Shown: positions 1-64,000 of the stretch, in pieces | Layout of the letters: each line of letters starts with the position of its first letter | Numbering within the stretch: the first letter of the stretch is position 1 | Origin: an uncultured Gemmatimonadota bacterium | Lineage (GTDB): Bacteria > JAAXHH01 | Reading direction: 5' to 3' | Assembly (NCBI GenBank): GCA_951812955.1 | Contig: OX638340.1 | Location: 2,272,001-2,336,000, forward strand | DNA: 64,000 bases | Translations under genes and position numbers: made by a program | Notes under the pieces: model-generated | Database searches by the model: none | The model's input: the letters and a program-made list of their open reading frames with translations, nothing else | What the model was told of the DNA's origin: nothing

Positions 1-362
1 TGTATCGTGGCCGGATCGATCACGATGGTAGCGCCGGGGGAGGGCGCCGCGTCCTCGGCCTGTTCGTCCATAGCCTGTTCGGCCACGGCCTGCTCTTCCG
101 CTTCGGCCGTGTTTTTCATCGGCGTAAGATTCATCCCGCAGATCGGACACTGGCCCGGTTCTTCCGTAATTACGTTCGGATGCATACCGCACGTCCACAA
201 CTGAACCTGCGCCGTATCACCGCTATCGGAAGTGGTCGTCGACTCCGGATCGCCACAGCCCGTTAACAGCACCAGCGGCGCGGCGGCCAGCAGCATGACG
301 GCCAGCAACCTGGAGGCCAGTGACCGGAATGCACGCCCGCGTAGTCTCTTGACGATGTTCAT
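1..362 (-). CDS. RND-efflux membrane fusion protein (CusB/CzcB-like), N-terminal part; continues beyond window start
   Basis: Own translation of the minus strand from ATG at 362 (GGAGG 6 nt upstream): MNIVKRLRGRAF...LVLLTGCGDPES (lipobox) ...LWTCGMHPNVITEEPGQCPICGMNLTPM. This is the CGMHP-x10-CPxCGM heavy-metal-binding motif seen at the N-terminus of metal-efflux MFPs. Starts 16 nt after the TolC-like gene. Absent from the ORF track because it runs off the edge. Confidence 0.7.
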   Translation of the reverse strand, partial: MNIVKRLRGRAFRSLASRLLAVMLLAAAPLVLLTGCGDPESTTTSDSGDTAQVQLWTCGMHPNVITEEPGQCPICGMNLTPMKNTAEAEEQAVAEQAMDEQAEDAAPSPGATIVIDPATI

Positions 363-378
363 GATTTACCTCCTGTGT

Positions 379-1647
379 CTACGGGAGCGATCCCCCGGCG
401 GCCCGTTCCAGCCGGCTGAGATACTTTCGGTAGTTGGCCGTTTCGGCCACGTACCCGAGCCGGGTACGCAGCACCATGCGTTCCGCGTCGAGCAGGTCGA
501 GGAAGTCCATCTGCCCCGACTGGAAAGCGGCCAGTGTCGCCAGCACGCTGTTTTCCGCCTGGGTGATGAGGCCTTGCTCATAGACGTCGAGAGCCCGTCC
601 GGAATGACGCAGGCGCCCGTATGCCTCCGCGACCTCCGCCGCGACGGTGTCCCGGATGCTCCGCCTGGCATATTGGCTTTCTTCCACGCGTGCCATGGCC
701 TCCTGCACCCCGGCCCGCGTGCGTTTCCTGAACAGGGGCAGATTCACGCTCAACATGACGCCGAAGGCGTCTTTCCCGGCGTCGGATGCCGGGTTCCCTT
801 CGAGCTTCGGAACGGTGATATAAGAAGCCTGCACCATGAAATCCGGCCGGTTGCCGAGGCGCGCGAGCCGGAGACCCAGTTCGTTTTGCCGGATCCGTGC
901 GTCGACCGCCTCCAGTTCCTGCCGGACGGCCAGTGCTTTCTCAACCACCAGGGATTCGGGCTGTGTGTATCTCGTGGTATCAATGGCCGCAACCCGGTCG
1001 ACAGGCGTATCGGACGGACGGCTCAGCGCGCCGTTGAGGCGGGCAACGTGGGCGCTCCGCTCACCTTCCAGCGTAATGCGCTGTTTCAGTATCTCCGAAG
1101 CTTCCACGTGCGACTTGAGTACGTCTGCCTGGGAACCGCTCCCGGTGGCGTACTTCTCCTCCGCGGCGCCGGTGAAGGTCTCCAGCAGGACGAGATAGTC
1201 TTCAAGGATGCGCAGGGACCGGTCTACCCGGAAGAGATCATAGTAGACCGACTTCACTTCGTAGGTGATATCGCGCGCAATCGATTGGATCCCGGCCGTT
1301 TCGACCGCTGTTTCTTCCCCGGATATGTCGCCGCGCAGGCTCAGCTTGCCCGGATATGGAATCTGCTGTCCGAAGGCCAGCACGTTCCTCTGCGGTCCGA
1401 CACGCGTTTCCGGAGAGGATAGCCAACGCGTGTACATTAATACCGGATCCGAGTAGGAAGCGACCTGCGGCCGTCGTTGCGTGACCGCGGTCCGACGGTG
1501 ACGCGCTGCCTGCAGGACGGGGTTGCGGTCCAGGGCCTCGGCGACCAGCGCCTCGAGTCGCGGCGTCTGCGCCCGGGCCGGCAGAACGGCGAAAACGAGG
1601 GCGAAAGACATGATCAGAAAACCCGCGTATCGTGAAAAAACGGACAT
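379..1647 (-). CDS. TolC-family outer membrane efflux protein (CzcC/CusC-like)
   Basis: 422-aa ORF with signal peptide (MSVFSRYAGFLIMSFALVFAVLPARAQ). Typical OEP-family sequence (EALDRNPVLQAAR..., two-repeat helical/barrel architecture). Immediately upstream of the MFP gene, as in czcCBA/cusCBA operons. Confidence 0.85.
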   Translation of the reverse strand: MSVFSRYAGFLIMSFALVFAVLPARAQTPRLEALVAEALDRNPVLQAARHRRTAVTQRRPQVASYSDPVLMYTRWLSSPETRVGPQRNVLAFGQQIPYPGKLSLRGDISGEETAVETAGIQSIARDITYEVKSVYYDLFRVDRSLRILEDYLVLLETFTGAAEEKYATGSGSQADVLKSHVEASEILKQRITLEGERSAHVARLNGALSRPSDTPVDRVAAIDTTRYTQPESLVVEKALAVRQELEAVDARIRQNELGLRLARLGNRPDFMVQASYITVPKLEGNPASDAGKDAFGVMLSVNLPLFRKRTRAGVQEAMARVEESQYARRSIRDTVAAEVAEAYGRLRHSGRALDVYEQGLITQAENSVLATLAAFQSGQMDFLDLLDAERMVLRTRLGYVAETANYRKYLSRLERAAGGSLP

Positions 1648-1893
1648 GGCCTGTTCCTCGGGTTGATATGAATTGATCGTTACAGTTGAATACGGCCTGG
1701 AGAGCGGATGTGGCGGTCCCTTGCGGGATGGCGCTTCGCATCATCGGCGCGCAGTATCGTTAGGCGTTACGCATCGTCCCGGGACGCGCAGGCTGCCGGA
1801 CGGACAAAACCTGGAAGTCCGGATACACGATGCCTTCTACGCGTCGCGTGTTACGCTCACGGCCCGTTGGTGCCCAGTGTTTTCAGGTGGGTA

Positions 1894-2331
1894 TTAGATG
1901 AGGTACGTGCAGAAGAGTGCGCGCAATGGGGGTGGGGACCGGTCGGTATTCGATTCCGGAGAAATCCGTGAGACATGGACCGCCGGTTCAACCAGGTGTA
2001 ACCCCCGCAGCGGCGTCGATAGGACCAGCTGATCGGGTTGAACGGAAGCGGCTGGAAGCAGCGCACCCACCCCGGATTGCCGGTATGGCGCCGGATCGAC
2101 GCTGCAGCAGGACATGGCCAGCGTGCCCGTCGCGCATGTTTCCGTCGCGTGGCCCGTGGCGCATGTTTCCGGAGTCTTGGCCGTCGAGCAACAAGCGTGC
2201 TCGCTCCCGGACGAAGATGCGTCCGGCGACGAAGACTTTGCCATCATGCACACGCCGTCCGCTGCCGTGCCCGCCAGGGACGGAGACGACAAGGAGAGGA
2301 AAAGGATGAGAACGGTGAATCGCCTGATCAT
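1894..2331 (-). CDS. small secreted Cys/His/Met-rich protein (possible periplasmic metal-binding protein)
   Basis: 145-aa ORF. Clear signal peptide MIRRFTVLILFLSLSSPSLAG, then CMM, HACC, ETCATGHATETCATG and MSCC motifs. The C-terminal half is low-information and may be over-extended. Co-directional, 246 nt upstream of the TolC-like gene. Confidence 0.4.
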   Translation of the reverse strand: MIRRFTVLILFLSLSSPSLAGTAADGVCMMAKSSSPDASSSGSEHACCSTAKTPETCATGHATETCATGTLAMSCCSVDPAPYRQSGVGALLPAASVQPDQLVLSTPLRGLHLVEPAVHVSRISPESNTDRSPPPLRALFCTYLI

Positions 2332-2478
2332 GACCGGATCTCCGGGGAATCAACCTGGCTCGATATATAACAATCTACCCGCATACCGGGAGAAACACAA
2401 TCGAATTCGGGACACCCGCGACGCCTGCCGCGTCGGACCGCACTCCGCCCTGGCCTACCAGTCCGTATCGGATCCGCG

Positions 2479-2703
2479 CTATTTTCCCCGCCTTCGCTGG
2501 CGCCTGACGAGCTTTACTACTTCCTTCACCGAGAGGTTCGTCTTGACCGTTGGTATATCCAGCGGAGACGCTGGAGGCAGTTCGGGGACGACGGCATATC
2601 TCCTGCCATCCTTTCTGCGTATGATTACTTTTCCGGTCGATTCCGCTTCGTCGAGCAAACTCGACAGATGCTGCCTCGCTTCAGTATAGGTATAGACGTC
2701 CAT
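2479..2703 (-). CDS. Phd/YefM-type antitoxin
   Basis: Start moved to the internal ATG (MDVYTYTEARQHLSSLLDEAESTGKVIIRRKDGRRYAVVP...), a typical Phd/YefM N-terminus. SD AAGGGGAG lies inside the end of vapC. 7 nt after the vapC stop. Confidence 0.7.
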   Translation of the reverse strand: MDVYTYTEARQHLSSLLDEAESTGKVIIRRKDGRRYAVVPELPPASPLDIPTVKTNLSVKEVVKLVRRQRRRGK

Positions 2704-2710
2704 GACGCAG

Positions 2711-3118
2711 TCACTCCCCTTGAAATTCCAGACGCACAACGTCAATGCCAAGCGACTCCGCGGCGCGGGCCAATGACCGGTCCAGGGTCAGCAGAGGCGC
2801 ATTGTACCTGATGGCGGTCTCCAGAAAAAAAGCGTCGGCCGCCACTCCCTTCATTCGAGACGCGATCGAAAGGATCTGGGCCATGTCCACGTCCACGTAA
2901 CGTAGCGGGATGTTGCCCAGGATCTCCATGCCTCTGCGCGCCTCCTCGGCGTCGATCCCTTTCTGCCGGATCATGACGGAGAAGGCATGGCAAATCTCCC
3001 ATCGAACGAAATCCGGCGCGATGAGGACGTGACCCGAAGCCGCTTCGGCCAGGGCACCGCGTTCCGGACCCTGCATTACGGATGCAATAATCGCCGATGT
3101 ATCGATGACCATATTCAC
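2711..3118 (-). CDS. vapC: PIN-domain ribonuclease toxin VapC
   Basis: 135-aa ORF with PIN acidic signature: MNMVIDTSAII (Asp6), ...AADAFFLETA..., ...PLLTLDRSL.... Confidence 0.85.
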   Translation of the reverse strand: MNMVIDTSAIIASVMQGPERGALAEAASGHVLIAPDFVRWEICHAFSVMIRQKGIDAEEARRGMEILGNIPLRYVDVDMAQILSIASRMKGVAADAFFLETAIRYNAPLLTLDRSLARAAESLGIDVVRLEFQGE

Positions 3119-3140
3119 GCTGAAACCTCCCTTTTAATAT

Positions 3141-3154
3141 TGTACAATTGTACA
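3141..3154. promoter_or_regulatory. TGTACA-AT-TGTACA repeat/palindrome, candidate TA operator
   Basis: The sequence taatatTGTACAATTGTACAtcatta lies 23-36 nt upstream of the vapC ATG. Each TGTACA is self-complementary. AT-rich surroundings fit a promoter/operator. Confidence 0.3.
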
Positions 3155-3490
3155 TCATTATGTCAACAAAAATAACGAAACCCCGTATTTACAGGCCTTT
3201 AGGGGTTGCCGCCGACTTGGCGGCATTGACCAGCGGAGATCACCACAGATGCAATTCATGGTACGTGCGGCCGGCCGATTCAAAGGATTATGACGCAAGA
3301 CGTTCGCGCAATTACCCTTTTTCAGCGGCCATTGTTCACACACCGGTCACACTTATTTCGTTATATTTGAATGGAATGGGCGTTTTTTTAGATACCTTCC
3401 TATTGCCTACGTATCCGGTTGACTTCATGCGGGCTTGGATCCGTCGATCGTAACAGCAGTACGTTAATCACTTCTACGGGGATAGCGATC

Positions 3491-4003
3491 ATGAACGGCA
3501 CATTGAGTGAAGGAAGCAGGCGGGAGTTGACGGACAGGTTCGTTTGTGCGGTGCAGCACCTGGGCCGATTGATGCACAACGGACGGCTTGGCGAACTGAA
3601 GAAACTCGACCTGAACGCCCACCAGGCGGATACCCTGATGTTGCTGTATCATCACGGGCCCACCCGGATGGGGACCCTGGCGAACTACCTGGGGAGTAAA
3701 CTGCCGCACATGTCCCTCATTGTAGGTCACCTGGTCAACAAGGGTTACATTCAACGAAGTTCGGATCCAAAGGACCGGAGAGTGGTTATCTGCGAATTCA
3801 CTGCAAAAGGCAGGAAGGCTGCGCAACAGATCATACAACATACGAGGATACTCGTGAACGAGGTGGCCGAAAAGTGGGATTTCGAACAGTTCGAATCCGT
3901 GGTCGAGTCGCTGGAATCGTTTTGGGACCCAGAATCGGGAGTTCCCGGATCAGCCGTTTCTGGGCAGCGCCAGTCCAGAGACAGGTTGTTGGAAGAGATG
4001 TAA
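3491..4003 (+). CDS. MarR-family transcriptional regulator (paralogue 1)
   Basis: Winged-helix MarR pattern: ...LNAHQADTLMLLYHHGPTRMGTLANYLGSKLPHMSLIVGHLVNKGYIQRSSDPKDRRVVICEFTAKGRK.... Start set at MNGTLSE rather than the track start at 3419. Confidence 0.85.
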   Translation: MNGTLSEGSRRELTDRFVCAVQHLGRLMHNGRLGELKKLDLNAHQADTLMLLYHHGPTRMGTLANYLGSKLPHMSLIVGHLVNKGYIQRSSDPKDRRVVICEFTAKGRKAAQQIIQHTRILVNEVAEKWDFEQFESVVESLESFWDPESGVPGSAVSGQRQSRDRLLEEM

Positions 4004-4170
4004 TCCCAGATATGGCAGGCCAGTTCAATGCAGGGTGAAGCAGCCGGCGATCCGACTGTTGCCATTGCGCCCGAAGCCGGATCTGCGTGACCGGCGTCAG
4101 TTGGAACTACTTCGGCAATAAATAGTCCGCCAGAACATCGAGGTCGATTGGGGCGTCCCGCCCTAATTCT

Positions 4171-4221
4171 CCGACCCGCCCCTACATCCGACCCGCCCTT
4201 ACCACCGACCCGCCCACACCC
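4171..4221. repeat. ~17-18 bp tandem repeat x3 (CCGACCCGCCC core)
   Basis: Read directly: ccgacccgcccctacat / ccgacccgcccttaccac / cgacccgcccacaccc. Confidence 0.8.
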
Positions 4222-4283
4222 CCGGCCCAACCGGGAGAGTACAGATTCCTACCATATCCTTGGCCATCCGGCACTGCTCGGCT

Positions 4284-4404
4284 GGCCGTCCATTTCCGCC
4301 GCCGAGACGGCTGTCCGCTTTCGCCCCAGTCGGCCGTCCATTTCCGCCGCCGAGACGGCTGTCCGCTTTCGCTCCAGTCGGCCGTCCGCTTTCGCCCCAG
4401 TCGG
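4284..4404. repeat. 48-bp tandem repeat x2 plus a 25-bp partial third copy
   Basis: ggccgtccatttccgccgccgagacggctgtccgctttcgc(c/t)ccagtc at 4284-4331 and 4332-4379 (1 mismatch). An internally deleted copy lies at 4380-4404. Intergenic between the two marR paralogues. Confidence 0.9.
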
Positions 4405-4698
4405 ATCGCGGAACGGCACGCCTGCGGCAATAAAGTTTAATTTGACAAATGTTATTTTACTGGATAGTTTCCATACAGTTTTGTTCGAACTTTGTTTGGA
4501 ACTTCGGTTTATCTCCAGGGCATTCCCCGCCCCGGAGCATTCAACGTGAATTTACACACGTAAAACCGGTTCGATTCAAGGGACTACAACAAGCGGTTTC
4601 CAGACAGGGCCGAGCGTCCCGTGGCATTACCAGAAACACGGAATCGCGGGGTCCCGCGGAAAGCGTGCCGATCCAACCACTCTCATGGTTCTGGGTGA

Positions 4699-5181
4699 AT
4701 GAACGTGGAGAACGAATTCAGGCAGGACATCTCGAACCGCTACTTGAAGTCCGTGGAAGAAATCAACCGGATCATGTACAGCGGCCGTCTGCATGAGTGG
4801 CAGGGGATGGATCTATCGATTTCCCAGTTCAATACCCTTGTCATGCTGAAGCAGATGGGACCGATGCGCATGGGTATGATTTCCTACTATCTGAAGAACA
4901 CGCTTGCCGCCACCACATCGATCGTAGACCGTCTGGAGAACAAGGACCTGGTGATTCGGACCAAGGATCCCGAAGACAGAAGAGTGGTCATCTGCGAATT
5001 GACGGAACACGGGCAGAAAGCAACGGAGCGATTCTGGCGAGTCGCGCGGGAGGCGGCCTTGAGGGTAGCCAGCAAGTGGGACCTGAAGCAGTTCGAATCA
5101 GTGGTCGAGGCGCTGGAACTGGTCTTGCAGACCCATAAGGAGATCGTTCAGTCCGGCACATCTACAAAGCCTGCCGAATAA
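4699..5181 (+). CDS. MarR-family transcriptional regulator (paralogue 2)
   Basis: 160-aa ORF: ...LSISQFNTLVMLKQMGPMRMGMISYYLKNTLAATTSIVDRLENKDLVIRTKDPEDRRVVICELTEHGQK.... Shares the C-terminal W(D)xxQFESVVExLE motif with paralogue 1. Confidence 0.85.
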   Translation: MNVENEFRQDISNRYLKSVEEINRIMYSGRLHEWQGMDLSISQFNTLVMLKQMGPMRMGMISYYLKNTLAATTSIVDRLENKDLVIRTKDPEDRRVVICELTEHGQKATERFWRVAREAALRVASKWDLKQFESVVEALELVLQTHKEIVQSGTSTKPAE

Positions 5182-5218
5182 CCCACGCAACAATCTACTA
5201 AGCCTGCCAAATAACCAC
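5162..5218. repeat. 33-bp-period degenerate duplication spanning the marR-2 stop codon
   Basis: ctacaaagcctgccgaaTAAcccac (5162-5186) and ctactaagcctgccaaaTAAccac (5195-5218). Confidence 0.7.
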
Positions 5219-5223
5219 TGACA

Positions 5224-6195
5224 TCAAGATGAAGAAGAACAGGTAAGCATGAAGTGCCGCGCAGCGCCGATGATGCCGGCGTCGTCGCCGAGTTTGGCAG
5301 GCACGATCCGCAGTATGCCGGCCGACCACTTGTAGGCCCGCCGCGCCACCTCGGCGCCGATGGGATTGAAGATTAGATCGCCCGCCTTAATCACGCCGCC
5401 TCCAATAACGATCAATTCGGGATTCAGCAGGTTGGTGAGGCTGGAAACGGCCGTACCGAGCAGCGTGGCGGACCGGTGCATCACTTCCCGCGCCGTATCG
5501 TCGCCCTGGCCGGCGGCCTCGGCGACCATGGCCGCATCGATTCGGTCCAGGTTGCCCCCGCTCATTTCCCTTAATACGCTCTTCCGGCGACCGTGCACCA
5601 GTTCCCGCGCCTGTTCGGCGATGGCCGTCGCCGAAGCATAGGCTTCCAGGCATCCCGGCGCGCCGCAGCCACACATCCTGCCGTTCTCCACGACGGTCAT
5701 ATGGCCGATCTCGCCGCCCGCGCCGTTGGAGCCGCGCCAGACTTCGTTGTTCATGATGATCGCGCCGCCCACGCCCGTCCCCAGGGTAATACATATGACG
5801 TTCGCCTTGCCGGCGGCGGCGCCTACCCAGTGCTCCCCGATGGCCGCGGCGTTGGCGTCGTTCTCGATCGTCACCGGCAGTCCCAGGCGTTCACGGAGGA
5901 TCGACTGGAGCGGAAGATCCACCCATTCCGGCACGTTCGGCGCGTATACCACGATCCCTGAATCCTCCGGAATCAACCCGGGCGTACCCACGCCCACGCC
6001 GGCCACGCGGCCCCTTCCGCAGGAGTCCATGGTCATCTCGACGCAGGTCACCAGCCGGTCGATCACCTCGCCGGCGGTGCGGCTGCCCGATATGGATTGC
6101 CAGGCCCTGTGGGATATGCGGCCGCCGTCGTCCACTACGGCGCTGTTGACATTGGTCCCCCCCAGGTCCACGCCTATGACCAGGTCTCGCTTCAT
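5224..6195 (-). CDS. glk: ROK-family glucokinase
   Basis: Real start at MKRDLVIGVDLGGTNVNSAVV (ATP-binding DxGGT). ROK signature ...GHMTVVENGRMCGCGAPGCLEAYAS (Zn Cys motif). The 808-aa track ORF is an out-of-frame N-terminal over-extension across gpmI. Confidence 0.85.
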   Translation of the reverse strand: MKRDLVIGVDLGGTNVNSAVVDDGGRISHRAWQSISGSRTAGEVIDRLVTCVEMTMDSCGRGRVAGVGVGTPGLIPEDSGIVVYAPNVPEWVDLPLQSILRERLGLPVTIENDANAAAIGEHWVGAAAGKANVICITLGTGVGGAIIMNNEVWRGSNGAGGEIGHMTVVENGRMCGCGAPGCLEAYASATAIAEQARELVHGRRKSVLREMSGGNLDRIDAAMVAEAAGQGDDTAREVMHRSATLLGTAVSSLTNLLNPELIVIGGGVIKAGDLIFNPIGAEVARRAYKWSAGILRIVPAKLGDDAGIIGAARHFMLTCSSSS

Positions 6196-7754
6196 GCCCG
6201 TTCCCTGCTTCCGGCCAGGTCCACGCCCGACATCGGCTCCGGAGCGGGTATGCCTATCATGGACAGCACGGTCGGCGCCACGTCCGCCAGCCGGCCACCG
6301 TCGCGAAGACGCGCGTTTCTCCCGGAATCGTCGACAAGGATGAGCGGCACGGGATTCGTAGTGTGTGCGGTATGGGGCGTGGAGGTGACGGGATCCACCA
6401 TCATCTCCGCGTTGCCGTGGTCCGCCGTGACGATCGCCCCGCCGCCGGCCGACCCGACCGCGTCCATTACCTCTCCCAGGCACCGGTCGACCGTCTCCAC
6501 GGCCGCAACCGCCGCGGGGAGCGAACCCGTATGGCCCACCATGTCCGGATTGGCGAAATTCACCAGCACGAAATCGTATTCCCCGCCGCGAAGGGCGCCG
6601 GCCACGCGGGATGCGACCTCGGGCGCGCTCATTTCGGGCTTCTCGTCGTAGGTGGCCACGTCCCGCGGAGAGGGGACCATTAACCGGTCCTCGCCGTCGA
6701 AAGGCCGCTCGTCGCCTCCGTTGAAGAAATAGGTGACGTGGGGGTATTTCTCCGTTTCCGCCACGCGCAGTTGCCTCCGTCCGGCACGGCTGATCGTTTC
6801 CCCCAGAATACAGGCCATGGGCTCGGGTGGACGGAAGGCGCAAGGCACATCGAAACGTGCATCGTAGGGCGTCATGGTGGCGACGCGTACGTCCGGCACG
6901 GTTCCGCGGCAGAAACCGTCGAAGTCCTCCTCGATGAAGGTCCGGACGATCTGGCGTCCTCGGTCCGCCCGGTAATTGAAGACGATCACCGCGTCGCCAT
7001 CCGCCATCGTCCCGGCGGGGCCGTCCCGCGTCGCCCCGATCACGGTGGGCGATACGAATTCGTCGGTTTCGCCCCGGTCGTAAGCCGCCTGGATCGCCTC
7101 CGCCGCGGAACCGGCCCGGTTCCCCTTTCCCGCGGTGAAGAGATCGTAGGCCCTGCGCACCCGATCCCACCGGTTGTCCCGGTCCATGGCGTAGAAACGT
7201 CCGGTCACGGTGGCGATGCGGCCCGTACCGAGCCGTTCGATAGTCTCCTGCAGCGTCCGCAGATAGGCCGGCGCGCTTCGGGGCGCCGTATCGCGGCCGT
7301 CCACGACTGCGTGCACCAGGACGCGGTCTCCTGTGAATCCCTGGCGGGAGGCCAGTTCCAGTAGCGTCAGGTAGTGTTTTTCGGCGCTGTGGACCAGTCC
7401 GTTCGATGTGAGTCCCAGCAGGTGCAGCCTGCCGCCCGTTCCACGGAGCCGTTCCAGGATTGCGGCAAACGCCGCGTTCTCGAAGAACCTGCCGTCGTCG
7501 ATGGCCTCGTTGATCCGGGTGACTTCCTGCCGCACCACCCGCCCGGCGCCCAGGTTGAGGTGGCCGACTTCCGAGTTGCCCATGATACCGGGAGGAAGAC
7601 CCACGTCTACACCCGATGCACTCAGCATGGTGTGAGGATACCGTTGCCACAGCCTGTCGAAGTTCGGCGTCTCCGCCAGCAAAACGGCGTTGGCGTCGCC
7701 GCGGGGGGCGATGCCCCAGCCGTCCAGGATGACAAGCGCGACGGGAGGATTCAT
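6192..7754 (-). CDS. gpmI: 2,3-bisphosphoglycerate-independent phosphoglycerate mutase
   Basis: MNPPVALVILDGWGIAP..., ...MGNSEVGHLNLGAGR..., ...ADHGNAEMM.... Stop overlaps the glk start by 4 nt. Start at 7754 chosen over 7817 by N-terminal conservation. Confidence 0.9.
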   Translation of the reverse strand: MNPPVALVILDGWGIAPRGDANAVLLAETPNFDRLWQRYPHTMLSASGVDVGLPPGIMGNSEVGHLNLGAGRVVRQEVTRINEAIDDGRFFENAAFAAILERLRGTGGRLHLLGLTSNGLVHSAEKHYLTLLELASRQGFTGDRVLVHAVVDGRDTAPRSAPAYLRTLQETIERLGTGRIATVTGRFYAMDRDNRWDRVRRAYDLFTAGKGNRAGSAAEAIQAAYDRGETDEFVSPTVIGATRDGPAGTMADGDAVIVFNYRADRGRQIVRTFIEEDFDGFCRGTVPDVRVATMTPYDARFDVPCAFRPPEPMACILGETISRAGRRQLRVAETEKYPHVTYFFNGGDERPFDGEDRLMVPSPRDVATYDEKPEMSAPEVASRVAGALRGGEYDFVLVNFANPDMVGHTGSLPAAVAAVETVDRCLGEVMDAVGSAGGGAIVTADHGNAEMMVDPVTSTPHTAHTTNPVPLILVDDSGRNARLRDGGRLADVAPTVLSMIGIPAPEPMSGVDLAGSRERA

Positions 7755-7888
7755 ATGGAAGTACGTACTCCGGACGTATCGATTCGGGTACCCATTACCC
7801 TTCTGGCGAAGGGCCAATTATGAAGAAAACGCGGAAGTCACTCCGCGTTTTCTGATGTGTCGATCGATATTCCGTAGATCAATTTGTG

Positions 7889-9370
7889 TTATTCTTCGGG
7901 GATCCGCAGGCCGATAAGAAACTGCGCATTGCCCCGCTGTATCCTGAATCGGATGGCCTGGCCGGGTTCGAATTCTCGGACGATGCCTAGGAATTCCTGT
8001 ACGCTGGACACCGACTCGCCGTTCACCTCGCGGATCAGGTCGCCCCGTTGCAGTCTCTTGTCCTCGGCCACGCTGCCCGCGCGAACCTGGGTGATCACCA
8101 CGCCCGAACCCGCCTCGTAGAAACGAGACCACTCCCGCGTCACATCCATGACGTCGATGCCGAGGTTGGTCGCGGGGCTCCTTCTGGGTTCGCTCGTCGA
8201 CGCGACGCGGGTCGGATCTCCATCGGGTAACTCGCCAAGTTCCAGCGCGATCGTCACCGGCGATCCTTCCCGTACGACCTCGATCTCAATTTCCGTCCCC
8301 GGAGCGATATCCGCGATCCGTTTCCGCAGGTCGTCCACGTCTTCCACGTCTTCCCCGTCGACCGCGACGATGACATCCTCCACCTGGAGATCGGAGTCGA
8401 TCGCCGGTCCGTCATCCACGATGTTGCTTATGAGCGCTCCCGCCTTGCTGTCCAGGCCCATGGATTCGGCCACGATCTCATCCAAATCTGCGATTTCCAC
8501 CCCCAGGTACCCGCGGCTCACGCGTCCGTCCTCGACCAGCCGGGTCATGATGTCCCGGGCCATGTTGGCCGGAACCGCGAAGCCGACGCCCTGGTACCCG
8601 CCGGTCCGGGTGGAAATGGCGGTGTTGATGCCCATGAGGTTCCCTTCCAGGTCGACCAGCGCGCCTCCGCTGTTCCCCGGATTGATGGCGGCGTCCGTCT
8701 GGATGAAGTTCTCGTAAGAGTTCGGTTCCAGTACGCGTCCCCGGCCCTTGGCGCTGACGATGCCCGCCGTGACGGTATGGTTCAGTCCGAAGGGATTGCC
8801 CACGGCCAGCACCCACTCGCCGACCCTCAACTTGTCCGAATCGCCAAAGGCCAACACGGGAAGATTATCGAAATCGATCTTGATGACGGCAAGATCTGTA
8901 CGGGGATCCAGTCCGACGATCTCCGCCTCCGTCTCCCGTTCGTCCGACAATTGAACGGTCAGTTTCTCCGCGTTTTCCACCACGTGGTTGTTCGTCACGA
9001 TGTAGCCGTCTTTCGACACGATCACCCCGGACCCCAGACCCTGGAACGGCCGCGGCCGTTGATTTCCCGGCGGTCCGCCGCCGAAAAACTCTTCGAAGGG
9101 ATTCCTGAACCGCTGCTGCGTCTGCGCGACCGCGCGTTTGCTCGTGATGAGTACAACGGAAGGCTTGACCCGCTCCGCGATGGTGGCGAAGGTCTCGCTG
9201 AATTCCTGCATCGACCGCTGGTCAGCGGCGACGACCGGTGTTATCGACCTGTTCTCGTCCTGTTCGACAATGGAGGCGTCCCAGTTGGAAATGAACAGGC
9301 CGCCGAGTACCATGCCCGTGATGAGCAGCGCCGCGCCGGCGAAGCCTCCTATATTCCTTTTCTCCGTCAT
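7889..9370 (-). CDS. htrA: HtrA/DegP-family periplasmic serine protease with two PDZ domains
   Basis: 493 aa. N-terminal TM anchor. Trypsin-like catalytic motifs (...TNNHVV..., ...DLAVIK..., ...GNSGGALV...) followed by two PDZ-like regions. Confidence 0.9.
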   Translation of the reverse strand: MTEKRNIGGFAGAALLITGMVLGGLFISNWDASIVEQDENRSITPVVAADQRSMQEFSETFATIAERVKPSVVLITSKRAVAQTQQRFRNPFEEFFGGGPPGNQRPRPFQGLGSGVIVSKDGYIVTNNHVVENAEKLTVQLSDERETEAEIVGLDPRTDLAVIKIDFDNLPVLAFGDSDKLRVGEWVLAVGNPFGLNHTVTAGIVSAKGRGRVLEPNSYENFIQTDAAINPGNSGGALVDLEGNLMGINTAISTRTGGYQGVGFAVPANMARDIMTRLVEDGRVSRGYLGVEIADLDEIVAESMGLDSKAGALISNIVDDGPAIDSDLQVEDVIVAVDGEDVEDVDDLRKRIADIAPGTEIEIEVVREGSPVTIALELGELPDGDPTRVASTSEPRRSPATNLGIDVMDVTREWSRFYEAGSGVVITQVRAGSVAEDKRLQRGDLIREVNGESVSSVQEFLGIVREFEPGQAIRFRIQRGNAQFLIGLRIPEE

Positions 9371-9542
9371 GCTCGATCTCCCTTTCTATGCTGTTTTTGC
9401 CCTGCCATTTACAACTATGCATAATACCGGGCACGCGTCCCGGCGTCAAACGATTACGGTCTATCTGCGACTGCCTCTTCCCCTTCCCATCCGGTTTCGC
9501 CAAGCGTCAGTCCGCCGGCCACACCCCGCGCTTCGAGCAATT

Positions 9543-9636
9543 CCTGCCTCAGTTCAGATTCGCGTCCCGGGTCGAAACGGTCACGCCGTCCTGCCTCAGT
9601 TCAGATTCGCGTCCCGGGTCGAAACGGTCACGCCGC
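9543..9636. repeat. exact 47-bp-period tandem duplication spanning the lon stop codon
   Basis: cctgcctcagttcagattcgcgtcccgggtcgaaacggtcacgccg occurs at 9543-9588 and again at 9590-9635. The upstream (coding-sense) copy encodes ...GGVTVSTRDANLN*. Confidence 0.9.
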
Positions 9637-12049
9637 CTTGCATGGACTCCACCCAGGTCCCGTCGCTTTCCGGGGTGTCGGCGGGTTCATCCATGAGCGC
9701 CAGTTCCAGGACCTGGTCGATATGGTCGACCAGGCAGAACCCGAGCTTCTCCTTAACGGCCGCGGGGACGTCGTCCAGGTCTTTCTCGTTCCGGCGGGGC
9801 AGGATGATGGTGGTGATACCGGCCCGCATCGCGCCGAGGACCTTCTCCTTGACGCCGCCGACCGGCATGACCTTCCCGCGCAGAGTGACCTCGCCGGTCA
9901 TGGCCAGATCGTTTCGTACCGGCCGGCCCGTGAGCAGGGAGGTCAGCACCGTCACGAGCGCCACGCCGGCGGACGGACCGTCCTTGGGGATAGCACCCAC
10001 GGGCAGATGGATATGTATGTCGTGCCGACCGAAGAACGCCGGGTCGATCTGCCATTCCTCGGCGTGCGACCTGACGTAGGTCATTGCGGCCCGGGCGGAT
10101 TCCTTCATCACGTCGCCCAGTTGGCCCGTAAGCGTCAGCCCCTTTCTGCCGGGCATCTTGCTGGCTTCGACAAACATGATCTCGCCGCCGGCCGGGGTCC
10201 AGGCCAGCCCGATCGCCACGCCGGGGTCTCCGGTGCGTTCCGCGGTCTCGGAGAAGTACTCGGGCGGACCCAGGTGCCGGTGCAGGTCACCTTCGGAAAT
10301 CTGGAAGGGTGGAGCCTGCCCTTCGGCGACCGAACGGGCCGATTTGCGGGCGACTGTGCGGATCTTCCGCTCCAGGTTGCGCAGGCCCGCCTCCCGGGTA
10401 TAATCGGAGATGATCCGGGCGATCGCCCGGTCGTCAAGACGCAGGTCATCCGTGGACAACCCGTGCGACTCCAGTTCCCTGGGAACGAGGTAGCGCCGCG
10501 CGATTTCGACCTTCTCCTCTTCCGTGTATCCCGACAGCTCGATGATCTCCATGCGGTCGCGCAGCGGCTCCGGTATGCCGGCCAGCATATTGGCAGTGGT
10601 CACGAACATGACGTTGGACAGGTCGAAGGGCAGATCGATGTAGTGATCGGTAAAGGTGTCGTTCTGTTCCGGGTCGAGCACTTCGAGCAGCGCGGAGGAG
10701 GGGTCTCCCCGGAAATCCCGGCCGAGCTTGTCGATCTCGTCCAGCATGAAGACCGGGTTGTTGGTGCCCGCCTTGCGGATGCTCTGGATGATGCGTCCCG
10801 GCAACGCGCCGATGTAGGTCCTGCGGTGTCCCCTGATCTCAGCCTCGTCATGCACACCGCCCAGCGATATGCGCACGAACCGTCGGCCCAGGGCGCGGGC
10901 GATCGACTTGCCGAGCGAGGTCTTGCCCACCCCCGGCGGACCCGCGAAACACAGGATGGAACCCTTCAGGTCCGGCTTCAGGCTCCGCACGGCCAGGTGT
11001 TCGAGGACGCGGTCCTTGATCTTCTCGAGGCCGTAGTGGTCTTCGTCCAGGATTTCCCGGGCCCGCTCGATGTCCAACTGATCATCCGATGAAACGGACC
11101 AGGGCAGCTCCGACAGCCACTCGAGATAGGTCCGCAGTGTCGAATACTCCGGAGAGACGGTCGGAATGCGCTCCAACCTTTTGAGTTCGCGCTCCGCTTC
11201 CGCCCGGGCCTCGCCAGGCAGGCCGGCTTCCTCGATCTTCTCGCGCAGGTCGGACAGGTCCTCGCCCTGTCCTTCGCCGTCTTCTCCGAGCTCCCGTTGT
11301 ATGGCCTTCATCTGCTCGCGGAGATAGTACTCGCGCTGTGCCTTGCCCATCTTGTCCTCGACCTGCGACTGGATGCGGCTGCCCGTCTCCGCCACTTCGA
11401 TCTCCCGGGTTATCAGGAATGTCAGCGCCTTCAGCCTTCCCTTGACATCGCTCAATTCCAGCATGGCCTGCTGGTCTTCGAGGGAAATCTTCAGATTGAA
11501 GGCGATGAAATCGGCCATTTTGGATGGCTGGTCCTCCAGGTTGAGCAGGGGGATGCGCAGCTCTTCGGACATGGTCGGGACCAGTTCGATCAGCCGCTGG
11601 AACTGCTCCGCCAGGTTGTGGGCCAGTGCCTTGCCTTCCATGGACTCATGTTTCTGCTCAGCCTGGAGTTCCACCCGGACGCGCATGATCGGCTCGGTTT
11701 CGAGCACGTCCAGTACACGTGCGCGGGCCACCCCGTGGACCACCGCGTGGAGGCTGTCTTCCGGCAGCTTCATCATCTTGTATATCCGAACCAGCGTACC
11801 GAATTTGTAGAGATCTTCGGGCGACGGCTGGTCCGTGTCCGGGTCCCGCTGCGCCAGGACCATGACCATCTTGTCCTGTTGTAGCGCCTCGTCCAGCGCC
11901 TTGACAGAACCCGTCCGGTCGGCTACCAGCGCGGCCGCCATATGGGGATACACGATCAGGTTGCGCACCGGCAGCACGGCGATGGACTCGATTACCGAGT
12001 TCTCCTGCAGGTTCAACGGTACTTCCTGGAGCGCCTTGATTTCAGCCAT
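9596..12049 (-). CDS. lon: ATP-dependent Lon protease
   Basis: 817 aa. LON N-domain, Walker A GPPGVGKTS, and C-terminal protease domain with ...KDGPSAGVAL... catalytic Ser. Confidence 0.95.
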   Translation of the reverse strand: MAEIKALQEVPLNLQENSVIESIAVLPVRNLIVYPHMAAALVADRTGSVKALDEALQQDKMVMVLAQRDPDTDQPSPEDLYKFGTLVRIYKMMKLPEDSLHAVVHGVARARVLDVLETEPIMRVRVELQAEQKHESMEGKALAHNLAEQFQRLIELVPTMSEELRIPLLNLEDQPSKMADFIAFNLKISLEDQQAMLELSDVKGRLKALTFLITREIEVAETGSRIQSQVEDKMGKAQREYYLREQMKAIQRELGEDGEGQGEDLSDLREKIEEAGLPGEARAEAERELKRLERIPTVSPEYSTLRTYLEWLSELPWSVSSDDQLDIERAREILDEDHYGLEKIKDRVLEHLAVRSLKPDLKGSILCFAGPPGVGKTSLGKSIARALGRRFVRISLGGVHDEAEIRGHRRTYIGALPGRIIQSIRKAGTNNPVFMLDEIDKLGRDFRGDPSSALLEVLDPEQNDTFTDHYIDLPFDLSNVMFVTTANMLAGIPEPLRDRMEIIELSGYTEEEKVEIARRYLVPRELESHGLSTDDLRLDDRAIARIISDYTREAGLRNLERKIRTVARKSARSVAEGQAPPFQISEGDLHRHLGPPEYFSETAERTGDPGVAIGLAWTPAGGEIMFVEASKMPGRKGLTLTGQLGDVMKESARAAMTYVRSHAEEWQIDPAFFGRHDIHIHLPVGAIPKDGPSAGVALVTVLTSLLTGRPVRNDLAMTGEVTLRGKVMPVGGVKEKVLGAMRAGITTIILPRRNEKDLDDVPAAVKEKLGFCLVDHIDQVLELALMDEPADTPESDGTWVESMQGGVTVSTRDANLN

Positions 12050-12565
12050 GTCTTACCTCGCTTTCCCTGCCCTTGTGCCGCGTCCTCGGGCGTCCTCAAG
12101 AGGTGGCCGTCGCGAGACTCGGTTAGCCCTCGACCGTCAGTGAACGTCGCCGGGCCTGTTTCCATTCGCATGGCCATGGGAAGCGCCTCGCGGCTGCTTG
12201 ATTCATTATACGCACCAACCGGCCAATACGCTTCATTTGGCCTGGATTTCTACCGTACTACAGCAACATAGGGTGCAAACTCCATGCCACGATGATTCCG
12301 TGTCGACGACTTGATGATTCCGTGCCTCCTTCACGATGCTTCTGGGCCGACGGCATGGTAAATTCGCGCCACGCCAGGATTCTATTCGCGTATATGTGCC
12401 AATTTGGCATATCAGGTCGCACAAACTGCCATTTTAGCATGTGGCTTACTACAGAATCTCACACTATTTGGTCGGCAACTTCATCCCTCCGCTCGAATCC
12501 GTGTATGCCACGGCCTTCGCATAGCTATTCCGAACCGCGCCGGAGGTTTTTCTGCCCAGACCGTA

Positions 12566-12649
12566 CTGCGCCTGTGTGATCTGCTGTCCGGACCGCGCTG
12601 CGCCAGTGTAATTTGCTACCCGGACTGCGATACGCCTTGTGTGTTCTAC
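12566..12649. repeat. ~31-bp tandem repeat x2.5
   Basis: ctgcgcctgtgtgatctgctgtccggaccgcg / ctgcgccagtgtaatttgctacccgga / ctgcgatacgccttgtgtg..., within the 780-bp gene-free region. Confidence 0.7.
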
Positions 12650-12830
12650 TTCCATCGAAACAGGTTGACAATTCGACGGTTCGGGTTACCATGTCGAGAA
12701 ATGATCGGCCTGCGTGTCCGTACTTAAACAGAGCGGTCTGTTCAGCCTGTTCCGGGGCAATCACGCGCCTGTTTTCGACGGAAACAGCCGCGACATTTCT
12801 CTGTCTACTGTCTCCATACGAGGAATACCC

Positions 12831-13298
12831 ATGAAACGTCCTTTCATTCGGATCTTGACGACCACGCTGTCATGCTTTCTTATCGCGGGATTGGCCATGG
12901 CGGGTTGCGGCGGCGAAGGCGGCGGAAGCCAGGACCATGCCGAAGAACCGGCCGAAAGCGAGGCGCCCGACCCGAACACCGAGGCGCGCCAGGAGTACAT
13001 GAGAGAGATCGCGCAGCTCTGCGAAGGGATCGCCCTGGCGATCGAGGAAGGATCCGTGGGGACGATCGGCGCCGACGTGTCGAATCTCAAGGGGGTCATG
13101 GAGGAAGTGTCTACGATGCCTCCGCGATACGATTCTTCGAGATTCGGGTTCTACGCCTCCGACTTCCAGATACGCGCCGACACGCTCATCGCAGCTGCGG
13201 AGACCGGTTCGGCCATCGAGGCCGACTCCGCGATGCAAGCCCTCGCGATCACCTGCGGCGTTTGCCATTACAACTGCAAGTTCCCGGCCGATCCGTAA
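12831..13298 (+). CDS. lipoprotein class II c-type cytochrome (cytochrome c'/c556-like)
   Basis: Start at MKRPFIRILTTTLSCFLIAGLAMAGCGG (lipobox). ~155 aa, predicted helical, with a single CxxCH (CGVCH) 10 residues from the C-terminus, the hallmark of class II cytochromes c. Confidence 0.65.
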   Translation: MKRPFIRILTTTLSCFLIAGLAMAGCGGEGGGSQDHAEEPAESEAPDPNTEARQEYMREIAQLCEGIALAIEEGSVGTIGADVSNLKGVMEEVSTMPPRYDSSRFGFYASDFQIRADTLIAAAETGSAIEADSAMQALAITCGVCHYNCKFPADP

Positions 13299-13366
13299 TT
13301 CGCGGTTAGTTCCCGGCCGACCCGTAAATATCCGGCAAGTTCCCGGCCGATCCGTAATTCCCGCCA
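13279..13366. repeat. ~30-bp tandem repeat x3 spanning the cytochrome c' stop codon
   Basis: agttcccggccgatccgTAAttcgcggtt / agttcccggccgacccgTAAatatccggca / agttcccggccgatccgTAAttcccgcca. Confidence 0.9.
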
Positions 13367-13376
13367 AGGAGGAACC

Positions 13377-14360
13377 ATGATACGTCAATTCACCGCGGCG
13401 CTCGTCTGCGCCGCGCTCATAGCCGCGGCGTGCAGTGATTCCGAAGGGCCCGCGCCGTCCGAAGAGGAGCCCGCAACCGTGAACCCGATGAATGAATACG
13501 GCATGACGGCCAGCAACGTATTCCTGTACTACGCCGACGTAGAAGCGGCGACGGAGTTCTACACCCGGACCCTGGGCTTCGCCGTTGCGGCAGATTACGG
13601 GTTCGCCAAGATCCTCCGCGTCGCCCCGAGTTCCTTCATCACCCTCGTCGACGAAGAGATGGGCATGCACAGCGCCAGCGATCCCAAGACCGTGGCCATC
13701 GCCCTCATCACGGACCAGCTGGACGAGTGGTGGGACTACATGAAGGACCAGGAAGTAGAGATGCGGTCCACCTCCTACAACCCGGTCGAGGGACGTCCCC
13801 ATCACGGATTCGTCGCCATCGATCCGGAGGGTTACCTCCTGGAGTTCGAGCGGTTCAACGAACACGCCGAGAACGAGATGCTGGTCCCGGTGCTGAACGA
13901 GACCGAGACGATCTATCCCGCCGAAGGCACGTCCAATGTGCCTCCGGGACTGGGTTTCAAGGCGACGGTGGTGTGGTTCTACTACAAGGACATGCCCGCG
14001 ATCCAGGCCTTCTACGAAGAGGTCATGGGCTTCGACCTGATCGTGGACCAGGGGTGGACCAAGATCTACCGCATCTCGCCATCGGGCTACATGGGCCTCG
14101 TGGACGAGCAACGCGGCATGCACAACTTCACGGAGAAGAAGGCCGTCACCATGTCCTTCTGGACGGACCGTATCGACGACTGGTACGCCTACGTCAGCGG
14201 CCACGGCGACTTTGAAATGCGCTCCGAGAAGGTCGAGGAAACGGACCGGTACCGCGCCTTCGTCGCCTACGATCCGGAAGGCTACTTCCTTGAATGGAAC
14301 GTCTTCAAGGACGCGCCGGACAACGAGACGCTCCACAGAATGCTGCGGGGCGAAGAGTAG
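13377..14360 (+). CDS. lipoprotein with two VOC (glyoxalase/bleomycin-resistance/dioxygenase) domains
   Basis: 327 aa. Signal/lipobox MIRQFTAALVCAALIAAAC. Two internally similar halves (...YYADVEAATEFYTRTLGF... and ...YYKDMPAIQAFYEEVMGF...; ...DPEGYLLEF... and ...DPEGYFLEW...). Confidence 0.75.
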   Translation: MIRQFTAALVCAALIAAACSDSEGPAPSEEEPATVNPMNEYGMTASNVFLYYADVEAATEFYTRTLGFAVAADYGFAKILRVAPSSFITLVDEEMGMHSASDPKTVAIALITDQLDEWWDYMKDQEVEMRSTSYNPVEGRPHHGFVAIDPEGYLLEFERFNEHAENEMLVPVLNETETIYPAEGTSNVPPGLGFKATVVWFYYKDMPAIQAFYEEVMGFDLIVDQGWTKIYRISPSGYMGLVDEQRGMHNFTEKKAVTMSFWTDRIDDWYAYVSGHGDFEMRSEKVEETDRYRAFVAYDPEGYFLEWNVFKDAPDNETLHRMLRGEE

Positions 14361-14371
14361 AAGGAAGAAAC

Positions 14372-15607
14372 ATGCCGACCATCAGGCCCTACGACCCGGA
14401 ACGCGATCGAGACGCGATCATCCGGGTCTGGCGCGAAGTACATTGGATCACCAGCGACGTGCAGGCCAAGTGGGCGCCGCTGTTCATGGAGAAAACCCGG
14501 ACCGACGTGGCGGAGGTGAACGGCGAAGCGGAGTGCCAGGCTTCATCGACCGACGGGACGTTCCGCTACCAGGACGAAGACCTGGCCATGTCCGCCATCG
14601 TGGGCGTGACGACCAGCCGCGTCGCCCGCAAGCAACGTCTCGCCCAGCGGGTTACGGCGCACCGCATTGCCGAAGACGCCGCCCGGGGGGCGGAGATCTG
14701 CATGCTGACCATGTTCGAGCAGGGATTCTACGACCTGATGGGATTCGGCACGGGTCCCTACGGACACAGGGTGCGGTTCGATCCCGCCGACCTCACGATC
14801 GACCGGCCCTTCCGGGTGCCCAGGCGCCTGACCGCCGACGACTGGGAAATGATCCATTCCGCCATGGTAAACCGCAGGTTGACCCACGGTGGCTGCAGGC
14901 TGTATCCGGCGGAGTTGCTGCAGGTCGAACTGAATCACTCGGAGAAATCCTTCGTGCTGGGCTACTGCGATGGTCCAGGCGGCGAGCTGACCCACTTCTT
15001 CTGGGCGAGCGACAATGAAGAGCACGGTCCCTGCTATGTCTACATGATGGCCTACCAGGATCATTCCCAGCTCATGGAACTGCTCGCGCTCATGAAATCT
15101 CTCGGAGACCAGATTCGGCTCTTCCAGATCGTCGAACCCCCCGACGTGCAAATCCAGGACCTGATCAGGCAGCCCTTTCGGGCCAGGATCGTATCCGAAA
15201 AAGGTCCCTTCAACACACTGATTCGGGGTGATGGGTACTGGCAGGCCCGGATCTGCGACCTGGAAGCCTGCATGGCCAAGACCCGCCTGCACGGCCCGTC
15301 GACGCGGTTCAATCTTTCCCTGAGCGATCCCATCGAGAAGTACCTGGACGCCGGCGCGTCCTGGCGAGGTCTTAGTGGGGAGTACGTGGTCACGCTGGGT
15401 CCCGAGTCCCAGGCTGAACCCGGCGCCGACCCCGCACTACCTACGCTGGCCGCCTCCGTCGGCGCCTTCACCCGTCTCTGGCTCGGCGTTCGTCCCGCCA
15501 CCGGCCTGGCCGTCACCGACGACCTGTCCGGTCCCCCCGAACTGCTGTCCGCGCTGGATCGCACCCTGCGCCTGCCCGTGCCGGGGATGTGCGGGTGGGA
15601 GTTTTAG
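14372..15607 (+). CDS. GNAT N-acetyltransferase with C-terminal SCP2-like domain (Eis-like architecture)
   Basis: Start at MPTIRPYDPERDRDAIIRVWREV. ~411 aa, a length and layout typical of Eis/GNAT-SCP2 proteins. The family call is by pattern only. Confidence 0.6.
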   Translation: MPTIRPYDPERDRDAIIRVWREVHWITSDVQAKWAPLFMEKTRTDVAEVNGEAECQASSTDGTFRYQDEDLAMSAIVGVTTSRVARKQRLAQRVTAHRIAEDAARGAEICMLTMFEQGFYDLMGFGTGPYGHRVRFDPADLTIDRPFRVPRRLTADDWEMIHSAMVNRRLTHGGCRLYPAELLQVELNHSEKSFVLGYCDGPGGELTHFFWASDNEEHGPCYVYMMAYQDHSQLMELLALMKSLGDQIRLFQIVEPPDVQIQDLIRQPFRARIVSEKGPFNTLIRGDGYWQARICDLEACMAKTRLHGPSTRFNLSLSDPIEKYLDAGASWRGLSGEYVVTLGPESQAEPGADPALPTLAASVGAFTRLWLGVRPATGLAVTDDLSGPPELLSALDRTLRLPVPGMCGWEF

Positions 15608-15723
15608 ATTTCCGCGACTTTTCCTACTAATGCTATAACTGCATTTCCCGGCGGTTCTTCACGATTCGATGAACCCCTGCCGCGAACGTACTGCTCGGTC
15701 GAGCTAACTTTAAGAGGTTCGTG

Positions 15724-15965
15724 ATGGTTCTCAAGATCAATTCAAAAAGCAAATCACCTTACCGACAAGTGTTCTGGATGCCCTCGGTGTGGATCCCGGT
15801 GACCAGATTGAAATCATCGAGGGACCTGATGGATTCATCCTCAGGCCCCGGAAAATTGACTATTCAAGTCTGGGGACATTGAAGGAGAAAACTCGACGCG
15901 GTCACGACACCTTCGATATCCAGGTCTTCCGCGAGCAGCCCTATAGCCCATCGCTAAAGGAATGA
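15724..15965 (+). pseudogene. AbrB/MazE/VapB-type antitoxin gene interrupted by a frameshift in an A5 run
   Basis: RBS AAGAGG, then ATG at 15724 (MVLKINSK...). The SpoVT/AbrB core KKQITLPTSVLDALGVDPGDQIEIIEGPDGFILRPRK...SLKE* is read in the +1 frame from 15747 to TGA 15963-15965 and has no start codon of its own. One extra A in the run 15744-15748 would restore MVLKINSKKQITLP. Confidence 0.6.
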
Positions 15966-16289
15966 TACCTCGGTGCTTGCCGAAATCAAGGAAGTGCAGG
16001 ATCGTGCGGGTTTCTGCGTAGGCAGATTTTGGAGATCCATCGGTAAATGCGTTGAAAGTTGGAGTGGTGGAGATGGGGTTCCTCAAGCCACACTTGAAGA
16101 ATACAAACATTAGTTGGTGTGTCCGTGATTGTGTCCTCATTACATTGCGGAACCAGACTGAATAGTATATCATACTCGATATACATTTGGATCTTACGAT
16201 CCAGTGGAAGGAAGAGTTCCCAGGACCAACCCAATCTTGGATTTGTGGATCTTATACAAGCGTTGCGACGATCAGTGGAGCGAACAACG

Positions 16290-16505
16290 ATGAAAAACGA
16301 GTTCACTGCGATTATCGAAAGGGACGAAGAAATATACATTGCTTTTTGTCCCGAAATACCGGAAGCGAATGGCCAAGGCGCGACCAAGGATGAAGCCTGC
16401 GAGAGCTTGGCAGAGGCCATTGCCCTTGTATTGGAAGATCGCCGGGAAGAGGGGCTTCGCGGAGCAGCCCCTGGAGCTATTCGAGAAAGAGTCACCATTT
16501 CGTGA
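16290..16505 (+). CDS. hicB: HicB-family antitoxin (short UPF0150 form)
   Basis: MKNEFTAIIERDEEIYIAFCPEIPEANGQGATKDEACESLAEAIALVLEDRREEG.... Internal start within track ORF 16119-16505. Confidence 0.8.
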   Translation: MKNEFTAIIERDEEIYIAFCPEIPEANGQGATKDEACESLAEAIALVLEDRREEGLRGAAPGAIRERVTIS

Positions 16506-16690
16506 AACGGAGGAGTTTAATCCGACATCTCCAAAGACACAACTGTCAACTCAAACGCGAAGGACGTTCGCATTCATTGTGGTGTAATTCGATAACGGGG
16601 GCTGTCGAAACAATTCCTCGTCATACCGAGATTTCTAACCGTCTGGCGCGTAAGATATGCCGAAATCTCTCAGTTCCTGATATACTGTAA
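16502..16690 (+). CDS. hicA: HicA-family mRNA interferase toxin
   Basis: 62 aa: MKRRSLIRHLQRHNCQLKREGRSHSLWCNSITGAVETIPRHTEISNRLARKICRNLSV. The GTG start overlaps the hicB TGA (GTGA). Confidence 0.8.
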   Translation: MKRRSLIRHLQRHNCQLKREGRSHSLWCNSITGAVETIPRHTEISNRLARKICRNLSVPDIL

Positions 16691-16839
16691 CCATGACTAA
16701 TCGTCTTGTGATTTGATCAACAAAGTTGTTTGCAGAATTACCTGTTCTCCAGAAGTACCCCTCCCATCTGAAACAGCACTCCTCAAAGGCAATCTGAGTC
16801 AGCGTTACGACGTCAAGATGACGTTTATCTTCGAAGTAC

Positions 16840-18084
16840 TCAGCGCATGAAGCACGGAAGCGCCTGGCTGACCGCCGGTGGATGAACGATGCGCTTGACC
16901 AGACTGCCTGATCCGTCGTCCTGCCACTGGATCTGTATGCCCTTCAGGTCGCGCTGGGCGCCGGCCTGGGCGTCGCCGATCGGATAGACACCGAACGGTC
17001 CCAGGACAGTCAGTTTGGAGGTCGCAAACAGAAAGTTGCGTATTGACGCCCGGTCGATTTCCCCGGTGGGCGTAGCGGCCCGGTTGATGCCCTCCGCGAG
17101 CAGCTCCACGGCGCCGAAACCTGCGGCGGCCTGGTAGTCCGGCATCCTGTGGTAGGCCGCTTCGTAGCGTCGTACGAACATCTCGTTCGTGGCGATGTAC
17201 CCCTCCGTGCGGATCGTTGGATCCCAGGCCGCGTTGCTGATGACGCAGCGACCAACCGCGCCTACCTCGTTGATGAAGGTTTCCCCGCTCGCCAGGAGGA
17301 GGGACGTCAGGAGCGGTCTGTATTCCACGGCGTCCACGGCCCGCGCGAACGCGATCGCGTCGTCCGAGTATCCTCCGCCGATGAACAGATCGGCGCCCGC
17401 ATCCCGCGCCATGGCCGCCAGTGCCTCGTGGTCCACGCTGCCCAACGCGTAGGCCTGCTCCATAACGATGTCGAGCCCACTGTTCCGCGCCGCGTCGCGT
17501 ATGCCCTGGGCCACCGCAGTGGGAAAGGCCGTATCCTCCCACACCAAAGCCACCGTGCGGGCGCCGGACTGCGCGGCCAGTTCCACCGATCCCTCGAGAT
17601 AAGTCGGGGCCGGATTCGTCACCTGCACGCTCCACTGCCGTCCCCGGTTCGCCCAGATCACGGGAGCCGCCGCCGCCGAGGAGACGAGCGGGATGCCGGC
17701 TGCTTCCGTCACGCCGATCACGGGTTCGGTGATCCCGCTGCTGTAGGGGCCCAGAAAGGCGGTGATCGAATCCGATGCGATCATCTCCTGATAGAGGCGA
17801 ACGCTCGCATCCGCGTCGCTCCCATCGTCGCGTATCACCAGCTGCACCTTCCGCCCGCCGATGCCGCCCTTCTCGTTCAGCATTTCGACGGCGAGCCTAT
17901 AGCCGCGGCTGACTTCCTCCCCGGGCGTGCTGAGGCGGCCGGTCTCCGCCACGGCCGCCCCAAGCGTGATGGGTTTCGGCGCCGGCGCCGGCGTTGACTC
18001 CGGCCCCATCGGATCTTCGTTGCCGCACGCGGCCAACGACATTGCCAGCGCCATTGCCAGCGCGCCAAGCCATCTTTGTCTCAT
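16840..18084 (-). CDS. ABC transporter substrate-binding lipoprotein, LivJ/LivK (branched-chain amino acid) family
   Basis: 414 aa. Lipobox MSLAAC. ...ITLGAAVAETGRLSTPGEEVSRGYRLAVEMLNEKGGIGGRKVQLVIRDDGSD... is typical of type I periplasmic binding proteins. Confidence 0.8.
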   Translation of the reverse strand: MRQRWLGALAMALAMSLAACGNEDPMGPESTPAPAPKPITLGAAVAETGRLSTPGEEVSRGYRLAVEMLNEKGGIGGRKVQLVIRDDGSDADASVRLYQEMIASDSITAFLGPYSSGITEPVIGVTEAAGIPLVSSAAAAPVIWANRGRQWSVQVTNPAPTYLEGSVELAAQSGARTVALVWEDTAFPTAVAQGIRDAARNSGLDIVMEQAYALGSVDHEALAAMARDAGADLFIGGGYSDDAIAFARAVDAVEYRPLLTSLLLASGETFINEVGAVGRCVISNAAWDPTIRTEGYIATNEMFVRRYEAAYHRMPDYQAAAGFGAVELLAEGINRAATPTGEIDRASIRNFLFATSKLTVLGPFGVYPIGDAQAGAQRDLKGIQIQWQDDGSGSLVKRIVHPPAVSQALPCFMR

Positions 18085-18114
18085 GATAACACCTCATTGA
18101 TCAGAATTGTCCCA

Positions 18115-18435
18115 TCACAACTTCGGATCCGGATCCCCGGTATTCACGCCGCCTTCCTGTATCAGCAGGTAATTCATCGTCGATGCGGCCTGGCGAAACT
18201 TCATCGCCTCCTGGTAGGCCGGATCGTTGTACCATGCCTCGGCCTGCGCCTTGCTGGAAAATTCCAGAATTACCATCCTCCCGTCGTAATCATTGCCCTC
18301 GACGCAGGCGATCTCCTCGCCCCGCGTCAGGAACTTCCCCCCGTACTTCTTGACGATGGGAGGCGTCCGGTCGGTGTATTTACGGTAGATGTCAGGGTCG
18401 TGGATGGACATCATGGAGATGACATAAGCAGGCAT
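18115..18435 (-). CDS. DUF1330-family protein
   Basis: 106 aa: MPAYVISMMSIHDPDIYRKYTDRTPPIVKKYGGKFLTRG...VILEFSSKAQAEAWYNDPAYQEAMKFRQ. Confidence 0.75.
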   Translation of the reverse strand: MPAYVISMMSIHDPDIYRKYTDRTPPIVKKYGGKFLTRGEEIACVEGNDYDGRMVILEFSSKAQAEAWYNDPAYQEAMKFRQAASTMNYLLIQEGGVNTGDPDPKL

Positions 18436-18578
18436 TGAAGGTGCTCTCCTGTCTGGTTGGCGTGACCTGGTATGGACTCACTTCAGGGTAGTTCAGCAAG
18501 AGCCGACTTGGCTTCCCAAAACACACGCTGAGCCACAAAGGATGCTTTGGAGGCGGAAGCACCTGTGGCGTCATGGCG

Positions 18579-20246
18579 TCAATCGACCTCGTCCGGATGG
18601 TCCCCTTCCACAATCCGCTCCGCCCGGTGGGTCTTTCCATCCTGGAGAAAGAGGAAATGGTCCACGTTTCCCATCTCGTCCCGGACGAAGGTGATCCGGG
18701 CGTCCTCTACTTCCAGGTAGAAGTCCCCTGAAGATTCGAGGATCAGTTCGCTTCGGGGCTGGCCGGGGGGCTGGCCGTAGAGCTTTCCGTCGCTGTAGGT
18801 GATGTCCACGGTAAACTCGGGGGAGAACGTGTAGGTTCCGGTGCATGCCTCGTAGGCGTCCTCGCTCAGGCGTACGGTCTTCATTGGGGGCGGCGCCAGG
18901 GGATTCCGGGCGCTCAGCAGGTGGAAGCCGATGTCCTCGACGTTGGCCGAGCTGTTGGACAGGACCACGACGCCCTTTCGCCACGCCTTGAGGAAGGCGG
19001 CGAATGCGTAGAACCCGTTGGTCCGGCCGGTGAGCCAGTGGATTTCTCGGCCTTGTTCGTCCTGGCGCACCTTCCAGCCCAGCGCGGTCCGGACGCCCTC
19101 TTCGTCAGTCGGTTCCCTGGCCACGATGAGGCTGTCGAAGGACGCGTGGTAGCGGGTCGAATCGTCTTCGGTGAAGTCTTCCGGCAACGCGTAGATGATA
19201 CCCATGTTGGCCGACACCAGGGTCATCATGTCGTGGAGATTGGACCGCAGCCCCGTGCCGCCCACGAGGGTCGTATCGGACCAGGCGTGCACGGGGCGGC
19301 GGGCTTCGTCGTGTCCGGTCGCCAGATACGTCCGCATGGACTGCGAAGGCGCGTTGGCCGTGTTGGCCAGCTTGATAGGATCGCCGAGCATCTCCCGGAC
19401 CAGGTCGTCGTATGATTCGCCGGTAGCCCGTTCCAATACGTGTCCCAGGAGTCCCATTCCGAGATCTGAATAGGCATAGGGGGCGTCCGTCGAGTAGCGG
19501 TCTTCCGTCTCGAAGGGATCGTCTCCTACCGGATCCTGTCCTTCCGGATCATCTCTCTCCAAAACGTTGTAACCAAACTGGGCCCCAAGCCCGTCGCGCT
19601 GCGCGTCCGTGTACCCGGCGAGGTATTCGTACAGCAACTCCACCGAATATCCCTTCAACGGATCGTCCGGATCGTCCGAAACCAGGTTGTCCGGCACGCG
19701 GGGCAGTCCCGAGGTGTGGGTGGCGAGGTGCTCAATCAGGATGGGGCGTCCGGCGGGTGTCGCCGGCACGGTCACCGTATCCGGGAGATAGACGGACACC
19801 CGGTCGGTCAGGTTCAGGTCGCCCCGCTGGACCAGGAGGGACAGCATGGCCGTCGTATACAGGCTGCTCAACTGGCCGATCTCGAAGACCGTCATGGCGC
19901 TCGCGCGCCGTATCGTGCCGCGGTTAAACGTGCCGTGGGCGTAGACGTACCGGTTGATGCCTCGGATGATCCCGGCGACGATGCCCACCGTCTGGCCGTA
20001 TTCATCGACGCGTTCGCGAAGCACGCGCTGTACGGGGTCCTCTTCCTCGACCTCTTCCGCACCGGAGCTTCCCGCGCTGCTGGGCGTATTGCTCCTCGCG
20101 CCCTGCGCATAGGCCGAGTCCTGCGCATAGGTCGTGCCCTGCGCATATGCCGAGCCCAGCGCGCGCGCCGGTGTGGACACGGCGAGCGTATAACAGATGC
20201 CGAAACAACACAACCACATGAGAAAACGGCCCGTGAATGACCGCAT
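18579..20246 (-). CDS. secreted beta-lactamase/serine-hydrolase-fold protein, apparently lacking the SxxK catalytic motif
   Basis: 555 aa with signal peptide. Class C/esterase-like blocks (...TVFEIGQLSSLYTTAMLSLLVQRG..., ...YAYSDLGMGLLG..., ...VGGTGLRS...). Where FEIGSxSKTFT is expected it reads FEIGQLSSLYT. Extra C-terminal domain. Confidence 0.7.
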   Translation of the reverse strand: MRSFTGRFLMWLCCFGICYTLAVSTPARALGSAYAQGTTYAQDSAYAQGARSNTPSSAGSSGAEEVEEEDPVQRVLRERVDEYGQTVGIVAGIIRGINRYVYAHGTFNRGTIRRASAMTVFEIGQLSSLYTTAMLSLLVQRGDLNLTDRVSVYLPDTVTVPATPAGRPILIEHLATHTSGLPRVPDNLVSDDPDDPLKGYSVELLYEYLAGYTDAQRDGLGAQFGYNVLERDDPEGQDPVGDDPFETEDRYSTDAPYAYSDLGMGLLGHVLERATGESYDDLVREMLGDPIKLANTANAPSQSMRTYLATGHDEARRPVHAWSDTTLVGGTGLRSNLHDMMTLVSANMGIIYALPEDFTEDDSTRYHASFDSLIVAREPTDEEGVRTALGWKVRQDEQGREIHWLTGRTNGFYAFAAFLKAWRKGVVVLSNSSANVEDIGFHLLSARNPLAPPPMKTVRLSEDAYEACTGTYTFSPEFTVDITYSDGKLYGQPPGQPRSELILESSGDFYLEVEDARITFVRDEMGNVDHFLFLQDGKTHRAERIVEGDHPDEVD

Positions 20247-20270
20247 GAGTCTGATCCTCTCCGAGTGTGC

Positions 20271-21059
20271 TTAGTGCCGCGGTACCAGCACTTCGTTGGC
20301 GCTGTCCAGCCGGACGGGTTTCGCGTAGTGATACACGTTGACGCCCTCGGCGACCGGCGTGGGCACCCGGACGATGAACTCCACCCAGTCAGGTGTATTA
20401 AACGCGGCGAAGGCCAGTTCGATCCCTTCCATCATGTCTTCCGGGTCGCGGGTCAGGTCCGGCAGCAGTACCGGGCCCGTGTCCGGCTGGTAGATCCAGT
20501 CCCGCTCGTTGGCATTGATCGTCTTGACCGGGTATTCGAGCACCGCGGCGTACCGGTCGTTCCCGATGGTCGTCCGGGCGTTCAGGGGGACGTTGCCGAG
20601 GACGGCCTCGACGATGGTCCGCGGCGTCTCCAGAAGGCGGCCGTCCACGCGGGACAGGTCGATCCGGACGTCGTCGAAGGTCTCCGCGATGGCGACGATC
20701 TGCCGCTCGGGCTGCTCTCCCAGGGAGGGCGGGTAGAGCGTGGCGCCCCGGTTCGCCACCTCGTAGGTCTTGATGGCCATGAAGGTGTCCGACGAGAAGA
20801 TCGGCTTGAAGTCCGCGCTGGGGATGTGCCAGATATCCCGCTCCACCCCGACCTGTTCGGTCTTGCAACTCACCCCCAGGACGTATTCTTCCCGGAACCC
20901 GCCGTCCTTCCCGGTCACGGTCAGGGTGGCCTCTATGGGAATGCGGGCGTTATTCAGGGAATAGGGCACCTTCTGGGTCACGGTCTTCGGCGGTTTCTTC
21001 TCGGAATCCACGCGAAAGGTAAAATAGGAACGCGCGAAATCGATGGTCTGCATGGGCAT
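20271..21059 (-). CDS. hypothetical protein (no recognised family)
   Basis: ORF with coding-like composition. Start set at the ATG preceded by CAGGAG (MPMQTIDFARSYF...). No signal peptide or motif recognised. Confidence 0.5.
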   Translation of the reverse strand: MPMQTIDFARSYFTFRVDSEKKPPKTVTQKVPYSLNNARIPIEATLTVTGKDGGFREEYVLGVSCKTEQVGVERDIWHIPSADFKPIFSSDTFMAIKTYEVANRGATLYPPSLGEQPERQIVAIAETFDDVRIDLSRVDGRLLETPRTIVEAVLGNVPLNARTTIGNDRYAAVLEYPVKTINANERDWIYQPDTGPVLLPDLTRDPEDMMEGIELAFAAFNTPDWVEFIVRVPTPVAEGVNVYHYAKPVRLDSANEVLVPRH

Positions 21060-21138
21060 GGGCACTCCTGAAAGGTTCTGCAGCAACCGGCTATGGACTA
21101 CTTGATCCAGATGCAGCCTACAAATGGTTTTTCAACAT

Positions 21139-21192
21139 CTGATTATGGACTACTTGACGCGACTGATTATGGACTACTTGTGATTATGTACC
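21139..21192. repeat. 24-bp tandem repeat x2 plus partial (core GATTATGGACTACTTG; a further degenerate copy at 21091-21104)
   Basis: ctgattatggactacttgacgcga / ctgattatggactacttg / tgattatgtacc, in the spacer between the permease stop and the next gene's start. Confidence 0.85.
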
Positions 21193-21222
21193 TTCTGTTC
21201 CAGACGCAGATTAAAATGGGTC

Positions 21223-21267
21223 CTGGACACGGTTATTCATACCTTCTGGACACGGTTATTCATACCT
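21223..21267. repeat. exact 23-bp-period tandem duplication spanning the permease stop codon
   Basis: ctggacacggttattcatacct at 21223-21244 and 21246-21267. The second copy encodes ...RYE* of the minus-strand gene (TAA at 21256-21258). Confidence 0.9.
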
Positions 21268-23718
21268 CAATGCATGCACAGGGTCGGACAGCGTGGTCTT
21301 CAACGTATGATACATCACAGTCAGCAGAGCGATCATCGTGACGAAAGCCCCTACGAGACCGAAGATGCCAAGATTGACCACGGCGTGATACGCAAACTCC
21401 TGAATCCACGTCATCATCATCGTGTACGCAATTGGCCAGGCTATGGCGTTTGCGATGAGTGACAAAATGACCACCTCGCGGCATTGCAGGGTTAACAGAC
21501 TCAGAAAAGTCGCTCCCAGTGCCTTTCGTATCCCCACTTCCCTGATGCGTTTTCTTGTCGTGTATGAAACAAGGCCGGTCAGGCCCAGGCAAGCGATAAG
21601 AACCGCTATCAGCGAAAAACTGCCGAGTATCGTAATCAGTCTGTTCTCTTCGTTATAGAACTGTGCGGTGTCTTCATCCAGGAAGTAGTAGGCAAATGCG
21701 AAGTCCGGATTGATGTCCCTCCATGTCTCCTCGATGAATGCCAGGGTTTCCTCGTAGTTCTCCGAACCGAGTTTAATGGACACATTCCAGAATTCATCTG
21801 ATGCGAGCATGGCGAGCGGTTCGATTTCCGACCTTAAGCTATTGTAATGAAAGTCATTTACTACCCCGATTACCGTTCTGAAGGATTCAGCGGCCTCCCC
21901 GGACGCTGACATGCCGCGGGGCGCAATCCACCTTATCCTTTCTCCCACGGCTCCTTCAGCAGAATCCCAGCCGGCTTTCGCGGCCGCGCGCTCGTTGAGA
22001 ATGATTGAACGCCTGTCTTCCGCCGCCAGGGTACTCGAGAAAAAACGTCCTGCTTTCATGGTCATGCCAAGCGTACGGAGGTAGTCGGCGTCGACCCAAA
22101 AGGTCCTTACCTGGATTTGCCCTCCGTCGTCTGCGGTTATCGGCCGTATGGTCGTTTGTAGCGGCGGTCTTCCCGGGGGCATGTCGGACCCGGAAACACT
22201 GAGTACGCTATGGTGTTCAAGCAGTCTTTCTTTCAGGGCCGAGAATGTATTTACGACAGGAGTGAATGTGAGCGGAATGACGACTATCCGTTGGTTGTCA
22301 TAGCCCAGGTCCTTGTCCCGGATGTAATCTATTTGCTGATACACGATGCAGGTAGCGATTATCAGAACAGTCGATATGGTGAATTGAAACACGACCAGCG
22401 TTTGACGCAGCGACGCCTTTTTTATCCCTCTGCTAATCCCGCTTTTAAGTACGTCAATCGGTTTGTAAGATGAAAGCAGGAGGGCGGGGTAAATGCCGGA
22501 GACAAGTCCAACCATCAGCGAAGTGCCGAGTAACGCCGGTATCAACTCGGAGATATCATAACTGATCTGGTCTGCTGACGCTGTCATCATACTGCTGAAC
22601 ACGGGAAGCAGGAACTCGATCATTCCCCAAGCGATAGGCAAGGCGATGATGGCGATAAACACAGACTCTCCGATATGCTGTGCCATCAGTTGGGCTCGTT
22701 GCGCTCCCAGCGTTTTACGCAGTCCTATTTCACCTGCACGGCCGCTCGAGTACGCGGTAGCGAGATTGATGAAGTTCACACAGGCAATCATCAGTATCAG
22801 TACCGCTACGGCGCCGTAGAGGAAAACAGTTGAAATACTGCCGTTTGGTTCCAACTCACCCATGCGACTAGAGTAAAGATGAATGGATGTCAGGGGTTGC
22901 AGAGTGAGGTCAAAAGTAATTTGCTCACTTTCAAACCGGGGATTCACGTGCCTGGAAACAAACTCGGGAAACTTGGTGGTCAATTCACCGGGGATGGAAG
23001 CCGGTGTGAGCAACAAGTAAACATGGCTGCGGTTCCAAAGATCCCAGGTGTACCGCTCATCCGGCCTAAAACTGACCGATGATTCACGTTGATGTGCGAG
23101 AAAATCATAATTCATGTGCGAGTTTGGTGGCAGGTCTCGCATTACCCCCACGATACGATAGTCCCAGGTATCTTCGGCGCGAATCGTTTTACCTATGGGA
23201 TCGGCATCCTTGAAGTACTTCAGCGCCATGGATTCGGACAAAACGACCGTAAAGGCGTCTTTCAGCGCGGTTTCGGGGTTTCCTTGAACGAATTCGACCG
23301 AAAAAACATCGAAAAACGTGGAGTCCGTGTGATAGAACCCCTTTTCATAGAATCGATTTTCGCCGTGGGCTATCATGTAGGAAGAACCCGGTTTCAGAAC
23401 GGTCACCGACGCTTGAATTTCCGGGAACTCCTCTTTCAGGACGCTGACCAGGGGGGTCAAGGCAGCAGCGGTTTCCGTGGTGCTGTTCGGACTGTGTATG
23501 TCCATCGCCACGCGGTATATTCTGTCTGAATTCACATTGAACCGATCGAAACTCAGTTCGAACCGCATGTAGAGCATAATCATCACGAAACATGTTACGC
23601 CAATTGTAAGACCCACTACATTGATGGATACATAAGCCTTATTGTTCCACAGGTGGCGAACAGTAGTCCTTAAAATGTTACTGATCAGCGACGCAGGAAG
23701 AAACCCGGTAGCGGCCAT
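21256..23718 (-). CDS. orphan FtsX/MacB-type ABC permease (two FtsX domains, large periplasmic domains), lower GC than neighbours
   Basis: Start at MAATGFLPASLISNILRTTVRHLWNNKAYVSINVVGLTIG (typical N-terminus of this family). ~820 aa. Two ...REIGIRKxLGA... FtsX motifs. No ATPase gene adjacent. Confidence 0.85.
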   Translation of the reverse strand: MAATGFLPASLISNILRTTVRHLWNNKAYVSINVVGLTIGVTCFVMIMLYMRFELSFDRFNVNSDRIYRVAMDIHSPNSTTETAAALTPLVSVLKEEFPEIQASVTVLKPGSSYMIAHGENRFYEKGFYHTDSTFFDVFSVEFVQGNPETALKDAFTVVLSESMALKYFKDADPIGKTIRAEDTWDYRIVGVMRDLPPNSHMNYDFLAHQRESSVSFRPDERYTWDLWNRSHVYLLLTPASIPGELTTKFPEFVSRHVNPRFESEQITFDLTLQPLTSIHLYSSRMGELEPNGSISTVFLYGAVAVLILMIACVNFINLATAYSSGRAGEIGLRKTLGAQRAQLMAQHIGESVFIAIIALPIAWGMIEFLLPVFSSMMTASADQISYDISELIPALLGTSLMVGLVSGIYPALLLSSYKPIDVLKSGISRGIKKASLRQTLVVFQFTISTVLIIATCIVYQQIDYIRDKDLGYDNQRIVVIPLTFTPVVNTFSALKERLLEHHSVLSVSGSDMPPGRPPLQTTIRPITADDGGQIQVRTFWVDADYLRTLGMTMKAGRFFSSTLAAEDRRSIILNERAAAKAGWDSAEGAVGERIRWIAPRGMSASGEAAESFRTVIGVVNDFHYNSLRSEIEPLAMLASDEFWNVSIKLGSENYEETLAFIEETWRDINPDFAFAYYFLDEDTAQFYNEENRLITILGSFSLIAVLIACLGLTGLVSYTTRKRIREVGIRKALGATFLSLLTLQCREVVILSLIANAIAWPIAYTMMMTWIQEFAYHAVVNLGIFGLVGAFVTMIALLTVMYHTLKTTLSDPVHALRYE

Positions 23719-23852
23719 GGCGGATCTCCAGCAGCTTAAAACGGGATTTCGTACAGGAAGCAGAAGCCACCCCAACCTTATGCGGACAATATAGTGTTCC
23801 CCTCGACTTTTCGGTACGACATTACAGGCGTAACGCGGCAACCAGGAGCACC

Positions 23853-25697
23853 ATGTCAAGCGAACTGACCAGGACCTACCGCCCGTTCTCGGACTCCCGC
23901 CCCTACACCCGCTGGTGGTGGTTCTACGATGACATCAGGGCGGTGGACATCCGGACGCAGTTGCGATGGGTGCGGGACCAGGGATTCGGTGGCGTGGAGA
24001 TCGCCTTCATGTATCCGCAGCCAGGGTCCGGTGAAGGGCCCCACTGGCTGAGCGAGGCGTGGACCGACTTGGTCGCCTTCGCCAAGGAAGAGGCGGACCG
24101 GCTCGGGATCGGATGCGACTTCACCTTCAGCACGTCCTGGCCCTTCGGTGGGTCGATCGTTCCCGAGGAGGACGCGGGACAGGTATTCGGCGGGCCGGCG
24201 ACCCAGCGCCTGGAAAAGTCGTGGGAACTGTCCTATTTCGGCCGCGGCCGGATCCTGAACCACCTGGACACGGGCGCGTTCAGCCGTTACGCCGAGCAGG
24301 TAGGTGGCGCACTGAAACCCGCCCTGCGCGGTACGACCTCGGGAATGTTCTCCGATTCGTGGGAGGTTTTCCCGGAGGGCCTCTGGAGCGCCCACCTGGA
24401 CCCCGTCTTCAGGGATCGTTTCGGGTACGACCTGGAACCGTTCAAGGCATGTATCGACCAGCATCCCGACGTGCGGTACGATTACCGGAAGATCCTGTCG
24501 GATGCGGCGATCGAGGGCTTCTTCAGGCCCTATGCCGAGGTTTGCCACCGCCTCGGCGCCGTGAGCCGCGTGCAGTGTCACGGGGCGCCGACGGACCTGC
24601 TGGCCGCTTTCGCGCTCGTGGACGTCCCGGAATCGGAGGCCCTGCTGTTCGAGACGTTCTTCTCGGCCATACCGGGTTCGGCCGCGGCCCTGGGCTCTCG
24701 GCCCGTGGTGACCTGCGAGACGTTCACCTGTATCTACGGCTACGCGCCATGGCCCGCGCCGTCACCCCATCACGGCGAGGAGAAGGTGGAGGACATGAAG
24801 CTCATGGCGGACGCGGTGTTCGCCAACGGCGTCAACCACATCGTCTGGCACGGCATGCCCTACAACGCGCCGGGCGGGAACAACACCTTCTACGCGACCA
24901 CGCACGTCGGTCCGGGCAGCGGATTCGCCGGCCGGCTTCCGGCCTTCAACGCCTACATGGCCGAGGCCTCCGATTTCGTCAAGCAGGGCAGAACGTATAC
25001 GGACGTGGCCGTGTACCTCCCACTGGAAGACCACTGGATGTGCCATACGCTGCCCGAGGAACGGCGCGGACCGGCCGCGAACTATTACTGGGAACTGCAA
25101 ACCGTCGAACGGCCCGGTGCCTTGCTTGGGTACCATCCCCTCTGGATATCGACGCCTTTTCTGGAGGAAGCGGAGGTGGAGGACGGCCGCGTTCGATATG
25201 GAGAGGCAGTCTTTTCCGTATTGTATGTGGACGTGGAATGGCTGGACGGCGAAGCCCTGTCGGCCCTGCAGCGGCTGGCAAGGGAAGGTGCGCATATCGT
25301 CATTCCGCGCAGGCCTGCCGCGCCCGGCCACCGTCCGCCTGCGGATTACGAGGATCGCCTGAAACAACTGATGAGCCAACCAGCGGTTACCACTGATCCG
25401 GGTGAGGCGCTGCGGCATCCTCCCCTCGTGAGCGGCCTGGACACGCCGGAATTCTGGTGCAGGGAGGTCGACGGCGACTACCACCTATACTTCGCCCATC
25501 CCGATACGAAGCGCATCCGGTACCCCATGGCCTACGAGGGCTGGCGTTCCACGGGCCTGGTCGAGCGGGAAGTAGTCCTGCATGTCAACAGCCGGGAGCG
25601 GACGGTGCGCCTGGCCTTCGAGCCCGAAGATGCCATGCTGGTCAGGGTATCGGCCACGGGCGCGGTGGACGTGGAACCGGGGCGTGTTGATGAGTGA
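23853..25697 (+). CDS. putative glycoside hydrolase (GH106/rhamnosidase-like family pattern)
   Basis: 614 aa. N-terminal ...RPYTRWWWFYDDIRAVDIRTQLRWVRDQGFGGVEIAF... and later ...VQCHGAPTDLL...DVPESE... resemble proteins annotated as glycosyl hydrolases. Family assignment is tentative. Confidence 0.45.
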   Translation: MSSELTRTYRPFSDSRPYTRWWWFYDDIRAVDIRTQLRWVRDQGFGGVEIAFMYPQPGSGEGPHWLSEAWTDLVAFAKEEADRLGIGCDFTFSTSWPFGGSIVPEEDAGQVFGGPATQRLEKSWELSYFGRGRILNHLDTGAFSRYAEQVGGALKPALRGTTSGMFSDSWEVFPEGLWSAHLDPVFRDRFGYDLEPFKACIDQHPDVRYDYRKILSDAAIEGFFRPYAEVCHRLGAVSRVQCHGAPTDLLAAFALVDVPESEALLFETFFSAIPGSAAALGSRPVVTCETFTCIYGYAPWPAPSPHHGEEKVEDMKLMADAVFANGVNHIVWHGMPYNAPGGNNTFYATTHVGPGSGFAGRLPAFNAYMAEASDFVKQGRTYTDVAVYLPLEDHWMCHTLPEERRGPAANYYWELQTVERPGALLGYHPLWISTPFLEEAEVEDGRVRYGEAVFSVLYVDVEWLDGEALSALQRLAREGAHIVIPRRPAAPGHRPPADYEDRLKQLMSQPAVTTDPGEALRHPPLVSGLDTPEFWCREVDGDYHLYFAHPDTKRIRYPMAYEGWRSTGLVEREVVLHVNSRERTVRLAFEPEDAMLVRVSATGAVDVEPGRVDE

Positions 25698-25701
25698 AGC
25701 A

Positions 25702-25837
25702 GCGCATGGATTCATTGCCACATAGGCGCATTGAGGCGTCGCATCAGCACATTGCCGCAAAGATGCATTGGAGCGCCGCGTAAACTCATTGTCGAACAGG
25801 CGCAATGAAGCGGCGCATAGATTTACTGCCGCAAAAG
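25702..25837. repeat. degenerate ~37-bp tandem repeat, ~3.7 units
   Basis: gcgcatggattcattgccacatag / gcgcattgaggcgtcgcatcagcacattgccgcaaag / atgcattggagcgccgcgtaaactcattgtcgaacag / gcgcaatgaagcggcgcatagatttactgccgcaaaag. Intergenic, just upstream of the M29 peptidase gene. Confidence 0.75.
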
Positions 25838-25871
25838 CGTATCGAAAACCAACCACGGAGACTTAACACCC

Positions 25872-26987
25872 ATGCACGACCCACGATATGGTGACCTGGC
25901 GAAGGTGCTTACCGGACACTCGACGAAGATCCAGCCGGGAGACCGGGTACTCATCGAGGCCTTCGACGTGCCCGATGAAATGGTTATCTCGCTCATCCGG
26001 ACGATCCGGGAAGCGGGCGGCGTTCCGCTGGTCTCCATCAAGCACCAGCGCGTCATGCGGGAACTGGTCCATGCCGGGGACGAGGCCGCGATGGAAGCCG
26101 CCGGCGCCTTTGAATCCCATCGCATGGAGCGGGTGCAGGCCTACATGGCCCTGCGCGGCAGCCGGAACGTGATGGAGATGTCGGACGTGCCTGGCGAAGC
26201 CATGCGGCTCTACGAGCAACGCTGGCTCAAGCCCGTGCACTTCGATATCCGCGTGCCAAAGACCCGGTGGGTGGTGCTGCGCTGGCCGACCCCGTCCATG
26301 GCGCAGCAGGCCGGCACGAGCACCGAGGCCTTCGAGGACTTCTTCTTTGACGTGTGCACCCTGGATTATGGGAAGATGGAAAGGGCCCTCGCGCCGCTGA
26401 AGGAGCACATGGACCGCACCGACCGTGTCCGGCTCACAGGTCCGGGTACCGACTTGAGCTTCAGTATAAGGGACATCCCCACCGTCGGATGCTCGGGCGA
26501 CCGTAACATTCCCGACGGCGAGTGCTTTACCGCGCCGGTGCGCGATTCGGTCAATGGCGTCATTACGTTCAACACGCCGACGCTGTATCACGGCGTGACG
26601 TTTACGGACGTGCAGTTGAGATTCGAAGACGGCAAGATAGCGGAGGCGAGCGGCAACCGGACGGAGAAGCTCAACGAGATCTTCGACACCGATGAGGGGG
26701 CGCGCTACATCGGCGAATTCGCCATCGGCTTCAATCCCCACATCACCGCGCCCATGCTGGACATTCTCTTCGACGAGAAGATCGCGGGTTCCTTCCACTT
26801 CACGCCCGGACAGGCCTACGAGGAAGCGGACAACGGCAATCGATCCGCCGTGCACTGGGACATGGTCATGATCCAGACGCCGGAATACGGCGGCGGGACC
26901 ATCGAGTTCGATGGGGAAGTAATCAGGAAAGACGGGATATTCGTCGTTCCGGAACTCGAGGGCCTGAATCCGGAACGATTGAGGTGA
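25872..26987 (+). CDS. M29-family aminopeptidase (AmpS/PepS-like)
   Basis: 371 aa: ...[12 protein letters not shown]...[11 protein letters not shown]...GEFAIGFNP...[16 protein letters not shown].... Confidence 0.85.
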
Positions 26988-27029
26988 AACAGGCGCGCTA
27001 CGACGACGCGGAGAAGATCGAAGAAAGTC

Positions 27030-29555
27030 CTACTGTTCCAACAGCATGAAGCTGGTCGTCCTGGTTGCGCGCTGCCCGGAATGCCGGTCCTCAAGCGTCA
27101 CCGCGAGCACATACACACCGGCCGTCAGGTCCGTGGTATCGATCGCCGTGTACTCGGCTTCCTCGGACGTATCGCCCTCGCCCTCATACGACAGAACGAC
27201 GGTCTGCAGGTCGCCGGACCGATCAACCGGACGGCCGCCCGTATCCGGCATGCCCTCGGGTTTGATCTCGTAGTAGGTCTGGTAGGAGGTCCGTCCCGCT
27301 TCGTCTCTGTCCAGGTTATAGATCTCGTAATACACGTACACCAACTGGCCCCGCCCATATGCGCGCAACGGATGCGGCACGATGTTCAGCCCTTTCCTGA
27401 CGAACGATCCGGTCTGGTCGGTCGGCGTTATACCGGTAGACATCTTGAGGCCGCTGATCATCAGATCGCGTCCCTGGTAATCGGGGATGGAAACCGGTTT
27501 CCTGTAGACGCCGATGCGCTGGGAGGTTTCATCCTGCATCTCCACGGCCGCCGTGAACTGTCCCGAAGGCACCAGGACATCGACGGCCAGCGTGTAGGCC
27601 GATACCCGGGCCTGTTCGGAGCTTATCATCCGCTTCGGCCGTTCGATGGGACCGAAGCGGAACTTCTGATTAAGCACCGGCTTGTTTACCGTATCGCGCA
27701 GCGTGGCCTGGTTTCTCAGGAAAGTTTCGTTTCCAAGGCCGTCGGTGACGTCTCCGAACTGCCAGACTGGAAGGCTGTAGACCAGTTCCATTACCGTTTT
27801 CTTGCCGTTCCCCCGGAAAGTGGTGATGTCGAAGGCATAGTCCAGGCCGTCGCCTCCGAAATCGTGCTCGTAGTCTTCCGGGCTACGCTCGATCAGCTGT
27901 TCGGCGATCCGCTGGGGATGATGCATTTCCTCCTTCTGAATTTCGTTGAATGCAGCGTTGTTATCGGGTTCCGTGGAGATCATCAGCGTGCGCAGGGGGT
28001 AGTCGAACCGGCCCCCTCCCATCTGGTCGACGAAGAACAATTCCATGTCGTGCGCCGCGTATACCCAGCTCTCCGACCTGTAAGACGGCCCCATCGCCCG
28101 TCTTTGAACGATCCTGGTTTCGTAGTTGACCTCGGATTGATCATTTAATGAAGACTCTTCTGTGGCTACGTTGTCCGCGGTGAGGTTGTTCACGGTCAGA
28201 AGTGATGCAGCGCCGAAGCCCGCGCGATTCTTCGTGTCCTGTTCCAGCTGGACGGACACCTGTCCCCGGTCCACTTTCAAGCGGTAACCGAACTGCCAGT
28301 TCTTTTCGCGAATGGCGTCCACGGCCGGATTGCCGGTGGGCATGTAGATATCTCTTGGGTCCTCGTATGAGCGGAAGAGAAACCGTCGGCGGTCGTCGGG
28401 CTCGCCATAGCGGACGTATATCTCCCCACGACGGTCGTAGGGGAACCGAGCCGAGGAAAAGTGTATACGTGCATACATCACCCGCTTGTAATGTTCGACC
28501 AGGCGTTCGTTCTCGACCGTGGCTGGATTCGGGTCCCGGGCATTCCAGAAGTCCTGCCACAACCTGTCGCGGGCCGGTCCTTTCGCGGCCTCCCAGGCCG
28601 CCAGCTCGTCGGGAGAAGCCACGTGGGCCAGGTCCCAGTAAATCTCCTGTTCCTCGGACTCAAGCCCCTTGATGTAGGTCTCCAGCGACCGCTGCAGCAG
28701 GTCGTACTGTTTCTTCGAACTCATGGACAGCGCTTCGAACTGCGTCAGCATGGTCCGGATCAGGTCGGGCGTGATACCCTCCATCTCCTCCGCCATCTTC
28801 CGGAGCTGTTCTGCGCCCCGCTCGTAATATTCGAACCGGTGACAGATGCCGGCGAATTTCCGAAGCGTCTCGGGATGGTCCGGATTGACCTGGTACTGTC
28901 TCAGGTAATTAGTCAGCGCCTTGATGTAGTCGTCGTAACGGTCCCTGACGCGCTTCCCGTGGTCCGCCAGCTTCAGTTCCTCGTAACAACGGCCGAGTTG
29001 ATAGAATGCGTCCGGATGCTCGGGATCCAATTCTACAGTCCGCTCAAAGTACGCCCGGCCATCCTGATGACTGCCGATCAGCCAGGCGGTATCGACCTGG
29101 TCCATGTACGTCAGGCCCATGATGTACTGGATCTGGGCGTTTTCGGGATCCAGTCTCATGGCGGTGCGCAACGCCTTCCGGGCATCGAGGCGCCGGTGCG
29201 GCATGCGATTGTATACGAGCCCCAGGCCCATATGGCCAGGTGCCCATTTCCTGTCTCTCCTGACCGCGTGCTTGAAGGCCTTGAGCGCTTCTGCGTCCCT
29301 GTTCAGTGCGAACAGGGCCATGCCGAGCCAGTAGTGGCCGGAAGCACTGTTCTTATTATCCAGTACCGCCTGCTGCAACGGAGGCAGCGCTTCACGGTAC
29401 ATGCCCAGTTCGTAGTAGCGTTTGCCTTCTTCAAGCGATGACTGGCTTGCCAGCCCTGCATCCGGCGGCAAGGCGGACTGGGCCTGCGAGCGACCGAATG
29501 GGACCCACACGGTCAGAATCAGTGCGGCGGTTGAAATGAAACGGAGTGTAGTCAT
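27030..29555 (-). CDS. secreted TPR-repeat protein with GWxTD-like domain (paralogue 1)
   Basis: Start at MTTLRFISTAALILTVWVPFGRSQAQ (signal peptide). TPR repeats, then ...FWNARDPNPATVENERLVEHYKRVMYARIHFS...PYDRRGEIYVRYGEPDDRR, which follows the FW..RDP...NE...Y..R...A...F...GWxTDRG.IY..YG.P layout, but the GW is replaced by PY. Confidence 0.65.
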   Translation of the reverse strand: MTTLRFISTAALILTVWVPFGRSQAQSALPPDAGLASQSSLEEGKRYYELGMYREALPPLQQAVLDNKNSASGHYWLGMALFALNRDAEALKAFKHAVRRDRKWAPGHMGLGLVYNRMPHRRLDARKALRTAMRLDPENAQIQYIMGLTYMDQVDTAWLIGSHQDGRAYFERTVELDPEHPDAFYQLGRCYEELKLADHGKRVRDRYDDYIKALTNYLRQYQVNPDHPETLRKFAGICHRFEYYERGAEQLRKMAEEMEGITPDLIRTMLTQFEALSMSSKKQYDLLQRSLETYIKGLESEEQEIYWDLAHVASPDELAAWEAAKGPARDRLWQDFWNARDPNPATVENERLVEHYKRVMYARIHFSSARFPYDRRGEIYVRYGEPDDRRRFLFRSYEDPRDIYMPTGNPAVDAIREKNWQFGYRLKVDRGQVSVQLEQDTKNRAGFGAASLLTVNNLTADNVATEESSLNDQSEVNYETRIVQRRAMGPSYRSESWVYAAHDMELFFVDQMGGGRFDYPLRTLMISTEPDNNAAFNEIQKEEMHHPQRIAEQLIERSPEDYEHDFGGDGLDYAFDITTFRGNGKKTVMELVYSLPVWQFGDVTDGLGNETFLRNQATLRDTVNKPVLNQKFRFGPIERPKRMISSEQARVSAYTLAVDVLVPSGQFTAAVEMQDETSQRIGVYRKPVSIPDYQGRDLMISGLKMSTGITPTDQTGSFVRKGLNIVPHPLRAYGRGQLVYVYYEIYNLDRDEAGRTSYQTYYEIKPEGMPDTGGRPVDRSGDLQTVVLSYEGEGDTSEEAEYTAIDTTDLTAGVYVLAVTLEDRHSGQRATRTTSFMLLEQ

Positions 29556-29574
29556 GATCTCTATGTGATAAACC

Positions 29575-29631
29575 GGGTACGGTATGGCCTGCAAGGTACG
29601 GTGTAGCCCGCATGGTACGATATGGCCTGCG
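29575..29631. promoter_or_regulatory. 3 x 19-bp direct repeats upstream of TPR-GWxTD paralogue 1
   Basis: gggtacggtatggcctgca / aggtacggtgtagcccgca / tggtacgatatggcctgcg, ending 20 nt upstream of the ATG at 29555. Confidence 0.4.
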
Positions 29632-29704
29632 AACAAACTGAACCGTCGATCAAAGCGGCTGTTTCCCCACACGTTCGGCGACGCGGGGAAGACCGAAGAA
29701 AGTC

Positions 29705-32125
29705 CTACCGTTCCATGACCAGGAAGTTGGCTGATTTGGAAACGGTACTTCCCGCGTGCAGGTCGGTAAGCCTGACAGTAAGTATATACTCACCCGCCGG
29801 CAGACCCGAAGTATCCAATGAAGTATACTCACGGTCCTCGGCTGAAGACCCTTCTCCCGCGAAGGCCATCATTACCGTCTGCATGTCTCTTTGCCTGCGG
29901 GCCGACCAGCCACGCCTTTCAGTAACCTCCAGGGGGCTGATCTCGTAGTGGAATTCGTACGCTGTTCTCTTCTCCCTGTCCAGGCTGAGGTTGTATATCT
30001 CGCAGTAAACGTAAACGGGGTTTCCCCGAAGGTAGAGCCGTCCCGGATTGGGCGTGATGTTCAATCCCTTGCGCACAAAGGGGCCCTGTACGCCTGTCGG
30101 AGCGATGATGGTGGCCAACTTGAGATCGCTGATGAGTAATTCTTCGCCGCTGTAATCAGACAGGGTGACTGGCTTGCGATACACTCCGATCCGGCTCGTC
30201 GTCTCGTCCTGCACCTGGACCGCCAGCGTGAAGCGTCCCGCCGGCGCCACGACGCTAGCGGGCAACGAATACACCGGGACATTCACTTGGCTTTCGGCCA
30301 TCGGCCCCTTCGGCCGGTCGAAGGGGCCGAAACCGAACTCGTGGGTGAACTGCGGGCTCATGGTCGAATCACGCAGGGTGACCAGGTGCGCGAGCCGGGT
30401 CCTGATCCCTCTGCCGTCCGACACCTCACCGAACTGCCATATGGGTATGCTGTAGGACAGATCCAGTTCCGTTGCACCGTTGTCCGCCCTGAAACTTACG
30501 GCGTCGAAGGCGTACTCGAGCGGCTCTCCGCCGTAGTCGTGCAGGTATTCCTCCGGGGCTTTGGCGATCAGTTCTTTGGCGAGCCGCCGGGGACTGAACC
30601 TTTCCTGCCGGGCCATCGCCTGCGGGTTGGTAAGCAGGTTGCCCTGGGGGTAATCGAATCGGCCCCCGCCGAACTGGTCGACGAAGAACAGTTCCAGGCC
30701 ATGCCGGACGTATACCCAGCTCTCGGTAGTGTATCCCGCACCCATTTCCTTTCTCTCCCTCTGCAGGTCAAAGACCGCGGATGATGCAACGATTCCGTCG
30801 GCCAGCGTTCCGCCAAGGGAGTCCAGTTCTGCTACAGTTACCCCCTCGGGCGGGACGATCGTCAAATTGCCCCGGTCGACACGCAATTGATAGCCAAACC
30901 GGTTATTCTGCTCTCGGATCGCGTCCACTGCCGCGTCATCGGAAATCGTAGCACTTTGATAGGCAATCCGATCTGCGTTATAGACGTTGCCGCGGCGGTC
31001 TTCCGGTTCACCGTAACGGACGTACATCTCGCCGCGGCGGTCATAGGGGTGCTGTCCCTGTGAAAAATGGTACCGGGCATACATTACGCGACGGTAATGC
31101 GCTACGAGGCGTTCGTTGGTCACGGTGGCGGGATTCGAATCCCTGGCATTCCAGAAGGCATGCCAGCGCGCATCGCGTTCGAGTCCGCCGGCTTCCTTCC
31201 AGGACGCCAGCTCGTCAGGAGTAGCCACGTGCGCCAGATCCCGGTAAACGCGCTGTTCGTCAGGGCCAAGAAGGGAAATGTACGTTTCAAAAATCCCATG
31301 CAGCACATCCGGCCGTGATTTCGAGTCTTCGGAAAGCGTGCTGAATTGCGTAAGCAGGGTCTGGACGATAGCTGAACCCGAATCTTCAAGTTCTGCTCCG
31401 GCATGTTCCAGTAACTCAACGGCCAGACCATACCTTTCGGAAAGAAGGGCCAGATAGACGAAACGGCCGAGTGCGTCGTAATGGCCGGGATTTACCTTGA
31501 ACTGCGAGATATATGCCGCCATCGCCTTGTCGAATTCGGGCGACTCGGGCCGTTCAAAACAACGGCCGATCTGAAAATACGCATCGGGATGGGAAGGATC
31601 CAATACCGCCGCTTTGAGGAAATAGTTCCGGCCGTCCCGGCCGCCACCCAGAATCCGGTCGGTCTTTCGCGGATTCATATGGGCGATTCCGATATGGTAC
31701 TGGATTTCCGGGTCGTCAGGCGCCAGCCTGGCCGCCATACGCAAGGCGTGACGCGCGTCCAGTCTTCGGTATTTCAACTGAATGTAGGACTTGCCCAGCC
31801 CCACGTAGCCTAACGCCAACTTCTCGTCCAGTTCGACTGAACGCTTGAACGAACTTACCGCCTTCCGGTATTGCTCCAACCCGTATTGAGCCATGCCGAG
31901 CCAGTAGTGGGCGGGCGCCGAACCCCCATCAGCCTCGACGGCCTGATTAAAGTACGGCAATGCTTCCGCGAACTTTTCCTGGTCGAATAGCGTCCGGCCC
32001 GCTTCCAGGGGAGTCCGCTGGCCGGTTTCAGCGACTGTATCCGTTGCGGAGGATTGGGCCTGTAGGCGACCCTGCATGAGTAAAACGAGCAGCACCGCTA
32101 CCAGAAGAACAGGGTATCTGGTCAT
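29705..32125 (-). CDS. secreted TPR-repeat protein with GWxTD-like domain (paralogue 2)
   Basis: 806 aa. Signal peptide MTRYPVLLVAVLLVLLMQGRLQAQS. TPR repeats. ...FWNARDSNPATVTNERLVAHYRRVMYARYHFS...HPYDRRGEMYVRYGEPEDRR. Collinear with paralogue 1. Confidence 0.65.
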   Translation of the reverse strand: MTRYPVLLVAVLLVLLMQGRLQAQSSATDTVAETGQRTPLEAGRTLFDQEKFAEALPYFNQAVEADGGSAPAHYWLGMAQYGLEQYRKAVSSFKRSVELDEKLALGYVGLGKSYIQLKYRRLDARHALRMAARLAPDDPEIQYHIGIAHMNPRKTDRILGGGRDGRNYFLKAAVLDPSHPDAYFQIGRCFERPESPEFDKAMAAYISQFKVNPGHYDALGRFVYLALLSERYGLAVELLEHAGAELEDSGSAIVQTLLTQFSTLSEDSKSRPDVLHGIFETYISLLGPDEQRVYRDLAHVATPDELASWKEAGGLERDARWHAFWNARDSNPATVTNERLVAHYRRVMYARYHFSQGQHPYDRRGEMYVRYGEPEDRRGNVYNADRIAYQSATISDDAAVDAIREQNNRFGYQLRVDRGNLTIVPPEGVTVAELDSLGGTLADGIVASSAVFDLQRERKEMGAGYTTESWVYVRHGLELFFVDQFGGGRFDYPQGNLLTNPQAMARQERFSPRRLAKELIAKAPEEYLHDYGGEPLEYAFDAVSFRADNGATELDLSYSIPIWQFGEVSDGRGIRTRLAHLVTLRDSTMSPQFTHEFGFGPFDRPKGPMAESQVNVPVYSLPASVVAPAGRFTLAVQVQDETTSRIGVYRKPVTLSDYSGEELLISDLKLATIIAPTGVQGPFVRKGLNITPNPGRLYLRGNPVYVYCEIYNLSLDREKRTAYEFHYEISPLEVTERRGWSARRQRDMQTVMMAFAGEGSSAEDREYTSLDTSGLPAGEYILTVRLTDLHAGSTVSKSANFLVMER

Positions 32126-32237
32126 GCCAAACCAACTTGTAGGGGGAAATGACGAAAAGAGATGGAACCTGCTTTAACAGATCCAGGTAATGCCTGCAAC
32201 CTACCCTTATTCGCGGCCACAGTCAAACAAAAGCGGC

Positions 32238-34610
32238 CTAATCTCGCCGCAGGGTGTCCGCCGGGTTGAGCATGGCGCTTCGGAAGGTATGCACGCTCAC
32301 GGTGAGCAGGGCGGTGGCCAGGACAACCAGTCCCGCCGCGACGAAAGGCGCAGCACCGATCTCCGTCCGGTAGGCGAAGTCCGCCAGCCACTCGTTCATG
32401 AGCCACCAGGCGGCCGGCCAGGCGAGGACGTTGCCGATCACCACGAGGACGACGAACTGCCTCGACAGCAGGCCGACTATATCTGAGACCGCGGCGCCCA
32501 TCACCTTGCGGATGCCGACTTCCCGCGTGCGGCGCGCGATGTCCAGCGACACGAGTCCATATACACCCAGGCAGGCGATCAGCAGGGCGAATACCGCGGA
32601 ATAGGTGAAAATGCGCGCAAGGTTGGCTTCACCCTCGTAGAATCGGGCGATGTCGTCATCAAGGAAGGAATACTCGAAAAGCGATTCCGGGGCGATCTCC
32701 ATCCATGCCGCTCTCAACAGATCCAACGTGGCAGGCAGGTCCCGCCCGCTGACGCGTACCAGGAGGAAATTAACACCACCCTGGGTTTCCTCCCCGAAGG
32801 AAGCGGGATTCATCGTCAGGATTACCGGCTCTATTTCTTGATGCATCGACTGGTAGTGGTAGTCCTCCAACACGCCGATGACCGTATATCCGTGGGGCAG
32901 GGTCCGTCCGAGGGGGTCGTCCCATTCCATCACCCTGGCCGCGGCTTGGTTGATTATACATGACCCGGATTCGTCGTTGCCGAACTCCCGGGAAAAATCT
33001 CGTCCTGAGACCAGGTTCAGCTCTAGCGCCTTCACGTAATCGTAATCCACCGTGAACATATATGCTTCAAGCTTGTTCCCGTCCTTATCTGTATAGGCGG
33101 ACTGACCCAGGCCCCGACCGAAGGTGTTGGAAGCTCCCGTCACCAGGATTACGTTCTCATACGAGTTTATCCTGGATTTATAGACGTCCGCGGAGTTGGA
33201 ATTGGGCCCCATGTGGATGACGATGACGTTTTCCTTGTTGTATCCCAGATCTGTGTTCATGACGAAGTCCAACTGTCGGGTCATGACGAGTATGGAAACA
33301 ACGAGTAAGGCAGACAGGCCGAACTGGACGACCATCAGGCCGCGGATAACCAGGTTTGGGCTCCCGATCCGAACCTGATGTCTGAATACGGCAACGGGAT
33401 TGAAACGGGAGAGGATCAGGGCGGGATAGCTCCCGGACGCCAGGGCAACCAGGCCAGTCAACACTAGTAGCGCGGCGATCGTAGAGCCGTTGGAGAGATA
33501 ATCTAGGACGTATGAGCTTCCCGCCAGCGTGTTGAATACAGGAAGAAACAGGTGGGCCAGGATAACGCCTAAGATGAGGGCGAAGCAACTCAACACCGCG
33601 GTCTCACCCAGGAACTGTTTCATGATCTGGGTTTTCTGCGCACCGAACACCTTCCGCAGTCCAACCTCCCTGGCGCGCGAAGACGATCGGCAGAAGGCCA
33701 GGTTCATGAAATTCACGCAGGCGATGAAAAGAACGAAAAGCGCCGTGCAAATCAGTATGTAAGACCTGTTGGGATCGCTCGTGGTACCCTGGCCAAACCT
33801 CACACCCTGAGCAAGATACATGTCCGTTAAAGGCTGCAATTCCAGGTATGGCGATCCCATCTGTGAAAAATGAGTCTCGACAAAACCCGGCAACTGGTTT
33901 TCAAGCATGTCTGCCATTTCCGGATCCGACAGCTCGACGTAGGTTGAGGAGACACTGTAGTTCCAATTGCCGATCGCCTGATTCGTCCAGTTGTCGATAG
34001 CAAACATTTTGTCGAAGGGGATCAGGAAATCGAACCGTATGCTGGAATTAACCGGAGTGTTCTCTGCTACCCCGGCCACCAAAAACGGTTCACCTCGTAT
34101 CGTGAGTTGCCTGCCCAGGGGGCTTCCCGTCCCAAAATACTTCTCGGCGGCGGACTGGCTGATCACCACCGAGTTCAGTTCGTTCAGGACCGTCCCGGGA
34201 TCACCTTCGATCAATGGGAAGGAGAACACGCTGAATATCGATGGATCGCTATACAGAACGTGTTCTTCCCGGAACACATCATTACCAACACGGACTTCCG
34301 CCCCTCCGGTGGTTCGTATTCGCACGGTCTGTTCGACGCCGGGATACTGTTCCTTAAAGGCAGCGGCAAGTGGAAGAGGGGTAATCCCACTGGTATATAA
34401 GTTATCCTCGAAACCTGATCCACCGACGTTGACCCGGTAGATCCGGTCCGCCTTCTCGTGAAAGGCGTCGTAGGTCCACTCCTGGCGCACGAAGAGAAAT
34501 ACGAGGAGGCTGCAGGCGATGCCGGTGGACAGGCCCAGCGTGTTGATGAAGAAGTAGCCCTTGTTGCCGAACAGGTGCCGAAACGCGATGACAAGGTGGT
34601 TTTTCAGCAT
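32238..34610 (-). CDS. orphan FtsX/MacB-type ABC permease (copy A)
   Basis: 790 aa: MLKNHLVIAFRHLFGNKGYFFINTLGLSTGIAC.... Two FtsX modules (...AREVGLRKVFGA..., ...TREVGIRKVMGA...). No ATPase gene nearby. Confidence 0.85.
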   Translation of the reverse strand: MLKNHLVIAFRHLFGNKGYFFINTLGLSTGIACSLLVFLFVRQEWTYDAFHEKADRIYRVNVGGSGFEDNLYTSGITPLPLAAAFKEQYPGVEQTVRIRTTGGAEVRVGNDVFREEHVLYSDPSIFSVFSFPLIEGDPGTVLNELNSVVISQSAAEKYFGTGSPLGRQLTIRGEPFLVAGVAENTPVNSSIRFDFLIPFDKMFAIDNWTNQAIGNWNYSVSSTYVELSDPEMADMLENQLPGFVETHFSQMGSPYLELQPLTDMYLAQGVRFGQGTTSDPNRSYILICTALFVLFIACVNFMNLAFCRSSSRAREVGLRKVFGAQKTQIMKQFLGETAVLSCFALILGVILAHLFLPVFNTLAGSSYVLDYLSNGSTIAALLVLTGLVALASGSYPALILSRFNPVAVFRHQVRIGSPNLVIRGLMVVQFGLSALLVVSILVMTRQLDFVMNTDLGYNKENVIVIHMGPNSNSADVYKSRINSYENVILVTGASNTFGRGLGQSAYTDKDGNKLEAYMFTVDYDYVKALELNLVSGRDFSREFGNDESGSCIINQAAARVMEWDDPLGRTLPHGYTVIGVLEDYHYQSMHQEIEPVILTMNPASFGEETQGGVNFLLVRVSGRDLPATLDLLRAAWMEIAPESLFEYSFLDDDIARFYEGEANLARIFTYSAVFALLIACLGVYGLVSLDIARRTREVGIRKVMGAAVSDIVGLLSRQFVVLVVIGNVLAWPAAWWLMNEWLADFAYRTEIGAAPFVAAGLVVLATALLTVSVHTFRSAMLNPADTLRRD

Positions 34611-34687
34611 GATCGTTTTGCCTCCTGTCGCTTACGAGCTGTAAGCCGGAAAACGTTCCTGAGGAAACACGATCTTGGAATGGCAAA

Positions 34688-34718
34688 GGGGATCTACGGT
34701 TTCGACCCGTCGATCCCC
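34688..34718 (-). other. conserved hairpin in the Big_2-permease spacer (copy A)
   Basis: ggggatc-t-acgg-tttcgac-ccgt-c-gatcccc. On the transcribed strand it is followed by TTTGCCATT. It lies in a ~75-nt block nearly identical to 39608-39680, although the flanking coding sequence has diverged. Confidence 0.4.
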
Positions 34719-34779
34719 TGAAAAGTTGCATGTTGGTAACTATTGCGATGCCGGAACTTACGTAGTGCATTCCCGACTG

Positions 34780-36381
34780 TCAGTCAACGACAAACGTGTT
34801 TTCACTACGGCGAAAACTCCTATCATCGCCAAACGAAACATCATAAACCAGTCTATACTCACCGGCGACTTCCGGATCGTATGGGCAAGCGTCGAATTCC
34901 ACCCGTGTGGCCTCGATGTCTTCCCATGTACTGCCCATATCGTCGCTTCGCTGCCATACGGAGTAATGGACCGTCATGGGGATACCTAACGGCTGAGTTG
35001 GGTAGTTGTTTAGTTCAGCACGAAAGAGTGAACTTGCACAGTATTCTATAGTTATAGGAGTATATCCTGGTCCCGTGAATATCAACTTACCGGGCTCGAC
35101 CTTCCAACCTTCCCACGGGACATAGACTATCTCGTCGACTGGCTCGTCGACGCCTTCGCCGCCATCCCCGCCATCCCCGCCTTCACCACCTTCCCCTTCA
35201 GTCGGAACCATGACCGTGATACTCACCATGGCCGACACGTCGCCGGACGCGGCCGTGACTACGGCCATGCCGTTGCCCACCGCTTCTACCAATCCATCCT
35301 CGTCCACGGTGATCACGTTTTCGTCACCGCTCGTCCACGTGACGGCCGGTTCGGCAATGGCATTGTCGTTCCCGTCGCTGACGGAAACCATGAGTTGCAG
35401 GGTCTGTTCGATCTCGGTCAGCGTGGTGGCATCGGGTGCGACCTCGATGCTGATGCCGGCCGGAACCTGGGCGACGGTGATCGACGCAGTCCCCATAGCG
35501 TCTCCGGCCTGTGCCGTGATCTCCGCCATGCCGTTGTCCACCGCGGTCACAAGCCCGTTCTCGTCCACGGTGGCCACGGCGTCATCGGCGCTTGACCAGG
35601 TCACCATCACGTCCTCCATCGCGTTTTCGTGCTGGTCCAGCACGACGGCCGCGAGTTCCACGGTGTCGCCGATCGCTTCCAGCGTGTGCGCAGCGGGCTC
35701 GATCGTCAGGCTCGTCGGCACGGATACGGATACCGTGATGGACGCACTGGCGGACAGGCTGCCGGATGTGGCCGTGATCTCAGCCATCCCGTTACTCACC
35801 GCCGTTACAAGGCCCGCCCCGCTCACGGTCGCCACGGCGTCGTCGCCGCTCGACCAGGTGATGGACTGGCCGGACATGATGTTGTTCCGCTGATCCCGCA
35901 CCGTAGCCGACAACTGTACCGTTTCCCCGATCGCCTTCAGCGTATGGGACGTCGGTGCGACCGTGATCCGGGTCGGCACCGGCTCGGCCACCGTGATGTT
36001 CGCAGTGCCCGTCGCGTTGCCGGACTGCGCCCTTATTTGCGCGGCGCCGTTGGCCACGGCCGTCACCAGGCCATTTCCGCTGACAGTCGCCACCGCGGTA
36101 TTGCTGCTCGACCAAGTCACCGCCTGGCCGGTCATCGGATTGTTGTTCTGGTCCCTCACCATGGCCATCAGTTGCACGGTCGCGCCAATCGTCGCCAGCG
36201 TGTGCGAAGACGGCGTGACAGAAATGCTCGTCGCAACGGGCGCAGGCGGTGGAGCAGGCGGGGTCGGTGTGGACGGCTCGGGACTCGTCGGGCTGCTGTC
36301 CCCGCCACCGCATCCCGCCAGAAAAACCAGGTACAAGGATGCCGTGATCTTGGCGAACACGCGACTGTATGGACCAAACAC
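34780..36381 (-). CDS. lipoprotein with four Big_2 (bacterial Ig-like) domains and a Cys-containing C-terminal domain (copy A)
   Basis: 533 aa. GTG start after AAAGGAG. Lipobox LVFLAGCGG and Pro-rich linker. Four repeats of ...TLxAIGxTVQL...VxWSSxxxxVATVxxxGLVTAVxNG.AxIxA... Gly/Glu/Asp linker GEGGEGGDGGDGGEG. The ~120-aa C-terminal domain is unassigned. Confidence 0.85.
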   Translation of the reverse strand: MFGPYSRVFAKITASLYLVFLAGCGGGDSSPTSPEPSTPTPPAPPPAPVATSISVTPSSHTLATIGATVQLMAMVRDQNNNPMTGQAVTWSSSNTAVATVSGNGLVTAVANGAAQIRAQSGNATGTANITVAEPVPTRITVAPTSHTLKAIGETVQLSATVRDQRNNIMSGQSITWSSGDDAVATVSGAGLVTAVSNGMAEITATSGSLSASASITVSVSVPTSLTIEPAAHTLEAIGDTVELAAVVLDQHENAMEDVMVTWSSADDAVATVDENGLVTAVDNGMAEITAQAGDAMGTASITVAQVPAGISIEVAPDATTLTEIEQTLQLMVSVSDGNDNAIAEPAVTWTSGDENVITVDEDGLVEAVGNGMAVVTAASGDVSAMVSITVMVPTEGEGGEGGDGGDGGEGVDEPVDEIVYVPWEGWKVEPGKLIFTGPGYTPITIEYCASSLFRAELNNYPTQPLGIPMTVHYSVWQRSDDMGSTWEDIEATRVEFDACPYDPEVAGEYRLVYDVSFGDDRSFRRSENTFVVD

Positions 36382-36463
36382 TGCTGTCTCCTTTCGGCTA
36401 ATTACTGAAAAGCGGTTCGTTGTAATCTACCGTTCTTGATCTCGATGAACAGATTATCTGACT

Positions 36464-37057
36464 TCATGCACGCAGGCCCTTCATACTCTCCCGGGCCGCT
36501 TCGAGGGTCCGGTCGATGTCTTCTTCGGTATGGGCCAGGGACACAAACCCCGTTTCAAGGCGCGAAGGCGCCAGGTAGACGCCCCGGTCCAGCATATTCC
36601 AGAAGTATCGCCCGTACGTATCCGCGTCTGACGTGGAAGCTGCATCGAAATTGTTGACGGTCTGATCTGTGAAGAAGGTACACATCATGGAGCCCACACG
36701 GGTCAGGCAGGCCGGGACGCCGGCCGCTTCCGCCGCGGCGCGAAGGCCGTCGCCGAGGCGGGCGGCCAGGGATTCCAGCCGGTCGTAGACCCCGGGTTCC
36801 TGAAGCTGCCGCACCGTTTCATATCCAGCGGTCATGGCAAGCGGATTGCCGGACAGCGTGCCGGCCTGGTAAACCTCACCGGCGGGCGCCACGGTTTCCA
36901 TGAACTTTTCCTGGTCGAATAGCGCACGTCCCGCTTCCAGGGGAGTCCGCTGGCCGGTTTCAGCGACTGTATCATCTGCGGTGGATTGGGCCTGGAGGCG
37001 ACCCTGCATGAGAAAAACGAGCAGGACCGCTACCAGAAGTACAGGGTATCTGGTCAT
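36464..37057 (-). CDS. chimeric ORF at the duplication junction: signal peptide/first 52 codons of the TPR-GWxTD gene fused in frame to the last 145 codons of hemL (probably non-functional)
   Basis: MTRYPVLLVAVLLVFLMQGRLQAQSTADDTVAETGQRTPLEAGRALFDQEKF | METVAPAGEVYQAGTLSGNPLAMTAGY...KGLRA. The second part is base-identical to 41855-42294 (hemL 3' end). The first part is ~95% identical to 31971-32125. Confidence 0.8.
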   Translation of the reverse strand: MTRYPVLLVAVLLVFLMQGRLQAQSTADDTVAETGQRTPLEAGRALFDQEKFMETVAPAGEVYQAGTLSGNPLAMTAGYETVRQLQEPGVYDRLESLAARLGDGLRAAAEAAGVPACLTRVGSMMCTFFTDQTVNNFDAASTSDADTYGRYFWNMLDRGVYLAPSRLETGFVSLAHTEEDIDRTLEAARESMKGLRA

Positions 37058-37169
37058 GGCAAACCAACTCGTAGGGGGAAATGACGGAAAGAAATGGAAC
37101 CTGCTTTAACATATGCAGGTAATGCCTGCAACCTACCCTTATTCGCGGCCTCAGTCAAACAAATGCGGC

Positions 37170-39541
37170 CTACTCGCTCCGCAGGGTGTCCGCCGGGTTG
37201 AGCATAGCGCTTCGGAAAGTATGCACGCTCACGGTGAGCAGGGCGGTGGCCAGGACAACTAGTCCCGCCGCGACGAAAGGCGCAGCACCGATCTCCGTCC
37301 GGTAGGCGAAGTCCGCCAGCCACTCGTTCATGAGCCACCAGGCGGCCGGCCAGGCCAGGACGTTGCCGATCACCACGAGGACGACGAACTGCCTCGACAG
37401 CAGGCCGACTATATCTGAGACCGCGGCGCCCATCACCTTGCGGATGCCGACTTCCCGCGTGCGGCGCGCGATGTCCAGCGACACGAGTCCATATACGCCG
37501 AGGCAGGCGATCAGCAGGGCGAATACCGCGGAATAGGTGAAAATCAGCGCCAGGTTGTTCTCATCCTGGTAGAACCGTTCTATATCGTCTTCCATGAAGA
37601 AATACTCGTAGGGCGTCTCAGGCGCTGTCCCCTTCCACGCGTCCTCGAGCAGGGAAAGCGTGGTTGGCAGATCCCTGCCGCTGACCCGGACCAGGAGGAA
37701 GCCGTAACTGACCGAAGTGTTACCCATGGATGTGGGATTGAGGGAGAGTATAATCGGATCGATCTCCTGGTGCAGCGACTGGAAATGGAAGTCCTTGACT
37801 ACGCCGATTACCGTATACCCATGGGGCAGTTTGCGCCCGATCGGATCTTCCCATTCCAGCTTCTTTGCCGCGGCCTCGTTGATGATGCACGATTGGAACT
37901 CGTCGTTTACGAATTCGCTGGAAAAATCACGGCCACGGACGAGGTTCAGTTCAAGCGTCTCCAGGTAATCGCGGTCCACGGTCGCCATGAACGCTTCCAG
38001 CTTGTTTCCGTCCGGTCGGTGTAGGCAACCTGGGGCAAGAAATGCCCCTGACCAAAGGTGCTGGAAGTGCCGGAAACCAGGAGTATGTCTTCGTACGGTA
38101 TCACTTTGCTGCGAAAGATCTCCAGGTCGTTTGAATTGAAGGGGGCCTGGATGACTACCACGTTGTGCGGGTTGAACCCCAAATCCCCCGTCCGCACAAA
38201 GTCCAGCTGCCGGGTCATGATGAGAATTGAAATGACGAGCAACGCGGACAACCCGAACTGCACGACCATCAAGCCGCGCACGAAGAGATTCGGCCCTCCG
38301 ATCTGAACCTGTTGCCGGAAGATGGTGACGGGGTTGTAGTGTGAGAGCACCAGGGAAGGATAACTGCCGGAAACCAGGGCGACCAGCACGGTCAAACCCG
38401 TCAGCGCGGCCAGCGTGGATCCGTTCGTCAGGTAGTCCAGCACGAGGGACTTTCCCGCCAGCATATTGAAAACCGGAAGGAACAGGTGGGCCAGGGCCAC
38501 GCTCAGCACCAGGGCGAAGCAGCACAGCGCCGCGGTTTCGCCCAAGTGCTGTCCCATGATCTGGGTTCGGCGCGCGCCGTAAACTTTCCTGACACCGACC
38601 TCTTTCACACGCGAAGACGAACGGCAGACGGCCAGGTTCATGAAGTTGACGCAGGCGATGAATAGTACGAGCAGCGCCGTGCAAATCAGGATGTAGGACC
38701 GGTTGGGATCGCTGGTGGGACCCAGCCCGAATTTGACTTCCTGATCCAGGTAGATATCGGTGATGGGTTGCAGGATCAGATAGGGCGACGAGTAGGCCGG
38801 GAAATGGGTTTCGACGAATTCCGGCAGTTGACTGAGGAGCGATTCTACTCGATCCGGATCCCCGAGTTCGATGAAAGTGGCCGTGGACGAATAGTTCCAC
38901 TTTCCGATGGCATTCGATATCCAGGGGTTTATTTCCGGCGCCTTGTCAAAGGGTATGAGCAGGTCGAACCGAATACTGGAGTTATCCGGTCCGTTCTCCG
39001 CGACGCCGGTTACGGTCAGCGGAATGCCCTGTACCAGGAGCGTCCTGCCCGTCGGAGACTCCTGGCCGAAGTACTTCGCCGCGGCGGATTTGCTGACGAC
39101 CACTGAATTCGCCTCGCCGAGGGCCGTACCGGGATCGCCTTCGATCATCGTGAAGGAGAACATCTCGAAGAAGGACGGATCGCAGAAAAGGGCGTTCTCC
39201 TTGCGGAACGTATCTTCTCCGATGCGAATATCGGATGGATATTCCGTTATGCGCACGGTCCGGACCACGTCGGGATATTGCTGCTCCAGGGTAGCCGCGA
39301 GCGGGAGGGGAGTTCTCGCGCTTATGAACGGGTTGTCGTCGAAATCCACTCCACCGGCTGCGACCTGGTAGATCCGGTCCGATTTCTCGTGGAAGGCGTC
39401 GTAGGTCCACTCGTGGCGGACGAAGAGAAAGATCAGGAGGCAGCACGCGATACCGGTCGACAGGCCAAAAGTATTGATGAAGAAATAACCCTTGTTGGCG
39501 AACAGGTACCGCAACGCGATGACGAGGTTGTTTTTCACCAT
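37170..39541 (-). pseudogene. orphan FtsX/MacB-type ABC permease (copy B) with a 1-nt frameshift near 38010-38020
   Basis: The N-terminal 508 codons are read in ORF 37946-39541 (...VAYTDR then nonsense). The C-terminal ~280 codons (PDGNKLEAFMATVDRDY...TLRSE*) are in the frame of ORF 37170-38900. Copy A reads AYTDKDGNKLEAY across this point. Observed tacaccgaccggacggaaac appears to lack one base. Confidence 0.7.
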
Positions 39542-39617
39542 GATCGTATTGCCTCCTGTCGCTTACGCATGCAAGCAGGAAAACGCACCTGGGGAAAGAC
39601 GATCCTGCAATGGCAAA

Positions 39618-39648
39618 GGGGATCTACGGTTTCGACCCGTCGATCCCC
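39618..39648 (-). other. conserved hairpin in the Big_2-permease spacer (copy B)
   Basis: Sequence identical to 34688-34718. Confidence 0.4.
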
Positions 39649-39708
39649 TTAAAGGTTGCATGTTGGTAACTATTGCGATTGGGAACTTACGTTGTGCATT
39701 CCTGACTG

Positions 39709-41772
39709 TCAGGGGATGACAAACGTATTCTCACTACGGCGAAAACTCCTATCATCGTCAAGCGAAATATCACCAACCAGTCTATACTCACCGGCGACTT
39801 CCGGATTGTATGGGCAAGCGTCGAATTCCACCCGTGTGTCCTCGATGTCTTCCCATGTACTGCCCATATCGTCGCTTCGCTGCCATACGGAGTAATGGAC
39901 CGTAATGGTGACACCTAACGGAGTTGGGCGGTTGTTTAGTTCTCCACCTAAGAGTGAACTTGCGCAGTTTACTATAGGTATTGTAGCAAGTCCTGGGACC
40001 GTAAAAACCAACCGACCGGGCTCGACCCGCACACCTTCCCACGGGACGTAGGTGACTTCATCCACCGTAATGGTCACCGTGATGCTCACCATGGCCGACA
40101 CGTCGCCGGACGCGGCCGTAACTTCGGTCATGCCGTTGCCCACAGCTTCTACCAACCCATCCTCGTCCACGGTGACCACGTTCTCGTCACCGCTCGTCCA
40201 CGTGACGGCCGGTTCGGCAATGGCATTGTCGTTCCCGTCGCTGACGGAAACCATGAGTTGCAGGGTCTGTTCGATCTCGGTCAGCGTGGTGGCATCGGGT
40301 GCGACCTCGATGCTGATGCCGGCCGGAACCTGGGCGACGGTGATCGACGCAGTCCCCATAGCGCCTCCGGCCTGGGCCGTGATCTCCGCCATGCCGTTGT
40401 CCACCGCGGTGACCACGCCGTTCTCGTCCACGGTGGCCACGGCGTCGTCGCCGCTCGACCAGGTCACCATCACGTCCTCCATCGCGTTTTCGTGCTGGTC
40501 CAGTACGACGGCCGCGAGTTCCACGGTGTCGCCGATCGCTCCCAGCGTGTGCGCGGCTGGCTCGATCGTGATGCTCGTTGCCACGGGCTCGGATATCACC
40601 ATGACCGTGATACTCACCATGGCCGATACGTCGCCGGATGCGGCCGTAACTGCGGCCATGCCGTTCCCCACCGCTTCTACCAAACCATCCTCGTCCACGG
40701 TGGCCACGTTTTCGTCACCGCTCGTCCACGTGACGGCCGGTTCGGCAATGGCATTGTCGTTCCCGTCGCTGACGGAAACCATGAGTTGCAGGGTCTGTTC
40801 GATCTCGGTCAGCGTGGTGGCATCGGGTGCGACCTCGATGCTGATGCCGGCCGGAACCTGGGCGACGGTGATCGACGCAGTCCCCATAGCGTCTCCGGCC
40901 TGTGCCGTGATCTCCGCCATGCCGTTGTCCACCGCGGTCACAAGCCCGTTCTCGTCCACGGTGGCCACGGCGTCATCGGCGCTTGACCAGGTCACCATCA
41001 CGTCCTCCATCGCGTTTTCGTGCTGGTCCAGCACGACGGCCGCGAGTTCCACGGTGTCGCCGATCGCTTCCAGCGTGTGCGCAGCGGGCTCGATCGTCAG
41101 GCTCGTCGGCACGGATACGGATACCGTGATGGACGCACTGGCGGACAGGCTGCCGGATGTGGCCGTGATCTCAGCCATCCCGTTACTCACCGCCGTTACA
41201 AGGCCCGCCCCGCTCACGGTCGCCACGGCGTCGTCGCCGCTCGACCAGGTGATGGACTGGCCGGACATGATGTTGTTCCGCTGATCCCGCACCGTAGCCG
41301 ACAACTGTACCGTTTCCCCGATCGCCTTCAGCGTATGGGACGTCGGTGCGACCGTGATCCGGGTCGGCACCGGCTCGGCCACCGTGATGTTCGCAGTGCC
41401 CGTCGCGTTGCCGGACTGCGCCCTTATTTGCGCGGCGCCGTTGGCCACGGCCGTCACCAGGCCATTTCCGCTGACAGTCGCCACCGCGGTATTGCTGCTC
41501 GACCAAGTCACCGCCTGGCCGGTCATCGGATTGTTGTTCTGGTCCCTCACCATGGCCATCAGTTGCACGGTCGCGCCAATCGTCGCCAGCGTGTGCGAAG
41601 ACGGCGTGACAGAAATGCTCGTCGCAACGGGCGCAGGCGGTGGAGCAGGCGGGGTCGGTGTGGACGGCTCGGGACTCGTCGGGCTGCTGTCCCCGCCACC
41701 GCATCCCGCCAGAAAAACCAGGTACAAGGATGCCGTGATCTTGGCGAACACGCGACTGTATGGACCAAACAC
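39709..41772 (-). CDS. lipoprotein with six Big_2 domains and a Cys-containing C-terminal domain (copy B)
   Basis: 687 aa. The first ~355 aa are identical to copy A. Contains an extra 176-aa (528-bp) two-domain unit (d3-d4 repeated as d5-d6, ~95% aa identity). The C-terminal domain is related to, but diverged from, copy A. Confidence 0.85.
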   Translation of the reverse strand: MFGPYSRVFAKITASLYLVFLAGCGGGDSSPTSPEPSTPTPPAPPPAPVATSISVTPSSHTLATIGATVQLMAMVRDQNNNPMTGQAVTWSSSNTAVATVSGNGLVTAVANGAAQIRAQSGNATGTANITVAEPVPTRITVAPTSHTLKAIGETVQLSATVRDQRNNIMSGQSITWSSGDDAVATVSGAGLVTAVSNGMAEITATSGSLSASASITVSVSVPTSLTIEPAAHTLEAIGDTVELAAVVLDQHENAMEDVMVTWSSADDAVATVDENGLVTAVDNGMAEITAQAGDAMGTASITVAQVPAGISIEVAPDATTLTEIEQTLQLMVSVSDGNDNAIAEPAVTWTSGDENVATVDEDGLVEAVGNGMAAVTAASGDVSAMVSITVMVISEPVATSITIEPAAHTLGAIGDTVELAAVVLDQHENAMEDVMVTWSSGDDAVATVDENGVVTAVDNGMAEITAQAGGAMGTASITVAQVPAGISIEVAPDATTLTEIEQTLQLMVSVSDGNDNAIAEPAVTWTSGDENVVTVDEDGLVEAVGNGMTEVTAASGDVSAMVSITVTITVDEVTYVPWEGVRVEPGRLVFTVPGLATIPIVNCASSLLGGELNNRPTPLGVTITVHYSVWQRSDDMGSTWEDIEDTRVEFDACPYNPEVAGEYRLVGDISLDDDRSFRRSENTFVIP

Positions 41773-41854
41773 TGCTGTCTCCTTTCGGCTAATTACTGAA
41801 AAGCGGTTCGTTGTAATCTACCGTTCTTGATCTCGATGAACAGATTATCTGACT

Positions 41855-43144
41855 TCATGCACGCAGGCCCTTCATACTCTCCCGGGCCGCTTCGAGGGTC
41901 CGGTCGATGTCTTCTTCGGTATGGGCCAGGGACACAAACCCCGTTTCAAGGCGCGAAGGCGCCAGGTAGACGCCCCGGTCCAGCATATTCCAGAAGTATC
42001 GCCCGTACGTATCCGCGTCTGACGTGGAAGCTGCATCGAAATTGTTGACGGTCTGATCTGTGAAGAAGGTACACATCATGGAGCCCACACGGGTCAGGCA
42101 GGCCGGGACGCCGGCCGCTTCCGCCGCGGCGCGAAGGCCGTCGCCGAGGCGGGCGGCCAGGGATTCCAGCCGGTCGTAGACCCCGGGTTCCTGAAGCTGC
42201 CGCACCGTTTCATATCCAGCGGTCATGGCAAGCGGATTGCCGGACAGCGTGCCGGCCTGGTAAACCTCACCGGCGGGCGCCACGGTTTCCATGATTTCCC
42301 TGCGACCGCCATAGGCCCCCACGGGAAGTCCTCCCCCGATGATCTTGCCCAGGCAGGTCATGTCGGCCGAGATGCCGAATCGTTCCTGCGCTCCGCCGAA
42401 TGCGATCCTGAATCCCGTGATGACCTCGTCAAAAATCAGAATGATCCCCCGCTTCTCCGTCTCTTCCCGAATGGTTTCGAGAAAGCCTTCGGCCGGAGGG
42501 ATCATGCCCATGTTGCCGGCGACCGGCTCTACGATCACGCAGGCGACGTCGCCGCCCCGCTCCGCCAGGGTGCGCCGGACGGCCTCGACGTCGTTGTAGG
42601 GTAGATTGATGGTCATCTTCGCCAGGTCCGCAGGCACGCCGGGACTGTCGGGGATGCCGAATGTCGCGGCGCCGGAACCGGCCTGGATGAGAAAGCTGTC
42701 TCCGTGGCCGTGGTATCCCGCCTCGAATTTGACCGCCAGGTCGCGCCCCGTGTATCCGCGGGCGACGCGCAGGGCGCTCATGGTCGCTTCCGTGCCGGAG
42801 TTGACCATGCGTATCAGGTCGATGGACGGGAAGGCGGTCCTGACCAGTTCCGCCAGCCTGATCTCGGCTTCGGTGGGCGTGCCGAAACTCGTACCCCGTT
42901 CACAGGCCTTCTTCAGGGCCTCGACCACGGCGGGATGGCCGTGGCCCAGGATCAGCGGTCCCCAGGATCCCAGGTAATCGATGTACTCGTTGCCGTCCAC
43001 GTCGTAGACCCTGGAACCCGCGCCCCGGTCCATGAAGACGGGGCTTCCTCCAACCCGCCCGAAATTCCGCACGGGGCTGTTCACCCCGCCGGGCATGGAT
43101 CGCTGGGCCTGGTCGAAGAGGGTACTGGATCGGGAACGGTTCAT
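41855..43144 (-). CDS. hemL: glutamate-1-semialdehyde 2,1-aminomutase
   Basis: 429 aa: ...MPGGVNSPVRNF..., ...SGTEATMSALRVARGYTGR..., ...LGKIIGGGLPVGAYGGRREIME.... Confidence 0.95.
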   Translation of the reverse strand: MNRSRSSTLFDQAQRSMPGGVNSPVRNFGRVGGSPVFMDRGAGSRVYDVDGNEYIDYLGSWGPLILGHGHPAVVEALKKACERGTSFGTPTEAEIRLAELVRTAFPSIDLIRMVNSGTEATMSALRVARGYTGRDLAVKFEAGYHGHGDSFLIQAGSGAATFGIPDSPGVPADLAKMTINLPYNDVEAVRRTLAERGGDVACVIVEPVAGNMGMIPPAEGFLETIREETEKRGIILIFDEVITGFRIAFGGAQERFGISADMTCLGKIIGGGLPVGAYGGRREIMETVAPAGEVYQAGTLSGNPLAMTAGYETVRQLQEPGVYDRLESLAARLGDGLRAAAEAAGVPACLTRVGSMMCTFFTDQTVNNFDAASTSDADTYGRYFWNMLDRGVYLAPSRLETGFVSLAHTEEDIDRTLEAARESMKGLRA

Positions 43145-43159
43145 ACGATTTATTCCATT

Positions 43160-44128
43160 TCAGAGTCTTCGGGCGACATCCATCGCGAAATAAGTGAGGA
43201 TCATGTCGGCGCCGGCGCGTTTTATGGCGGTCAGCGACTCCAGGACGATCCGTTCTTCGTCGATCCAGCCTTTCTGTCCTGCCGCCTTGATCATGGCGTA
43301 TTCCCCGCTCACGTTGTAGGCGGCCACCGGCACTTCAAAGGCCGATTTGACTCGTTGTATCACGTCGAGATAGGCCAGGGCCGGCTTGACCATGACGATA
43401 TCGGCGCCTTCCTCAAGGTCGAGTTCTACTTCCCGCAGCGCTTCGGTGGCGTTCGCCGGGTCCATCTGGTAGGAACGGCGGTCGCCGAATTGCGGGACCG
43501 AGTCCGCGGCGTCGCGAAAGGGCCCGTAATACGCCGAAGCGTACTTGGCGGAATAGGCCAGGATCGGGACATGCCCGAGGTGTTCGCCGTCCAGACCCTC
43601 CCGGATCGCACGCACGCGGCCGTCCATCATGTCCGACGGCGCAACCAGGTCCGCGCCGGCGCGGGCCTGCGAGAGCGCGGTCCTGACGAGCAGGCGAAGC
43701 GTGGCATCGTTCTCCACGTCGCCGTCCCGGATCACGCCGCAGTGCCCGTGATCGGTGTACTCGCAGAGGCATACGTCGCCGATGACGGTCAGTTCCGGTA
43801 CCGCTTGCTTGATCGCGCCAATGGCCCGTTGCACGATGCCGTCGTCCGCATAGGCTCCGGAACCGTAGGCGTCCTTGCTCTCCGGGATGCCGAAGAGCAT
43901 GACGGCCGGGATACCCAGGTCCACGACTTCACGGCAGGCCTCCACGGCCTGGTCAACCGACTGCCGGTCCACGCCGGGCATCGAATCTACCGGGGAACGT
44001 ACGCCTTCGCCCGGGCAGATGAACATGGGATAGACCAGGTCGTCCACGGAGAGCCGGGTCTCGCCGATCATGGCGCGCAGGCTTCCGGTCCGCCGCAGGC
44101 GCCGTAGCCGATGTACGGGAAATGCCAT
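43160..44128 (-). CDS. hemB: porphobilinogen synthase (delta-aminolevulinate dehydratase)
   Basis: 322 aa: [36 protein letters not shown]..., ...[11 protein letters not shown]..., ...YQMDPAN..., ...MVKPAL.YLD.... Confidence 0.95.
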
Positions 44129-44154
44129 GAGTTATCCTGCCCGCCGCCGGGACA

Positions 44155-44772
44155 TCAGTACCCCCCGCAGTTGGCGCAACCGCCGCTGTCAAATCCGTTC
44201 AAAGCACTGCAGCGTTCACACTGGAACAGGAGATGCCCGGCGTCTATGGACCGTGACGCCATCAAATTCAGCGCCGTCGCCCGGAGTTTCGAGGGCACGA
44301 TGATCCTCGCCGACTCGTCCGAACATGGACCGGTAAGCAGGCCGGAGTCCTGCTTGGTCGAGAACACCCGGCTGTCCACACCCTGCTGTGCGAGGAAACG
44401 CTGGTAGCTCAGCGCTTCACGGTCTTCGGCCCGATAGAGGATTTCCTCCTTCGGAAACTCTTCTACCAATCCATGTCTTTCACAGAAATACCGGCCATGA
44501 CGGCGTATCCCGCAGTCCTCGCACACGTGCCGTCCGCAGACGACGCACAGGCCGTGCGCAGGTCCGGCCGGATGGTTCAGGCATCGAAGATCGTCGATGA
44601 ATACTGTGCCGCAGACCGGGCAGGACCCCAGGTCGCCCGGGATCTCCTCCTTGCACTCGTCGCAAACCCACGTCGACACCTCATTCAGGGCGTTAACCAG
44701 GGTGGACGCGCAGATAGGGCATTTTTCCTCGCCGCGGGCGTATTCACATTCGCATTCCGGGCAGAAAGGCAT
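44155..44772 (-). CDS. multi-zinc-ribbon protein with DUF2007-like middle domain, embedded in the hem operon
   Basis: 205 aa. CPEC-x11-CPIC; CDEC-x11-CPVC; a B-box-like C/H cluster (CLNH...CVVCGRHVCEDCG...H...CERH); then ...LYRAEDREALSYQRFLAQQGVDSRVFS...ARIIVPSKLRATALNLM; and a final CERC-x10-CANC. Confidence 0.6.
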   Translation of the reverse strand: MPFCPECECEYARGEEKCPICASTLVNALNEVSTWVCDECKEEIPGDLGSCPVCGTVFIDDLRCLNHPAGPAHGLCVVCGRHVCEDCGIRRHGRYFCERHGLVEEFPKEEILYRAEDREALSYQRFLAQQGVDSRVFSTKQDSGLLTGPCSDESARIIVPSKLRATALNLMASRSIDAGHLLFQCERCSALNGFDSGGCANCGGY

Positions 44773-44967
44773 AGAAGTCCGCTCATATCAACAGGATGGT
44801 GCCATGACGGGCGCGGTGAAGCCACTGGCCCGATGCCGGAAAGTATACGAACCCGATGCCGGATAGTTTACTGGTCCAAAGTCGGCCGCGCGTCGTATTT
44901 CACACGGATATGTCCCTTATTCACGGACCCGACAAATATACACCGGGCCGCAAAGTCATGGCAATCG

Positions 44968-46539
44968 TTATTCCGTGTGCTGCTTTCCCGCGGCCAGCCG
45001 GTCGCGCACGATCGCGGCCACGAGCGCTGAGACGGTGGCCTGAGCGGGCACAATGTCCACGGACAGGCCTGCTTCCGCGGCGGTTTTGGCCGTGGCCGGA
45101 CCTATGCAGGCGATGCGGACGCCCCCGGCCAGCCGCTTAAGGCGATCCGGCCCCGCGGCCTTCGTAAACGCCGACACGGCCGACGAACTCGCGAATACGG
45201 CGAGATGGATCTTCCGGTCTTCCAGCATGGACGCGATGCCGTCCGGCAACCTCTCTTCCATGACCGTTCGATAGACCGTTATCCTCGTCACGGACGCACC
45301 GGCGCGGGCAAGTCCCTCCACGACGGCTGGCCCCGCGATATCCGCCGCGGGAAAGAGGATCCGTGCATCCAGCAGGTCGCGGTTTCCGGCCAGGGTTTCC
45401 ACCAGGTTTTCGGCCCGGAAGACATCGGGTTGGCAGTCCGCTTCAATCCCGCAGTTTCGCAGCGCGCCGGCCGTGGCCCGGCCTACCGCGGCGACGCGAA
45501 CTCCGCCCAGGGCCCTGGCGTCCAGGCCCTGTTCGACTAAACGCGAGAAAAACGCCTTCACGGCGTTACCGCTGGTGAAAACCACGTAATCGAATCCGGA
45601 AAGGTCGGACAGCGCGGCATCGGTTTCCGACCAGTCATCGGGCGCTTCGATCCGTATCAGCGGAGCTTCGACCGGCTCCGCGCCCTGCCGGACGAGAGAT
45701 TCCGACAGTTCGCCGGCCTGGTCGCGGGCGCGTGTTACCAGTGCTCGGACCCCGAAAAGCGGTTTCGATTCGAACCAATCGAGCTGCGAACGCAGCGAAA
45801 CGACTTCGCCCACGACGATCAGTACGGGCGGGGTGAAGGAAGCCGGACGGGACCTGGATACGATATCGTCCAAAGTGCCGACGAGGGTCCTTTGCTTCGG
45901 CGTCGTGCCCCACTGGATCAGCGCGATGGGCGTATCCTTCGGCCGCCCGTGTTCGATCAACCGTTCCACGATGAAGGGCAGGTTCCGCGCGCCCATGTAG
46001 AAGATCAGCGTGCCGATCCGTTTGGCGAAAGCCTCCCAGTCTAGATCCGTCCGGGACTTGTCCGGCGATTCGTGGCCGGTGACCACGGTCATCGTCGAGG
46101 TGATCTCACGATGGGTCACCGGTATGCCGGCGTAGGCCGGGACCGCGACGGCCGCCGTGACGCCGGGAACGACCTCGAATGGGATTCCGTGGCGTTGCAG
46201 GTGCAGTCCTTCTTCGCCTCCCCGGCCGAACACGAATGGGTCGCCGCCCTTCAACCGGACCACGGTCTTCCCGGCCTCGCTGTGACGCACCAGCAGGTTG
46301 TTGATCTCCTCCTGCCGTCCGGGACGCCAGGGAACGCGGATGCGCACGGCCTGTGAAGGCGCCTCCGCCACCAGCCGGTCATCGGCGAGGAAATCGGCAA
46401 CGACGACGTCGGCCCGGCGCACGCATTCCAGGCCCTTCACGGTAATCAGTCCGGGGTCGCCGGGACCCGCGCCCACCAGGTAAACGATTCCTGCGGACCG
46501 CGGGGTGGATACGCGCTTGGTCGGGGATTCGCCGTTCAT
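44968..46539 (-). CDS. cobA: fused uroporphyrinogen-III C-methyltransferase / uroporphyrinogen-III synthase
   Basis: 523 aa. N-terminal SUMT (...IVYLVGAGPGDPGLITVKGLECVRRADVVV...), C-terminal HemD-like half (...LFGVRALVTRARDQAGELSESL...). 4-nt overlap with the hemC stop. Confidence 0.9.
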   Translation of the reverse strand: MNGESPTKRVSTPRSAGIVYLVGAGPGDPGLITVKGLECVRRADVVVADFLADDRLVAEAPSQAVRIRVPWRPGRQEEINNLLVRHSEAGKTVVRLKGGDPFVFGRGGEEGLHLQRHGIPFEVVPGVTAAVAVPAYAGIPVTHREITSTMTVVTGHESPDKSRTDLDWEAFAKRIGTLIFYMGARNLPFIVERLIEHGRPKDTPIALIQWGTTPKQRTLVGTLDDIVSRSRPASFTPPVLIVVGEVVSLRSQLDWFESKPLFGVRALVTRARDQAGELSESLVRQGAEPVEAPLIRIEAPDDWSETDAALSDLSGFDYVVFTSGNAVKAFFSRLVEQGLDARALGGVRVAAVGRATAGALRNCGIEADCQPDVFRAENLVETLAGNRDLLDARILFPAADIAGPAVVEGLARAGASVTRITVYRTVMEERLPDGIASMLEDRKIHLAVFASSSAVSAFTKAAGPDRLKRLAGGVRIACIGPATAKTAAEAGLSVDIVPAQATVSALVAAIVRDRLAAGKQHTE

Positions 46540-47516
46540 TGGGATTCCGTGGTCCGCCTGGTCGGCCCGGACGACTTGGACTGCGTGTTACCTTCGGCCT
46601 GCTCGGCCTGCTCGGCTTGTTCGGCCCGTGCCATCACCGCTTCCGCCAGCCGGCGGCCCAGTTCCGGTCCTTCTTCCGGCAGTCCCCGCAGGCCGTGGCG
46701 CGCGATCCAGCTGCCGTCATCGGCGGCCAGCACGGCGTCCAGCTCCAGGCAATCGTCCCGGATTCTCCCCCAGGCGCCAACCGGGGTATGGCAACCGCCG
46801 CCTATACGATAGAGAAAAGACCGCTCCGCCATCACCGCCTGCCTGGCCGGGAGGTCCTCGATTCGCCTTGCCGCTTCCAAGGTGGGATGATCGTCCTTAC
46901 GGGTTTCAATCGCGAGCGCCGCCTGGCCGACGGCCGGCATGCAGACCTCCGGCGGCAATATCTCGGATATGCGGTCATTCCAGCCCAGTCGCTGCAATCC
47001 CGCCACGGCCAGCACGATGGCGTCCGGACCGTCCGGTTCTTCCAGTTTCTTCAACCTGGTGTCTATATTCCCTCGAATGCCCGAAAAGCGCAGATCCGGC
47101 CGGTAATGTTGAAGCTGCGAGCGCCGCCTCGGACTCCCCGTGGCGACCAGGGCGCCCGATGGGAGCTCGTCGAGTCTGGCGCTGTCGCGGCTGATCAGGG
47201 CGTCCCGCACGTCCACGCGCTCCGGCACCGCGGCGATCGCCAATCCATCGGGAAGGGACGTGGGCAGGTCCTTGAGACTGTGTACGGCCATGTCGATCTC
47301 TCCCGAGACCAGGGCCCGTTCCAGTTCCTTGACGAAGACGCCCTCGCCGCCGAAGGTGTCCAGGGAAGCGCTTCTGTCAGAATCGCCCTTCGTCTTGATG
47401 ACGCGCACCTGTACGGACAGGCCGCCCTGGCCCGCTTCCAGGTCCTTGGCCACCGAATGGGCCTGGACGAGGGCCAGCCTGCTGCCGCGGGTGCCTATGA
47501 TCAATGAAGAAGCCAT
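46536..47516 (-). CDS. hemC: hydroxymethylbilane synthase (porphobilinogen deaminase)
   Basis: 326 aa: MASSLIIGTRGSRLALVQA..., ...IKTKGD..., ...AVHSLKDLP..., ...GGCHTPVGA.... The C-terminal tail carries an (AEQ)3 repeat. Confidence 0.95.
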   Translation of the reverse strand: MASSLIIGTRGSRLALVQAHSVAKDLEAGQGGLSVQVRVIKTKGDSDRSASLDTFGGEGVFVKELERALVSGEIDMAVHSLKDLPTSLPDGLAIAAVPERVDVRDALISRDSARLDELPSGALVATGSPRRRSQLQHYRPDLRFSGIRGNIDTRLKKLEEPDGPDAIVLAVAGLQRLGWNDRISEILPPEVCMPAVGQAALAIETRKDDHPTLEAARRIEDLPARQAVMAERSFLYRIGGGCHTPVGAWGRIRDDCLELDAVLAADDGSWIARHGLRGLPEEGPELGRRLAEAVMARAEQAEQAEQAEGNTQSKSSGPTRRTTESQ

Positions 47517-47555
47517 GGGAAGGGATCGACGTCCCGGACGCCTGGACTCGCCGCG

Positions 47556-48854
47556 CTATTCGTTTCCGGCGCCGTTCTTTTCGTTCCCGTGTTCGTCGAG
47601 TCCGAAGAGGTGTCGCAGGCTGTAGAGGTGGTAGTCCTTGTGCTCCGGATCGGTAGTGTTTCTGAGCTGGACCGTCGGTTGATGCAGCAGCTTGTTTACG
47701 ATGGCGCGGGTCATCTTGTCCACGGTCTCGCGGTCCTCTTCGGAAAGATGACCGAGTTGCGCGAAGGCGCGGCCGACTTCCTGGTGCCGGACGTCGTCCG
47801 CGAAGTGGCGGAGTTGGGCAATGGTGGGCGTGATGGAGAGATTCTGGTACCATGCGAGTAGCCGTTCTACCTCTGTCTCGACAATCGCCTCCACCTTCTG
47901 CGCTTCCACCTTACGCGCCTCTGCGTTGTCGTCCACCACCGATTGCAGGTCGTCCATGTCGTAAAGGATCACATTATAGAGATCACGCACGCGGGGGTCG
48001 ATATCCCGTGGCGCGGCGATGTCGATCAGGAAAATGGGCCGGTTATGACGATCGTGCATGATGTCGATCATCCGGTCCCTTCCCAGCACCGGTTCGGTGG
48101 CGCCGGTGGAACTGATGACGATATCGACATCGGAGATCATCTGCAGTCCGTCGTGCAGGGAAACGGCGATCCCGTCGAAGCGGTGGGCCAGGTCGGCAGC
48201 CCGGTCGTAGGTCCTGTTGGCGACGATGAGCCGCTTCACGCCCTGGTCGACGAGGTACTCCGCGGTGCGTTCGCCGGTCTCTCCCGCCCCGATCAACATG
48301 GCCGTATGCTGCCGCAGATCCTTGAAGATCTTCCGGGCGAGTTCGACCGCCACGGAACTGACGGAAACCGAACCCGACCCGATCTCCGTTGTCTCCCGCA
48401 CCTGCTTGCCCACGGCCAGCGCCTTTTCAAACAACCGGTTGAGGACCAGTCCCGTGGTCTTCGTATTCAGCGACTGCATGTAGGCCTCTCTGACCTGGCC
48501 GAGGATCTGCTGTTCCCCGACGACCATCGAGTCCAGGCTGGAGACGACCCGGAACAGGTGCCGGATGACCGCCTCGTCCCTCCGGTGATAGAGGTAAGGA
48601 GACAGTACGCCTTTGTCCACGCCGTGGATCTCGTGAAACCACGCTTCGATCGGACCGGGATCGGTATGTTCCTCATCGGTGGTCGCGTACATTTCACTGC
48701 GGTTGCACGTGGAAAGCAGTACCGCTTCCAAAATGCCGGTCGAAGTCTTCACGAAGGAAAGGGCCTTATCCTGGAGCGACTTCGTCAGTACCGCCTGGTC
48801 GCGTACATCCACAGGCGCGGTATGGTGACTCAGTCCGACGAGTGTAAGATGCAT
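47556..48854 (-). CDS. hemA: glutamyl-tRNA reductase
   Basis: Start at MHLTLVGLSHHTAPVDVRD.... ...LSTCNRSEMY... and NAD-binding ...MLIGAGETGE.... The track ORF (530 aa) is over-extended at the N-terminus. Confidence 0.9.
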   Translation of the reverse strand: MHLTLVGLSHHTAPVDVRDQAVLTKSLQDKALSFVKTSTGILEAVLLSTCNRSEMYATTDEEHTDPGPIEAWFHEIHGVDKGVLSPYLYHRRDEAVIRHLFRVVSSLDSMVVGEQQILGQVREAYMQSLNTKTTGLVLNRLFEKALAVGKQVRETTEIGSGSVSVSSVAVELARKIFKDLRQHTAMLIGAGETGERTAEYLVDQGVKRLIVANRTYDRAADLAHRFDGIAVSLHDGLQMISDVDIVISSTGATEPVLGRDRMIDIMHDRHNRPIFLIDIAAPRDIDPRVRDLYNVILYDMDDLQSVVDDNAEARKVEAQKVEAIVETEVERLLAWYQNLSITPTIAQLRHFADDVRHQEVGRAFAQLGHLSEEDRETVDKMTRAIVNKLLHQPTVQLRNTTDPEHKDYHLYSLRHLFGLDEHGNEKNGAGNE

Positions 48855-49474
48855 GACTCCACCCTGTCGCGTGCTTCTTCCGCGCGTCCGGCGCGTATGA
48901 GATCGAGGAGGTCGGAATCTACCAGGGACGTCCACAACCTCGCGCGTGTTTCGATTTCGTCGGGGTGCCTGTCCTTCATCCGGGGACGGAACTCCCCCAG
49001 CAGGTCGAGCAGGACGGCGTACTCGGCCCCGAATGCCTCTTCCAGCTGCCCACGGATCTTCTTCGCCAGCGCGGGGCTCTTGCCCCCTGTGGATATGGCG
49101 ATGCACAGGTCGCCCTGTCGAACGATGGATGGCACGATGTACCTGCACAGTTCGGGCACGTCCACCACGTTGACCATGATGCCTTCCGTCTCGGCATCCA
49201 CGTAGACCCGCTCGTTGACTTCCGCGGAGTCGGTCGCGGAGATGACCAGCCTGAAATCCCGGACGTCGCCGGGTTCGTACCGCCTTGCGAGCCAGCGCAA
49301 TTCGCTATTGTCCGCCCGGTCACGCAGTTCCTCCGTCAGATCGGGGCTGATCACGGTTACAACCCCTCCGCATTCGAGCAACGATCCAGCCTTCTCAGCC
49401 GCGATCGCGCCGCCGCCTACCACCAGGCACGGCTGTCCTTCGATGTCAACGAAAGCGGGGTAGTATTTCTTCAT
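48830..49474 (-). CDS. precorrin-2 dehydrogenase / sirohydrochlorin ferrochelatase (SirC/CysG N-terminal domain type)
   Basis: MKKYYPAFVDIEGQPCLVVGGGAIAAEKAGSLLECGGVVTVISP.... Start at the ATG with a purine-rich SD; an alternative GTG lies at 49507. The 3' end overlaps the hemA start by 25 nt. Confidence 0.8.
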   Translation of the reverse strand: MKKYYPAFVDIEGQPCLVVGGGAIAAEKAGSLLECGGVVTVISPDLTEELRDRADNSELRWLARRYEPGDVRDFRLVISATDSAEVNERVYVDAETEGIMVNVVDVPELCRYIVPSIVRQGDLCIAISTGGKSPALAKKIRGQLEEAFGAEYAVLLDLLGEFRPRMKDRHPDEIETRARLWTSLVDSDLLDLIRAGRAEEARDRVESCILHSSD

Positions 49475-49537
49475 GGCCTTTCTTCCATCTTTCACCGGAT
49501 CGGTCACCGAAATCTCTCGCCGGCATCAGGCTTCGGA

Positions 49538-50359
49538 TCAGTCGAATATATGCAGGTTGGTCCATAGTCCGGCGCCGAGATAGGCCAGCAGCACGGACGC
49601 GAACCCGGCCATGGAAATGATGGCCGCCCTTTCGCCCTGCCAACCCGCGGTATAGCGCGTAATCAGCTGGGAAGTGTAGATAACCCAGGTCAGCATCACG
49701 CACAGTACTTTCGGATCCAGCAGCCAGGGCATTATCGAATCCCACGCGGCCGTCGCCCACCAGATCCCCGTTGCGATACCCGCGGACAGGAATACCCATC
49801 CGATGAGCGTTGCCTTCAGGTTCATCTCGTCCAGCATGCCCAGCGCGGGCAGCCGCGAAAACACCAGGCCCACGCGCCGGTGGTGGATGTAGTACATCTG
49901 CATGACGTACAACAGCCCGGTGATGAATGTGAAGGAAAACGCCGCGTATGCCAGGAAACTCGCCGTTACGTGGAAATTGAACCATGGGCTCTGGAGGAGT
50001 GGCGGCAACGGATCGACTGGACTCATGAACGCCGTGGAGGCTGTCTGCGCCGCCAGGATCAGGGGCAGGACGAACACCCCCAGCGACCGGTCGTGGAAAC
50101 GGCGCTCCAGGAACAGGTAGACCACGGCGATGAGCCATGCGAAGAAGCTCATCGACTCGTGAAGGCCGACGAAAGGCGCGTGGCTGGATTCGACGGCGCG
50201 GGCGATCAGAAAGGCGCTGTGGCAGGCCAGCGCCAGCACCAGGCACAGGCTGGCGTAGAACCCTGACCTGGGTTGCTTCGTCCAGAAATGGCGGAAGTAG
50301 ATCACCGTGGCGACCGCGTAACCCGCCAGAATCAATCCATGCAGAATATAGATGCCCAA
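49538..50359 (-). CDS. CcsA-family cytochrome c assembly-type membrane protein (HemX-like position next to hemA)
   Basis: 273 aa, ~8 TM segments, W-rich region ...GIATGIWWATAAWDSIMPWLLDPKV.... First gene of the co-directional hem cluster, as in the Bacillus hemAXCDBL layout. Confidence 0.75.
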   Translation of the reverse strand: MGIYILHGLILAGYAVATVIYFRHFWTKQPRSGFYASLCLVLALACHSAFLIARAVESSHAPFVGLHESMSFFAWLIAVVYLFLERRFHDRSLGVFVLPLILAAQTASTAFMSPVDPLPPLLQSPWFNFHVTASFLAYAAFSFTFITGLLYVMQMYYIHHRRVGLVFSRLPALGMLDEMNLKATLIGWVFLSAGIATGIWWATAAWDSIMPWLLDPKVLCVMLTWVIYTSQLITRYTAGWQGERAAIISMAGFASVLLAYLGAGLWTNLHIFD

Positions 50360-50507
50360 GGATGTAACCTCGAAGTGATACCGCCTCGATAATTCAGACC
50401 CGATAAGATACCGTAAAATACCGTCCTATCATGTATTTATCAAGTCGAAAGGGGTGCGGGCCGGGTCGCCTGGGTCGCACGCGCCTGGATCGCCTCGCTA
50501 GGGTCGC

Positions 50508-51425
50508 CTAGTCCACGTTTCTCATTTGTGCCAGTATATCCATGCCTACGCTTCGGCCCCACGCCTCCATGACCCGCGCGAACAGTGGGCCGGGCTTGCC
50601 GTCGCCGATGGGCGTGTTGTTGATGCGCGTACAAGGCGCGAGACAATACGGCGTACTCGTCAGCCACGCCTCGTCGGCATTGACGGCGTCGTATGGCTGA
50701 AGATCCTTCTCGACCCAGTCCAGCCCCAGGTCGGGCGCTAGTTCCCGCAGCGTGACCAGACTTACGCCTTCGAGGATGTTCCGGCTGGTGGGCGTATAGA
50801 TAGTATCATTTTCCACCACGACGAAGTTGGCCCCCGAGCACTCGGTGAGGTTGCCGTCCAGGTCGAGCAGCAGCGAGGTGGCGGAGGGGTCGACGGACTG
50901 CGTCTGCCGATCGGCCAGCCAGTAGTGCAGGCGCGAGCGGTTTTTCGTCTTGGGATCGACGCACTGGGGCGGTACGTGCCGGATGGAGGGTGTGACCACG
51001 TGGACGCCCTGCTCGAAGAAGGGGCGCCACACGGTGAAGGGCAGCGGAAAGGAGTGGATGCACAAGGTAGGCGAAAGGCGCACCGGCTTACCGGCGCTGC
51101 CCGCGTAGATCTGGTTTTCCCCGGGGGTTACGAAGTGGACGACGCCCAGGTCCTGCTCCGGGCCGATCAGCCTGCAGTTGGTCTCGATGAGGCTTCGTGT
51201 GCGTTCGACCAGGCCATCGTGGTCCGTATCCAGCTCGAAACCGGCGTATTTGCACGACCGCAGGAGCCGCCGCACATGCTCTTCCAGGCGAAACGGCGCA
51301 TGCCCGAAAGTGCGGGTCATTTCGGTCACGGTGGCCCCCAGGACAATCCCCAGGTCATAGATATTCAAATGGGCCTCGGAAGCTGGGACGAATCCATCGT
51401 TGAGATAGACGACCGGTTCATTCAT
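50508..51425 (-). CDS. class IV (fold type IV) aminotransferase, branched-chain/D-amino-acid aminotransferase family
   Basis: 305 aa: MNEPVVYLNDGFVPASEAHLNIYDLGIVLGATVTEMTRTF..., ...EGVSLVTLRELA.... Confidence 0.75.
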   Translation of the reverse strand: MNEPVVYLNDGFVPASEAHLNIYDLGIVLGATVTEMTRTFGHAPFRLEEHVRRLLRSCKYAGFELDTDHDGLVERTRSLIETNCRLIGPEQDLGVVHFVTPGENQIYAGSAGKPVRLSPTLCIHSFPLPFTVWRPFFEQGVHVVTPSIRHVPPQCVDPKTKNRSRLHYWLADRQTQSVDPSATSLLLDLDGNLTECSGANFVVVENDTIYTPTSRNILEGVSLVTLRELAPDLGLDWVEKDLQPYDAVNADEAWLTSTPYCLAPCTRINNTPIGDGKPGPLFARVMEAWGRSVGMDILAQMRNVD

Positions 51426-51490
51426 AACGCGTTTTTCTCCTGTCTATAAAACCGTAACTCATGGGTCTTCAGTGCAACGGGTCCACGCCG

Positions 51491-51542
51491 GATGGCGCCT
51501 TTCGTTCGCCGCGCCAGATGGCGCCTTTCGTTCGCCGCGCCC
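51491..51542. repeat. 26-bp tandem duplication
   Basis: gatggcgcctttcgttcgccgcgcc(a) at 51491 and 51517, in the divergent spacer between the aminotransferase gene and era. Confidence 0.9.
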
Positions 51543-51862
51543 CGTATTCACGTCGCATTCGAAATACAAACTACACCCTCGGCCGTGACAATTAAACAGC
51601 GAATGATAAAAACATCCGGTTCACGGTCGCGCGGGCAGCCGTAACAGGCCGTTCGCGGGCAGGCCTTCAGTGGCCTGTACACGGGAAGGCCGTAACTGCC
51701 CGTGACAGGCCGATACTGGCAATTATCGGGCATGTCCCACCTGTTCCCGTCGTGCGGCCAACAGTCTTTTCTCTTTTGTTAAATCATAGTATTACGTATA
51801 AAGAACGTTCCAGTCCTATCTTGACTCATCGTACGCCCCTGGCTGTCAAACGGCAGTTTCTC

Positions 51863-52792
51863 ATGGCACCCACTGAACATATGGAAAGCACGGACAGCGC
51901 CGGATCGCATCGCGCAGGCTTCGTCGCCCTGGTCGGGAAACCGAATGTGGGCAAGTCCACCCTGATGAACGCGTTCCTTCAGCACCGGCTTTCCATCGTC
52001 ACCCCCAGGCCCCAGACCACCCGTCAACGGGTGCTTGGCATTCTGACGAAGGATACCTGCCAGGTCCTGATCCTGGATACGCCCGGGTTGCTCGAACCCG
52101 GCTACCGGCTCCAGGAATACATGCTGCAGTCCGCGGTCCATACGCTGCACGACTCCGATGCGGCCGTGGCCATCGTCGACGCCACCCGTTTCGAACGCGA
52201 TCTCGACGACCGCGTCGTCGGGTTCCTCGAGCATAGCCGCGGACCGGTGATCCTGGCCATAAACAAAATCGACAGGGCATCCAGAACTTCCCTGCTTCCC
52301 ATGATCGACCGGGCCGCAGGCCGTTTCCCCTTTGCCGAGATCGTACCCGTGTCCGCCCTCAAGGGAGACGGTCTCGACCCTTTGCTCTCCGCCGTCATCC
52401 GCCTGCTCCCATCCGGGCCGGCACTGTATCCCGCCGACATGCTCACCGATCAACCGGAACGGTTCTTCGTGGGTGAAATCATCCGGGAGCACCTGTTTCT
52501 GGCCCTGCACGAGGAACTGCCCTACGCATCGGCCGTGATCGTGGAGGACTTCACGGACCGGCCCAACGGCACAGCCTTCATACAGGCGGGTATCATTATC
52601 GAGCGGACATCCCAGAAGGGCATCATCATCGGCAGGAACGGCCGCATGCTGAAGCGCATCGGCACGTCCGCGAGGAAGGCAATCGTCGAATTCCTCGACC
52701 GTCCCGTCTATCTCGACCTGCGGGTCAAGGTCAGGCCGTCCTGGCGTAAGAAAGAACAGGATCTGAAGCGTCTGGGCTACACCACGAGGTGA
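51863..52792 (+). CDS. era: GTPase Era
   Basis: Start at MAPTEHMESTD.... G1 GKPNVGKST, ...DTPG..., ...NKID..., and a C-terminal KH domain (...IIGRNGRMLKRIG...). Confidence 0.9.
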   Translation: MAPTEHMESTDSAGSHRAGFVALVGKPNVGKSTLMNAFLQHRLSIVTPRPQTTRQRVLGILTKDTCQVLILDTPGLLEPGYRLQEYMLQSAVHTLHDSDAAVAIVDATRFERDLDDRVVGFLEHSRGPVILAINKIDRASRTSLLPMIDRAAGRFPFAEIVPVSALKGDGLDPLLSAVIRLLPSGPALYPADMLTDQPERFFVGEIIREHLFLALHEELPYASAVIVEDFTDRPNGTAFIQAGIIIERTSQKGIIIGRNGRMLKRIGTSARKAIVEFLDRPVYLDLRVKVRPSWRKKEQDLKRLGYTTR

Positions 52793-52855
52793 GCGTCGCC
52801 GAGGCGAGCATCTGGGCTACACCGCGAGGTGAGTGTCGCCGAGGTGAGCGTCGCC
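52771..52855. repeat. 40-bp-period tandem duplication spanning the era stop codon (with 15-bp sub-repeat)
   Basis: tctgggctacaccacgaggTGAgcgtcgccgaggcgagca / tctgggctacaccgcgaggTGAgtgtcgccgaggtgagcgtcgcc. Confidence 0.9.
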
Positions 52856-52864
52856 GCAGGGACC

Positions 52865-53953
52865 TTAAACCGGTCCCCGCAGCGCTGTGCCTAGTCTCTT
52901 GCCGGCGAGCCCGGCGTACCGTTCCAGATCCTCCCACAACGCCTCCAGCGGCCGGAGTTCGTTCCAGGGCCGGACTGCCTGACGGTCGTATCCTTCGATC
53001 AGGGACAGGATCCGCACGCACCACTGCACGGGCAGGATGGCTTGGTATACGTCCATCTTCTCGAAGGCGTGGGGATCGGCGCTTTTTTCGCAGTAAACCG
53101 CGATCATCTCTTCCCGCAAACCAGACGCCAGCGCCGCGCTCTCCGGATGCCAGAAAAAACCGGCGATCTCGTAAAAAGGGTCCATGATCCCCGCGTGTTC
53201 CCAGTCTACCAGCCCGACGACGTCCCGTTCCGCCTTGATCACATTGGCCGGCCGTAAATCTCCATGACACAGGCGTGGCGGGGCATCTGCCCATAACGCG
53301 GGCTGCAGGTCCGCCATGGCCAGGCACCGCCTCAGGTCGAGCAACCTGTCCACGGTCCGGCAGAAAGACGGATCGTTCATGGCGGGCGATGCGGACATGG
53401 CGCGCATTGTCTCGTCCATATACGCGAGGCAGTCAGCGGGACGGGACGGCCCCGCCGGTGGGGCCAGTAAGGGATCTCCGGGATCCCTATGGCCATGCAC
53501 CGCGACCGCGATTCCGAGGAGCAGGGCCAGGTCCTCCCTGGTCATGCTTGCGGGTACCACCGCCGACCCCGGTAGTTTATCGTAGATCAGCACGGGGGCG
53601 TTCAGAACCGCTGCCAAGGAATCCGCAAAAACGGCATTCGGCACTTCTTCCAGGCTGGCAAGCCGGGTCAACGCCGCAAACTCCCGTTCGAGGCGCCGTG
53701 CGCGATCACCCGGATATACCTTAAGGAGAAAGATGCCTGCGGATGTATCTACTTCGTATATAAGGTTGTTGAATCCGCCGGCCAGAGACCGGACACGGCG
53801 TGGGCCCATGGCGAACCCGTGCCCTTCCTCGGCCAGCCGCCGGAGGTAGCGCGATACGGCCGCCAGGTCCGCGGACTCACCTTCACGGAGCGGCGGCGTT
53901 CCCCGATCGTCCCTGGATTCAGTCATCATCGAGCGATACATAGGACGATACAT
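52865..53953 (-). CDS. aminoglycoside/choline-kinase-like phosphotransferase family protein
   Basis: 362 aa. ...LCHGDLRPANVIKAERDVVGLVDWEHAG... (HGD catalytic loop plus DWE). Start uncertain (several Met codons between 53926 and 53953). Confidence 0.7.
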   Translation of the reverse strand: MYRPMYRSMMTESRDDRGTPPLREGESADLAAVSRYLRRLAEEGHGFAMGPRRVRSLAGGFNNLIYEVDTSAGIFLLKVYPGDRARRLEREFAALTRLASLEEVPNAVFADSLAAVLNAPVLIYDKLPGSAVVPASMTREDLALLLGIAVAVHGHRDPGDPLLAPPAGPSRPADCLAYMDETMRAMSASPAMNDPSFCRTVDRLLDLRRCLAMADLQPALWADAPPRLCHGDLRPANVIKAERDVVGLVDWEHAGIMDPFYEIAGFFWHPESAALASGLREEMIAVYCEKSADPHAFEKMDVYQAILPVQWCVRILSLIEGYDRQAVRPWNELRPLEALWEDLERYAGLAGKRLGTALRGPV

Positions 53954-54109
53954 GACCGGCTGTTCCCTCCTGGCCTTTTCCGATTGCCCGCGGGTCTGCC
54001 CGTTCGTATCTTCATTACTCGGAACCCATCATCCGGCGCACCCCGGAACACAGGTTTCCGAGTGTCCCGTTCCACGTCCGGCTCATCCCTTATACCGGTG
54101 TGATGCAAG

Positions 54110-55012
54110 ATGAAACCCCTTTGCCGGCTCCGGTTTGCCGCAAAGAACCTGTCCCGGTACCTGTCGCTCCTGTCGCTCAGACAGGCCACCGCGTCGATCT
54201 CCGTCCTGCTGCTGACGACCCTGGGTTGCGGAAGCGCCTTCCAGAATATCAACGTCCTCAGCGAGTCGGATGAAATAGCGCTCGGCCGCGAGTTTTCGAG
54301 AGAAATCGAAAGAGAGATCAAACTGTTCACGGACCCGGAGGTGGTCCGCTACGTCGACGAACTGGGGCAGACCCTCGTCCGGCATTCCAAACGGTCCAAT
54401 TTACAATACTACATAAAAGTCGTGGATACGGATGAAGTCAACGCCTTTGCCCTTCCCGGCGGCTTTCTCTATGTCAATCGGGGCCTCATCTCCTTAGCGA
54501 ACACCGAATCGGAACTGGCGGGGGTGATCTCCCACGAAATCGGGCACGTGGTGGGGCGTCACGGCGCCAAGGCCCTGACCCGGCAACTCGGGCTGGAGAT
54601 CGTGCTGGGCATGATATCGGGAAGGAACTCCACCGGCGTCCAGCGCGTCGCTTCGCAACTGGCGGGAATCGGCGGCATCCTCTCCATGTTGCACTACTCC
54701 CGGGAAGCGGAACGGGAAGCGGACGCCCTAGCGGTCGAGAACCTCCGGGAGGCCGGCTACGATCCCGATGGCGTCTCGGCGTTCTTCGAGAAGCTCCTGG
54801 AAATCAACGACCGTGAACCCGGCGCGCTGGCCCTGCTGTTCTCGACTCATCCACCGAGCAGGGAACGCATCGATCAAACCAGGAAACAGATCGCCGGACT
54901 ACCGGTCCTGGACGGACTGATTACCGATTCGGAACGGTTTCATCAGATCAAGAGCCGGCTGCCGCCGCTTAAGAAGAACCCGCTGGACAATGAAGTACCA
55001 ACTGGACAATAA
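54110..55012 (+). CDS. M48-family zinc metallopeptidase lipoprotein (BepA/YfgC-like catalytic domain)
   Basis: 300 aa. Lipobox LTTLGC. ...NAFALPGGFLYVNRGL... and HEIGHVVGRH zinc motif. Confidence 0.8.
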   Translation: MKPLCRLRFAAKNLSRYLSLLSLRQATASISVLLLTTLGCGSAFQNINVLSESDEIALGREFSREIEREIKLFTDPEVVRYVDELGQTLVRHSKRSNLQYYIKVVDTDEVNAFALPGGFLYVNRGLISLANTESELAGVISHEIGHVVGRHGAKALTRQLGLEIVLGMISGRNSTGVQRVASQLAGIGGILSMLHYSREAEREADALAVENLREAGYDPDGVSAFFEKLLEINDREPGALALLFSTHPPSRERIDQTRKQIAGLPVLDGLITDSERFHQIKSRLPPLKKNPLDNEVPTGQ

Positions 55013-55050
55013 GGAATAAGCGCAACCGCTCCGCACGCACCGATCAGCCC

Positions 55051-56244
55051 ATGCCGCCATCAAACCTCGAAAACAGCCCTGGCCTCCTCCTGCGTGGGGG
55101 GACCGTCGTGGACCCGTCGCAGGATCTGAACCGGGTATGCGATGTCTCCATTTGCGGCGGTTCGATTTCGGCCGTAGGCGACGGCCTGCCAGTGGAGGGC
55201 CGACGCGTCCTCGACGTATCCGGCCGCTACGTCTTTCCCGGACTGGTCGACCTGCACGCCCACATCTGCTGGGGATTCACCGACATCGGCCTGGTTCCCG
55301 ACGACGTCTGTCCCTCCACCGGCGTAACCGCTATCGTGGACGCCGGAAGCTCTAGCTGGCCCAGCCAGGAGGCCTTCCGCCGCAACGTTGCGGAACCTTC
55401 CAGGACCCGGGTTTTCGGCTTCTCCAACATCTCGAGCGTGGGCATCCCGACGGCGGGCACTCCCGAACTGGCCAGCCTGCGGTTCGTGGACGTGGACCGT
55501 TCCGTGACCGCCGTAGCCGGCAATCGGGACCTGATGACCGGTATCAAGGTAAGACAGGGCCGGCACCTGGTGGGCGACAATGGCGTCGAGCCGACGCGCC
55601 TGGCGGTAGAGGCCGCCGAACAGCTCGGCGTCCCGGTCATGGTCCACGTGGGCAATACGCCGTGTCCCCTCGGCGGCATTATGGACCTGCTTCGGCCAGG
55701 CGACATCATCACGCACGCCTATCACGGCCATCCCCACGGCATTCTGGACGACCACCGGGCCATTTGGGAGGACGTCATCGAGGGACGTTCCCGGGGCATC
55801 CTGATGGACGTGGGACACGGCGCAGGCAGTTTCAGCTTCGACGTGGCCAAAGCGGCCTTCGAGCGGGGGTTCTTCCCGGACGCCATCAGCACGGACCTGT
55901 ACACCGTAAACGTCAATGGCCCGGTTTTCGACTTGCCGACCACCATGTCCAAGATGCTTAACCTGGGCATGCCCCTCACGGACATCGTGGAGAGTACGAC
56001 CACCATACCGGCCGCGGCGATCGGGCGCACGGAACTCGGCACGCTCCGGCCGGGCGCGTCGGCCGACGTGGCGGTCTTCGTAAAGGAGGAGGGCGAGTTC
56101 GAATTCACCGATTCGCACGGGGAACGCCGGATATGGCCGCGGCGCCTGGCCTGTGAAATGACCCTGCTGGACGGGGAGATCGTATTTGACCGGGAACGAT
56201 CCGCACGTCCGTCATTGGACGTCAACAACGGGGAAAACGCGTAA
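55051..56244 (+). CDS. amidohydrolase-superfamily metallohydrolase (dihydroorotase/deacetylase-like)
   Basis: 397 aa: ...LLRGGTVVDPS...VFPGLVDLHAHI..., ...VMVHVGN..., ...ITHAYHG..., ...ISTDLY.... Confidence 0.75.
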   Translation: MPPSNLENSPGLLLRGGTVVDPSQDLNRVCDVSICGGSISAVGDGLPVEGRRVLDVSGRYVFPGLVDLHAHICWGFTDIGLVPDDVCPSTGVTAIVDAGSSSWPSQEAFRRNVAEPSRTRVFGFSNISSVGIPTAGTPELASLRFVDVDRSVTAVAGNRDLMTGIKVRQGRHLVGDNGVEPTRLAVEAAEQLGVPVMVHVGNTPCPLGGIMDLLRPGDIITHAYHGHPHGILDDHRAIWEDVIEGRSRGILMDVGHGAGSFSFDVAKAAFERGFFPDAISTDLYTVNVNGPVFDLPTTMSKMLNLGMPLTDIVESTTTIPAAAIGRTELGTLRPGASADVAVFVKEEGEFEFTDSHGERRIWPRRLACEMTLLDGEIVFDRERSARPSLDVNNGENA

Positions 56245-56879
56245 TGAAAACCAGATACTGGGTGGGCGGTTGTCTATCCGCGATCATTCTGCTCGCCGTA
56301 ATCGCAGGCGCAACCTACTATTTTCTCCTCCAGGCGAGCGATGAACTGGTCGAGACTTACACGAGTCCGGAGCCCCGCGATTTCTCCCGCACTGAGTCCC
56401 GTGTAGAGAAGGGTCGGGAAGAAGCGCTGTCGGCAATCGAACGGTTCAGGGATTTCATCTTTGCGCTTGAGACGGGCGAAGATACCGAAAGCTTTTCGCT
56501 GTCTGCGGACGATATCAATGCCCTCCTCGAGCAAGAGGATCTGTTCAAAGAAATCCACGGGATGGCGCGCGTGGACATCCAGGATGACAAGCTTCAGGCC
56601 GAGATCAGCGTGCCCCTCGGCTTGTTCAACGATCGATTCGAAGGCCAATACCTGAACGGTACAGGCGAACTCTCCATCGAGATGAAGGACGACCGGCTGG
56701 AGGTCACCATCGACCGGCTGGAGGTCGGCGGCAGAGACATTCCTGCAGAATTCATGAATGAAATCCGTAAAAACAACCTGGTGGAAACCCTGTACCGGGA
56801 GCCGGCTCTGGATCGATTTCTACAAATGGTGAAGGACGTGAAGATCGAAGACGGCCGGCTCGTTATCCAACCCAGGTAG
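56244..56879 (+). CDS. hypothetical membrane-anchored protein
   Basis: 211 aa. One N-terminal TM segment (WVGGCLSAIILLAVIAGATYYFLL). The ATG overlaps the upstream stop (ATGA). No family recognised. Confidence 0.55.
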   Translation: MKTRYWVGGCLSAIILLAVIAGATYYFLLQASDELVETYTSPEPRDFSRTESRVEKGREEALSAIERFRDFIFALETGEDTESFSLSADDINALLEQEDLFKEIHGMARVDIQDDKLQAEISVPLGLFNDRFEGQYLNGTGELSIEMKDDRLEVTIDRLEVGGRDIPAEFMNEIRKNNLVETLYREPALDRFLQMVKDVKIEDGRLVIQPR

Positions 56880-56911
56880 GATCCGGACCCTCGCGCCGTG
56901 GAAACAACGCC

Positions 56912-57757
56912 ATGCCCATCCTCCTCGCCATCGCCCTGCACGCGGAAGCGCGGCCTGTGATCGAGCGATTCCGATTGAAGCAGGACGCATCCTTCGACCT
57001 GCCCGTTTTCCGGCGGGACGAGGTCTGGCTTACCGTGACCGGTACGGGACGCATGAAGTCCGCCATCGCGACCACCTGCCTGGTCACCCGGATTGAAAGA
57101 GATGAGCGAACGGTCATCTTCAACCTCGGCGTCGCCGGCCATACGCAGAAGGCGGAGGAGGGACCCGTCAAGGTCGGGGACCGGTTCCTCGCGAACAAGA
57201 TCACGGAGCAAAGCACCGGCCGATCCTTCTATCCCGACCTGCTGGCGAGGACGCCCCTGGCGGAATCCGCGGTCACGACCGTGGAACGTCCCCTGGACCG
57301 GGCGGACGCCGGCGCCGTCGAGCCGGGCCTGGCCGACATGGAAGCGGCCGGATTCTTCCAGGCGGCGGCGACCTTCCTCCCGCCCCACCGGATCGGCTGC
57401 GTCAAGGTCGTTTCCGACCACCTGGAAACGAGACGCTTCGACAAGGACTGGATAAGTGAACTGATCGCGGGATCCCTGGACGATTTCGAGGCAGCGATCG
57501 CGGCTTACAGGACGATCTCCGACGGGGAACCGGACGCGTTGACCGACGCGGACGTGCGCGTCGTGGAAGACATCCGCGACCGGCTGCGACTGACGGCCAG
57601 CCGGCACCGGATGCTGTCCGACCTGGTGCGGTCTTACAAGCTACACACCGGCTCGGACCTGCCTGACCTCACACGGATCTCCCAGGTCTCCGTCAAGACG
57701 AAACAGGAAGGCGATGCAGAATTTGAAAGACTACGCGGCATCCTCTCGGTGGAATAA
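56912..57757 (+). CDS. PNP_UDP-type nucleosidase/phosphorylase-like protein (MTAN/MqnB/HpnG-like N-terminal domain) with extra ~90-aa C-terminal domain
   Basis: 281 aa. MPILLAIALHAEARPVIERF...VWLTVTGTGRMKSAIATTCL...FNLGVAGH...ADMEAAGFFQAA...VKVVSDH follows the nucleoside phosphorylase-I fold pattern. Called by eye only. Confidence 0.5.
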   Translation: MPILLAIALHAEARPVIERFRLKQDASFDLPVFRRDEVWLTVTGTGRMKSAIATTCLVTRIERDERTVIFNLGVAGHTQKAEEGPVKVGDRFLANKITEQSTGRSFYPDLLARTPLAESAVTTVERPLDRADAGAVEPGLADMEAAGFFQAAATFLPPHRIGCVKVVSDHLETRRFDKDWISELIAGSLDDFEAAIAAYRTISDGEPDALTDADVRVVEDIRDRLRLTASRHRMLSDLVRSYKLHTGSDLPDLTRISQVSVKTKQEGDAEFERLRGILSVE

Positions 57758-58754
57758 CTTCTCCCACCTCTATGTCGAGCGCGGCGCAGACGAATACTCG
57801 CTCACCCGGCGCATACGGGATCGTTTTTCGAAAGCCCGCGTGGTGGAGATCGACGACTACAAGGCGGTCTTCGCCCGGCCGCGTCAGCGGTTCCAGGCAC
57901 AAAAGGAGACCATGAAACTGATCCTGGCCGTGAAGAAGGACCGGTTCCTGTACGAAGGGTCGGGGAACAGCCAGAACTTCAACCTCGAGGATTTCTACTA
58001 CAACACGCTTATGTTCAATTGCGTGTACAACTGCGACTACTGCTACCTGCAGGGCATGTATCCATCGGCGAATATCGTGGTTTTCGTGAACCTGGAGGAC
58101 TACTTTAAGGCGACGCGCAGGGCCATACGCGAGAGGTCGAACCCCTCGCAGCCGTTTTACCTGTGTATCTCTTACGACACCGACCTGCTCGCTTTCGAGT
58201 CGGTCGTGCCCTATTGCCGCGCCTGGATAGAATTCGCCCGCGAGGAGCCGGACCTGCTCGTTGAAATCCGTACCAAGAGCGCCGCGTACCGCGCCATCGG
58301 GGACCTGTCGCCTTCAGAACGCGTCATCCTGGCGTGGACCCTGTCCCCCGAACCGGTCGCCGCACGCTTCGAACACGGGACGGCGCCGCTCAATCAGAGG
58401 CTGGACGCCGCCCGGTCGGCCATTGACGACGGCTGGCCGGTCCGTCTCTGCTTCGACCCGGTCCTCGCCGTTCCGTCCTGGGAGTCCGTTTACGGAGACC
58501 TGGTCGAGGAGGTCGTCCGGCGGATCGAGCCGGCCGCCGTTCGAGACGTGACCGTGGGCGTCTTCCGATTGTCGAAGATCCATTATCAGCGCATGAGACG
58601 TTTGCGGCGGGATACGCCGCTTCTGTACGACGAATACGTACAGGAGGGCACGACCGTGACCTACACGGCCGAACGGCGGGAGGAGATGACCGCCTTCATG
58701 CGGCAGCGCCTGGGAGACCACTTCGAAGAGGAGCGAATCGTCACATGGACGTAG
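57714..58754 (+). CDS. radical SAM enzyme of the spore-photoproduct-lyase (SplB-like) family
   Basis: 346 aa. N-terminal ...FSHLYVERGADEYSLTRRIRDRFSKARVVEIDDYKAVFARPRQRFQAQK...LILAVKK... resembles SPL-family N-termini. CxxxCxxC cluster CVYNCDYC. The start overlaps the upstream gene by 44 nt. Confidence 0.65.
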   Translation: MQNLKDYAASSRWNNFSHLYVERGADEYSLTRRIRDRFSKARVVEIDDYKAVFARPRQRFQAQKETMKLILAVKKDRFLYEGSGNSQNFNLEDFYYNTLMFNCVYNCDYCYLQGMYPSANIVVFVNLEDYFKATRRAIRERSNPSQPFYLCISYDTDLLAFESVVPYCRAWIEFAREEPDLLVEIRTKSAAYRAIGDLSPSERVILAWTLSPEPVAARFEHGTAPLNQRLDAARSAIDDGWPVRLCFDPVLAVPSWESVYGDLVEEVVRRIEPAAVRDVTVGVFRLSKIHYQRMRRLRRDTPLLYDEYVQEGTTVTYTAERREEMTAFMRQRLGDHFEEERIVTWT

Positions 58755-59464
58755 CACTGGTCACCGGCGCTTCATCCGGAATCGGCCTGGCCATCGCCGC
58801 GCGCCTGGTCGAGTCGGGCTACAACGTATACGGGTATGCCCGCGACCACGGGAAGACCTCCTACCGCCACGCCCGGTACAAACCCGTCGAATGTGACGTG
58901 ACCGATACCCGGGTGCTGCTGGATCGCACCGAGGATTTGCTCAAGGAAACCGGGGGACTGAAGGTCCTGGTCAACAACGCCGGTGTGGGGTTCTTCGGTC
59001 CCCATGCCACCATGGCGCCCGGGCGGATAGAAACCATGGTGCGGACCAACCTGATCGCGCCCATGGTCCTGACCCGGGCGACCCTGCGGCACCTGGAGGC
59101 CTCGCGGGGGTATGTCGTCAACATCGCTTCCACCGCCGCGTTGAATCCCGGTCCCTTCGGCGCGGCCTACGGCGCCACGAAGGCCGGCCTCCACCAGTTC
59201 GGCCAGGCGCTCTTCAGCGAGGTGCGGAAGAGCGGCGTCCGGGTGGTGACCCTGTACCCGGACATGACACGGACGCCGTTTTACGACGGGGCCGACTTCG
59301 AACCCGGCGAGGAACCCGGCACCCACATCACGCCCGAGTGCGTGGCCGACGCCGTTGCACAGGCCGTGGACCAGCGGGAGGGGACGGTGATCACGCAGAT
59401 CGTCATCAGGCCTCAGCGGACGCAAGTCGTCCGCAAGGGAAAGCCGCGGCGGGAGAAGGATTAA
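58745..59464 (+). CDS. short-chain dehydrogenase/reductase (SDR)
   Basis: 239 aa: MDVALVTGASSGIGLAIA..., ...NNAG..., ...YGATKAG.... Overlaps the radical SAM gene by 10 nt. Confidence 0.85.
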   Translation: MDVALVTGASSGIGLAIAARLVESGYNVYGYARDHGKTSYRHARYKPVECDVTDTRVLLDRTEDLLKETGGLKVLVNNAGVGFFGPHATMAPGRIETMVRTNLIAPMVLTRATLRHLEASRGYVVNIASTAALNPGPFGAAYGATKAGLHQFGQALFSEVRKSGVRVVTLYPDMTRTPFYDGADFEPGEEPGTHITPECVADAVAQAVDQREGTVITQIVIRPQRTQVVRKGKPRREKD

Positions 59465-59632
59465 GCGTCCGTCGGCTCAAGCAGCGGAATGGACTGCCCC
59501 GTGAAACCGCGCGAAACCATGCCAACGAATCCGCGCAAACGAGATTCCGCAAACGAACGAAATCCCCTGGCCCGGTGTTTTGGCACATGAATGAATTGCC
59601 CATCCGGTAGCTCATTTGCGAAAGGAACATTC

Positions 59633-60445
59633 ATGCCCTACATATCCTCCCTCCACGTCTATCCCATCAAGTCCTGCGCCGGACACGAGGTAAATCGGGC
59701 GGAGCTTGACGCCCGGGGGATCCTCTACGACCGGTCGTGGATCGTCGTCGGCAGTGGCGGCGGAATGCTCACCCAGCGCGACACGCCCGCCCTGGCGCTC
59801 GTTCGGCCTGCCGTGGAAAACGGCGGGCTGGTCCTTTCGGCACCGGGGATGGAGGACCTCGCGGTGCCGCGAACCGAGGAGGGCAATATACGGAACGTGG
59901 AAGTATGGGGAGATGCCTGCGACGGGATCGACCAGGGCGACGACGCGGCGGACTGGTTCAGCTCGTACCTAGACACTGCCAGCCGCCTGCTGTATTTCAA
60001 ACCGGGCTTCGTGCGTCCCGTAGACCCGGATTACGCGACCCGGCCAGGCGACCAGGTGGGCTTCGCGGACGGCTTTCCGCTGTTGATGATCTCCGAAGCC
60101 TCCCTGGCGGACCTGAATGCGCGGCTCGCATCGCCTGTCCGCATGAACCGCTTCAGACCCAATGTCGTCGTGGCAGACTGTCCGCCCTACGCGGAGGACA
60201 CGTGGAAGCACGTTCGCGCAGGGAACCTGGAACTCGACCTGGTAAAACCCTGCGGCCGGTGCGCCACGATCCTAGTGGAGCAGGAGAGCGGGACACCGGG
60301 CAAGGAACCGCTGCGCACGCTGGCGACCTACCGCAAACTCGGTCGGCCAACCCCGTCTTTCGGCCATAACGCCGTGCACCGGTCGCCCGGCGTGTTGGAA
60401 GCGGGCATGGCCATTCAGATTCTCGACATGCGGCAGAGCGCATAA
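59633..60445 (+). CDS. MOSC-domain protein (N-terminal beta-barrel + MOSC)
   Basis: Start at MPYISSLHVYPIKSCAG.... ...FADGFPLLMISEASL..., ...RFRPNVVV..., ...KPCGRCA.... Confidence 0.8.
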   Translation: MPYISSLHVYPIKSCAGHEVNRAELDARGILYDRSWIVVGSGGGMLTQRDTPALALVRPAVENGGLVLSAPGMEDLAVPRTEEGNIRNVEVWGDACDGIDQGDDAADWFSSYLDTASRLLYFKPGFVRPVDPDYATRPGDQVGFADGFPLLMISEASLADLNARLASPVRMNRFRPNVVVADCPPYAEDTWKHVRAGNLELDLVKPCGRCATILVEQESGTPGKEPLRTLATYRKLGRPTPSFGHNAVHRSPGVLEAGMAIQILDMRQSA

Positions 60446-60465
60446 TAGTCAAGGAGGAGGACCCT

Positions 60466-61911
60466 TTGAGTCAGCGTGTAATCGCCATGCCGGCCGGCCG
60501 TTGCGATCTGGGCTTCGCACGGATCGATATCACCCCGCCCGAGGGGATATACCACCGCAGCTGGGGCGCGGCGAAGCATGACGCGTCCACGGGCGCACAC
60601 CGGGAACTGACCGCTTCCGCGCTGGTCTTCGTGGATCCCGGTTCGGGGGTGGAACACGCCCTCGTCGTCCTCGAACTGGGCTGGCTGCAGGCCGTCGACC
60701 TGCAGCGTCTTTCGGATACCGTCTCTTCCGGTTCGGGCCTGCCCGCCGAACGCGTCGTCATCACCTTCTCCCATACCCACGCCGCGGGCAACTACGATCC
60801 GGATCGACTGGAGCACGAGGGCGGCGCGCTGATCCCGGGATACCTGGACGAACTCGGCAAGGGACTGGCCGGCCTCGTGGAAGATGCCAGGGCCGCCGTG
60901 CTGCCGGTCGACCTGGCCTTCGGGCTCGGCCGCTGCGACCTGGCGTTTAACCGTGACTACTGGGACGCGGAAAACCGGCTGTATGCCTGCGGGACCAACC
61001 CGGAACGAGCCGCCGACGACACGGTCGTGGTCACGCGCGCCAGCGACCGGGAAGGCGGGTTGGTCGTCACCCTCGTCAACTATGGCTGCCATCCCACGAC
61101 CCTGGCCTGGGACAATACGCTGATCAGCCCCGACTACCCCGGCGCCATGCGGGAGGTCGTGGAACGGGAAACCGGCGCGCCCTGCGTGTTCATGCTGGGC
61201 GCAAGCGGCGATCTCGGTCCGCGGTACGGGTTCGTGGGCGAAACGGCGGCGGCGGACCGGAACGGCCGTCAGCTGGGCTATGCCGCGCTGTCGGCCATGG
61301 AGTCCCTGCTGCCTGACGGCTCAGAAATGCATTACGACGGCCCCGTGATATCGGGCGCCACCATAGGGGTCTGGCTACACAGCCCCATGGATGCCGGACG
61401 CGCCCGGCGGCTCGAAACCTTCGACTCCTCCGTGATGACGCTGGACCTGCCCCTGCTGGACCTGCCCACGCAGGCGGAACTGGACCGGCAGCTTGCCGAA
61501 TGGATGTCCCGCGAAGAAACCGCCAGGCGGGACGGGCGAAACCGGGAAGCCGCCGATTGTCGCGCCCGCATTGAACGGGTTCGGCGGACCATGCGGCGCG
61601 TCGAAAGCATTCCGCCGGACAGAAAGTCCGCCCCCTACGGTGTCACGCTCTGGCGCATCGGCGAAAGCGTCCTCGTGCTGGTCAGCGGCGAACCCTACAG
61701 CGTGTTCCAGCGCGAACTCAGGGCGCGCTTTCCGGCTACCGCCATCGTCGTGGTCGTCCTGTGCAACAGGGGAACGGGCGGTTACCTGCTGCCCGCGGAC
61801 GACTACGGCAAGGGCCTCTACCAGGAAGAGGCCGCGTCGATCGGTCCGGGCGGGCTCGAAGCGGCGACCGACGCGATTGCGCGGCAGCTTGCAGCCTGGG
61901 GCCTGAAGTAG
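60466..61911 (+). CDS. hypothetical hydrolase, neutral/alkaline-ceramidase-like N-terminal pattern
   Basis: 481 aa. ...ARIDITPPEG..., ...FSHTHAAG..., ...LVNYGCHPTTL..., ...SPDYPGAM... resemble the ceramidase_alk-type superfamily. Tentative. Confidence 0.4.
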   Translation: MSQRVIAMPAGRCDLGFARIDITPPEGIYHRSWGAAKHDASTGAHRELTASALVFVDPGSGVEHALVVLELGWLQAVDLQRLSDTVSSGSGLPAERVVITFSHTHAAGNYDPDRLEHEGGALIPGYLDELGKGLAGLVEDARAAVLPVDLAFGLGRCDLAFNRDYWDAENRLYACGTNPERAADDTVVVTRASDREGGLVVTLVNYGCHPTTLAWDNTLISPDYPGAMREVVERETGAPCVFMLGASGDLGPRYGFVGETAAADRNGRQLGYAALSAMESLLPDGSEMHYDGPVISGATIGVWLHSPMDAGRARRLETFDSSVMTLDLPLLDLPTQAELDRQLAEWMSREETARRDGRNREAADCRARIERVRRTMRRVESIPPDRKSAPYGVTLWRIGESVLVLVSGEPYSVFQRELRARFPATAIVVVVLCNRGTGGYLLPADDYGKGLYQEEAASIGPGGLEAATDAIARQLAAWGLK

Positions 61912-62003
61912 CAGGATGCCCGTCCCCGAGGGCGTCTACGGCCGGGACGGGGCGCAACCAATCGGAACCTGGAACAGGATGCAGATCAGACAGGAGCGGT
62001 GAC

Positions 62004-63146
62004 ATGGCAGCAGGCAACACGGTAGAAGGCAACACGGCAGAAGGCAACATGACAACAGGCAACTTACGTATCGGGCTCATCGGGCTCGGAACGGTGTGCG
62101 AATACGTGCATTACCCTGGGTTCTCCCGTATTCCGGGCGTGGAAATCGCCGGGCTGTGCGAGGTGGACGGGGATCTGCTGGCCCGCAGACAGGCACAGTG
62201 GGGCGTCGCGGATGGTTTCACGGACGTGGACCGGTTCCTGGCCACCGTCAAACCGGACGCCGTGGCCGTCGCCGTGCCGAACGTGTATCACCGCGATATC
62301 GTGATTAAATCCGTCGAGGCGGGTTGTCACGTGCTCTGTGAAAAACCCATCGGCATGACCGTAGCGGAGACCGTGGATATGTACGTATCCGCCAGAAACG
62401 CAGGCGTTCGCCACATGACCGCCTTTACCTACCGGTTCGTACCGGGCATGCGCTACCTGAAGCACCTGGTCGACGAAGGGCAACTCGGCGAGATACGCCA
62501 CGCGCGCTTCCAGCGCCTCCAGGACTGGGGCGAACATTCCGTGGGATGGCGCCAGTACCGGCGCATGGCCGCCACGGGGGAACTCGGGGACATGGGCATA
62601 CACCGCATCGACTTCGCCGAGGACCTGCTCGGTCCGATCAAGTCGGTGTGCGCGTCACTGAAGCAGGTCATTCCCCGGGACCGGACGGAGGACGGAAGGC
62701 CCTGCGAACCGCAGGACGTGGAGGACTGGGTCGCCTGGATCGCCGAATTCGAATCGGGGACCACGGGCGTATTCGAGATGGGAAAACTGACCAAGGGCCA
62801 CGGGCCCGGGGGTGATCACGACATCTGCGAGTTGAACGGGACCATCGGATCCGCCGCCTACCGGCTTCACACGCCCTGTGCCATCCTGGCCGGTCCGCGC
62901 CGCGCCAGATACCGGAGACGCCGTGTGCCTGCGGGCTTCCTCACCGTGCCCGGTTCTCCCCGCGACCCGAAAGAAGGCGATCCTGCACAGACTTTTCGTT
63001 TCGACCAGGCCTGGGAGTTCGTCTGTGCCATCCGCGAGGAACGGGACTGCGTGCCTTCCTTCTACCACGGCATGCGCGCACAGGTCGTCGCGGAGGCTAT
63101 CCTCGAGGCGGCCGAGTCCCGGAGGTGGGTGGACGTGCCGGCTTGA
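62004..63146 (+). CDS. Gfo/Idh/MocA-family NAD(P)-dependent oxidoreductase
   Basis: Start at the ATG after CAGGAG (alternative 62049). ...LRIGLIGLGTVCEYVHYPGF..., ...HVLCEKPIGMTVAE.... The N-terminus has a 15-nt repeat (GNTVE/GNTAE/GNMTT). Confidence 0.8.
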   Translation: MAAGNTVEGNTAEGNMTTGNLRIGLIGLGTVCEYVHYPGFSRIPGVEIAGLCEVDGDLLARRQAQWGVADGFTDVDRFLATVKPDAVAVAVPNVYHRDIVIKSVEAGCHVLCEKPIGMTVAETVDMYVSARNAGVRHMTAFTYRFVPGMRYLKHLVDEGQLGEIRHARFQRLQDWGEHSVGWRQYRRMAATGELGDMGIHRIDFAEDLLGPIKSVCASLKQVIPRDRTEDGRPCEPQDVEDWVAWIAEFESGTTGVFEMGKLTKGHGPGGDHDICELNGTIGSAAYRLHTPCAILAGPRRARYRRRRVPAGFLTVPGSPRDPKEGDPAQTFRFDQAWEFVCAIREERDCVPSFYHGMRAQVVAEAILEAAESRRWVDVPA

Positions 63147-63372
63147 ACCGGTATCGGGCCGGTCCGCCTGCCGGACAGGCTGAAATCCCACACCACCGAA
63201 TTTTCATTTCATCGTCATGGTTTCGTCATACTTGGCCCTTATCTTACGACCGTTCTGACGATGGGACACATAGTCCCGGCACAAGCCGGGCATAGTGACC
63301 ACAGATATCGCAGGGTGCCCGTGACCGTTGGGTACCCGATTGTCCTGACGGGTCAATTTTGGAGGAGAAGCC

Positions 63373-64000
63373 GTGAAAGCTCTGAGCTACCTGTTCATCG
63401 CAACGCTACTGGTTTTACCGGTCCAGCGGTCCCAGGCCGGCGTCGGTCAGGCCGGCGGACTGTTCCTGCAGATCGCGCCCGACGCGAGGTCCACGGCCAT
63501 GGGCGAGACCGGCGTTGCCCACGCCCGCGGCGCACAGGTCCCTGCGTGGAATCCCGGCGGACTGGGATACCTCGAGTACAACGGGCTTTCGGGAACCTAT
63601 TTCAAATGGCTGCCTTACCTGGCAGACGATCTCTACTACCTGCATTTCTCCTACGTGCGCCCGGTCGAAGGCATAGGCACATTCGGCGTCAGCGTTCCCT
63701 ATCTTTCATTGGGAGAACAGGAAAGAGTCAATGCGGCAGGGGACAGCCAGGGCACGTTCAGCAGTTCGGACATGGCGGTGTCCCTTTCTTACGGAACCCT
63801 TCTCAACGATCGCCTGGGAATCGGTTCCAATCTGAAGCTCATACGCAGCGCCCTGTCCGATGAGGACAATGGGGTGGGGACGAGTTTCGCCCTGGATATC
63901 GGAGTGACCGCCCGCGTCCTGCCTCGACTCACCTTGGCCGGCGTCGTGCAGAACCTGGGCAAGGATATCAAATATGTTGATCCGGACCAGGGAGATCCGC
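63373..64000 (+). CDS. PorV/PorQ-type outer-membrane beta-barrel protein (T9SS-associated family), N-terminal part; continues beyond window end
   Basis: Own translation from GTG 63373 (GGAGGAG upstream): VKALSYLFIATLLVLPVQRSQAGVGQAGGLFLQIAPDARSTAMGETGVAHARGAQVPAWNPGGLGYL...FALDIGVTARV...LAGVVQNLGKDIKY. Not in the ORF track (runs off the edge). Confidence 0.55.
   Translation, partial: MKALSYLFIATLLVLPVQRSQAGVGQAGGLFLQIAPDARSTAMGETGVAHARGAQVPAWNPGGLGYLEYNGLSGTYFKWLPYLADDLYYLHFSYVRPVEGIGTFGVSVPYLSLGEQERVNAAGDSQGTFSSSDMAVSLSYGTLLNDRLGIGSNLKLIRSALSDEDNGVGTSFALDIGVTARVLPRLTLAGVVQNLGKDIKYVDPDQGDP

Follow-up and report, generated by a model that had tools for sequence, protein, structure and literature searches.

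Short tandem duplications in an uncultured bacterial clade and their occurrence at stop codons

The uncultured bacterial clade studied here has about ten times more short tandem duplications (units of 12–70 nt) than other bacteria, and many of these duplications span stop codons. In the window, that is, the whole stretch of 64,000 nucleotides that was analyzed, our fixed-threshold detector found 14 arrays, compared to none in five block-shuffles of the same sequence. The pattern probably reflects a lineage-specific surplus of tandem duplications throughout the genome, many of them with flanking microhomology, on which selection acts as a filter in a compact genome. Rather than a new genetic device, we seem to be dealing with an atypical mutational tendency that selection filters.

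Tandem arrays of the window

According to the original prediction, the ends of five genes of the window, including the stop codon, are present in two to three tandem copies. All five main loci (marR, lon, cytochrome c', permease and era) indeed have this structure:

5160–5216, plus strand: end of marR, degenerate 33-nt unit with 19 coding nucleotides, the TAA stop codon and 11 nt of downstream DNA
9542–9635, minus strand: end of lon, exact 47-nt unit in two copies, with 37 coding nucleotides, the TGA stop codon and 7 nt of downstream DNA
13276–13368, plus strand: end of the cytochrome c' gene, unit of about 29–30 nt in three copies, TAA included
21223–21267, minus strand: end of the FtsX/MacB permease gene, 23-nt unit in two copies, with 9 coding nucleotides, the TAA stop codon and 11 nt of downstream DNA
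52767–52856, plus strand: end of era, 40-nt unit in two copies, with 23 coding nucleotides, the TGA stop codon and 14 nt of downstream DNA; a 15-nt repeat is nested in the array

The low-GC permease was assigned to FtsX/MacB using Pfam, and the Pfam match of cytochrome c' is weak (22.5 bits, under the cut-off). The marR array, which was missed by TRF and picked up by our own detector, takes up most of the 42-nt spacer before the convergent ROK gene. The second copies at era and marR have diverged (90% and about 88% identity, respectively), and therefore these two duplications are old, not fresh. As had been proposed, the stop-spanning arrays do not alter the protein sequence, since translation already terminates in the first copy.

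The remaining arrays of the window lie in spacers, within genes or in a region with no confident gene call:

2120–2190: 27-nt tandem unit, no confident gene call
4170–4228: spacer, 17-nt unit, 3.5 copies
4284–4404: spacer, 48-nt unit, 2.2 copies that are 98% identical, internal sub-period of 23–25 nt
12552–12636: spacer, degenerate, 32-nt unit
20096–20162, minus strand: beta-lactamase-fold gene, in-frame 18-nt (six-residue) unit, 3.5 copies, 18 nt from the 5' end
21139–21180: spacer, 24-nt unit
29576–29630: spacer or N-terminal region of the ORF at 27030–29672, 19-nt unit, 2.9 copies
46594–46626, minus strand: hemC, near the C-terminus, in-frame 9-nt unit, 3.7 copies
51486–51541: divergent spacer upstream of era, 26-nt unit, 2.2 copies that are 96% identical
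56690–56726, plus strand: internal in-frame array of the gene at 56244–56879, 21-nt unit, 1.8 copies
62002–62063, plus strand: start of the GFO/IDH/MocA oxidoreductase gene, in-frame 15-nt unit, four copies

Five spacer repeats noticed earlier (4170–4228, 4284–4404, 12552–12636, 21139–21180 and 51486–51541) were found both by TRF and by our own detector, and the repeat at 29576–29630 was confirmed by TRF only. The in-frame repeats that had been described in the beta-lactamase N-terminus, hemC and the oxidoreductase are real, and their copy number differs among relatives: the related locus L169 has one extra unit in the beta-lactamase-fold gene, hemC has one unit less in L161 than in the window, and L161 has two extra units in the oxidoreductase gene. 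Some of the weaker cases proposed from the sequence proved to be at the chance level, namely, the aminotransferase end (GCGAYCC in four copies at 50463–50510) and the M48 peptidase end, where the match is 9 nt long and the protein has the same length in L161; the repeat at 25702–25837 is no more than chance as well. Three tRNA-Gly calls made by ARAGORN, which lie inside repeated coding DNA, were set aside.

Density and turnover of arrays in the clade

The density of arrays found by our own detector is 21.9 per 100 kb in the window. Nine of ten related loci of the same uncultured clade are array-rich (9–36 per 100 kb): L002, L161, L162, L164, L166 and L167 have 19–31 arrays per 100 kb, L172 has 35.8 and L173 has 26.8. 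L169 with 8.9 and L001 with no arrays are poor in them, and hence the rate is uneven within the clade. In the unrelated background (160 loci, 2.30 Mb) the density is about 1.9 (1.87) per 100 kb, with the maximum of 13.9 per 100 kb among 111 loci of at least 10 kb. The TRF densities, 29.7 vs. 6.2 per 100 kb, agree with those from our own detector. A scan of metagenome contigs with Lon yielded distant relatives only (at most 57%), and these contigs were used as background sequence. The clade has been labelled by depositors as Gemmatimonadota or Latescibacterota.

The duplications are tandem, head-to-tail repeats of neighboring DNA that otherwise occurs once, and no array unit has a match beyond its own locus and the orthologous one in relatives, which indicates local origin. 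Comparison of orthologous gene ends, which had been suggested as a check, shows variable copy number, with the closest relatives being single-copy at lon, permease and era. The lon end is single-copy in L001 and L002, and the era end in all relatives; the cytochrome c' end is present in one copy in L001, about two in L002 and three in the window. Compared to its closest relative L169 (94% identical), the window carries the second permease copy as a 23-nt insertion and one more copy, made of 18 nt and about 6 nt of filler, in the spacer array at 21139–21180. Vice versa, the gene ends of ALAD and ccsA are duplicated in relatives and single in the window. The ends of hemA, HEM4, a gene encoding 205 residues and APH have arrays in several genomes with differing unit lengths, for example, 32 vs. 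63 nt at the hemA end.

Turnover is also seen between co-occurring strains: between L164 and L165, at 98.7% identity, there are six indels of at least 14 nt (14–57 nt), all of which are changes in tandem units, one of them spanning the adh stop codon. Indels of at least 8 nt between the window and L169 or L161 are clustered 0–30 nt from stop codons; in this survey the loci were inspected directly, since gap placement defeats a simple match of the insert against its neighbor. In most arrays the copies have diverged and are 81–98% identical. The lineage-specific mutational process that had been proposed is thus supported by the density, about tenfold that in unrelated bacteria and common to most relatives, and by the turnover of arrays between species and strains.

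The ancestral spacers at gene ends were compact. In L001, the −35 element of a conserved promoter-like site shares bases with the lon stop codon, and the stop codon of the cytochrome c' gene is located about 18 nt before the next start codon. The short downstream part of the stop-spanning units (1–23 nt) agrees with this.

Stop codons, reading frame and alternative explanations

If the 14 arrays of the window are placed uniformly, 0.64 stop codons are expected to be covered, compared to five observed (P = 0.0003). When only protein-preserving placements are allowed (the geometric null), 1.43 stop-spanning arrays are expected in the window and five are observed (P = 0.009). Under the same null, 15 stop-spanning arrays were observed vs. 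6.3 expected at eight loci, and six vs. 2.04 expected at three further loci, significance values across relatives being inflated by shared ancestry. The ratio of the observed to the expected number is 2.4–3.5 under this model of harmless placement and drops to about 1.7 once 80 nt upstream of every start codon are forbidden. For every array spanning a start codon alone there are about four that span a stop codon, despite the same geometry. Among non-coding arrays of unrelated loci just one in 22–23 spans a stop codon, this share being approximate, as the gene calls, self-trained on about 20 kb per locus, are rough.

All 15 in-gene arrays of the clade have units whose length is a multiple of three, and about half of the in-gene arrays are at most 75 nt from a gene end. 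In-gene arrays are several times denser in the clade than in the background (20 in 2.3 Mb). Among the stop-spanning units, a multiple of three is found in 6 of 21, the proportion expected by chance. The original prediction held stop-spanning cases to be too many for chance and tied them to gene ends; the excess is supported in part, and a process specific to gene ends is doubtful, because the in-frame in-gene arrays, all 15 with units that are multiples of three, are also several-fold more frequent than in other bacteria. The uniform frame of these units, together with their raised density, points to a genome-wide process plus selection.

We consider it unlikely that the duplication process itself targets gene 3' ends, for instance, through breakage or template switching at sites of transcription or translation termination, so that the excess at stop codons would be mutational. 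Such targeting would agree with the excess that persists after the masking of start-codon upstream regions, with the concentration of indels near stop codons, with the recurrent arrays of differing unit length at the ends of hemA, HEM4, the 205-residue gene and APH in several genomes, and with the lack of microhomology at the lon and permease duplications. However, a 3'-end-specific process does not predict the strong rise of in-frame in-gene arrays; the position of the stop codon within the unit varies (with 9–54 nt of coding and 1–23 nt of downstream sequence); both strands, and convergent as well as co-directional gene pairs, are affected; and the ratio is inflated by unannotated gaps, by decayed arrays counted as spacer and by the slower decay of whichever copy still encodes protein. 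Similarly doubtful is a heritable peculiarity of replication or repair (e.g. weak flap processing or end-joining) that would raise the frequency of 12–70-nt duplications about tenfold over other bacteria and be preferentially triggered at gene 3' ends; if it were true, intergenic spacers would be continually born from gene-end copies. A mutational origin of the stop excess would point to an undescribed connection of duplication with transcription-unit ends.

It is very improbable that the duplicated ends are selected for a function, as backup stops, as 3'-UTR structures or terminators, or as regulatory RNAs, even though they recur at many genes across the clade and the 33-nt array of marR puts a second stop codon in frame. 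The suggested role as spare stops finds no support in the unit lengths, multiples of three being at the chance proportion: in the window the second stop is in frame at marR only and out of frame at lon (47 nt), permease (23 nt), era (40 nt) and cytochrome c' (29 nt). The suggestion of a 3'-UTR structure fares no better, as the folding z-scores of the arrays (+2.1, +1.4, −0.2, +0.5 and −1.95) reveal no excess folding energy, the lowest of them being due to a hairpin outside the repeat. The sole strong hairpin follows the era array, at the APH stop codon. A search of the window against Rfam matched no family. Moreover, the arrays are not conserved, since close relatives are single-copy or have arrays at other genes, and the second copies decay. 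Resolution of overlapping convergent genes by duplication (era and APH overlap in L167) was considered as well; it fits era and marR and fails in the three co-directional cases.

Two further explanations concern the nature of the repeats. Artefacts of assembly or polishing, which had to be considered from the outset, are highly improbable overall and are excluded for the diverged and the shared arrays. For the two perfect arrays of the window, at lon and permease, which have no independent copy in public data, an artefact is conceivable in principle, and an exact look-up of the window's Lon protein retrieved no record; still, the divergence of copies in most arrays argues against an artefact, orthologous arrays are common to MAGs from different projects (L164 and L166, L166 and L167), in two pairs of records that were deposited separately the identity is 100% over 11–14 kb, arrays included, and short-read and long-read assemblies give the same array pattern. 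It is hardly conceivable that the arrays were left behind by a mobile or dispersed repeat family (REP, MITE or MIRU-like) or are target-site duplications. The arrays do occur, as MIRUs would, between operon genes and may cover one gene's stop codon together with the next gene's start codon (L161, 4692–4750; L162, 4389–4533), but units of different loci share no sequence in comparisons of 45 units all-against-all and of the window units with the window, and no consensus unit common to many loci turned up in about 300 kb. The units are copies of the adjacent gene end and are not palindromic, the folding z-scores are not negative within the arrays, and the copies abut with nothing inserted between them, which leaves no target-site duplication flanking an element.

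For a genome-wide duplication excess filtered by selection, evidence on the mutational step comes from microhomology. An overhang of at least 3 nt was observed in four of six distinct young two-copy arrays, compared to 5% by chance, and the array at 51486–51541 has an overhang of 4 nt. The two youngest arrays lack microhomology (the overhang is 0 at lon and −1 at permease), and the new spacer copy at 21139–21180 carries about 6 nt of filler. We infer the molecular mechanism, as well as selection instead of targeting as the cause of the stop excess. Tandem duplications of 12–70 nt would arise at a high rate over the whole genome, often between short microhomologies, and selection would remove nearly all of those falling inside genes. 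Three classes would survive: in-frame units, mostly close to protein termini; units entirely within spacers; and units containing a complete stop codon, which leave the protein as it is. Ancestral 3' spacers were tiny, with the stop codon adjoining the promoter or the ribosome-binding site of the next gene or a convergent stop codon, and therefore a 20–70-nt unit in the tolerated zone would nearly always reach back over the stop codon. Once formed, arrays quickly gain or lose units and decay; given this rapid turnover, much of the present downstream spacer DNA may consist of gene-end copies.

Consequences and comparison with known systems

The clade may represent a natural lineage-wide, duplication-prone mutation spectrum in a free-living bacterium, comparable to that of Borg elements and flap-endonuclease mutants, and it illustrates how downstream spacers in a compact genome can arise from gene-end copies. 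C- and N-terminal lengths of orthologs vary through gain and loss of units. Gene prediction and alignment would be led astray at gene ends, and the array loci could serve as high-resolution strain markers.

The MIRU-VNTRs of Supply et al. (1997) are reportedly tandem units of 40–100 nt in operons that overlap flanking stop and start codons and vary in copy number, and they are said to form one dispersed sequence family. Unlike MIRUs, the loci of the clade each have a different unit, which was copied from the neighboring gene. Duplications in Rad27/FEN1-deficient cells, as reportedly described by Tishkoff et al. (1997), are roughly 5–100 nt long. The insertions in this deficiency are tandem duplications, mostly with short microhomology arms, and they increase genome-wide with no corresponding increase in point mutations; for the duplications of the clade, flap-endonuclease deficiency may serve as a mechanistic analogy only. 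Tandem backup stops have a second stop codon shortly downstream, as is the case here, but of the five cases in the window, four have it out of frame.

A literature search retrieved no report of stop-spanning duplications in bacteria. The closest process is microhomology-mediated, slippage-type tandem duplication (MTD; bioRxiv 10.64898/2026.02.28.708716), in which local head-to-tail copies are formed that can expand into arrays, as in the clade; a term search of that preprint gave no mention of stop codons or intergenic placement. The likeness extends to the variation of copy number within a population (L164 and L165). Microhomology gives a mixed picture, as overhangs are present in four of the six distinct young two-copy arrays. 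The differences are the fixed density, about tenfold that in the sampled bacteria, the lack of microhomology in the two youngest duplications and the copy with filler. The repeats of Borgs, extrachromosomal elements of the archaeon Methanoperedens (PMC9879509), are perfect, many-copy and A-rich; unlike them, the arrays of the clade have two to four copies (mostly 1.7–4), many of them diverged, and reside on a bacterial chromosome with about 61% G+C. By the Borg definition (perfect units, at least three copies, at least 50 nt in total), most arrays of the clade fall outside, having 1.7–4 copies with mismatches. At the same time, repeats of both kinds are genome-specific, young, fast-evolving and absent from relatives, and in both the in-gene units are always multiples of three and the intergenic or stop-spanning units mostly are not.

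Tandem copies at five gene ends

The original prediction named five gene ends at which the stop codon and its flanks are tandemly duplicated. TRF listed arrays at four of them, and the fifth, a degenerate 33-nt repeat at the end of marR visible in the sequence, was recovered by our own fixed-threshold detector. The four arrays found by TRF are:

9542-9635, end of lon, 47 nt x2, 100% identical
13276-13368, end of cytochrome c', ~30 nt x3
21223-21267, end of the FtsX/MacB permease gene, 23 nt x2, 100% identical
52767-52856, end of era, 40 nt x2.1 with a 15-nt sub-repeat

In all five cases the unit comprises 9–37 nt of coding sequence and 7–14 nt downstream; translation shows that the lon unit contains the final codons, TGA and a few bases downstream. 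Pfam matches confirm the identity of MarR, ROK, FtsX/MacB, beta-lactamase and APH, the match of cytochrome c' is weak, and the identity of era is supported by homologues. Three further repeats from the same prediction, at the M48 end (protein length equal in the window and in the syntenic locus L161), at 50463-50510 (GCGAYCC x4) and at 25702-25837, were at chance level.

The detector works by self-comparison at shifts of 12–120 nt (match +1, mismatch -2; score at least 16; aligned length at least 0.6 times the shift). The window yielded 14 arrays; five block-shuffles yielded none. On a map of 48 genes, five arrays were stop-spanning, i.e. had units including a stop codon, six were intergenic, one was start-spanning and two were in-gene. 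Under uniform placement of the 14 arrays, 0.64 stop codons are expected to be covered (P = 0.0003). In a stricter null, which collapsed each array to a single unit and permitted only placements without effect on any protein (entirely between genes, or including a complete stop or start codon), 1.43 of the 12 non-coding arrays are expected to be stop-spanning, while five were seen (P = 0.009). As the window had been picked for its apparent enrichment, independent data were required.

Array density and excess at stop codons in the clade

The host of the window is a member of an uncultured clade. Lon relatives at 89–90% identity came from two MAGs only, which provided the syntenic loci L001 and L002 (window 0–30 kb); Era had ~40 relatives at 81–95%, a few of them labeled Gemmatimonadota. 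The syntenic loci L161–L168 span window 42–63 kb. The closest relative, L169, originates from a 3.85-Mb circular contig and shows 92–94% nucleotide identity across 19.5–49.8 kb; L172 and L173 are additional loci.

Density of tandem arrays (own detector, arrays per 100 kb)
Window: 21.9
L002, L161, L162, L164, L166, L167: 19–31
L172: 35.8
L173: 26.8
L169: 8.9
L001: 0
160 unrelated loci (2.30 Mb): 1.87
Unrelated loci, G+C-matched: 2.15

The array excess is lineage-wide: the top density among 111 unrelated loci of at least 10 kb was 13.9, and TRF agreed (29.7 vs 6.2 per 100 kb). The arrays of the unrelated loci were 21 intergenic, 20 in-gene and only one stop-spanning, that is, about one stop-spanning array per ~2,000 genes if ~1 gene per kb is assumed, compared with five per 46 stops in the window.

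In the first eight loci, including the window, 15 of 38 non-coding arrays were stop-spanning (6.3 expected, P = 4.5e-4), and in L169, L172 and L173 the count was 6/8 (2.04 expected, P = 0.004); both P values overstate the significance, since some arrays have a common ancestor and the loci L172 and L164 overlap. When 40 or 80 nt before each start codon were masked, the observed/expected ratio fell from 2.4 to 2.0 and 1.7, respectively. Hence the stop excess is real yet modest, and depends partly on what share of the intergenic DNA is taken to be insertion-tolerant. The residual 1.7–3.5-fold excess may come from constraint on 5' regions, from old arrays counted as neutral spacer, from the still-coding copy decaying more slowly, or from true targeting of 3' ends.

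Turnover and possible origin of the arrays

Many of the arrays differ between relatives. The lon end is single-copy in L001 and L002, the permease end in L169 (which also lacks one spacer copy at 21135-21159) and the era end in all relatives, two of which have instead a duplicated end of APH, the gene convergent to era (by eye). Cytochrome c' has one copy in L001, about two in L002 and three in the window; the marR end of L002 bears another, different repeat (by eye). At the ALAD end, the window has a compact 15-nt spacer, L161 three copies and L169 decayed copies; L169 also has a 39-nt x2.8 array at its ccsA end, and several relatives bear stop-spanning arrays at hemA, HEM4 and a 205-residue gene. 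L164 and L165, two strains from a single sample (ENA assembly ERZ24894577), are 98.7% identical, and each of their six indels of at least 14 nt adds or removes a tandem unit: one changes the hemA-stop array, two are units after a different stop, one crosses the adh stop, one falls in a spacer, and one is an in-frame 57-nt unit in M48, whose predicted length differs between the strains (298 vs 317 residues). Such arrays would be usable as strain markers.

Among in-gene arrays of the clade, the unit length was divisible by three in 15/15 cases; about half lay within 75 nt of a gene end, and their frequency was several times the background. Being above background and all in frame, they point to duplication within genes as well, with selection probably determining which arrays are retained. 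Very short 3' spacers are ancestral: the lon stop of L001 overlaps a -35 element, that of a conserved promoter-like site, and the L001 cytochrome c' stop precedes the next start codon by ~18 nt; the marR-ROK spacer would measure ~9 nt without its duplicate. A unit of 20–70 nt that spares downstream signals would therefore have to extend back across the stop, and the same need may explain why the downstream part of units is just 1–23 nt.

The functional explanations of the original prediction found no support. Spare stops are contradicted by the stop-spanning units, whose length is divisible by three in 6/21 cases, i.e. at the chance rate. Structured RNA in the 3'-UTR was rejected on folding z-scores of +2.1, +1.4, -0.2, +0.5, -1.95, -0.1 and +0.4, the lone low value reflecting a hairpin that lies past the era array. 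A dispersed repeat family was rejected as well, since no unit matched anything but its own locus or an orthologous one, and so were target-site duplications, since the copies directly adjoin each other. Against an artefact, copies are diverged, arrays are common to MAGs of different projects, and in two pairs of separate depositions the records agree exactly; the two perfect window arrays are excepted from this argument.

A microhomology overhang of at least 3 nt was present in 4/6 distinct young two-copy arrays vs 5% by chance, which would fit microhomology-mediated tandem duplication as a possible mechanism. The lon and permease duplications lack microhomology, and one new copy carries filler. 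Microhomology-mediated tandem duplication is reported to be universal and to rise upon loss of Rad27 (bioRxiv 10.64898/2026.02.28.708716). Together with tandem repeats of Borg elements, extrachromosomal elements of Methanoperedens, it is the closest published analogue; Borg repeats may begin within an ORF end, and their frame rule is like that of the clade arrays (PMC9879509). Literature searches turned up no account of stop-spanning duplications recurring in a bacterial chromosome.

Other features of the window and its relatives

The promoter-like element downstream of lon, TTGACG-N17-TATTAT, lies at ~9424-9455 (- strand) in the window and at 12450-12490 in L001, with an overlap there between its -35 hexamer and the lon stop codon. 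The window's lon stop is ~130 nt away, separated by the 47-nt duplicate and ~84 nt of other sequence. A 1.2-kb region of lower G+C (15607-16840, ~0.48), partly conserved in L002, yielded neither a confident ORF nor an Rfam match. In L162, the adh_short and MOSC genes are separated by an inserted IS1595-family transposase with small ORFs (17900-20600); this insertion is missing from the window and other relatives.

The permease gene (21256-23859), one of four ~800-residue paralogues between 21 and 35 kb, has a lower G+C (~0.52). Its presence in L169 and absence from L001, L002, L172 and L173 mark it as a recent insertion in this sub-lineage. An 880-residue ORF (27030-29672) is a paralogue of the adjacent 806-residue gene, which in L169 is directly followed by peptidase M29, without this ORF.

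Region 34300-42300 contains a large direct repeat (~34.3-36.9 kb vs 39.2-42.3 kb) and, relative to L169 and L161, an extra segment of ~5 kb with the following genes:

36464-37057, ORF, partial copy of the hemL 3' end
37170-37988 and 37946-39541, two ORFs of a diverged FtsX/MacB copy
39709-41772, second Big_2-domain gene

The arrangement resembles a segmental tandem duplication, on a scale far above that of the gene-end arrays. Three ARAGORN calls of tRNA-Gly(ccc), 93 nt each (35335-35427, 40198-40290 and 40726-40818), all lie within the repeated Big_2 coding DNA, on the strand opposite to it, and are probably false positives from the repeated protein domain.

Follow-up and report, generated by a model that had tools for sequence, protein, structure and literature searches.

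Directly after the hem genes of an uncultured Gemmatimonadota bacterium lies a run of genes for envelope proteins (positions 27030–41772 of the 64-kb window, i.e., the whole stretch of DNA analysed here), which an earlier note had read as an uncharacterised module built around orphan permeases. The locus therefore raises the question of whether these genes form a new, dedicated system, and what would drive the permeases. The cluster belongs to known families and is not a new kind of system. It is a lineage-specific, fast-evolving set of envelope genes of sponge- and coral-associated Gemmatimonadota, located between hemL and an M29 aminopeptidase gene, and its ancestral form consists of one Big_2 lipoprotein, one 8-TM fused-dimer type VII ABC permease and one secreted TPR + GWxTD protein. 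The explanation of the whole locus that we consider likely combines this ancestral trio with a tandem duplication carrying an imported allele, and with a permease powered in trans.

All genes of the interval are on the minus strand at the positions given earlier, separated by short spacers of 82–169 nt, and follow hemL, the final gene of the hem cluster:

27030–29672, minus strand: secreted TPR + GWxTD protein (TPR880), probable start 29555 (~841 aa); TIGR04514, 55 bits
29705–32125, minus strand: secreted TPR + GWxTD protein of 806 aa (TPR806); TIGR04514, 49.8 bits, residues 294–380
32238–34610, minus strand: permease copy 1, 790 aa, intact; PF12704, 134 bits in two stretches, and PF02687, 80 bits in two stretches
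34780–36381, minus strand: lipoprotein of 533 aa; LAGC lipobox, four Big_2 domains (PF02368, 157 bits), Gly/Glu/Asp linker, C-terminal domain
36464–37057, minus strand: chimeric junction ORF of 197 aa
37170–39541, minus strand: permease copy 2, frameshifted; duplicated MacB_PCD + FtsX, split into two ORFs
39709–41772, minus strand: lipoprotein of 687 aa; LAGC lipobox, Pro-rich linker, six Big_2 domains (PF02368, 213 bits), ~120-aa C-terminal domain
41855–43144, minus strand: hemL (glutamate-1-semialdehyde 2,1-aminomutase), intact; TIGR00713, 620 bits, and NF000818, 650 bits

The seven co-directional genes of the earlier note thus keep their positions and strand, but one of them (36464–37057) is a chimeric junction ORF, in which the 5' end of a TPR gene is fused to the 3' end of hemL. 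The domain assignments (Big_2, MacB_PCD and FtsX, TPR, GWxTD) all hold in HMM searches, and with them the description of two lipoproteins with four or six Big_2 domains and an unassigned, Cys-containing C-terminal domain, of two ~790-aa permeases with duplicated FtsX modules, one of them frameshifted, and of two secreted TPR proteins with a region of GWxTD layout.

The Big_2 proteins are predicted lipoproteins, with the segment LVFLAGC (pattern [LVI][ASTVI][GAS]C, Cys at position 24) after the signal peptide. The N-terminus and the first four Big_2 domains are encoded by 100% identical DNA in the 533-aa and 687-aa proteins, and an internal 528-nt duplication adds two Big_2 domains to the latter. 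Their C-terminal domains (~120 aa, with two invariant Cys residues) are 75% identical to each other. This domain has no match in Pfam or NCBIfam, T9SS sorting domains and PEP-CTERM-type tags included, and its profile has none among the PDB sequences; a structure model built from the two sequences was poor (pLDDT 51).

Permease copy 1 contains eight predicted TM helices (4+4), consistent with two FtsX-type 4-TM modules. Its FtsX stretches cover residues 289–405 and the C-terminal half (79.6 bits), and its two periplasmic MacB_PCD domains of ~230 aa (residues 40–283 and 444–670; PF12704, 133.7 bits) lie between TM1 and TM2. The protein is 92% identical to P0001–P0003. Copy 2 lacks a single G in a G run at ~38011–38013 (−1); with the G restored, it reads as an intact 790-aa protein, 71% identical to copy 1 and 78.6% identical to its closest relatives, which come from other genomes. 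Its 531-aa ORF is 100% identical to P0041. The 1-nt frameshift could stem from sequencing, or it may have inactivated the gene only very recently.

Both TPR proteins exceed the 28-bit cut-off of the TIGR04514 GWxTD_dom model (in TPR880 at residues 347–440 of the 880-aa ORF), and neither matches Pfam PF20094 at E≤0.01. In place of the name-giving GWxTD motif they read HPYDRRGE or FPYDRRGE, within the segment PYDRRGE[MI]YVRYGEP that the earlier note had reported. This is a minor (W to Y) variant of the PWDxRGE.YIRYGEP motif typical of a large GWxTD subfamily with 3942 representative clusters at E≤1e-3, in which the motif was parsed in 92 of the best 150. TPR880 shares 45% identity with TPR806 and falls into another clade of paralogs, an older one, as judged from pairwise alignment, an NJ tree and the context table; its orthologues are found elsewhere in the genome in most relatives. 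The AF2 model of TPR806 residues 285–806 predicts a GWxTD region of helices and a small sheet, with two beta-sandwich domains after it, and a profile search of the PDB with alignment A3 retrieved TPR proteins only. The literature searched contained no mention of the GWxTD domain, and we know of no function for any member of the family.

Conservation of the gene order and its meaning

The order hemL–Big_2–permease–TPR, with M29 on the opposite strand at its end, occurs at 17 loci in ~15 related sponge- or coral-associated Gemmatimonadota MAGs. The three gene types are thus indeed co-localised in other genomes, all of one clade. The earlier note took the lipoprotein, the permease and the GWxTD-TPR protein for parts of one dedicated envelope machine, whose specificity the duplication would expand, and in which the lipoprotein or the TPR protein would be the periplasmic partner or an exported cargo. 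Gene order, short spacers and shared orientation, conserved at the 17 loci, are what such a machine would lead one to expect, as is the presence of a periplasmic partner in all type VII ABC systems characterised so far (PMC12646458). However, the synteny also takes in the housekeeping genes hemL and M29 in a tight clade (hemL 91–95% identical), so that it speaks only weakly for a functional link.

That the three proteins are all extracytoplasmic or membrane-bound, and that they evolve 3–6 times faster than the flanking hemL and M29, also speaks for such a machine. Over 13 orthologous loci, however, permease, Big_2 C-terminal domain and TPR protein show no covariation (partial r 0.06–0.09). The near-identical sister genome (locus L001) combines the permease allele of copy 1 (94% identical) with a Big_2 C-terminal domain only 61–65% identical to that of either copy, and the proposal that lipoprotein and permease act together is thus not supported. 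A single cassette, in which the Big_2 C-terminal domain and the permease are inherited together, was likewise rejected on this mixture of alleles and on the uncorrelated distance matrices. Moreover, the Big_2 C-terminal domain was found at this locus only.

The adjacency of permease and TPR protein extends somewhat further: it recurs with permease paralogs of 30–35% identity next to GWxTD-TPR paralogs at four loci of the same clade (L026, L029, L003 and L101), and in all three GWxTD-TPR clades of the lineage. Against this stand 15 loci from two GWxTD-TPR paralog groups of the clade, which have no permease and are flanked by glycoside hydrolase or LPS-core genes, and ~70 distant GWxTD loci from metagenomes (~0.9 Mb) with no permease, ATPase or MFP (membrane-fusion protein) nearby. 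The few GWxTD loci inspected in distant genomes were likewise negative, and a general GWxTD–FtsX association was discarded. A terminator-like hairpin (32250–32233) follows the stop codon of the copy-1 permease and would also count against a joint machine; it is weak evidence, because such sites occur at chance rate, and the promoter and terminator scan as a whole gave counts at chance level. Overall, we regard a dedicated three-protein machine as unlikely. The recurrent adjacency is weakly suggestive of the GWxTD-TPR protein as a partner or cargo of the permease and, limited to one clade as it is, offers a modest lead for the GWxTD family; the Big_2 lipoprotein may also be a partner or cargo, synteny being the sole basis for this.

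The ATPase and its partners

In type VII ABC systems, the permease works by mechanotransmission and is teamed with a dimeric ATPase in the cytoplasm and a partner protein in the periplasm. As stated in the earlier note, the 64-kb window contains neither an ABC ATPase nor an MFP, according to a motif scan, Pfam searches of the long ORFs and custom HMMs run on all ORFs. Its further statement that the window lacks an outer-membrane protein was mistaken, and a third permease lies outside the interval that it described:

379–1647, minus strand: TolC-family outer-membrane efflux protein (OEP); PF02321, 122 bits in two stretches
21256–23859, minus strand: third permease with duplicated MacB_PCD + FtsX

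The OEP is a candidate outer-membrane partner for tripartite pumps. The third permease is ~32% identical to copies 1 and 2, is syntenic in L001, L016 and L019, and has no adjacent ATPase or MFP. The window thus contains three loci of duplicated FtsX permeases without an adjacent ATPase.

The permeases are nevertheless probably orphans only locally. The genome of the window appears to encode an MFP (P0295) whose counterpart in the sister genome, P0314, matches it at 99.1% identity; there, the gene order is lpxB–lactonase–MFP (444 aa)–ABC ATPase (224 aa), with no permease within 10 kb; such a permease-less MFP–ATPase pair was found in five further genomes. A canonical operon of the order permease (809 aa)–MFP (458 aa)–ATPase (223 aa) is present in the sister genome as well. 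The earlier note had named a canonical ATPase–permease–MFP operon elsewhere as grounds for giving up its reading, and the sister genome essentially supplies one. In addition, ABC_tran genes coding for ~225-aa ATPases adjoin homologues of the window permease at 44–53% identity; the order is permease–MFP–ATPase–permease–TPR–TPR at L026, and permease–ATPase–TPR at L003 and L101. The ATPase paralogs are 91–98% identical, whereas the permease paralogs share only 32–33%.

By analogy with this near-identical genome, the ATPase of the window permease is probably encoded elsewhere in its own genome. A small MacB-type ATPase of ~224 aa, more than 90% conserved across the clade, would drive the permease in trans; its gene adjoins that of the membrane-fusion protein, with no permease gene beside the pair. 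Two ATPase subunits would dock onto a single permease polypeptide, as in the type VII mechanotransmission scheme, and permease, MFP and a TolC-like duct could together carry a substrate from the periplasm or the membrane outward. Several permease paralogs, although very different (~32% identical), would then share one engine.

An extended form of this proposal, in which one near-invariant MFP–ATPase engine serves interchangeable, polymorphic permeases, the hemL-side locus is a hot spot of allele shuffling and the GWxTD-TPR proteins are partners or cargo, appears to us rather improbable. It would have the permease, Big_2 C-terminal and GWxTD-TPR alleles shuffled between strains independently of each other and sometimes stacked in tandem, with frequency-dependent pressure from phage or host as the driver. 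If true, it would give a first hint of what the GWxTD proteins, a family with thousands of members, do.

Conversely, the permeases might be true orphans that work without any ABC ATPase, as passive scaffolds or receptors, or decaying remnants. The lack of an ATPase in the 64 kb, the frameshift in one copy and an architecture that matches the ADOP permeases end to end would agree with this. However, the dN/dS values of 0.14–0.25 over the whole permease gene indicate long-term purifying selection, the FtsX cytoplasmic loop region is kept (Pfam FtsX matches in both halves), and both the ATPase genes beside homologues of 44–53% identity and the permease-less MFP–ATPase pairs of the sister genome and five others argue for a motor; we therefore give true orphans very little credence. 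For annotation, this means that ATPase independence should not be read into orphan permeases of the duplicated FtsX/MacB type in this lineage.

The tandem duplication

The chimeric ORF at 36464–37057 was recognised from its translation, its match to the hemL model (positions 276–421) and a three-way junction alignment. It begins like TPR806, with the signal peptide within the first 54 aa, and continues in the same frame with the C-terminal ~143 aa of hemL; the crossover lies at ~36902/36903 with a 2-nt (TC) microhomology. The ORF is thus the junction of a tandem duplication, and the duplicated unit comprises the hemL 3' end, the Big_2 gene, the permease gene and the 5' end of the TPR gene. The ORF itself is probably a non-functional by-product. 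The boundaries of the units were determined by blastn, a MAFFT identity profile and the junction alignment:

36903–42294, minus strand: duplication unit 2 (5392 nt), with the hemL 3' end, the lipoprotein with six Big_2 domains, permease copy 2 and the 5' fragment of the TPR gene
31964–36902, minus strand: duplication unit 1 (4939 nt), with the hemL' 3' fragment, the lipoprotein with four Big_2 domains, permease copy 1 and the 5' end of the intact TPR806 gene

According to the blastn boundaries, the 3' 440 nt of hemL (41855–42294) belong to unit 2. The duplicated unit is therefore larger than the exact Big_2–permease pair of the earlier note, as it includes the ends of hemL and of the TPR gene.

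At one end, ~1.5 kb of the two units match without a difference (100% identity), and at the other the last ~400 nt of the permease are 99–100% identical (dS 0.10). Between these flanks, the permease core shows only 55–77% identity, with a dS of 1.0–1.9 and a dN/dS of 0.14–0.18. None of the 17 orthologous loci elsewhere shows the duplication; each has a single unit, that of the near-identical sister genome included. As judged from these comparisons, the duplication is recent and exclusive to this genome. Divergence in place after duplication was rejected, since a core dS above 1 stands beside flanks of 100% identity and the sister genome lacks the duplication. The idea that the pair was duplicated and then diversified under diversifying pressure gives way accordingly: the core is an old allele under purifying selection, the flanks are nearly identical and the duplication is young.

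We propose that a microhomology-mediated tandem duplication copied ~5 kb, from the middle of hemL to the start of the TPR gene, and would have left the chimeric ORF behind; the second, older GWxTD-TPR paralog (TPR880) would lie downstream of the duplicated units. One unit now carries a long-diverged allele in its core, which reaches from the Big_2 C-terminal domain across about three-quarters of the permease; the allele most likely came by homologous recombination with DNA of a related strain. This import is inferred from the mosaic of identity, and the allele would lie in the unit with the frameshifted copy 2. A similar picture would be expected from a duplication of greater age in which gene conversion had acted on either end, but this would require the duplication to have been lost in the near-identical sister genome and at all 16 other loci.

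That the array is an assembly artefact, with two strain variants concatenated, the frameshift a sequencing error and the real genome single-unit, is highly improbable: the contig names of related records (ctg..._75x_c) do hint at metagenomes assembled from long reads, the frameshift comes down to 1 nt lost from a G run, the units resemble different alleles and no other genome shows the duplication, but a collapse of strains would not create the new TPR'/hemL' adjacency with its clean 2-nt microhomology and in-frame fusion, and flanks of 100% identity over 1.5 kb run directly counter to what two divergent strains should produce (the frameshifted 531-aa ORF is also on record in a public protein collection, which shows only that it belongs to the deposited assembly). 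The preferred reading of the locus is thus a tandem duplication with an identifiable junction and a probably imported allele. The histories of the permease and Big_2 C-terminal alleles are decoupled from those of the flanking housekeeping genes, which bears on the variation of envelope proteins in symbionts.

Comparison with known systems

Like other GWxTD proteins (TIGR04514; PF20094), the TPR proteins of the window keep the layout W..RD...NE...Y.R...A...F...[motif]RG..Y..YG.P. They differ in the motif itself, where P[W/Y]DRR stands in for GWxTD: PWDxRG is the form of the subfamily, and the window clade has exchanged W for Y.

The periplasmic partners of other type VII ABC systems are EnvC, LolA, MacA and TesA. 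Like MacB, LolCDE and FtsEX, the window permease has a MacB_PCD (Sabre/Porter-type) domain between TM1 and TM2 of each FtsX module, and it differs from them in having no adjacent ATPase or MFP. Its best PDB sequence matches are MacB chains (E 5e-11 to 1e-8), with low similarity to solved structures. The closest solved fused example is YbbAP–TesA (PDB 9GE6–9GE8), where YbbP is likewise an internally duplicated single polypeptide that mimics a dimer and the small ATPase has a gene of its own; YbbP binds YbbA at 2:1, together with the periplasmic partner TesA (PMC12646458), and two ATPases would be expected per window permease. YbbP and BceB contain 10 TM helices (PMC12646458), whereas the window permease has eight predicted (4+4) and no linker pair.

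Compared with MacAB–TolC, the clade encodes YknX/MacA-like MFPs, MacB-type ATPases and TolC-like OEPs, and canonical MFP–ATPase–permease operons with the same permease family occur at L026, L006 and L015. The components are scattered here, and would be candidates for such a pump. In E. coli MacB the ATPase is fused to the permease; here it would be a separate polypeptide, and the window permease is a fused double module.

In architecture, the window permease also resembles the family that NCBI names ADOP family duplicated permease (TIGR03434). It aligns end to end with the model of this family (residues 6–790 against 5–803), with the same 2x(MacB_PCD + FtsX) arrangement, several divergent paralogs per genome and no adjacent ATPase. 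Its score over this full-length alignment, 293.1 bits, is below the curated cut-off of 622.3, and by the NCBI criterion it is thus not an ADOP member. It further differs in occurring in Gemmatimonadota rather than Acidobacteriota, and in having relatives at 44–53% identity that do adjoin ATPases; to our knowledge, following the TIGRFAMs description, ADOP members are essentially never adjacent to ATPase genes. In the literature searched, duplicated orphan permeases were mentioned only in passing, in two genome papers. An ATPase-independent role, as a passive scaffold or receptor, has been speculated for the ADOP family. In this one clade, a motor and adaptor encoded as a separate, very conserved pair would be a testable answer to the ADOP-type puzzle of orphan permeases.

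Genes and domains of the hemL-linked interval

The sequence features pointed out in the earlier note exist, and its description of them is largely correct. The hem genes, hemL, the lipoproteins, the permeases and the genes for the secreted TPR proteins all lie on the minus strand, and are listed below together with two further genes of the window.

47556-49148, minus: hemA, glutamyl-tRNA reductase
46536-47516, minus: hemC
44968-46539, minus: cobA/hemD
43160-44128, minus: hemB
41855-43144, minus: hemL, downstream of the other hem genes
39709-41772, minus: lipoprotein with six Big_2 domains, 687 aa
37170-39541, minus: split permease (copy 2)
36464-37057, minus: 197-aa ORF
34780-36381, minus: lipoprotein with four Big_2 domains, 533 aa
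32238-34610, minus: intact permease (copy 1), 790 aa
29705-32125, minus: TPR806, secreted TPR+GWxTD protein, 806 aa
27030-29672 (probable start 29555), minus: TPR880, secreted TPR+GWxTD protein
25872-26987, opposite strand: M29 aminopeptidase gene, next after the TPR genes
21256-23859, minus: third permease of the duplicated MacB_PCD+FtsX type, sharing about 32% identity with those at the hemL locus
379-1647, minus: TolC-family outer-membrane efflux protein (OEP) gene (PF02321, 122 bits)

A conserved 205-aa ORF between cobA/hemD and hemB (44155-44772, minus) has no Pfam match in the window copy; its orthologue in L002, a locus from a related genome, shows a weak double-zinc-ribbon (DZR) match.

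The Big_2 assignment holds for both lipoproteins (157 bits for the 533-aa and 213 bits for the 687-aa protein), each composed of an LAGC lipobox, a Pro-rich linker, the Big_2 repeats, an acidic Gly-rich linker and a C-terminal domain of about 120 aa. The latter contains two invariant Cys residues and an Asp-box-like SDDMGSTW, matched nothing in Pfam, NCBIfam or PDB sequences, and yielded a poor structure model from two sequences (pLDDT 51). Apart from this unassigned domain, the lipoproteins are ordinary Big_2 proteins. Orthologues often carry LRR repeats inserted ahead of this domain (e.g., L002 7472-9819; L024 5360-7369), and the L002 gene appears to be split into a 705-aa product and a 68-aa ORF with the rest of the domain. 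The intact permease (copy 1) contains two MacB_PCD (134 bits) and two FtsX (80 bits) modules, as proposed, with 4+4 predicted hydrophobic segments and two predicted periplasmic loops of about 230 residues; the permeases probably belong to the MacB/FtsX type VII ABC superfamily.

The TPR proteins are indeed GWxTD-like, scoring 55 bits (TPR880) and 49.8 bits (TPR806) against an NCBIfam cut-off of 28. A search that used the GWxTD domain and all sequence C-terminal to it recovered 3942 representative clusters at E<=1e-3, 170 of them at E<=1e-30; the motif could be parsed in 92 of the best 150 matches, nearly all of which read PWDxRGE.YIRYGEP. The PYDRRGE sequence of the window is nothing unusual, being a W-to-Y variant of this common subfamily motif, and both proteins belong to a large GWxTD subfamily. 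GWxTD is not mentioned in any paper within the literature searched. An AF2 model of TPR806 residues 285-806, of high confidence (pLDDT 88, pTM 0.83), predicts a helical/small-sheet region and, after it, two beta-sandwich domains. Some distant subfamily proteins (P0370, P0497) bear a C-terminal FGE-sulfatase (formylglycine-generating-enzyme-like) domain, in one case followed by PEGA, which may offer a clue to what the family does.

Anatomy of the tandem duplication

Alignment by blastn and global alignment delineated a head-to-tail duplication of 31964-36902 (unit 1) and 36903-42294 (unit 2). The earlier note took the Big_2-permease pair as exactly the duplicated unit; both genes are included, but the unit starts in the middle of hemL and ends ~160 nt into the TPR gene. 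In a three-way alignment the crossover falls at about 36902/36903, where the parents share a TC dinucleotide only, as is characteristic of tandem duplication mediated by microhomology. The 197-aa ORF, which had been counted as one of seven genes, is instead a chimera: residues 1-54 are those of TPR806, signal peptide included, and the remainder (~143 aa, in frame) is the hemL C-terminus (hemL model positions 276-421). Since the upstream spacer of the TPR gene is retained before this ORF, a secreted hemL fragment might be expressed.

Nucleotide identity between unit 1 and unit 2, segments listed in gene direction
hemL fragment, spacer and Big_2 domains 1-4 (~1.5 kb): 100%
Two extra Big_2 domains: 528-nt insert, unit 2 only
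Big_2 C-terminal domain: 73-95%
Permease core: 55-77%
Permease last ~400 nt: 99-100%
Into TPR 5' end: 82-94%

The insert reflects an internal 528-nt duplication in the 687-aa Big_2 gene (40070-40897, minus; copies 96-97% identical), which gives this protein two more Big_2 domains than the 533-aa copy. Between the two permease copies, dS is 1.0-1.9 in the core (dN/dS 0.14-0.18) and 0.10 in the 3' block; at the level of whole domains, nothing points to positive selection. Copy 2 lacks one G from a G run at about 38011-38013, which accounts for its apparent frameshift; insertion of a G restores an uninterrupted 790-aa protein, and the 531-aa ORF of this copy is 100% identical to the database protein P0041. 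Thus repaired, copy 2 shares 71% identity with copy 1 and 78.6% with permeases of other genomes; copy 1 matches the single permease of the sister genome, a near-identical relative, at 92-94% identity. The 17 orthologous loci found in other genomes all lack the duplication.

The simplest reading of these identities is a recent duplication, after or during which a diverged allele presumably replaced the core of one unit by homologous recombination. The two permease copies would then be old alleles within a recent duplication, and not copies that diversified in place.

Separately, a 55-nt direct repeat (84% identical; 27001-27055 and 29676-29730) spans the stop codon and the sequence just downstream of both TPR genes, consistent with insertion or tandem duplication of the second TPR gene at that site.

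Allele histories in the clade

The relatives are MAGs labelled Gemmatimonadetes or Gemmatimonadota, some deposited as Latescibacterota; several of their isolate or bin names (APA_, IRC1_, SB0665_, RHO2_, Plut_) look like those of sponge and coral metagenome bins, from which we presume a host association. The order hemL-Big_2-permease-TPR806-[TPR880]-M29 (reverse) occurs in 17 loci, across which hemL is 91-95% and M29 91-96% identical. Because the clade is this tight, gene order alone says little about function.

Among the 13 complete loci, the mean pairwise protein distance is 7% for hemL and M29, 23% for TPR806, 28% for the N-terminal part of the permease and 42% for the Big_2 C-terminal domain. 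Distances for the permease do not follow those for the flanks (rho about 0), the flanks correlate with each other (rho 0.67), and the distances of the permease, the TPR protein and the Big_2 C-terminal domain show no covariation after controlling for the flanks (r 0.06-0.09; 13 loci). At its hemL locus (L001), the sister genome carries the same permease allele as copy 1, but its Big_2 C-terminal domain is only 61-65% identical. Taken together, the three genes evolve fast and appear to be independently exchanged, which counts against tight pairwise co-adaptation. These flank-decoupled, independent allele histories, the anatomy of the duplication, evidence for a provision of ATPase and MFP from elsewhere in the genome, and a clade-restricted adjacency of permease and GWxTD genes are what the present analysis adds.

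Probable source of the ATPase and possible partners of the permeases

As reported earlier, no ABC ATPase or membrane-fusion protein (MFP) is encoded in the 64 kb; an outer-membrane candidate, also said to be missing, is present in the form of the TolC-family OEP gene. Two MarR-family regulator genes lie near it (3419-4003 and 4699-5181), and any pump genes downstream of it would fall beyond the window start. The third permease, flanked by a beta-lactamase-like and a GH106-like gene, has no ATPase or MFP beside it and is syntenic in L001, L016 and L019.

In related genomes, ABC ATPase genes (~225 aa) adjoin more distant permease homologues (53%, 45% and 44% identical), sometimes with an MFP, and in a homologue search the ATPase from such a locus was >90% conserved across the clade. 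Five genomes carry this ATPase in an MFP(444)-ATPase(231) pair beside lpxB/lpxK and lack a permease within 10 kb of it. At least six genomes (L009-L014, ~8500-12200 each) have such a permease-less pair adjoining lpxB, DUF374 and a kdtA/lpxK fusion gene, with a large Big_2/LRR/M66-like protein encoded ~5-7 kb away. Searching with MFP(444) gave two relevant proteins, P0295, attributed to the window genome, and P0314 of the sister genome, which are 99.1% identical. The sister genome (3,850,956 bp) encodes lpxB-lactonase-MFP-ATPase(224) without a permease, a canonical permease(809)-MFP(458)-ATPase(223) operon and another lone MFP; its two ATPases share 94% identity, and its three permease paralogs 32-33%. 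The permeases, described as orphans in the earlier note, are thus essentially accounted for by an ATPase and MFP probably encoded elsewhere in the window genome, as judged from the attribution of P0295, its identity to P0314 and, for the ATPase, the sister genome.

In the relatives, permease-rich regions (L003 6100-16100; L029 17665-18190) contain many IS/transposase genes along with fragments of permeases and truncated genes for ATPases, which suggests frequent rearrangement of the transporter loci.

Alternatively, the Big_2 lipoprotein and/or the GWxTD-TPR protein could be partners of the permeases in a dedicated module. GWxTD-TPR paralogs do occur directly beside other, very different permease paralogs of the clade (permease-MFP-ATPase-permease-TPR-TPR in L026, permease-ATPase-TPR in L003 and L101, TPR-permease in L029); these cases span all three GWxTD-TPR clades of the lineage, and the L003 protein, 45% identical to TPR806, shares its PYDRRGE motif. 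Nevertheless, the 15 loci of two paralog groups lack a permease and have a glycoside hydrolase or heptosyltransferase as neighbour, no permease, ATPase or MFP is encoded in about 70 JGI metagenome loci (~0.9 Mb) of distant family members, and the covariation test was negative. Permease-GWxTD adjacency is confined to this clade, and the Big_2 C-terminal domain is found at the hemL locus only, so that its link to the permease is one of synteny alone. We consider a dedicated module unlikely. A more novel reading, which would combine one engine common to the permeases with shuffling of the specificity subunits and a role of the GWxTD proteins as partners of the pump, is likewise unlikely.

Most likely, a shared ATPase, and perhaps the MFP as well, would be supplied in trans to several divergent fused permeases. 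The permeases resemble ADOP proteins, whose model aligns with copy 1 end to end, yet at 293 bits this protein falls below its cut-off of 622. Powered in trans, they would operate by mechanotransmission, the scheme established for MacB, LolCDE, FtsEX and YbbAP (PMC12646458).

Follow-up and report, generated by a model that had tools for sequence, protein, structure and literature searches.

A 5-kb tandem duplication with a 2-nt join in an uncultured Gemmatimonadota bacterium and its probable reshaping by recombination

The window analyzed here, a 64,000-nt stretch of contig OX638340.1 from an uncultured Gemmatimonadota bacterium, raises the question of whether two head-to-tail copies of a block of about 5 kb are truly present in the genome and, if so, how they came to be nearly alike at their ends and so different in their centers. 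Pfam and NCBIfam matches identified the genes of the locus as hemL (glutamate-1-semialdehyde 2,1-aminomutase), Big_2, an ADOP/MacB-FtsX permease, and a gene with TPR and GWxTD matches (Table 1). The original prediction, made from the letters of the sequence, held that a block running from inside hemL to inside the TPR gene occurs twice. Self-BLAST and global alignment agreed, revealing a direct head-to-tail repeat with one unit of ~4.93 kb and the other of 5.39 kb; this two-unit structure stands, while the start of unit A moved by one nucleotide from the predicted 31971. Each unit contains the last 440 nt of hemL (in unit A, within a chimeric ORF), a spacer, a Big_2 gene, a second spacer, a permease gene, a third spacer, and the first 154 nt of the TPR-GWxTD gene, which in unit A belong to the native gene. 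The extra length of unit B stems from an internal tandem duplication in Big_2-B, which spans 528 nt and two Ig-like repeats (~40070-41125). A 1-nt deletion (GGG to GG) near 38012, overlooked in the original prediction, breaks permease-B into two ORFs. The gene is probably a pseudogene, and the frameshift may also be a consensus error, since it falls within a short G run.

Table 1. Features of the duplicated locus, in window coordinates.
Feature	Position	Strand	Details
Native TPR-GWxTD gene	29705..32125	-	806 aa; Pfam, NCBIfam
Duplication unit A	31972..36903	-	4932 nt; self-BLAST, global alignment
Permease-A, 'alpha' allele	32238..34610	-	790 aa, intact
Gene-conversion tract in permease-A (B to A)	32431..32559	-	37 consecutive gamma-state sites
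Conserved first 58 permease codons	34437..34610 (also 39368-39541)	-	shared recombination anchor
Big_2-A	34780..36381	-	533 aa, 4 Ig-like repeats
Base-identical tract (hemL 3' end, spacer, first 1.07 kb of Big_2)	35314..36903	-	= 40705-42294
Chimeric ORF	36464..37057	-	197 aa, in frame
Join point	36902..36903	.	2-nt microhomology GA (TC in gene sense)
Duplication unit B	36904..42294	-	5391 nt; self-BLAST, global alignment
Permease-B (ADOP/MacB-FtsX type)	37170..39541	-	two ORFs
'Gamma' allele patch in permease-B	37356..39392	-	~2.0 kb, dense differences from unanimous alpha consensus
Big_2-B	39709..41772	-	687 aa, 6 Ig-like repeats
Native hemL	41855..43144	-	429 aa; Pfam, NCBIfam

On re-reading, all three breakpoint strings matched those quoted originally. 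In the hemL sense, they are GGGAAA-TC-ATGGAA for hemL, AAAGT-TC-GCGGAA for the TPR gene, and AAAGT-TC-ATGGAA for the junction. The perfect overlap is confined to TC (GA on the plus strand), and a shared GGAA 2 nt beyond it extends the match imperfectly, to 6/8. The parental copies of GA lie at 42293-42294 in hemL and at 31970-31971 in the TPR gene, while the native breakpoints fall after codon 283/284 of hemL (window 42294/42295) and after nt 154 of the TPR-GWxTD gene (window 31971/31972). Pfam/NCBIfam searches of the unit genes and an inverted-repeat scan detected no IS, integrase, or terminal repeats at the unit ends, the scan yielding weak internal matches only.

The identical junction, to the base, recurs in L081-L084, four independent long-read contigs obtained from other samples, the long-read origin of the junction-bearing contigs being judged by contig naming, and the sequence at the junction in these contigs is 5-10% different from the window. 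In every junction-bearing assembly the junction is internal to the contig, and two of the four contigs have 2-7x coverage, such that essentially single molecules extend across the join. The chimeric protein was likewise recovered at 100% coverage from the source contig (3.81 Mb) and from a 39-kb hifiasm-style contig at 90% identity, and it also occurs on three more contigs of other ENA assemblies. An assembly artefact, in which the assembler strung together a single-copy locus from two strain haplotypes head to tail, would suit units that are allele-like in the center and identical at one end, but the junction links non-homologous positions sharing 2 nt and recurs inside contigs of four other assemblies that are 5-10% diverged, came from long-read assemblers, and include the two low-coverage cases; a chimeric assembly is effectively refuted by this recurrence and retains hardly any probability. 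Mobility of the unit, as an element or cassette under the control of a transposase or site-specific recombinase, is just as improbable, because even though the same block is found in different genomic backgrounds, it always occupies the homologous position with edges inside homologous coding sequence, it holds only the hemL 3' end, Big_2, permease, and TPR 5' end with no integrase/transposase domain, and its ends have no terminal inverted or att-like repeats. Judged indirectly, by comparative evidence that includes the same join in four other long-read assemblies, the 5-kb duplication is genuinely in the genome.

A single Big_2-permease pair was found in six related loci (L085, L086, L087, and L089-L091), and the full single-copy hemL-Big_2-permease-TPR order, which the original prediction had proposed looking for in related genomes, is present in three of them (L085-L087). 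L087, a circular assembly with 75x coverage, is colinear with the window at 92-95% and has one unit only, and the permeases of the single-copy L087 and L089 loci are 92-95% identical to permease-A. The original attribution of the join to illegitimate recombination is upheld by the identical junction in other assemblies, by these single-copy relatives, and by the absence of an IS, integrase, or terminal repeat from the unit ends. The duplication had also been called old, a wording to be used with caution: the join arose after the divergent junction-bearing relatives had split off, at about the time of the split from L087, the nearest single-copy relative. In the partial locus L088, Big_2-delta is directly followed by permease-delta, and this adjacency, together with a 99.06% match between its permease and the downstream permease of L084, marks it as an empty or reverted site; it may have reverted by pop-out instead of never having been occupied. 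A pristine alpha-alpha array was not found among the loci compared.

The join in the delta genomes carries a hemL 3' copy that matches alpha native hemL at 88.6-93.9% identity but the hemL of its own genome at only 79.5-81.6%, and the TPR side of the join is likewise nearer to alpha than to the native TPR gene of the same genome. On these identities, the join is evidently built from alpha-type genes. L081-L084 carry a unit-length window-like block (permease, junction, Big_2) within a far more divergent locus. Between the window and L081/L083, the flanks have a dS of 0.48-0.69, while the join-bearing block has a dS of 0.13-0.17 for permease-alpha and 0.10-0.13 for Big_2-alpha. Across L081-L084, the permease upstream of the junction is of the permease-A type (92-96% identity), and Big_2-A is the positional orthologue of the Big_2 gene after the junction (92-95% nt). 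At the edges of the block, the left copy begins as delta and continues as alpha, the right copy does the reverse, and both switches lie at approximately -6 to +174 of the permease gene. Given the low dS of the block relative to its flanks and the location of both edges in the same conserved 175 nt, the join point was probably spread between lineages by homologous recombination. Between alpha and delta, this 5' anchor has a dS of 0.24-0.43 vs. 1.2-1.65 for the gene body. L081 and L083 themselves differ with a dS of 0.33-0.63 in the upstream flank and 0.1-0.23 in the array. Our lineage labels derive from a handful of flanking genes in a setting of rampant recombination, so the number and direction of transfers are uncertain.

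Alternatively, an ancient duplication could predate all of the lineages and have diverged in place, with the single-copy loci arising by secondary loss and the similarity by within-genome concerted evolution. The permease and Big_2 allele classes are indeed very old (dS above 1), unit pop-out easily removes tandem arrays, and gene conversion is demonstrably active at the locus. However, in the divergent relatives each half of the join is 89-95% identical to the native genes of the window clade and ~80% identical to the relatives' own, and the dS of 0.13-0.17 separating the relatives' permease upstream of the join from the downstream permease of the window is 4-5 times below that of the flanks. 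Within-genome conversion cannot give between-genome similarity, which counts against an ancient duplication. Such a history would also call for no fewer than four or five clean losses, independent of one another and each leaving an exactly matched Big_2-permease pair, and it predicts that join-linked copies should lie outside all native hemL 3' sequences, which they do not. We consider it very unlikely.

The mosaic identity between the units has three causes: a homogenized tract of 1590 nt, the ~2-kb gamma patch in permease-B, and a conversion tract copied from unit B into permease-A. The base-identical stretch originally described across the hemL 3' end, spacer, and Big_2 5' region proved to be exactly 1590 nt with 0 differences, whereas the high identity described for the other end of the units held at a lower value than ~97%, namely 93-96% (92.9% for the TPR 5' end, 92.9% for the spacer, and 95.8% for the last 400 nt of the permease). 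Similarly, the 65-70% protein identity described for the center applies to the permease body but not to the Big_2 3' end and spacer, which are about 86-89% identical at the nucleotide level (80-95% range). The two permeases share 66% amino acid identity over residues 1-509 and 80% over residues 510-790. Gene conversion and replacement of the center had been offered as alternative causes, and both apply, as seen from a donor-state run of 37 sites and from the divergence of permease-B, respectively. Unit B departs from the unanimous alpha consensus at 541 sites, and unit A has the alpha state at nearly all of them, this one run being the exception. The uninterrupted 37-site run directly demonstrates gene conversion from unit B into permease-A. 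The tract is 129-140 nt long, with alpha-state boundary sites at 32565 and 32424, and within 32559-32431 permease-A is only 72-85% identical to all alpha references, which are 96-99% identical mutually. As for permease-B, its body is separated from any other allele by a dS of 0.6-1.4. The closest known allele to its gamma patch has 79% protein identity (P0124-P0127), the nearest at the nucleotide level among the loci compared is L085 (79%), and the left edge of the patch lies within the conserved 5' anchor of the permease gene. Because the junction-sharing relatives carry a permease-A type upstream of the junction and permease-B is so highly diverged, the divergent center is best read as a replaced allele rather than in-situ divergence. 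Over the 1590-nt tract, the join-linked copies of other genomes differ from the window by 5-8%. At least 5% divergence would be expected and none was seen, which indicates that the tract was recently homogenized between the units, and a recent unequal-crossover cycle (three units, then two) could have accomplished this in place of classical conversion.

We place a probability of roughly 75% upon the whole scenario of a microhomology duplication, later patching in the window lineage, and transfer of the join to the delta lineage. The ancestral order would have been hemB-hemL-Big_2-permease-TPR(GWxTD), as still seen in related genomes. In an ancestor of the alpha branch, one RecA-independent illegitimate recombination at the 2-nt microhomology would have fused the TPR gene at nt 154 with hemL at nt 851, yielding the 5-kb head-to-tail duplication. 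The data demonstrate a single origin for the join. In the window lineage, ~2 kb of the upstream permease would then have been swapped for the deeply divergent gamma allele by homologous recombination, with one crossover within the conserved first 175 nt of the permease gene; the replacement is visible as a pattern, and we infer the original state of this permease from the block in the delta genomes. The gamma-bearing copy would subsequently have taken its frameshift, and Big_2-B would have gained two Ig repeats. The patching also includes the copying of 129-140 nt from unit B into permease-A, which is directly visible, and the homogenization of 1590 nt at the hemL/Big_2 end, visible as an outcome. 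Separately, a unit-length piece across the join (permease-alpha, join, Big_2-alpha) probably recombined into the single-copy locus of a much more divergent delta lineage, crossing over twice within the one 175-nt anchor. Two forms of donor DNA could account for this, namely a unit circle, excised and then integrated Campbell-style, or a fragment with the join point that bridged sister chromosomes, and the product would be a hybrid array of Big_2-delta, permease-alpha, join, Big_2-alpha, and permease-delta.

A variant of this history in which the window genome is not the originator, having received a join-bearing unit with a gamma/alpha hybrid permease by anchor-mediated insertion, is unlikely. 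It would fit the left edge of the gamma patch being in the same permease 5' anchor, and the join-proximal spacer and TPR 5' end of unit B are 95-100% identical to the relatives' join-linked copies vs. 93% to the native sequence of the window. Yet it requires an extra hybrid donor, none of which was observed, and it still requires both the 1590-nt homogenization and the B-to-A tract. The window shares 11/13 of the states separating join-linked from native copies, which is expected under in-situ origin and receipt alike.

The preferred scenario, a microhomology duplication followed by patching and transfer, is well documented and, as bacterial genome evolution goes, ordinary, with every mechanism already known. 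RecA-independent tandem duplications at short junction sequences were reportedly described in Salmonella and E. coli by Anderson and Roth in 1977 and by Reams and Roth. Like the duplication described here, these are few-kb head-to-tail repeats with a novel join sharing only about 2 nt and no IS/rrn repeat at the ends, and they are unstable, being subject to pop-out and unequal crossover. Unlike those transient laboratory variants, the present duplication is fixed and common to natural populations of an uncultivated lineage, and its units were made heterogeneous by later recombination. Concerted evolution by gene conversion between bacterial paralogues, e.g. tufA/tufB in Salmonella and the rrn operons, similarly yields short, sharply bounded donor-variant tracts and a long tract of perfect identity, although here the copies are adjacent tandem units and a probable pseudogene copy donated to an intact one. 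Capsule and O-antigen loci offer another parallel, as surface-structure loci that are hypervariable between conserved flanks and exchanged by homologous recombination. As in those loci, the allele classes here exceed a dS of 1 between flanks diverging like the rest of the genome, their distribution is discordant with flank similarity, and recombination anchors lie at the cassette borders. The cassette here is instead an Ig-repeat (sometimes LRR) protein plus an orphan MacB/FtsX-type (ADOP) permease, and, contrary to the usual pattern, two classes are co-resident via the tandem duplication. The locus acts like a hypervariable cassette site where old allele classes are shuffled between lineages, and the duplication allows two of them to exist side by side in one genome.

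Transformation can yield tandem duplications via interchromatid integration (Johnston et al. 2013, PMC3784515), and it also carried a 9-kb-scale patAB duplication into a recipient strain (Baylay et al. 2015, PMC4432121); as is proposed here, exogenous DNA carrying a join or partly repeated sequence produced a tandem duplication in the recipient. The reciprocal edges in one homologous segment match an interchromatid or Campbell-type product. Unlike transformation merodiploids, the present case comes from comparative sequence alone, and the apparent donor and recipient flanks differ by ~15-20%, resulting in a hybrid array of two allele classes.

A by-product of the join is the in-frame chimeric ORF, which encodes 51 N-terminal residues of the TPR-GWxTD protein followed by 146 C-terminal residues of HemL. 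Lys267, the PLP lysine of HemL, is upstream of the breakpoint and is not part of the chimera. By inspection, the TPR-derived N-terminus is signal-peptide-like. The ORF is intact in all five junction-bearing loci (5/5), with a dN/dS of 0.17-0.29.

Self-comparison of 28-46 kb identified a direct tandem repeat on the minus strand, both units of which run from the 3' part of hemL through a Big_2 gene and a permease gene to the 5' part of a TPR-GWxTD gene. It comprises matches of 99.5% identity between 35207-36903 and 40598-42294 (8 mismatches in 1697 nt), 86% between 34401-35125 and 39332-40051, and 80% between 31964-33789 and 36896-38723. In gene sense, the breakpoint reads ...GGGAAA-TC-ATGGAAACC... 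in hemL and ...GAAAAGT-TC-GCGGAAGC... in the TPR-GWxTD gene, while the join between the units (36902-36903) reads ...GAAAAGT-TC-ATGGAAACC..., the only perfect overlap being TC (GA on the plus strand). All three sequences agree with those quoted in the original prediction, although its start for unit A, 31971, was one nucleotide off: with GA counted on the hemL side, the bounds are 31972-36903 for unit A and 36904-42294 for unit B. Since TC occupies codon positions 2 and 3 in both parent genes, an in-frame chimeric ORF spans the join, and it lacks the PLP lysine of HemL because the breakpoint falls downstream of Lys267. Two adjacent paralogues of the TPR-GWxTD gene are present (27030-29672 and 29705-32125; 880 and 806 aa), which share ~74% nucleotide identity in patches (28383-28652 vs 30990-31258). 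The second copy is present in the related loci L081 and L089-L091 and absent from L085-L088, and the pair is a second, older tandem duplication adjoining the one studied here.

Features of the duplicated region and its flanks (minus strand)
Feature	Coordinates	Description	Annotation source
hemB	43160-44128		Pfam/NCBIfam
hemL	41855-43144		Pfam/NCBIfam
Big_2-B	39709-41772	687 aa, 6 Ig repeats	Pfam/NCBIfam
Permease-B (ADOP/MacB-FtsX)	37946-39541 and 37170-38900	split into two ORFs	Pfam/NCBIfam
Chimeric ORF	36464-37057	197 aa; TPR N-terminus plus HemL residues 284-429	
Big_2-A	34780-36381	533 aa	Pfam/NCBIfam
Permease-A	32238-34610	790 aa	Pfam/NCBIfam
TPR-GWxTD gene	29705-32125		Pfam/NCBIfam

Searching for homologues of the chimeric ORF returned an identical protein on the 3.81-Mb source contig of the window and a full-length 197-aa protein, 90% identical, on a 39-kb contig (L081; ENA ERZ18545484), in which hemB, hemL, Big_2, permease, chimera, Big_2, permease, TPR, and TPR genes follow in this order and the join falls at the same base. 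The 90% cluster of the chimera contained two more proteins, encoded by contigs L082, L083, and L084 of three further ENA assemblies; in each of these contigs the same join is located well away from the ends. Near the join, these four contigs differ from the window by 5-10% and therefore represent independent populations, not one assembly in several copies, which excludes an assembler chimera. The duplication is real, and the original prediction that it arose by illegitimate recombination rather than through an assembly join is supported. The 5-kb repeat, suspicious as it looks in a genome derived from a metagenome, is accordingly genuine, which bears on the trust placed in long-read MAG assemblies. 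Single-copy hemL-Big_2-permease-TPR loci, the arrangement that the prediction had proposed seeking in relatives, were found in L085, L086, and L087 (genomes of 2.9-3.85 Mb) as well as in L089-L091. L087, circular and with 75x coverage, aligns colinearly to the window at 92-95% and contains one unit only. A scan of genome contigs for hemL yielded one close relative, the Gemmatimonadetes MAG APA_bin_41 (L001; hemL 95% identical at the nucleotide level), which is uninformative on copy number because its contig stops inside Big_2. Between hemL and Big_2, this contig also carries ~1 kb (1867-2922) unmatched in the window and encoding ORFs of only 62-94 aa. A 123-aa HemL C-terminal fragment (P0008) was considered as a second independent join but turned out to come from a single-copy locus in which a frameshift splits hemL. 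In L091, a frameshift divides hemL (9130-10372; 295 + 123 aa), and L082 (8574-11103), L089 (4988-7407)/L090, and L091 (15063-17466) have a split TPR-GWxTD gene; each case may be a real pseudogene or a low-coverage consensus error. Pfam/NCBIfam annotation of the unit genes and an inverted-repeat scan, which gave chance-level matches only, detected no mobile-element signature, and a promoter/terminator scan found no enrichment relative to shuffled sequence. A scan of JGI metagenomes with the join sequence gave 0 matches, exact-protein look-ups for hemL, the chimeric ORF (window translation), and protein P0001 returned no record, and a literature search on the accessions found no match. Among relatives bearing names, Gemmatimonadetes MAGs are the nearest; a possible sponge association is suggested solely by what related MAGs are called.

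The identity between units A and B is mosaic. As predicted, the end comprising the hemL 3' end, the following spacer, and 1.07 kb of Big_2 is base-identical, here over 1590 nt (36903-35314 = 42294-40705), whereas the opposite end, put at ~97% in the prediction, is 95.8% identical over the last 400 nt of the permease gene and 92.9% in both the spacer and the TPR 5' part. The divergent center, placed by the prediction at ~65-70% protein identity, is confined to the permease body, where protein identity is 66% over residues 1-509 and 80% over residues 510-790; this body ranges from 55 to 75% at the nucleotide level and the first 200 nt of the gene are 83.5% identical. The Big_2 3' end and the Big_2-permease spacer, which had been assigned to that center, are 86% and 89% identical, respectively. 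Big_2-B also contains two extra Ig repeats resulting from an internal tandem duplication of 528 nt (40070-41125), the copies of which are 89-97% identical. To resolve the mosaic, the window units were aligned with those of L081-L084 and with the single-copy loci, and a consensus of the alpha permease class (the permease-A/L087 type) was built from L087 and L089 together with the permeases lying upstream in L081 and L082, using unanimous sites only. Unit B differs from this consensus at 541 sites. Permease-A exhibits the alpha state nearly throughout, save for one unbroken run of 37 sites in the B state (32559-32431) flanked by alpha-state sites at 32565 and 32424. In this stretch, permease-A is 72-85% identical to all of the alpha references, which are 96-99% identical to each other. 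This run marks a gene-conversion tract of 129-140 nt, copied from unit B into unit A. Its donor is probably a pseudogene, as a 1-nt deletion (GGG to GG) near 38012 splits the permease-B ORF, and short-tract conversion would here have run from a pseudogene into an intact copy. The ~2-kb divergent center of unit B (roughly 39392-37356) is a foreign patch. Its permease body, which we refer to as gamma, has dS values of 0.6-1.4 vs every other allele, its nearest database relative shares 79% protein identity, and its left edge falls within the conserved first 175 nt of the permease gene. In every junction-bearing relative, an alpha permease (93-96% to permease-A) precedes the join, which argues that the original upstream copy in the window was also alpha and was subsequently replaced. 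Of the two origins that had been proposed for the mosaic, gene conversion and replacement of the center, both thus occurred. The 1590-nt identity must likewise reflect recent homogenization, given that join-linked copies in other genomes differ from the window by 5-8% over this tract and the two copies of the opposite unit end within the window differ by 4-7%, such that ~80 differences would be expected and 0 were observed. The window shares 11 of 13 join-linked states, as expected under either direction of homogenization, and hemL is more diverged at its 3' than its 5' part in every comparison, leaving no clean signal for direction. The hemL segment inside the duplication (41855-42294) is more diverged from every relative than 42295-43144 (vs L087, dN of 0.056 vs 0.016 and dS of 0.36 vs 0.21), including between genomes lacking the duplication. 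This excess may reflect the C-terminal domain itself instead of an overwriting of the native gene by the copy in the chimera.

The join itself has apparently spread between divergent lineages by homologous recombination. Outside of the duplication, L081 and L083 are distant from the window, with dS values of 0.48-0.69 in hemB and the hemL 5' part and only 77-81% identity in the TPR gene, while dS is 0.13-0.17 for the permease upstream of the join, 0.16-0.26 for the chimera, and 0.10-0.13 for the Big_2 gene downstream. The join block in these contigs is therefore as close to the window as is the nearest single-copy relative, L087 (dS 0.13-0.31), or closer. Similarly, the join-linked hemL 3' copies of L081-L084 are 88.6-93.9% identical to native hemL of the alpha type and 79.5-81.6% to their own hemL; the TPR side of the join follows the same alpha-type pattern. 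In these four contigs, the alpha block measures exactly one unit. Both of its edges fall in one interval of the permease gene (about -6 to +174): there, the upstream copy passes from the divergent delta class into alpha, and the downstream copy passes from alpha into delta. Over this interval, the two classes are 90-95% identical. Such coincident block edges are the signature expected of a single reciprocal exchange, which could have occurred when an excised unit circle integrated in the Campbell manner or, to the same effect, through a join-point fragment bridging two chromosome copies. As laboratory precedents, transformation is known to yield tandem duplications via interchromatid integration (PMC3784515), and a patAB duplication has been carried into a recipient strain by transformation (PMC4432121). 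The partial locus L088, which is from the same sample as L083, has a delta Big_2 directly followed by a delta permease that shares 99.06% identity with the L084 permease lying downstream. L088 is an empty or reverted site, and gain or loss of the block therefore occurs on short time scales. L081 and L083 differ more from each other in their upstream flanks (dS 0.33-0.63) than in the array (dS 0.1-0.23). Given the rampant recombination at this locus, we leave the number and direction of transfers unspecified, and since the join-linked copies form no clean clade on the hemL 3' part, we do not claim a single transfer. All of the mechanisms involved are already known and no new one is required; the value of the locus lies in being a clean natural example, together with the evidence of join-point spread by homologous recombination. 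Within 10 kb, it brings together a duplication at a microhomology, the replacement of an allele, gene conversion over a short tract, and the apparent spread of a join point between lineages that are about 15-20% apart, four processes usually met one at a time in the laboratory.

All five junction-bearing loci retain an intact chimeric ORF (195-197 aa), and every pairwise comparison yields a dN/dS of 0.17-0.29, with a deficit of non-synonymous changes (P = 2e-4 to 6e-9 vs neutrality) that is a signature of purifying selection. Under random substitution, the ORF stays free of stop codons in ~20% of trials with 55 changes and ~6% with 110. These values would fit a newborn functional gene joining a signal-peptide-like TPR N-terminus to the HemL C-terminal domain, which we nonetheless regard as unlikely. 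The low dN/dS could equally result from repeated homogenization of the join-linked copies against functional hemL in alpha donors prior to transfer; in line with this, the L083 copy is similar at its 3' end to other native alleles, some join-linked variants match such alleles, and the two hemL 3' copies of the window, being 100% identical, illustrate such homogenization. Apart from any function of the chimera, the join may be a natural vehicle for allele capture, through which divergent lineages gain a second Big_2/permease allele class. That the join is more than a scar, whether as a newborn gene or as an allele-capture vehicle, has in our estimate a probability of roughly 0.2.

The Big_2 and permease genes behave as a hypervariable cassette between conserved anchors, as indicated by the high dS of permease bodies, the variety of Big_2 alleles, and their reshuffled combinations. 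Between the alpha permease of the window and the L085 allele, dS reaches 1.13 in the body and 0.30-0.40 in the flanks. Among related loci, Big_2 varies in length (529 to 705 aa) and in its number of Ig repeats, LRR domains are present in L085, L086, and L089, and the types of both genes occur in varied combinations, such as the LRR-type Big_2 with an alpha permease in L089. The first 58 permease codons (TM1 region; 34437-34610 and 39368-39541) are 81-96% identical at the nucleotide level across classes, compared with 65-69% for the bodies (L081-L091), and between alpha and delta permeases dS is 0.24-0.43 in this segment vs 1.2-1.65 in the gene body. As every mapped recombination edge lies within these codons, the segment acts as a crossover anchor. 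The duplication allows two allele classes to reside together; a host- or phage-facing surface role for the cassette is speculation. The paired Big_2 and ADOP permease genes that follow the hem operon are thus flagged as a hypervariable cassette locus of this Gemmatimonadota clade, with a conserved 175-nt recombination anchor, which could guide work on the role of orphan permeases and Ig/LRR proteins. The upstream alpha-type permease is frameshifted in both L083 (5649-8014) and L084 (1176-3540), which are from different samples and share a 273-aa C-terminal ORF. This breakage, independent of the permease-B frameshift, suggests repeated decay of the upstream copy. Elsewhere in the window, three long minus-strand ORFs of 808-867 aa are present (5224-7650, 9596-12049, and 21256-23859). 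Of these, only 21256-23859 lies in a part of the window colinear with L087 DNA in which a MacB_PCD/FtsX gene is located (18140-20602), and it may encode another ADOP-type permease.
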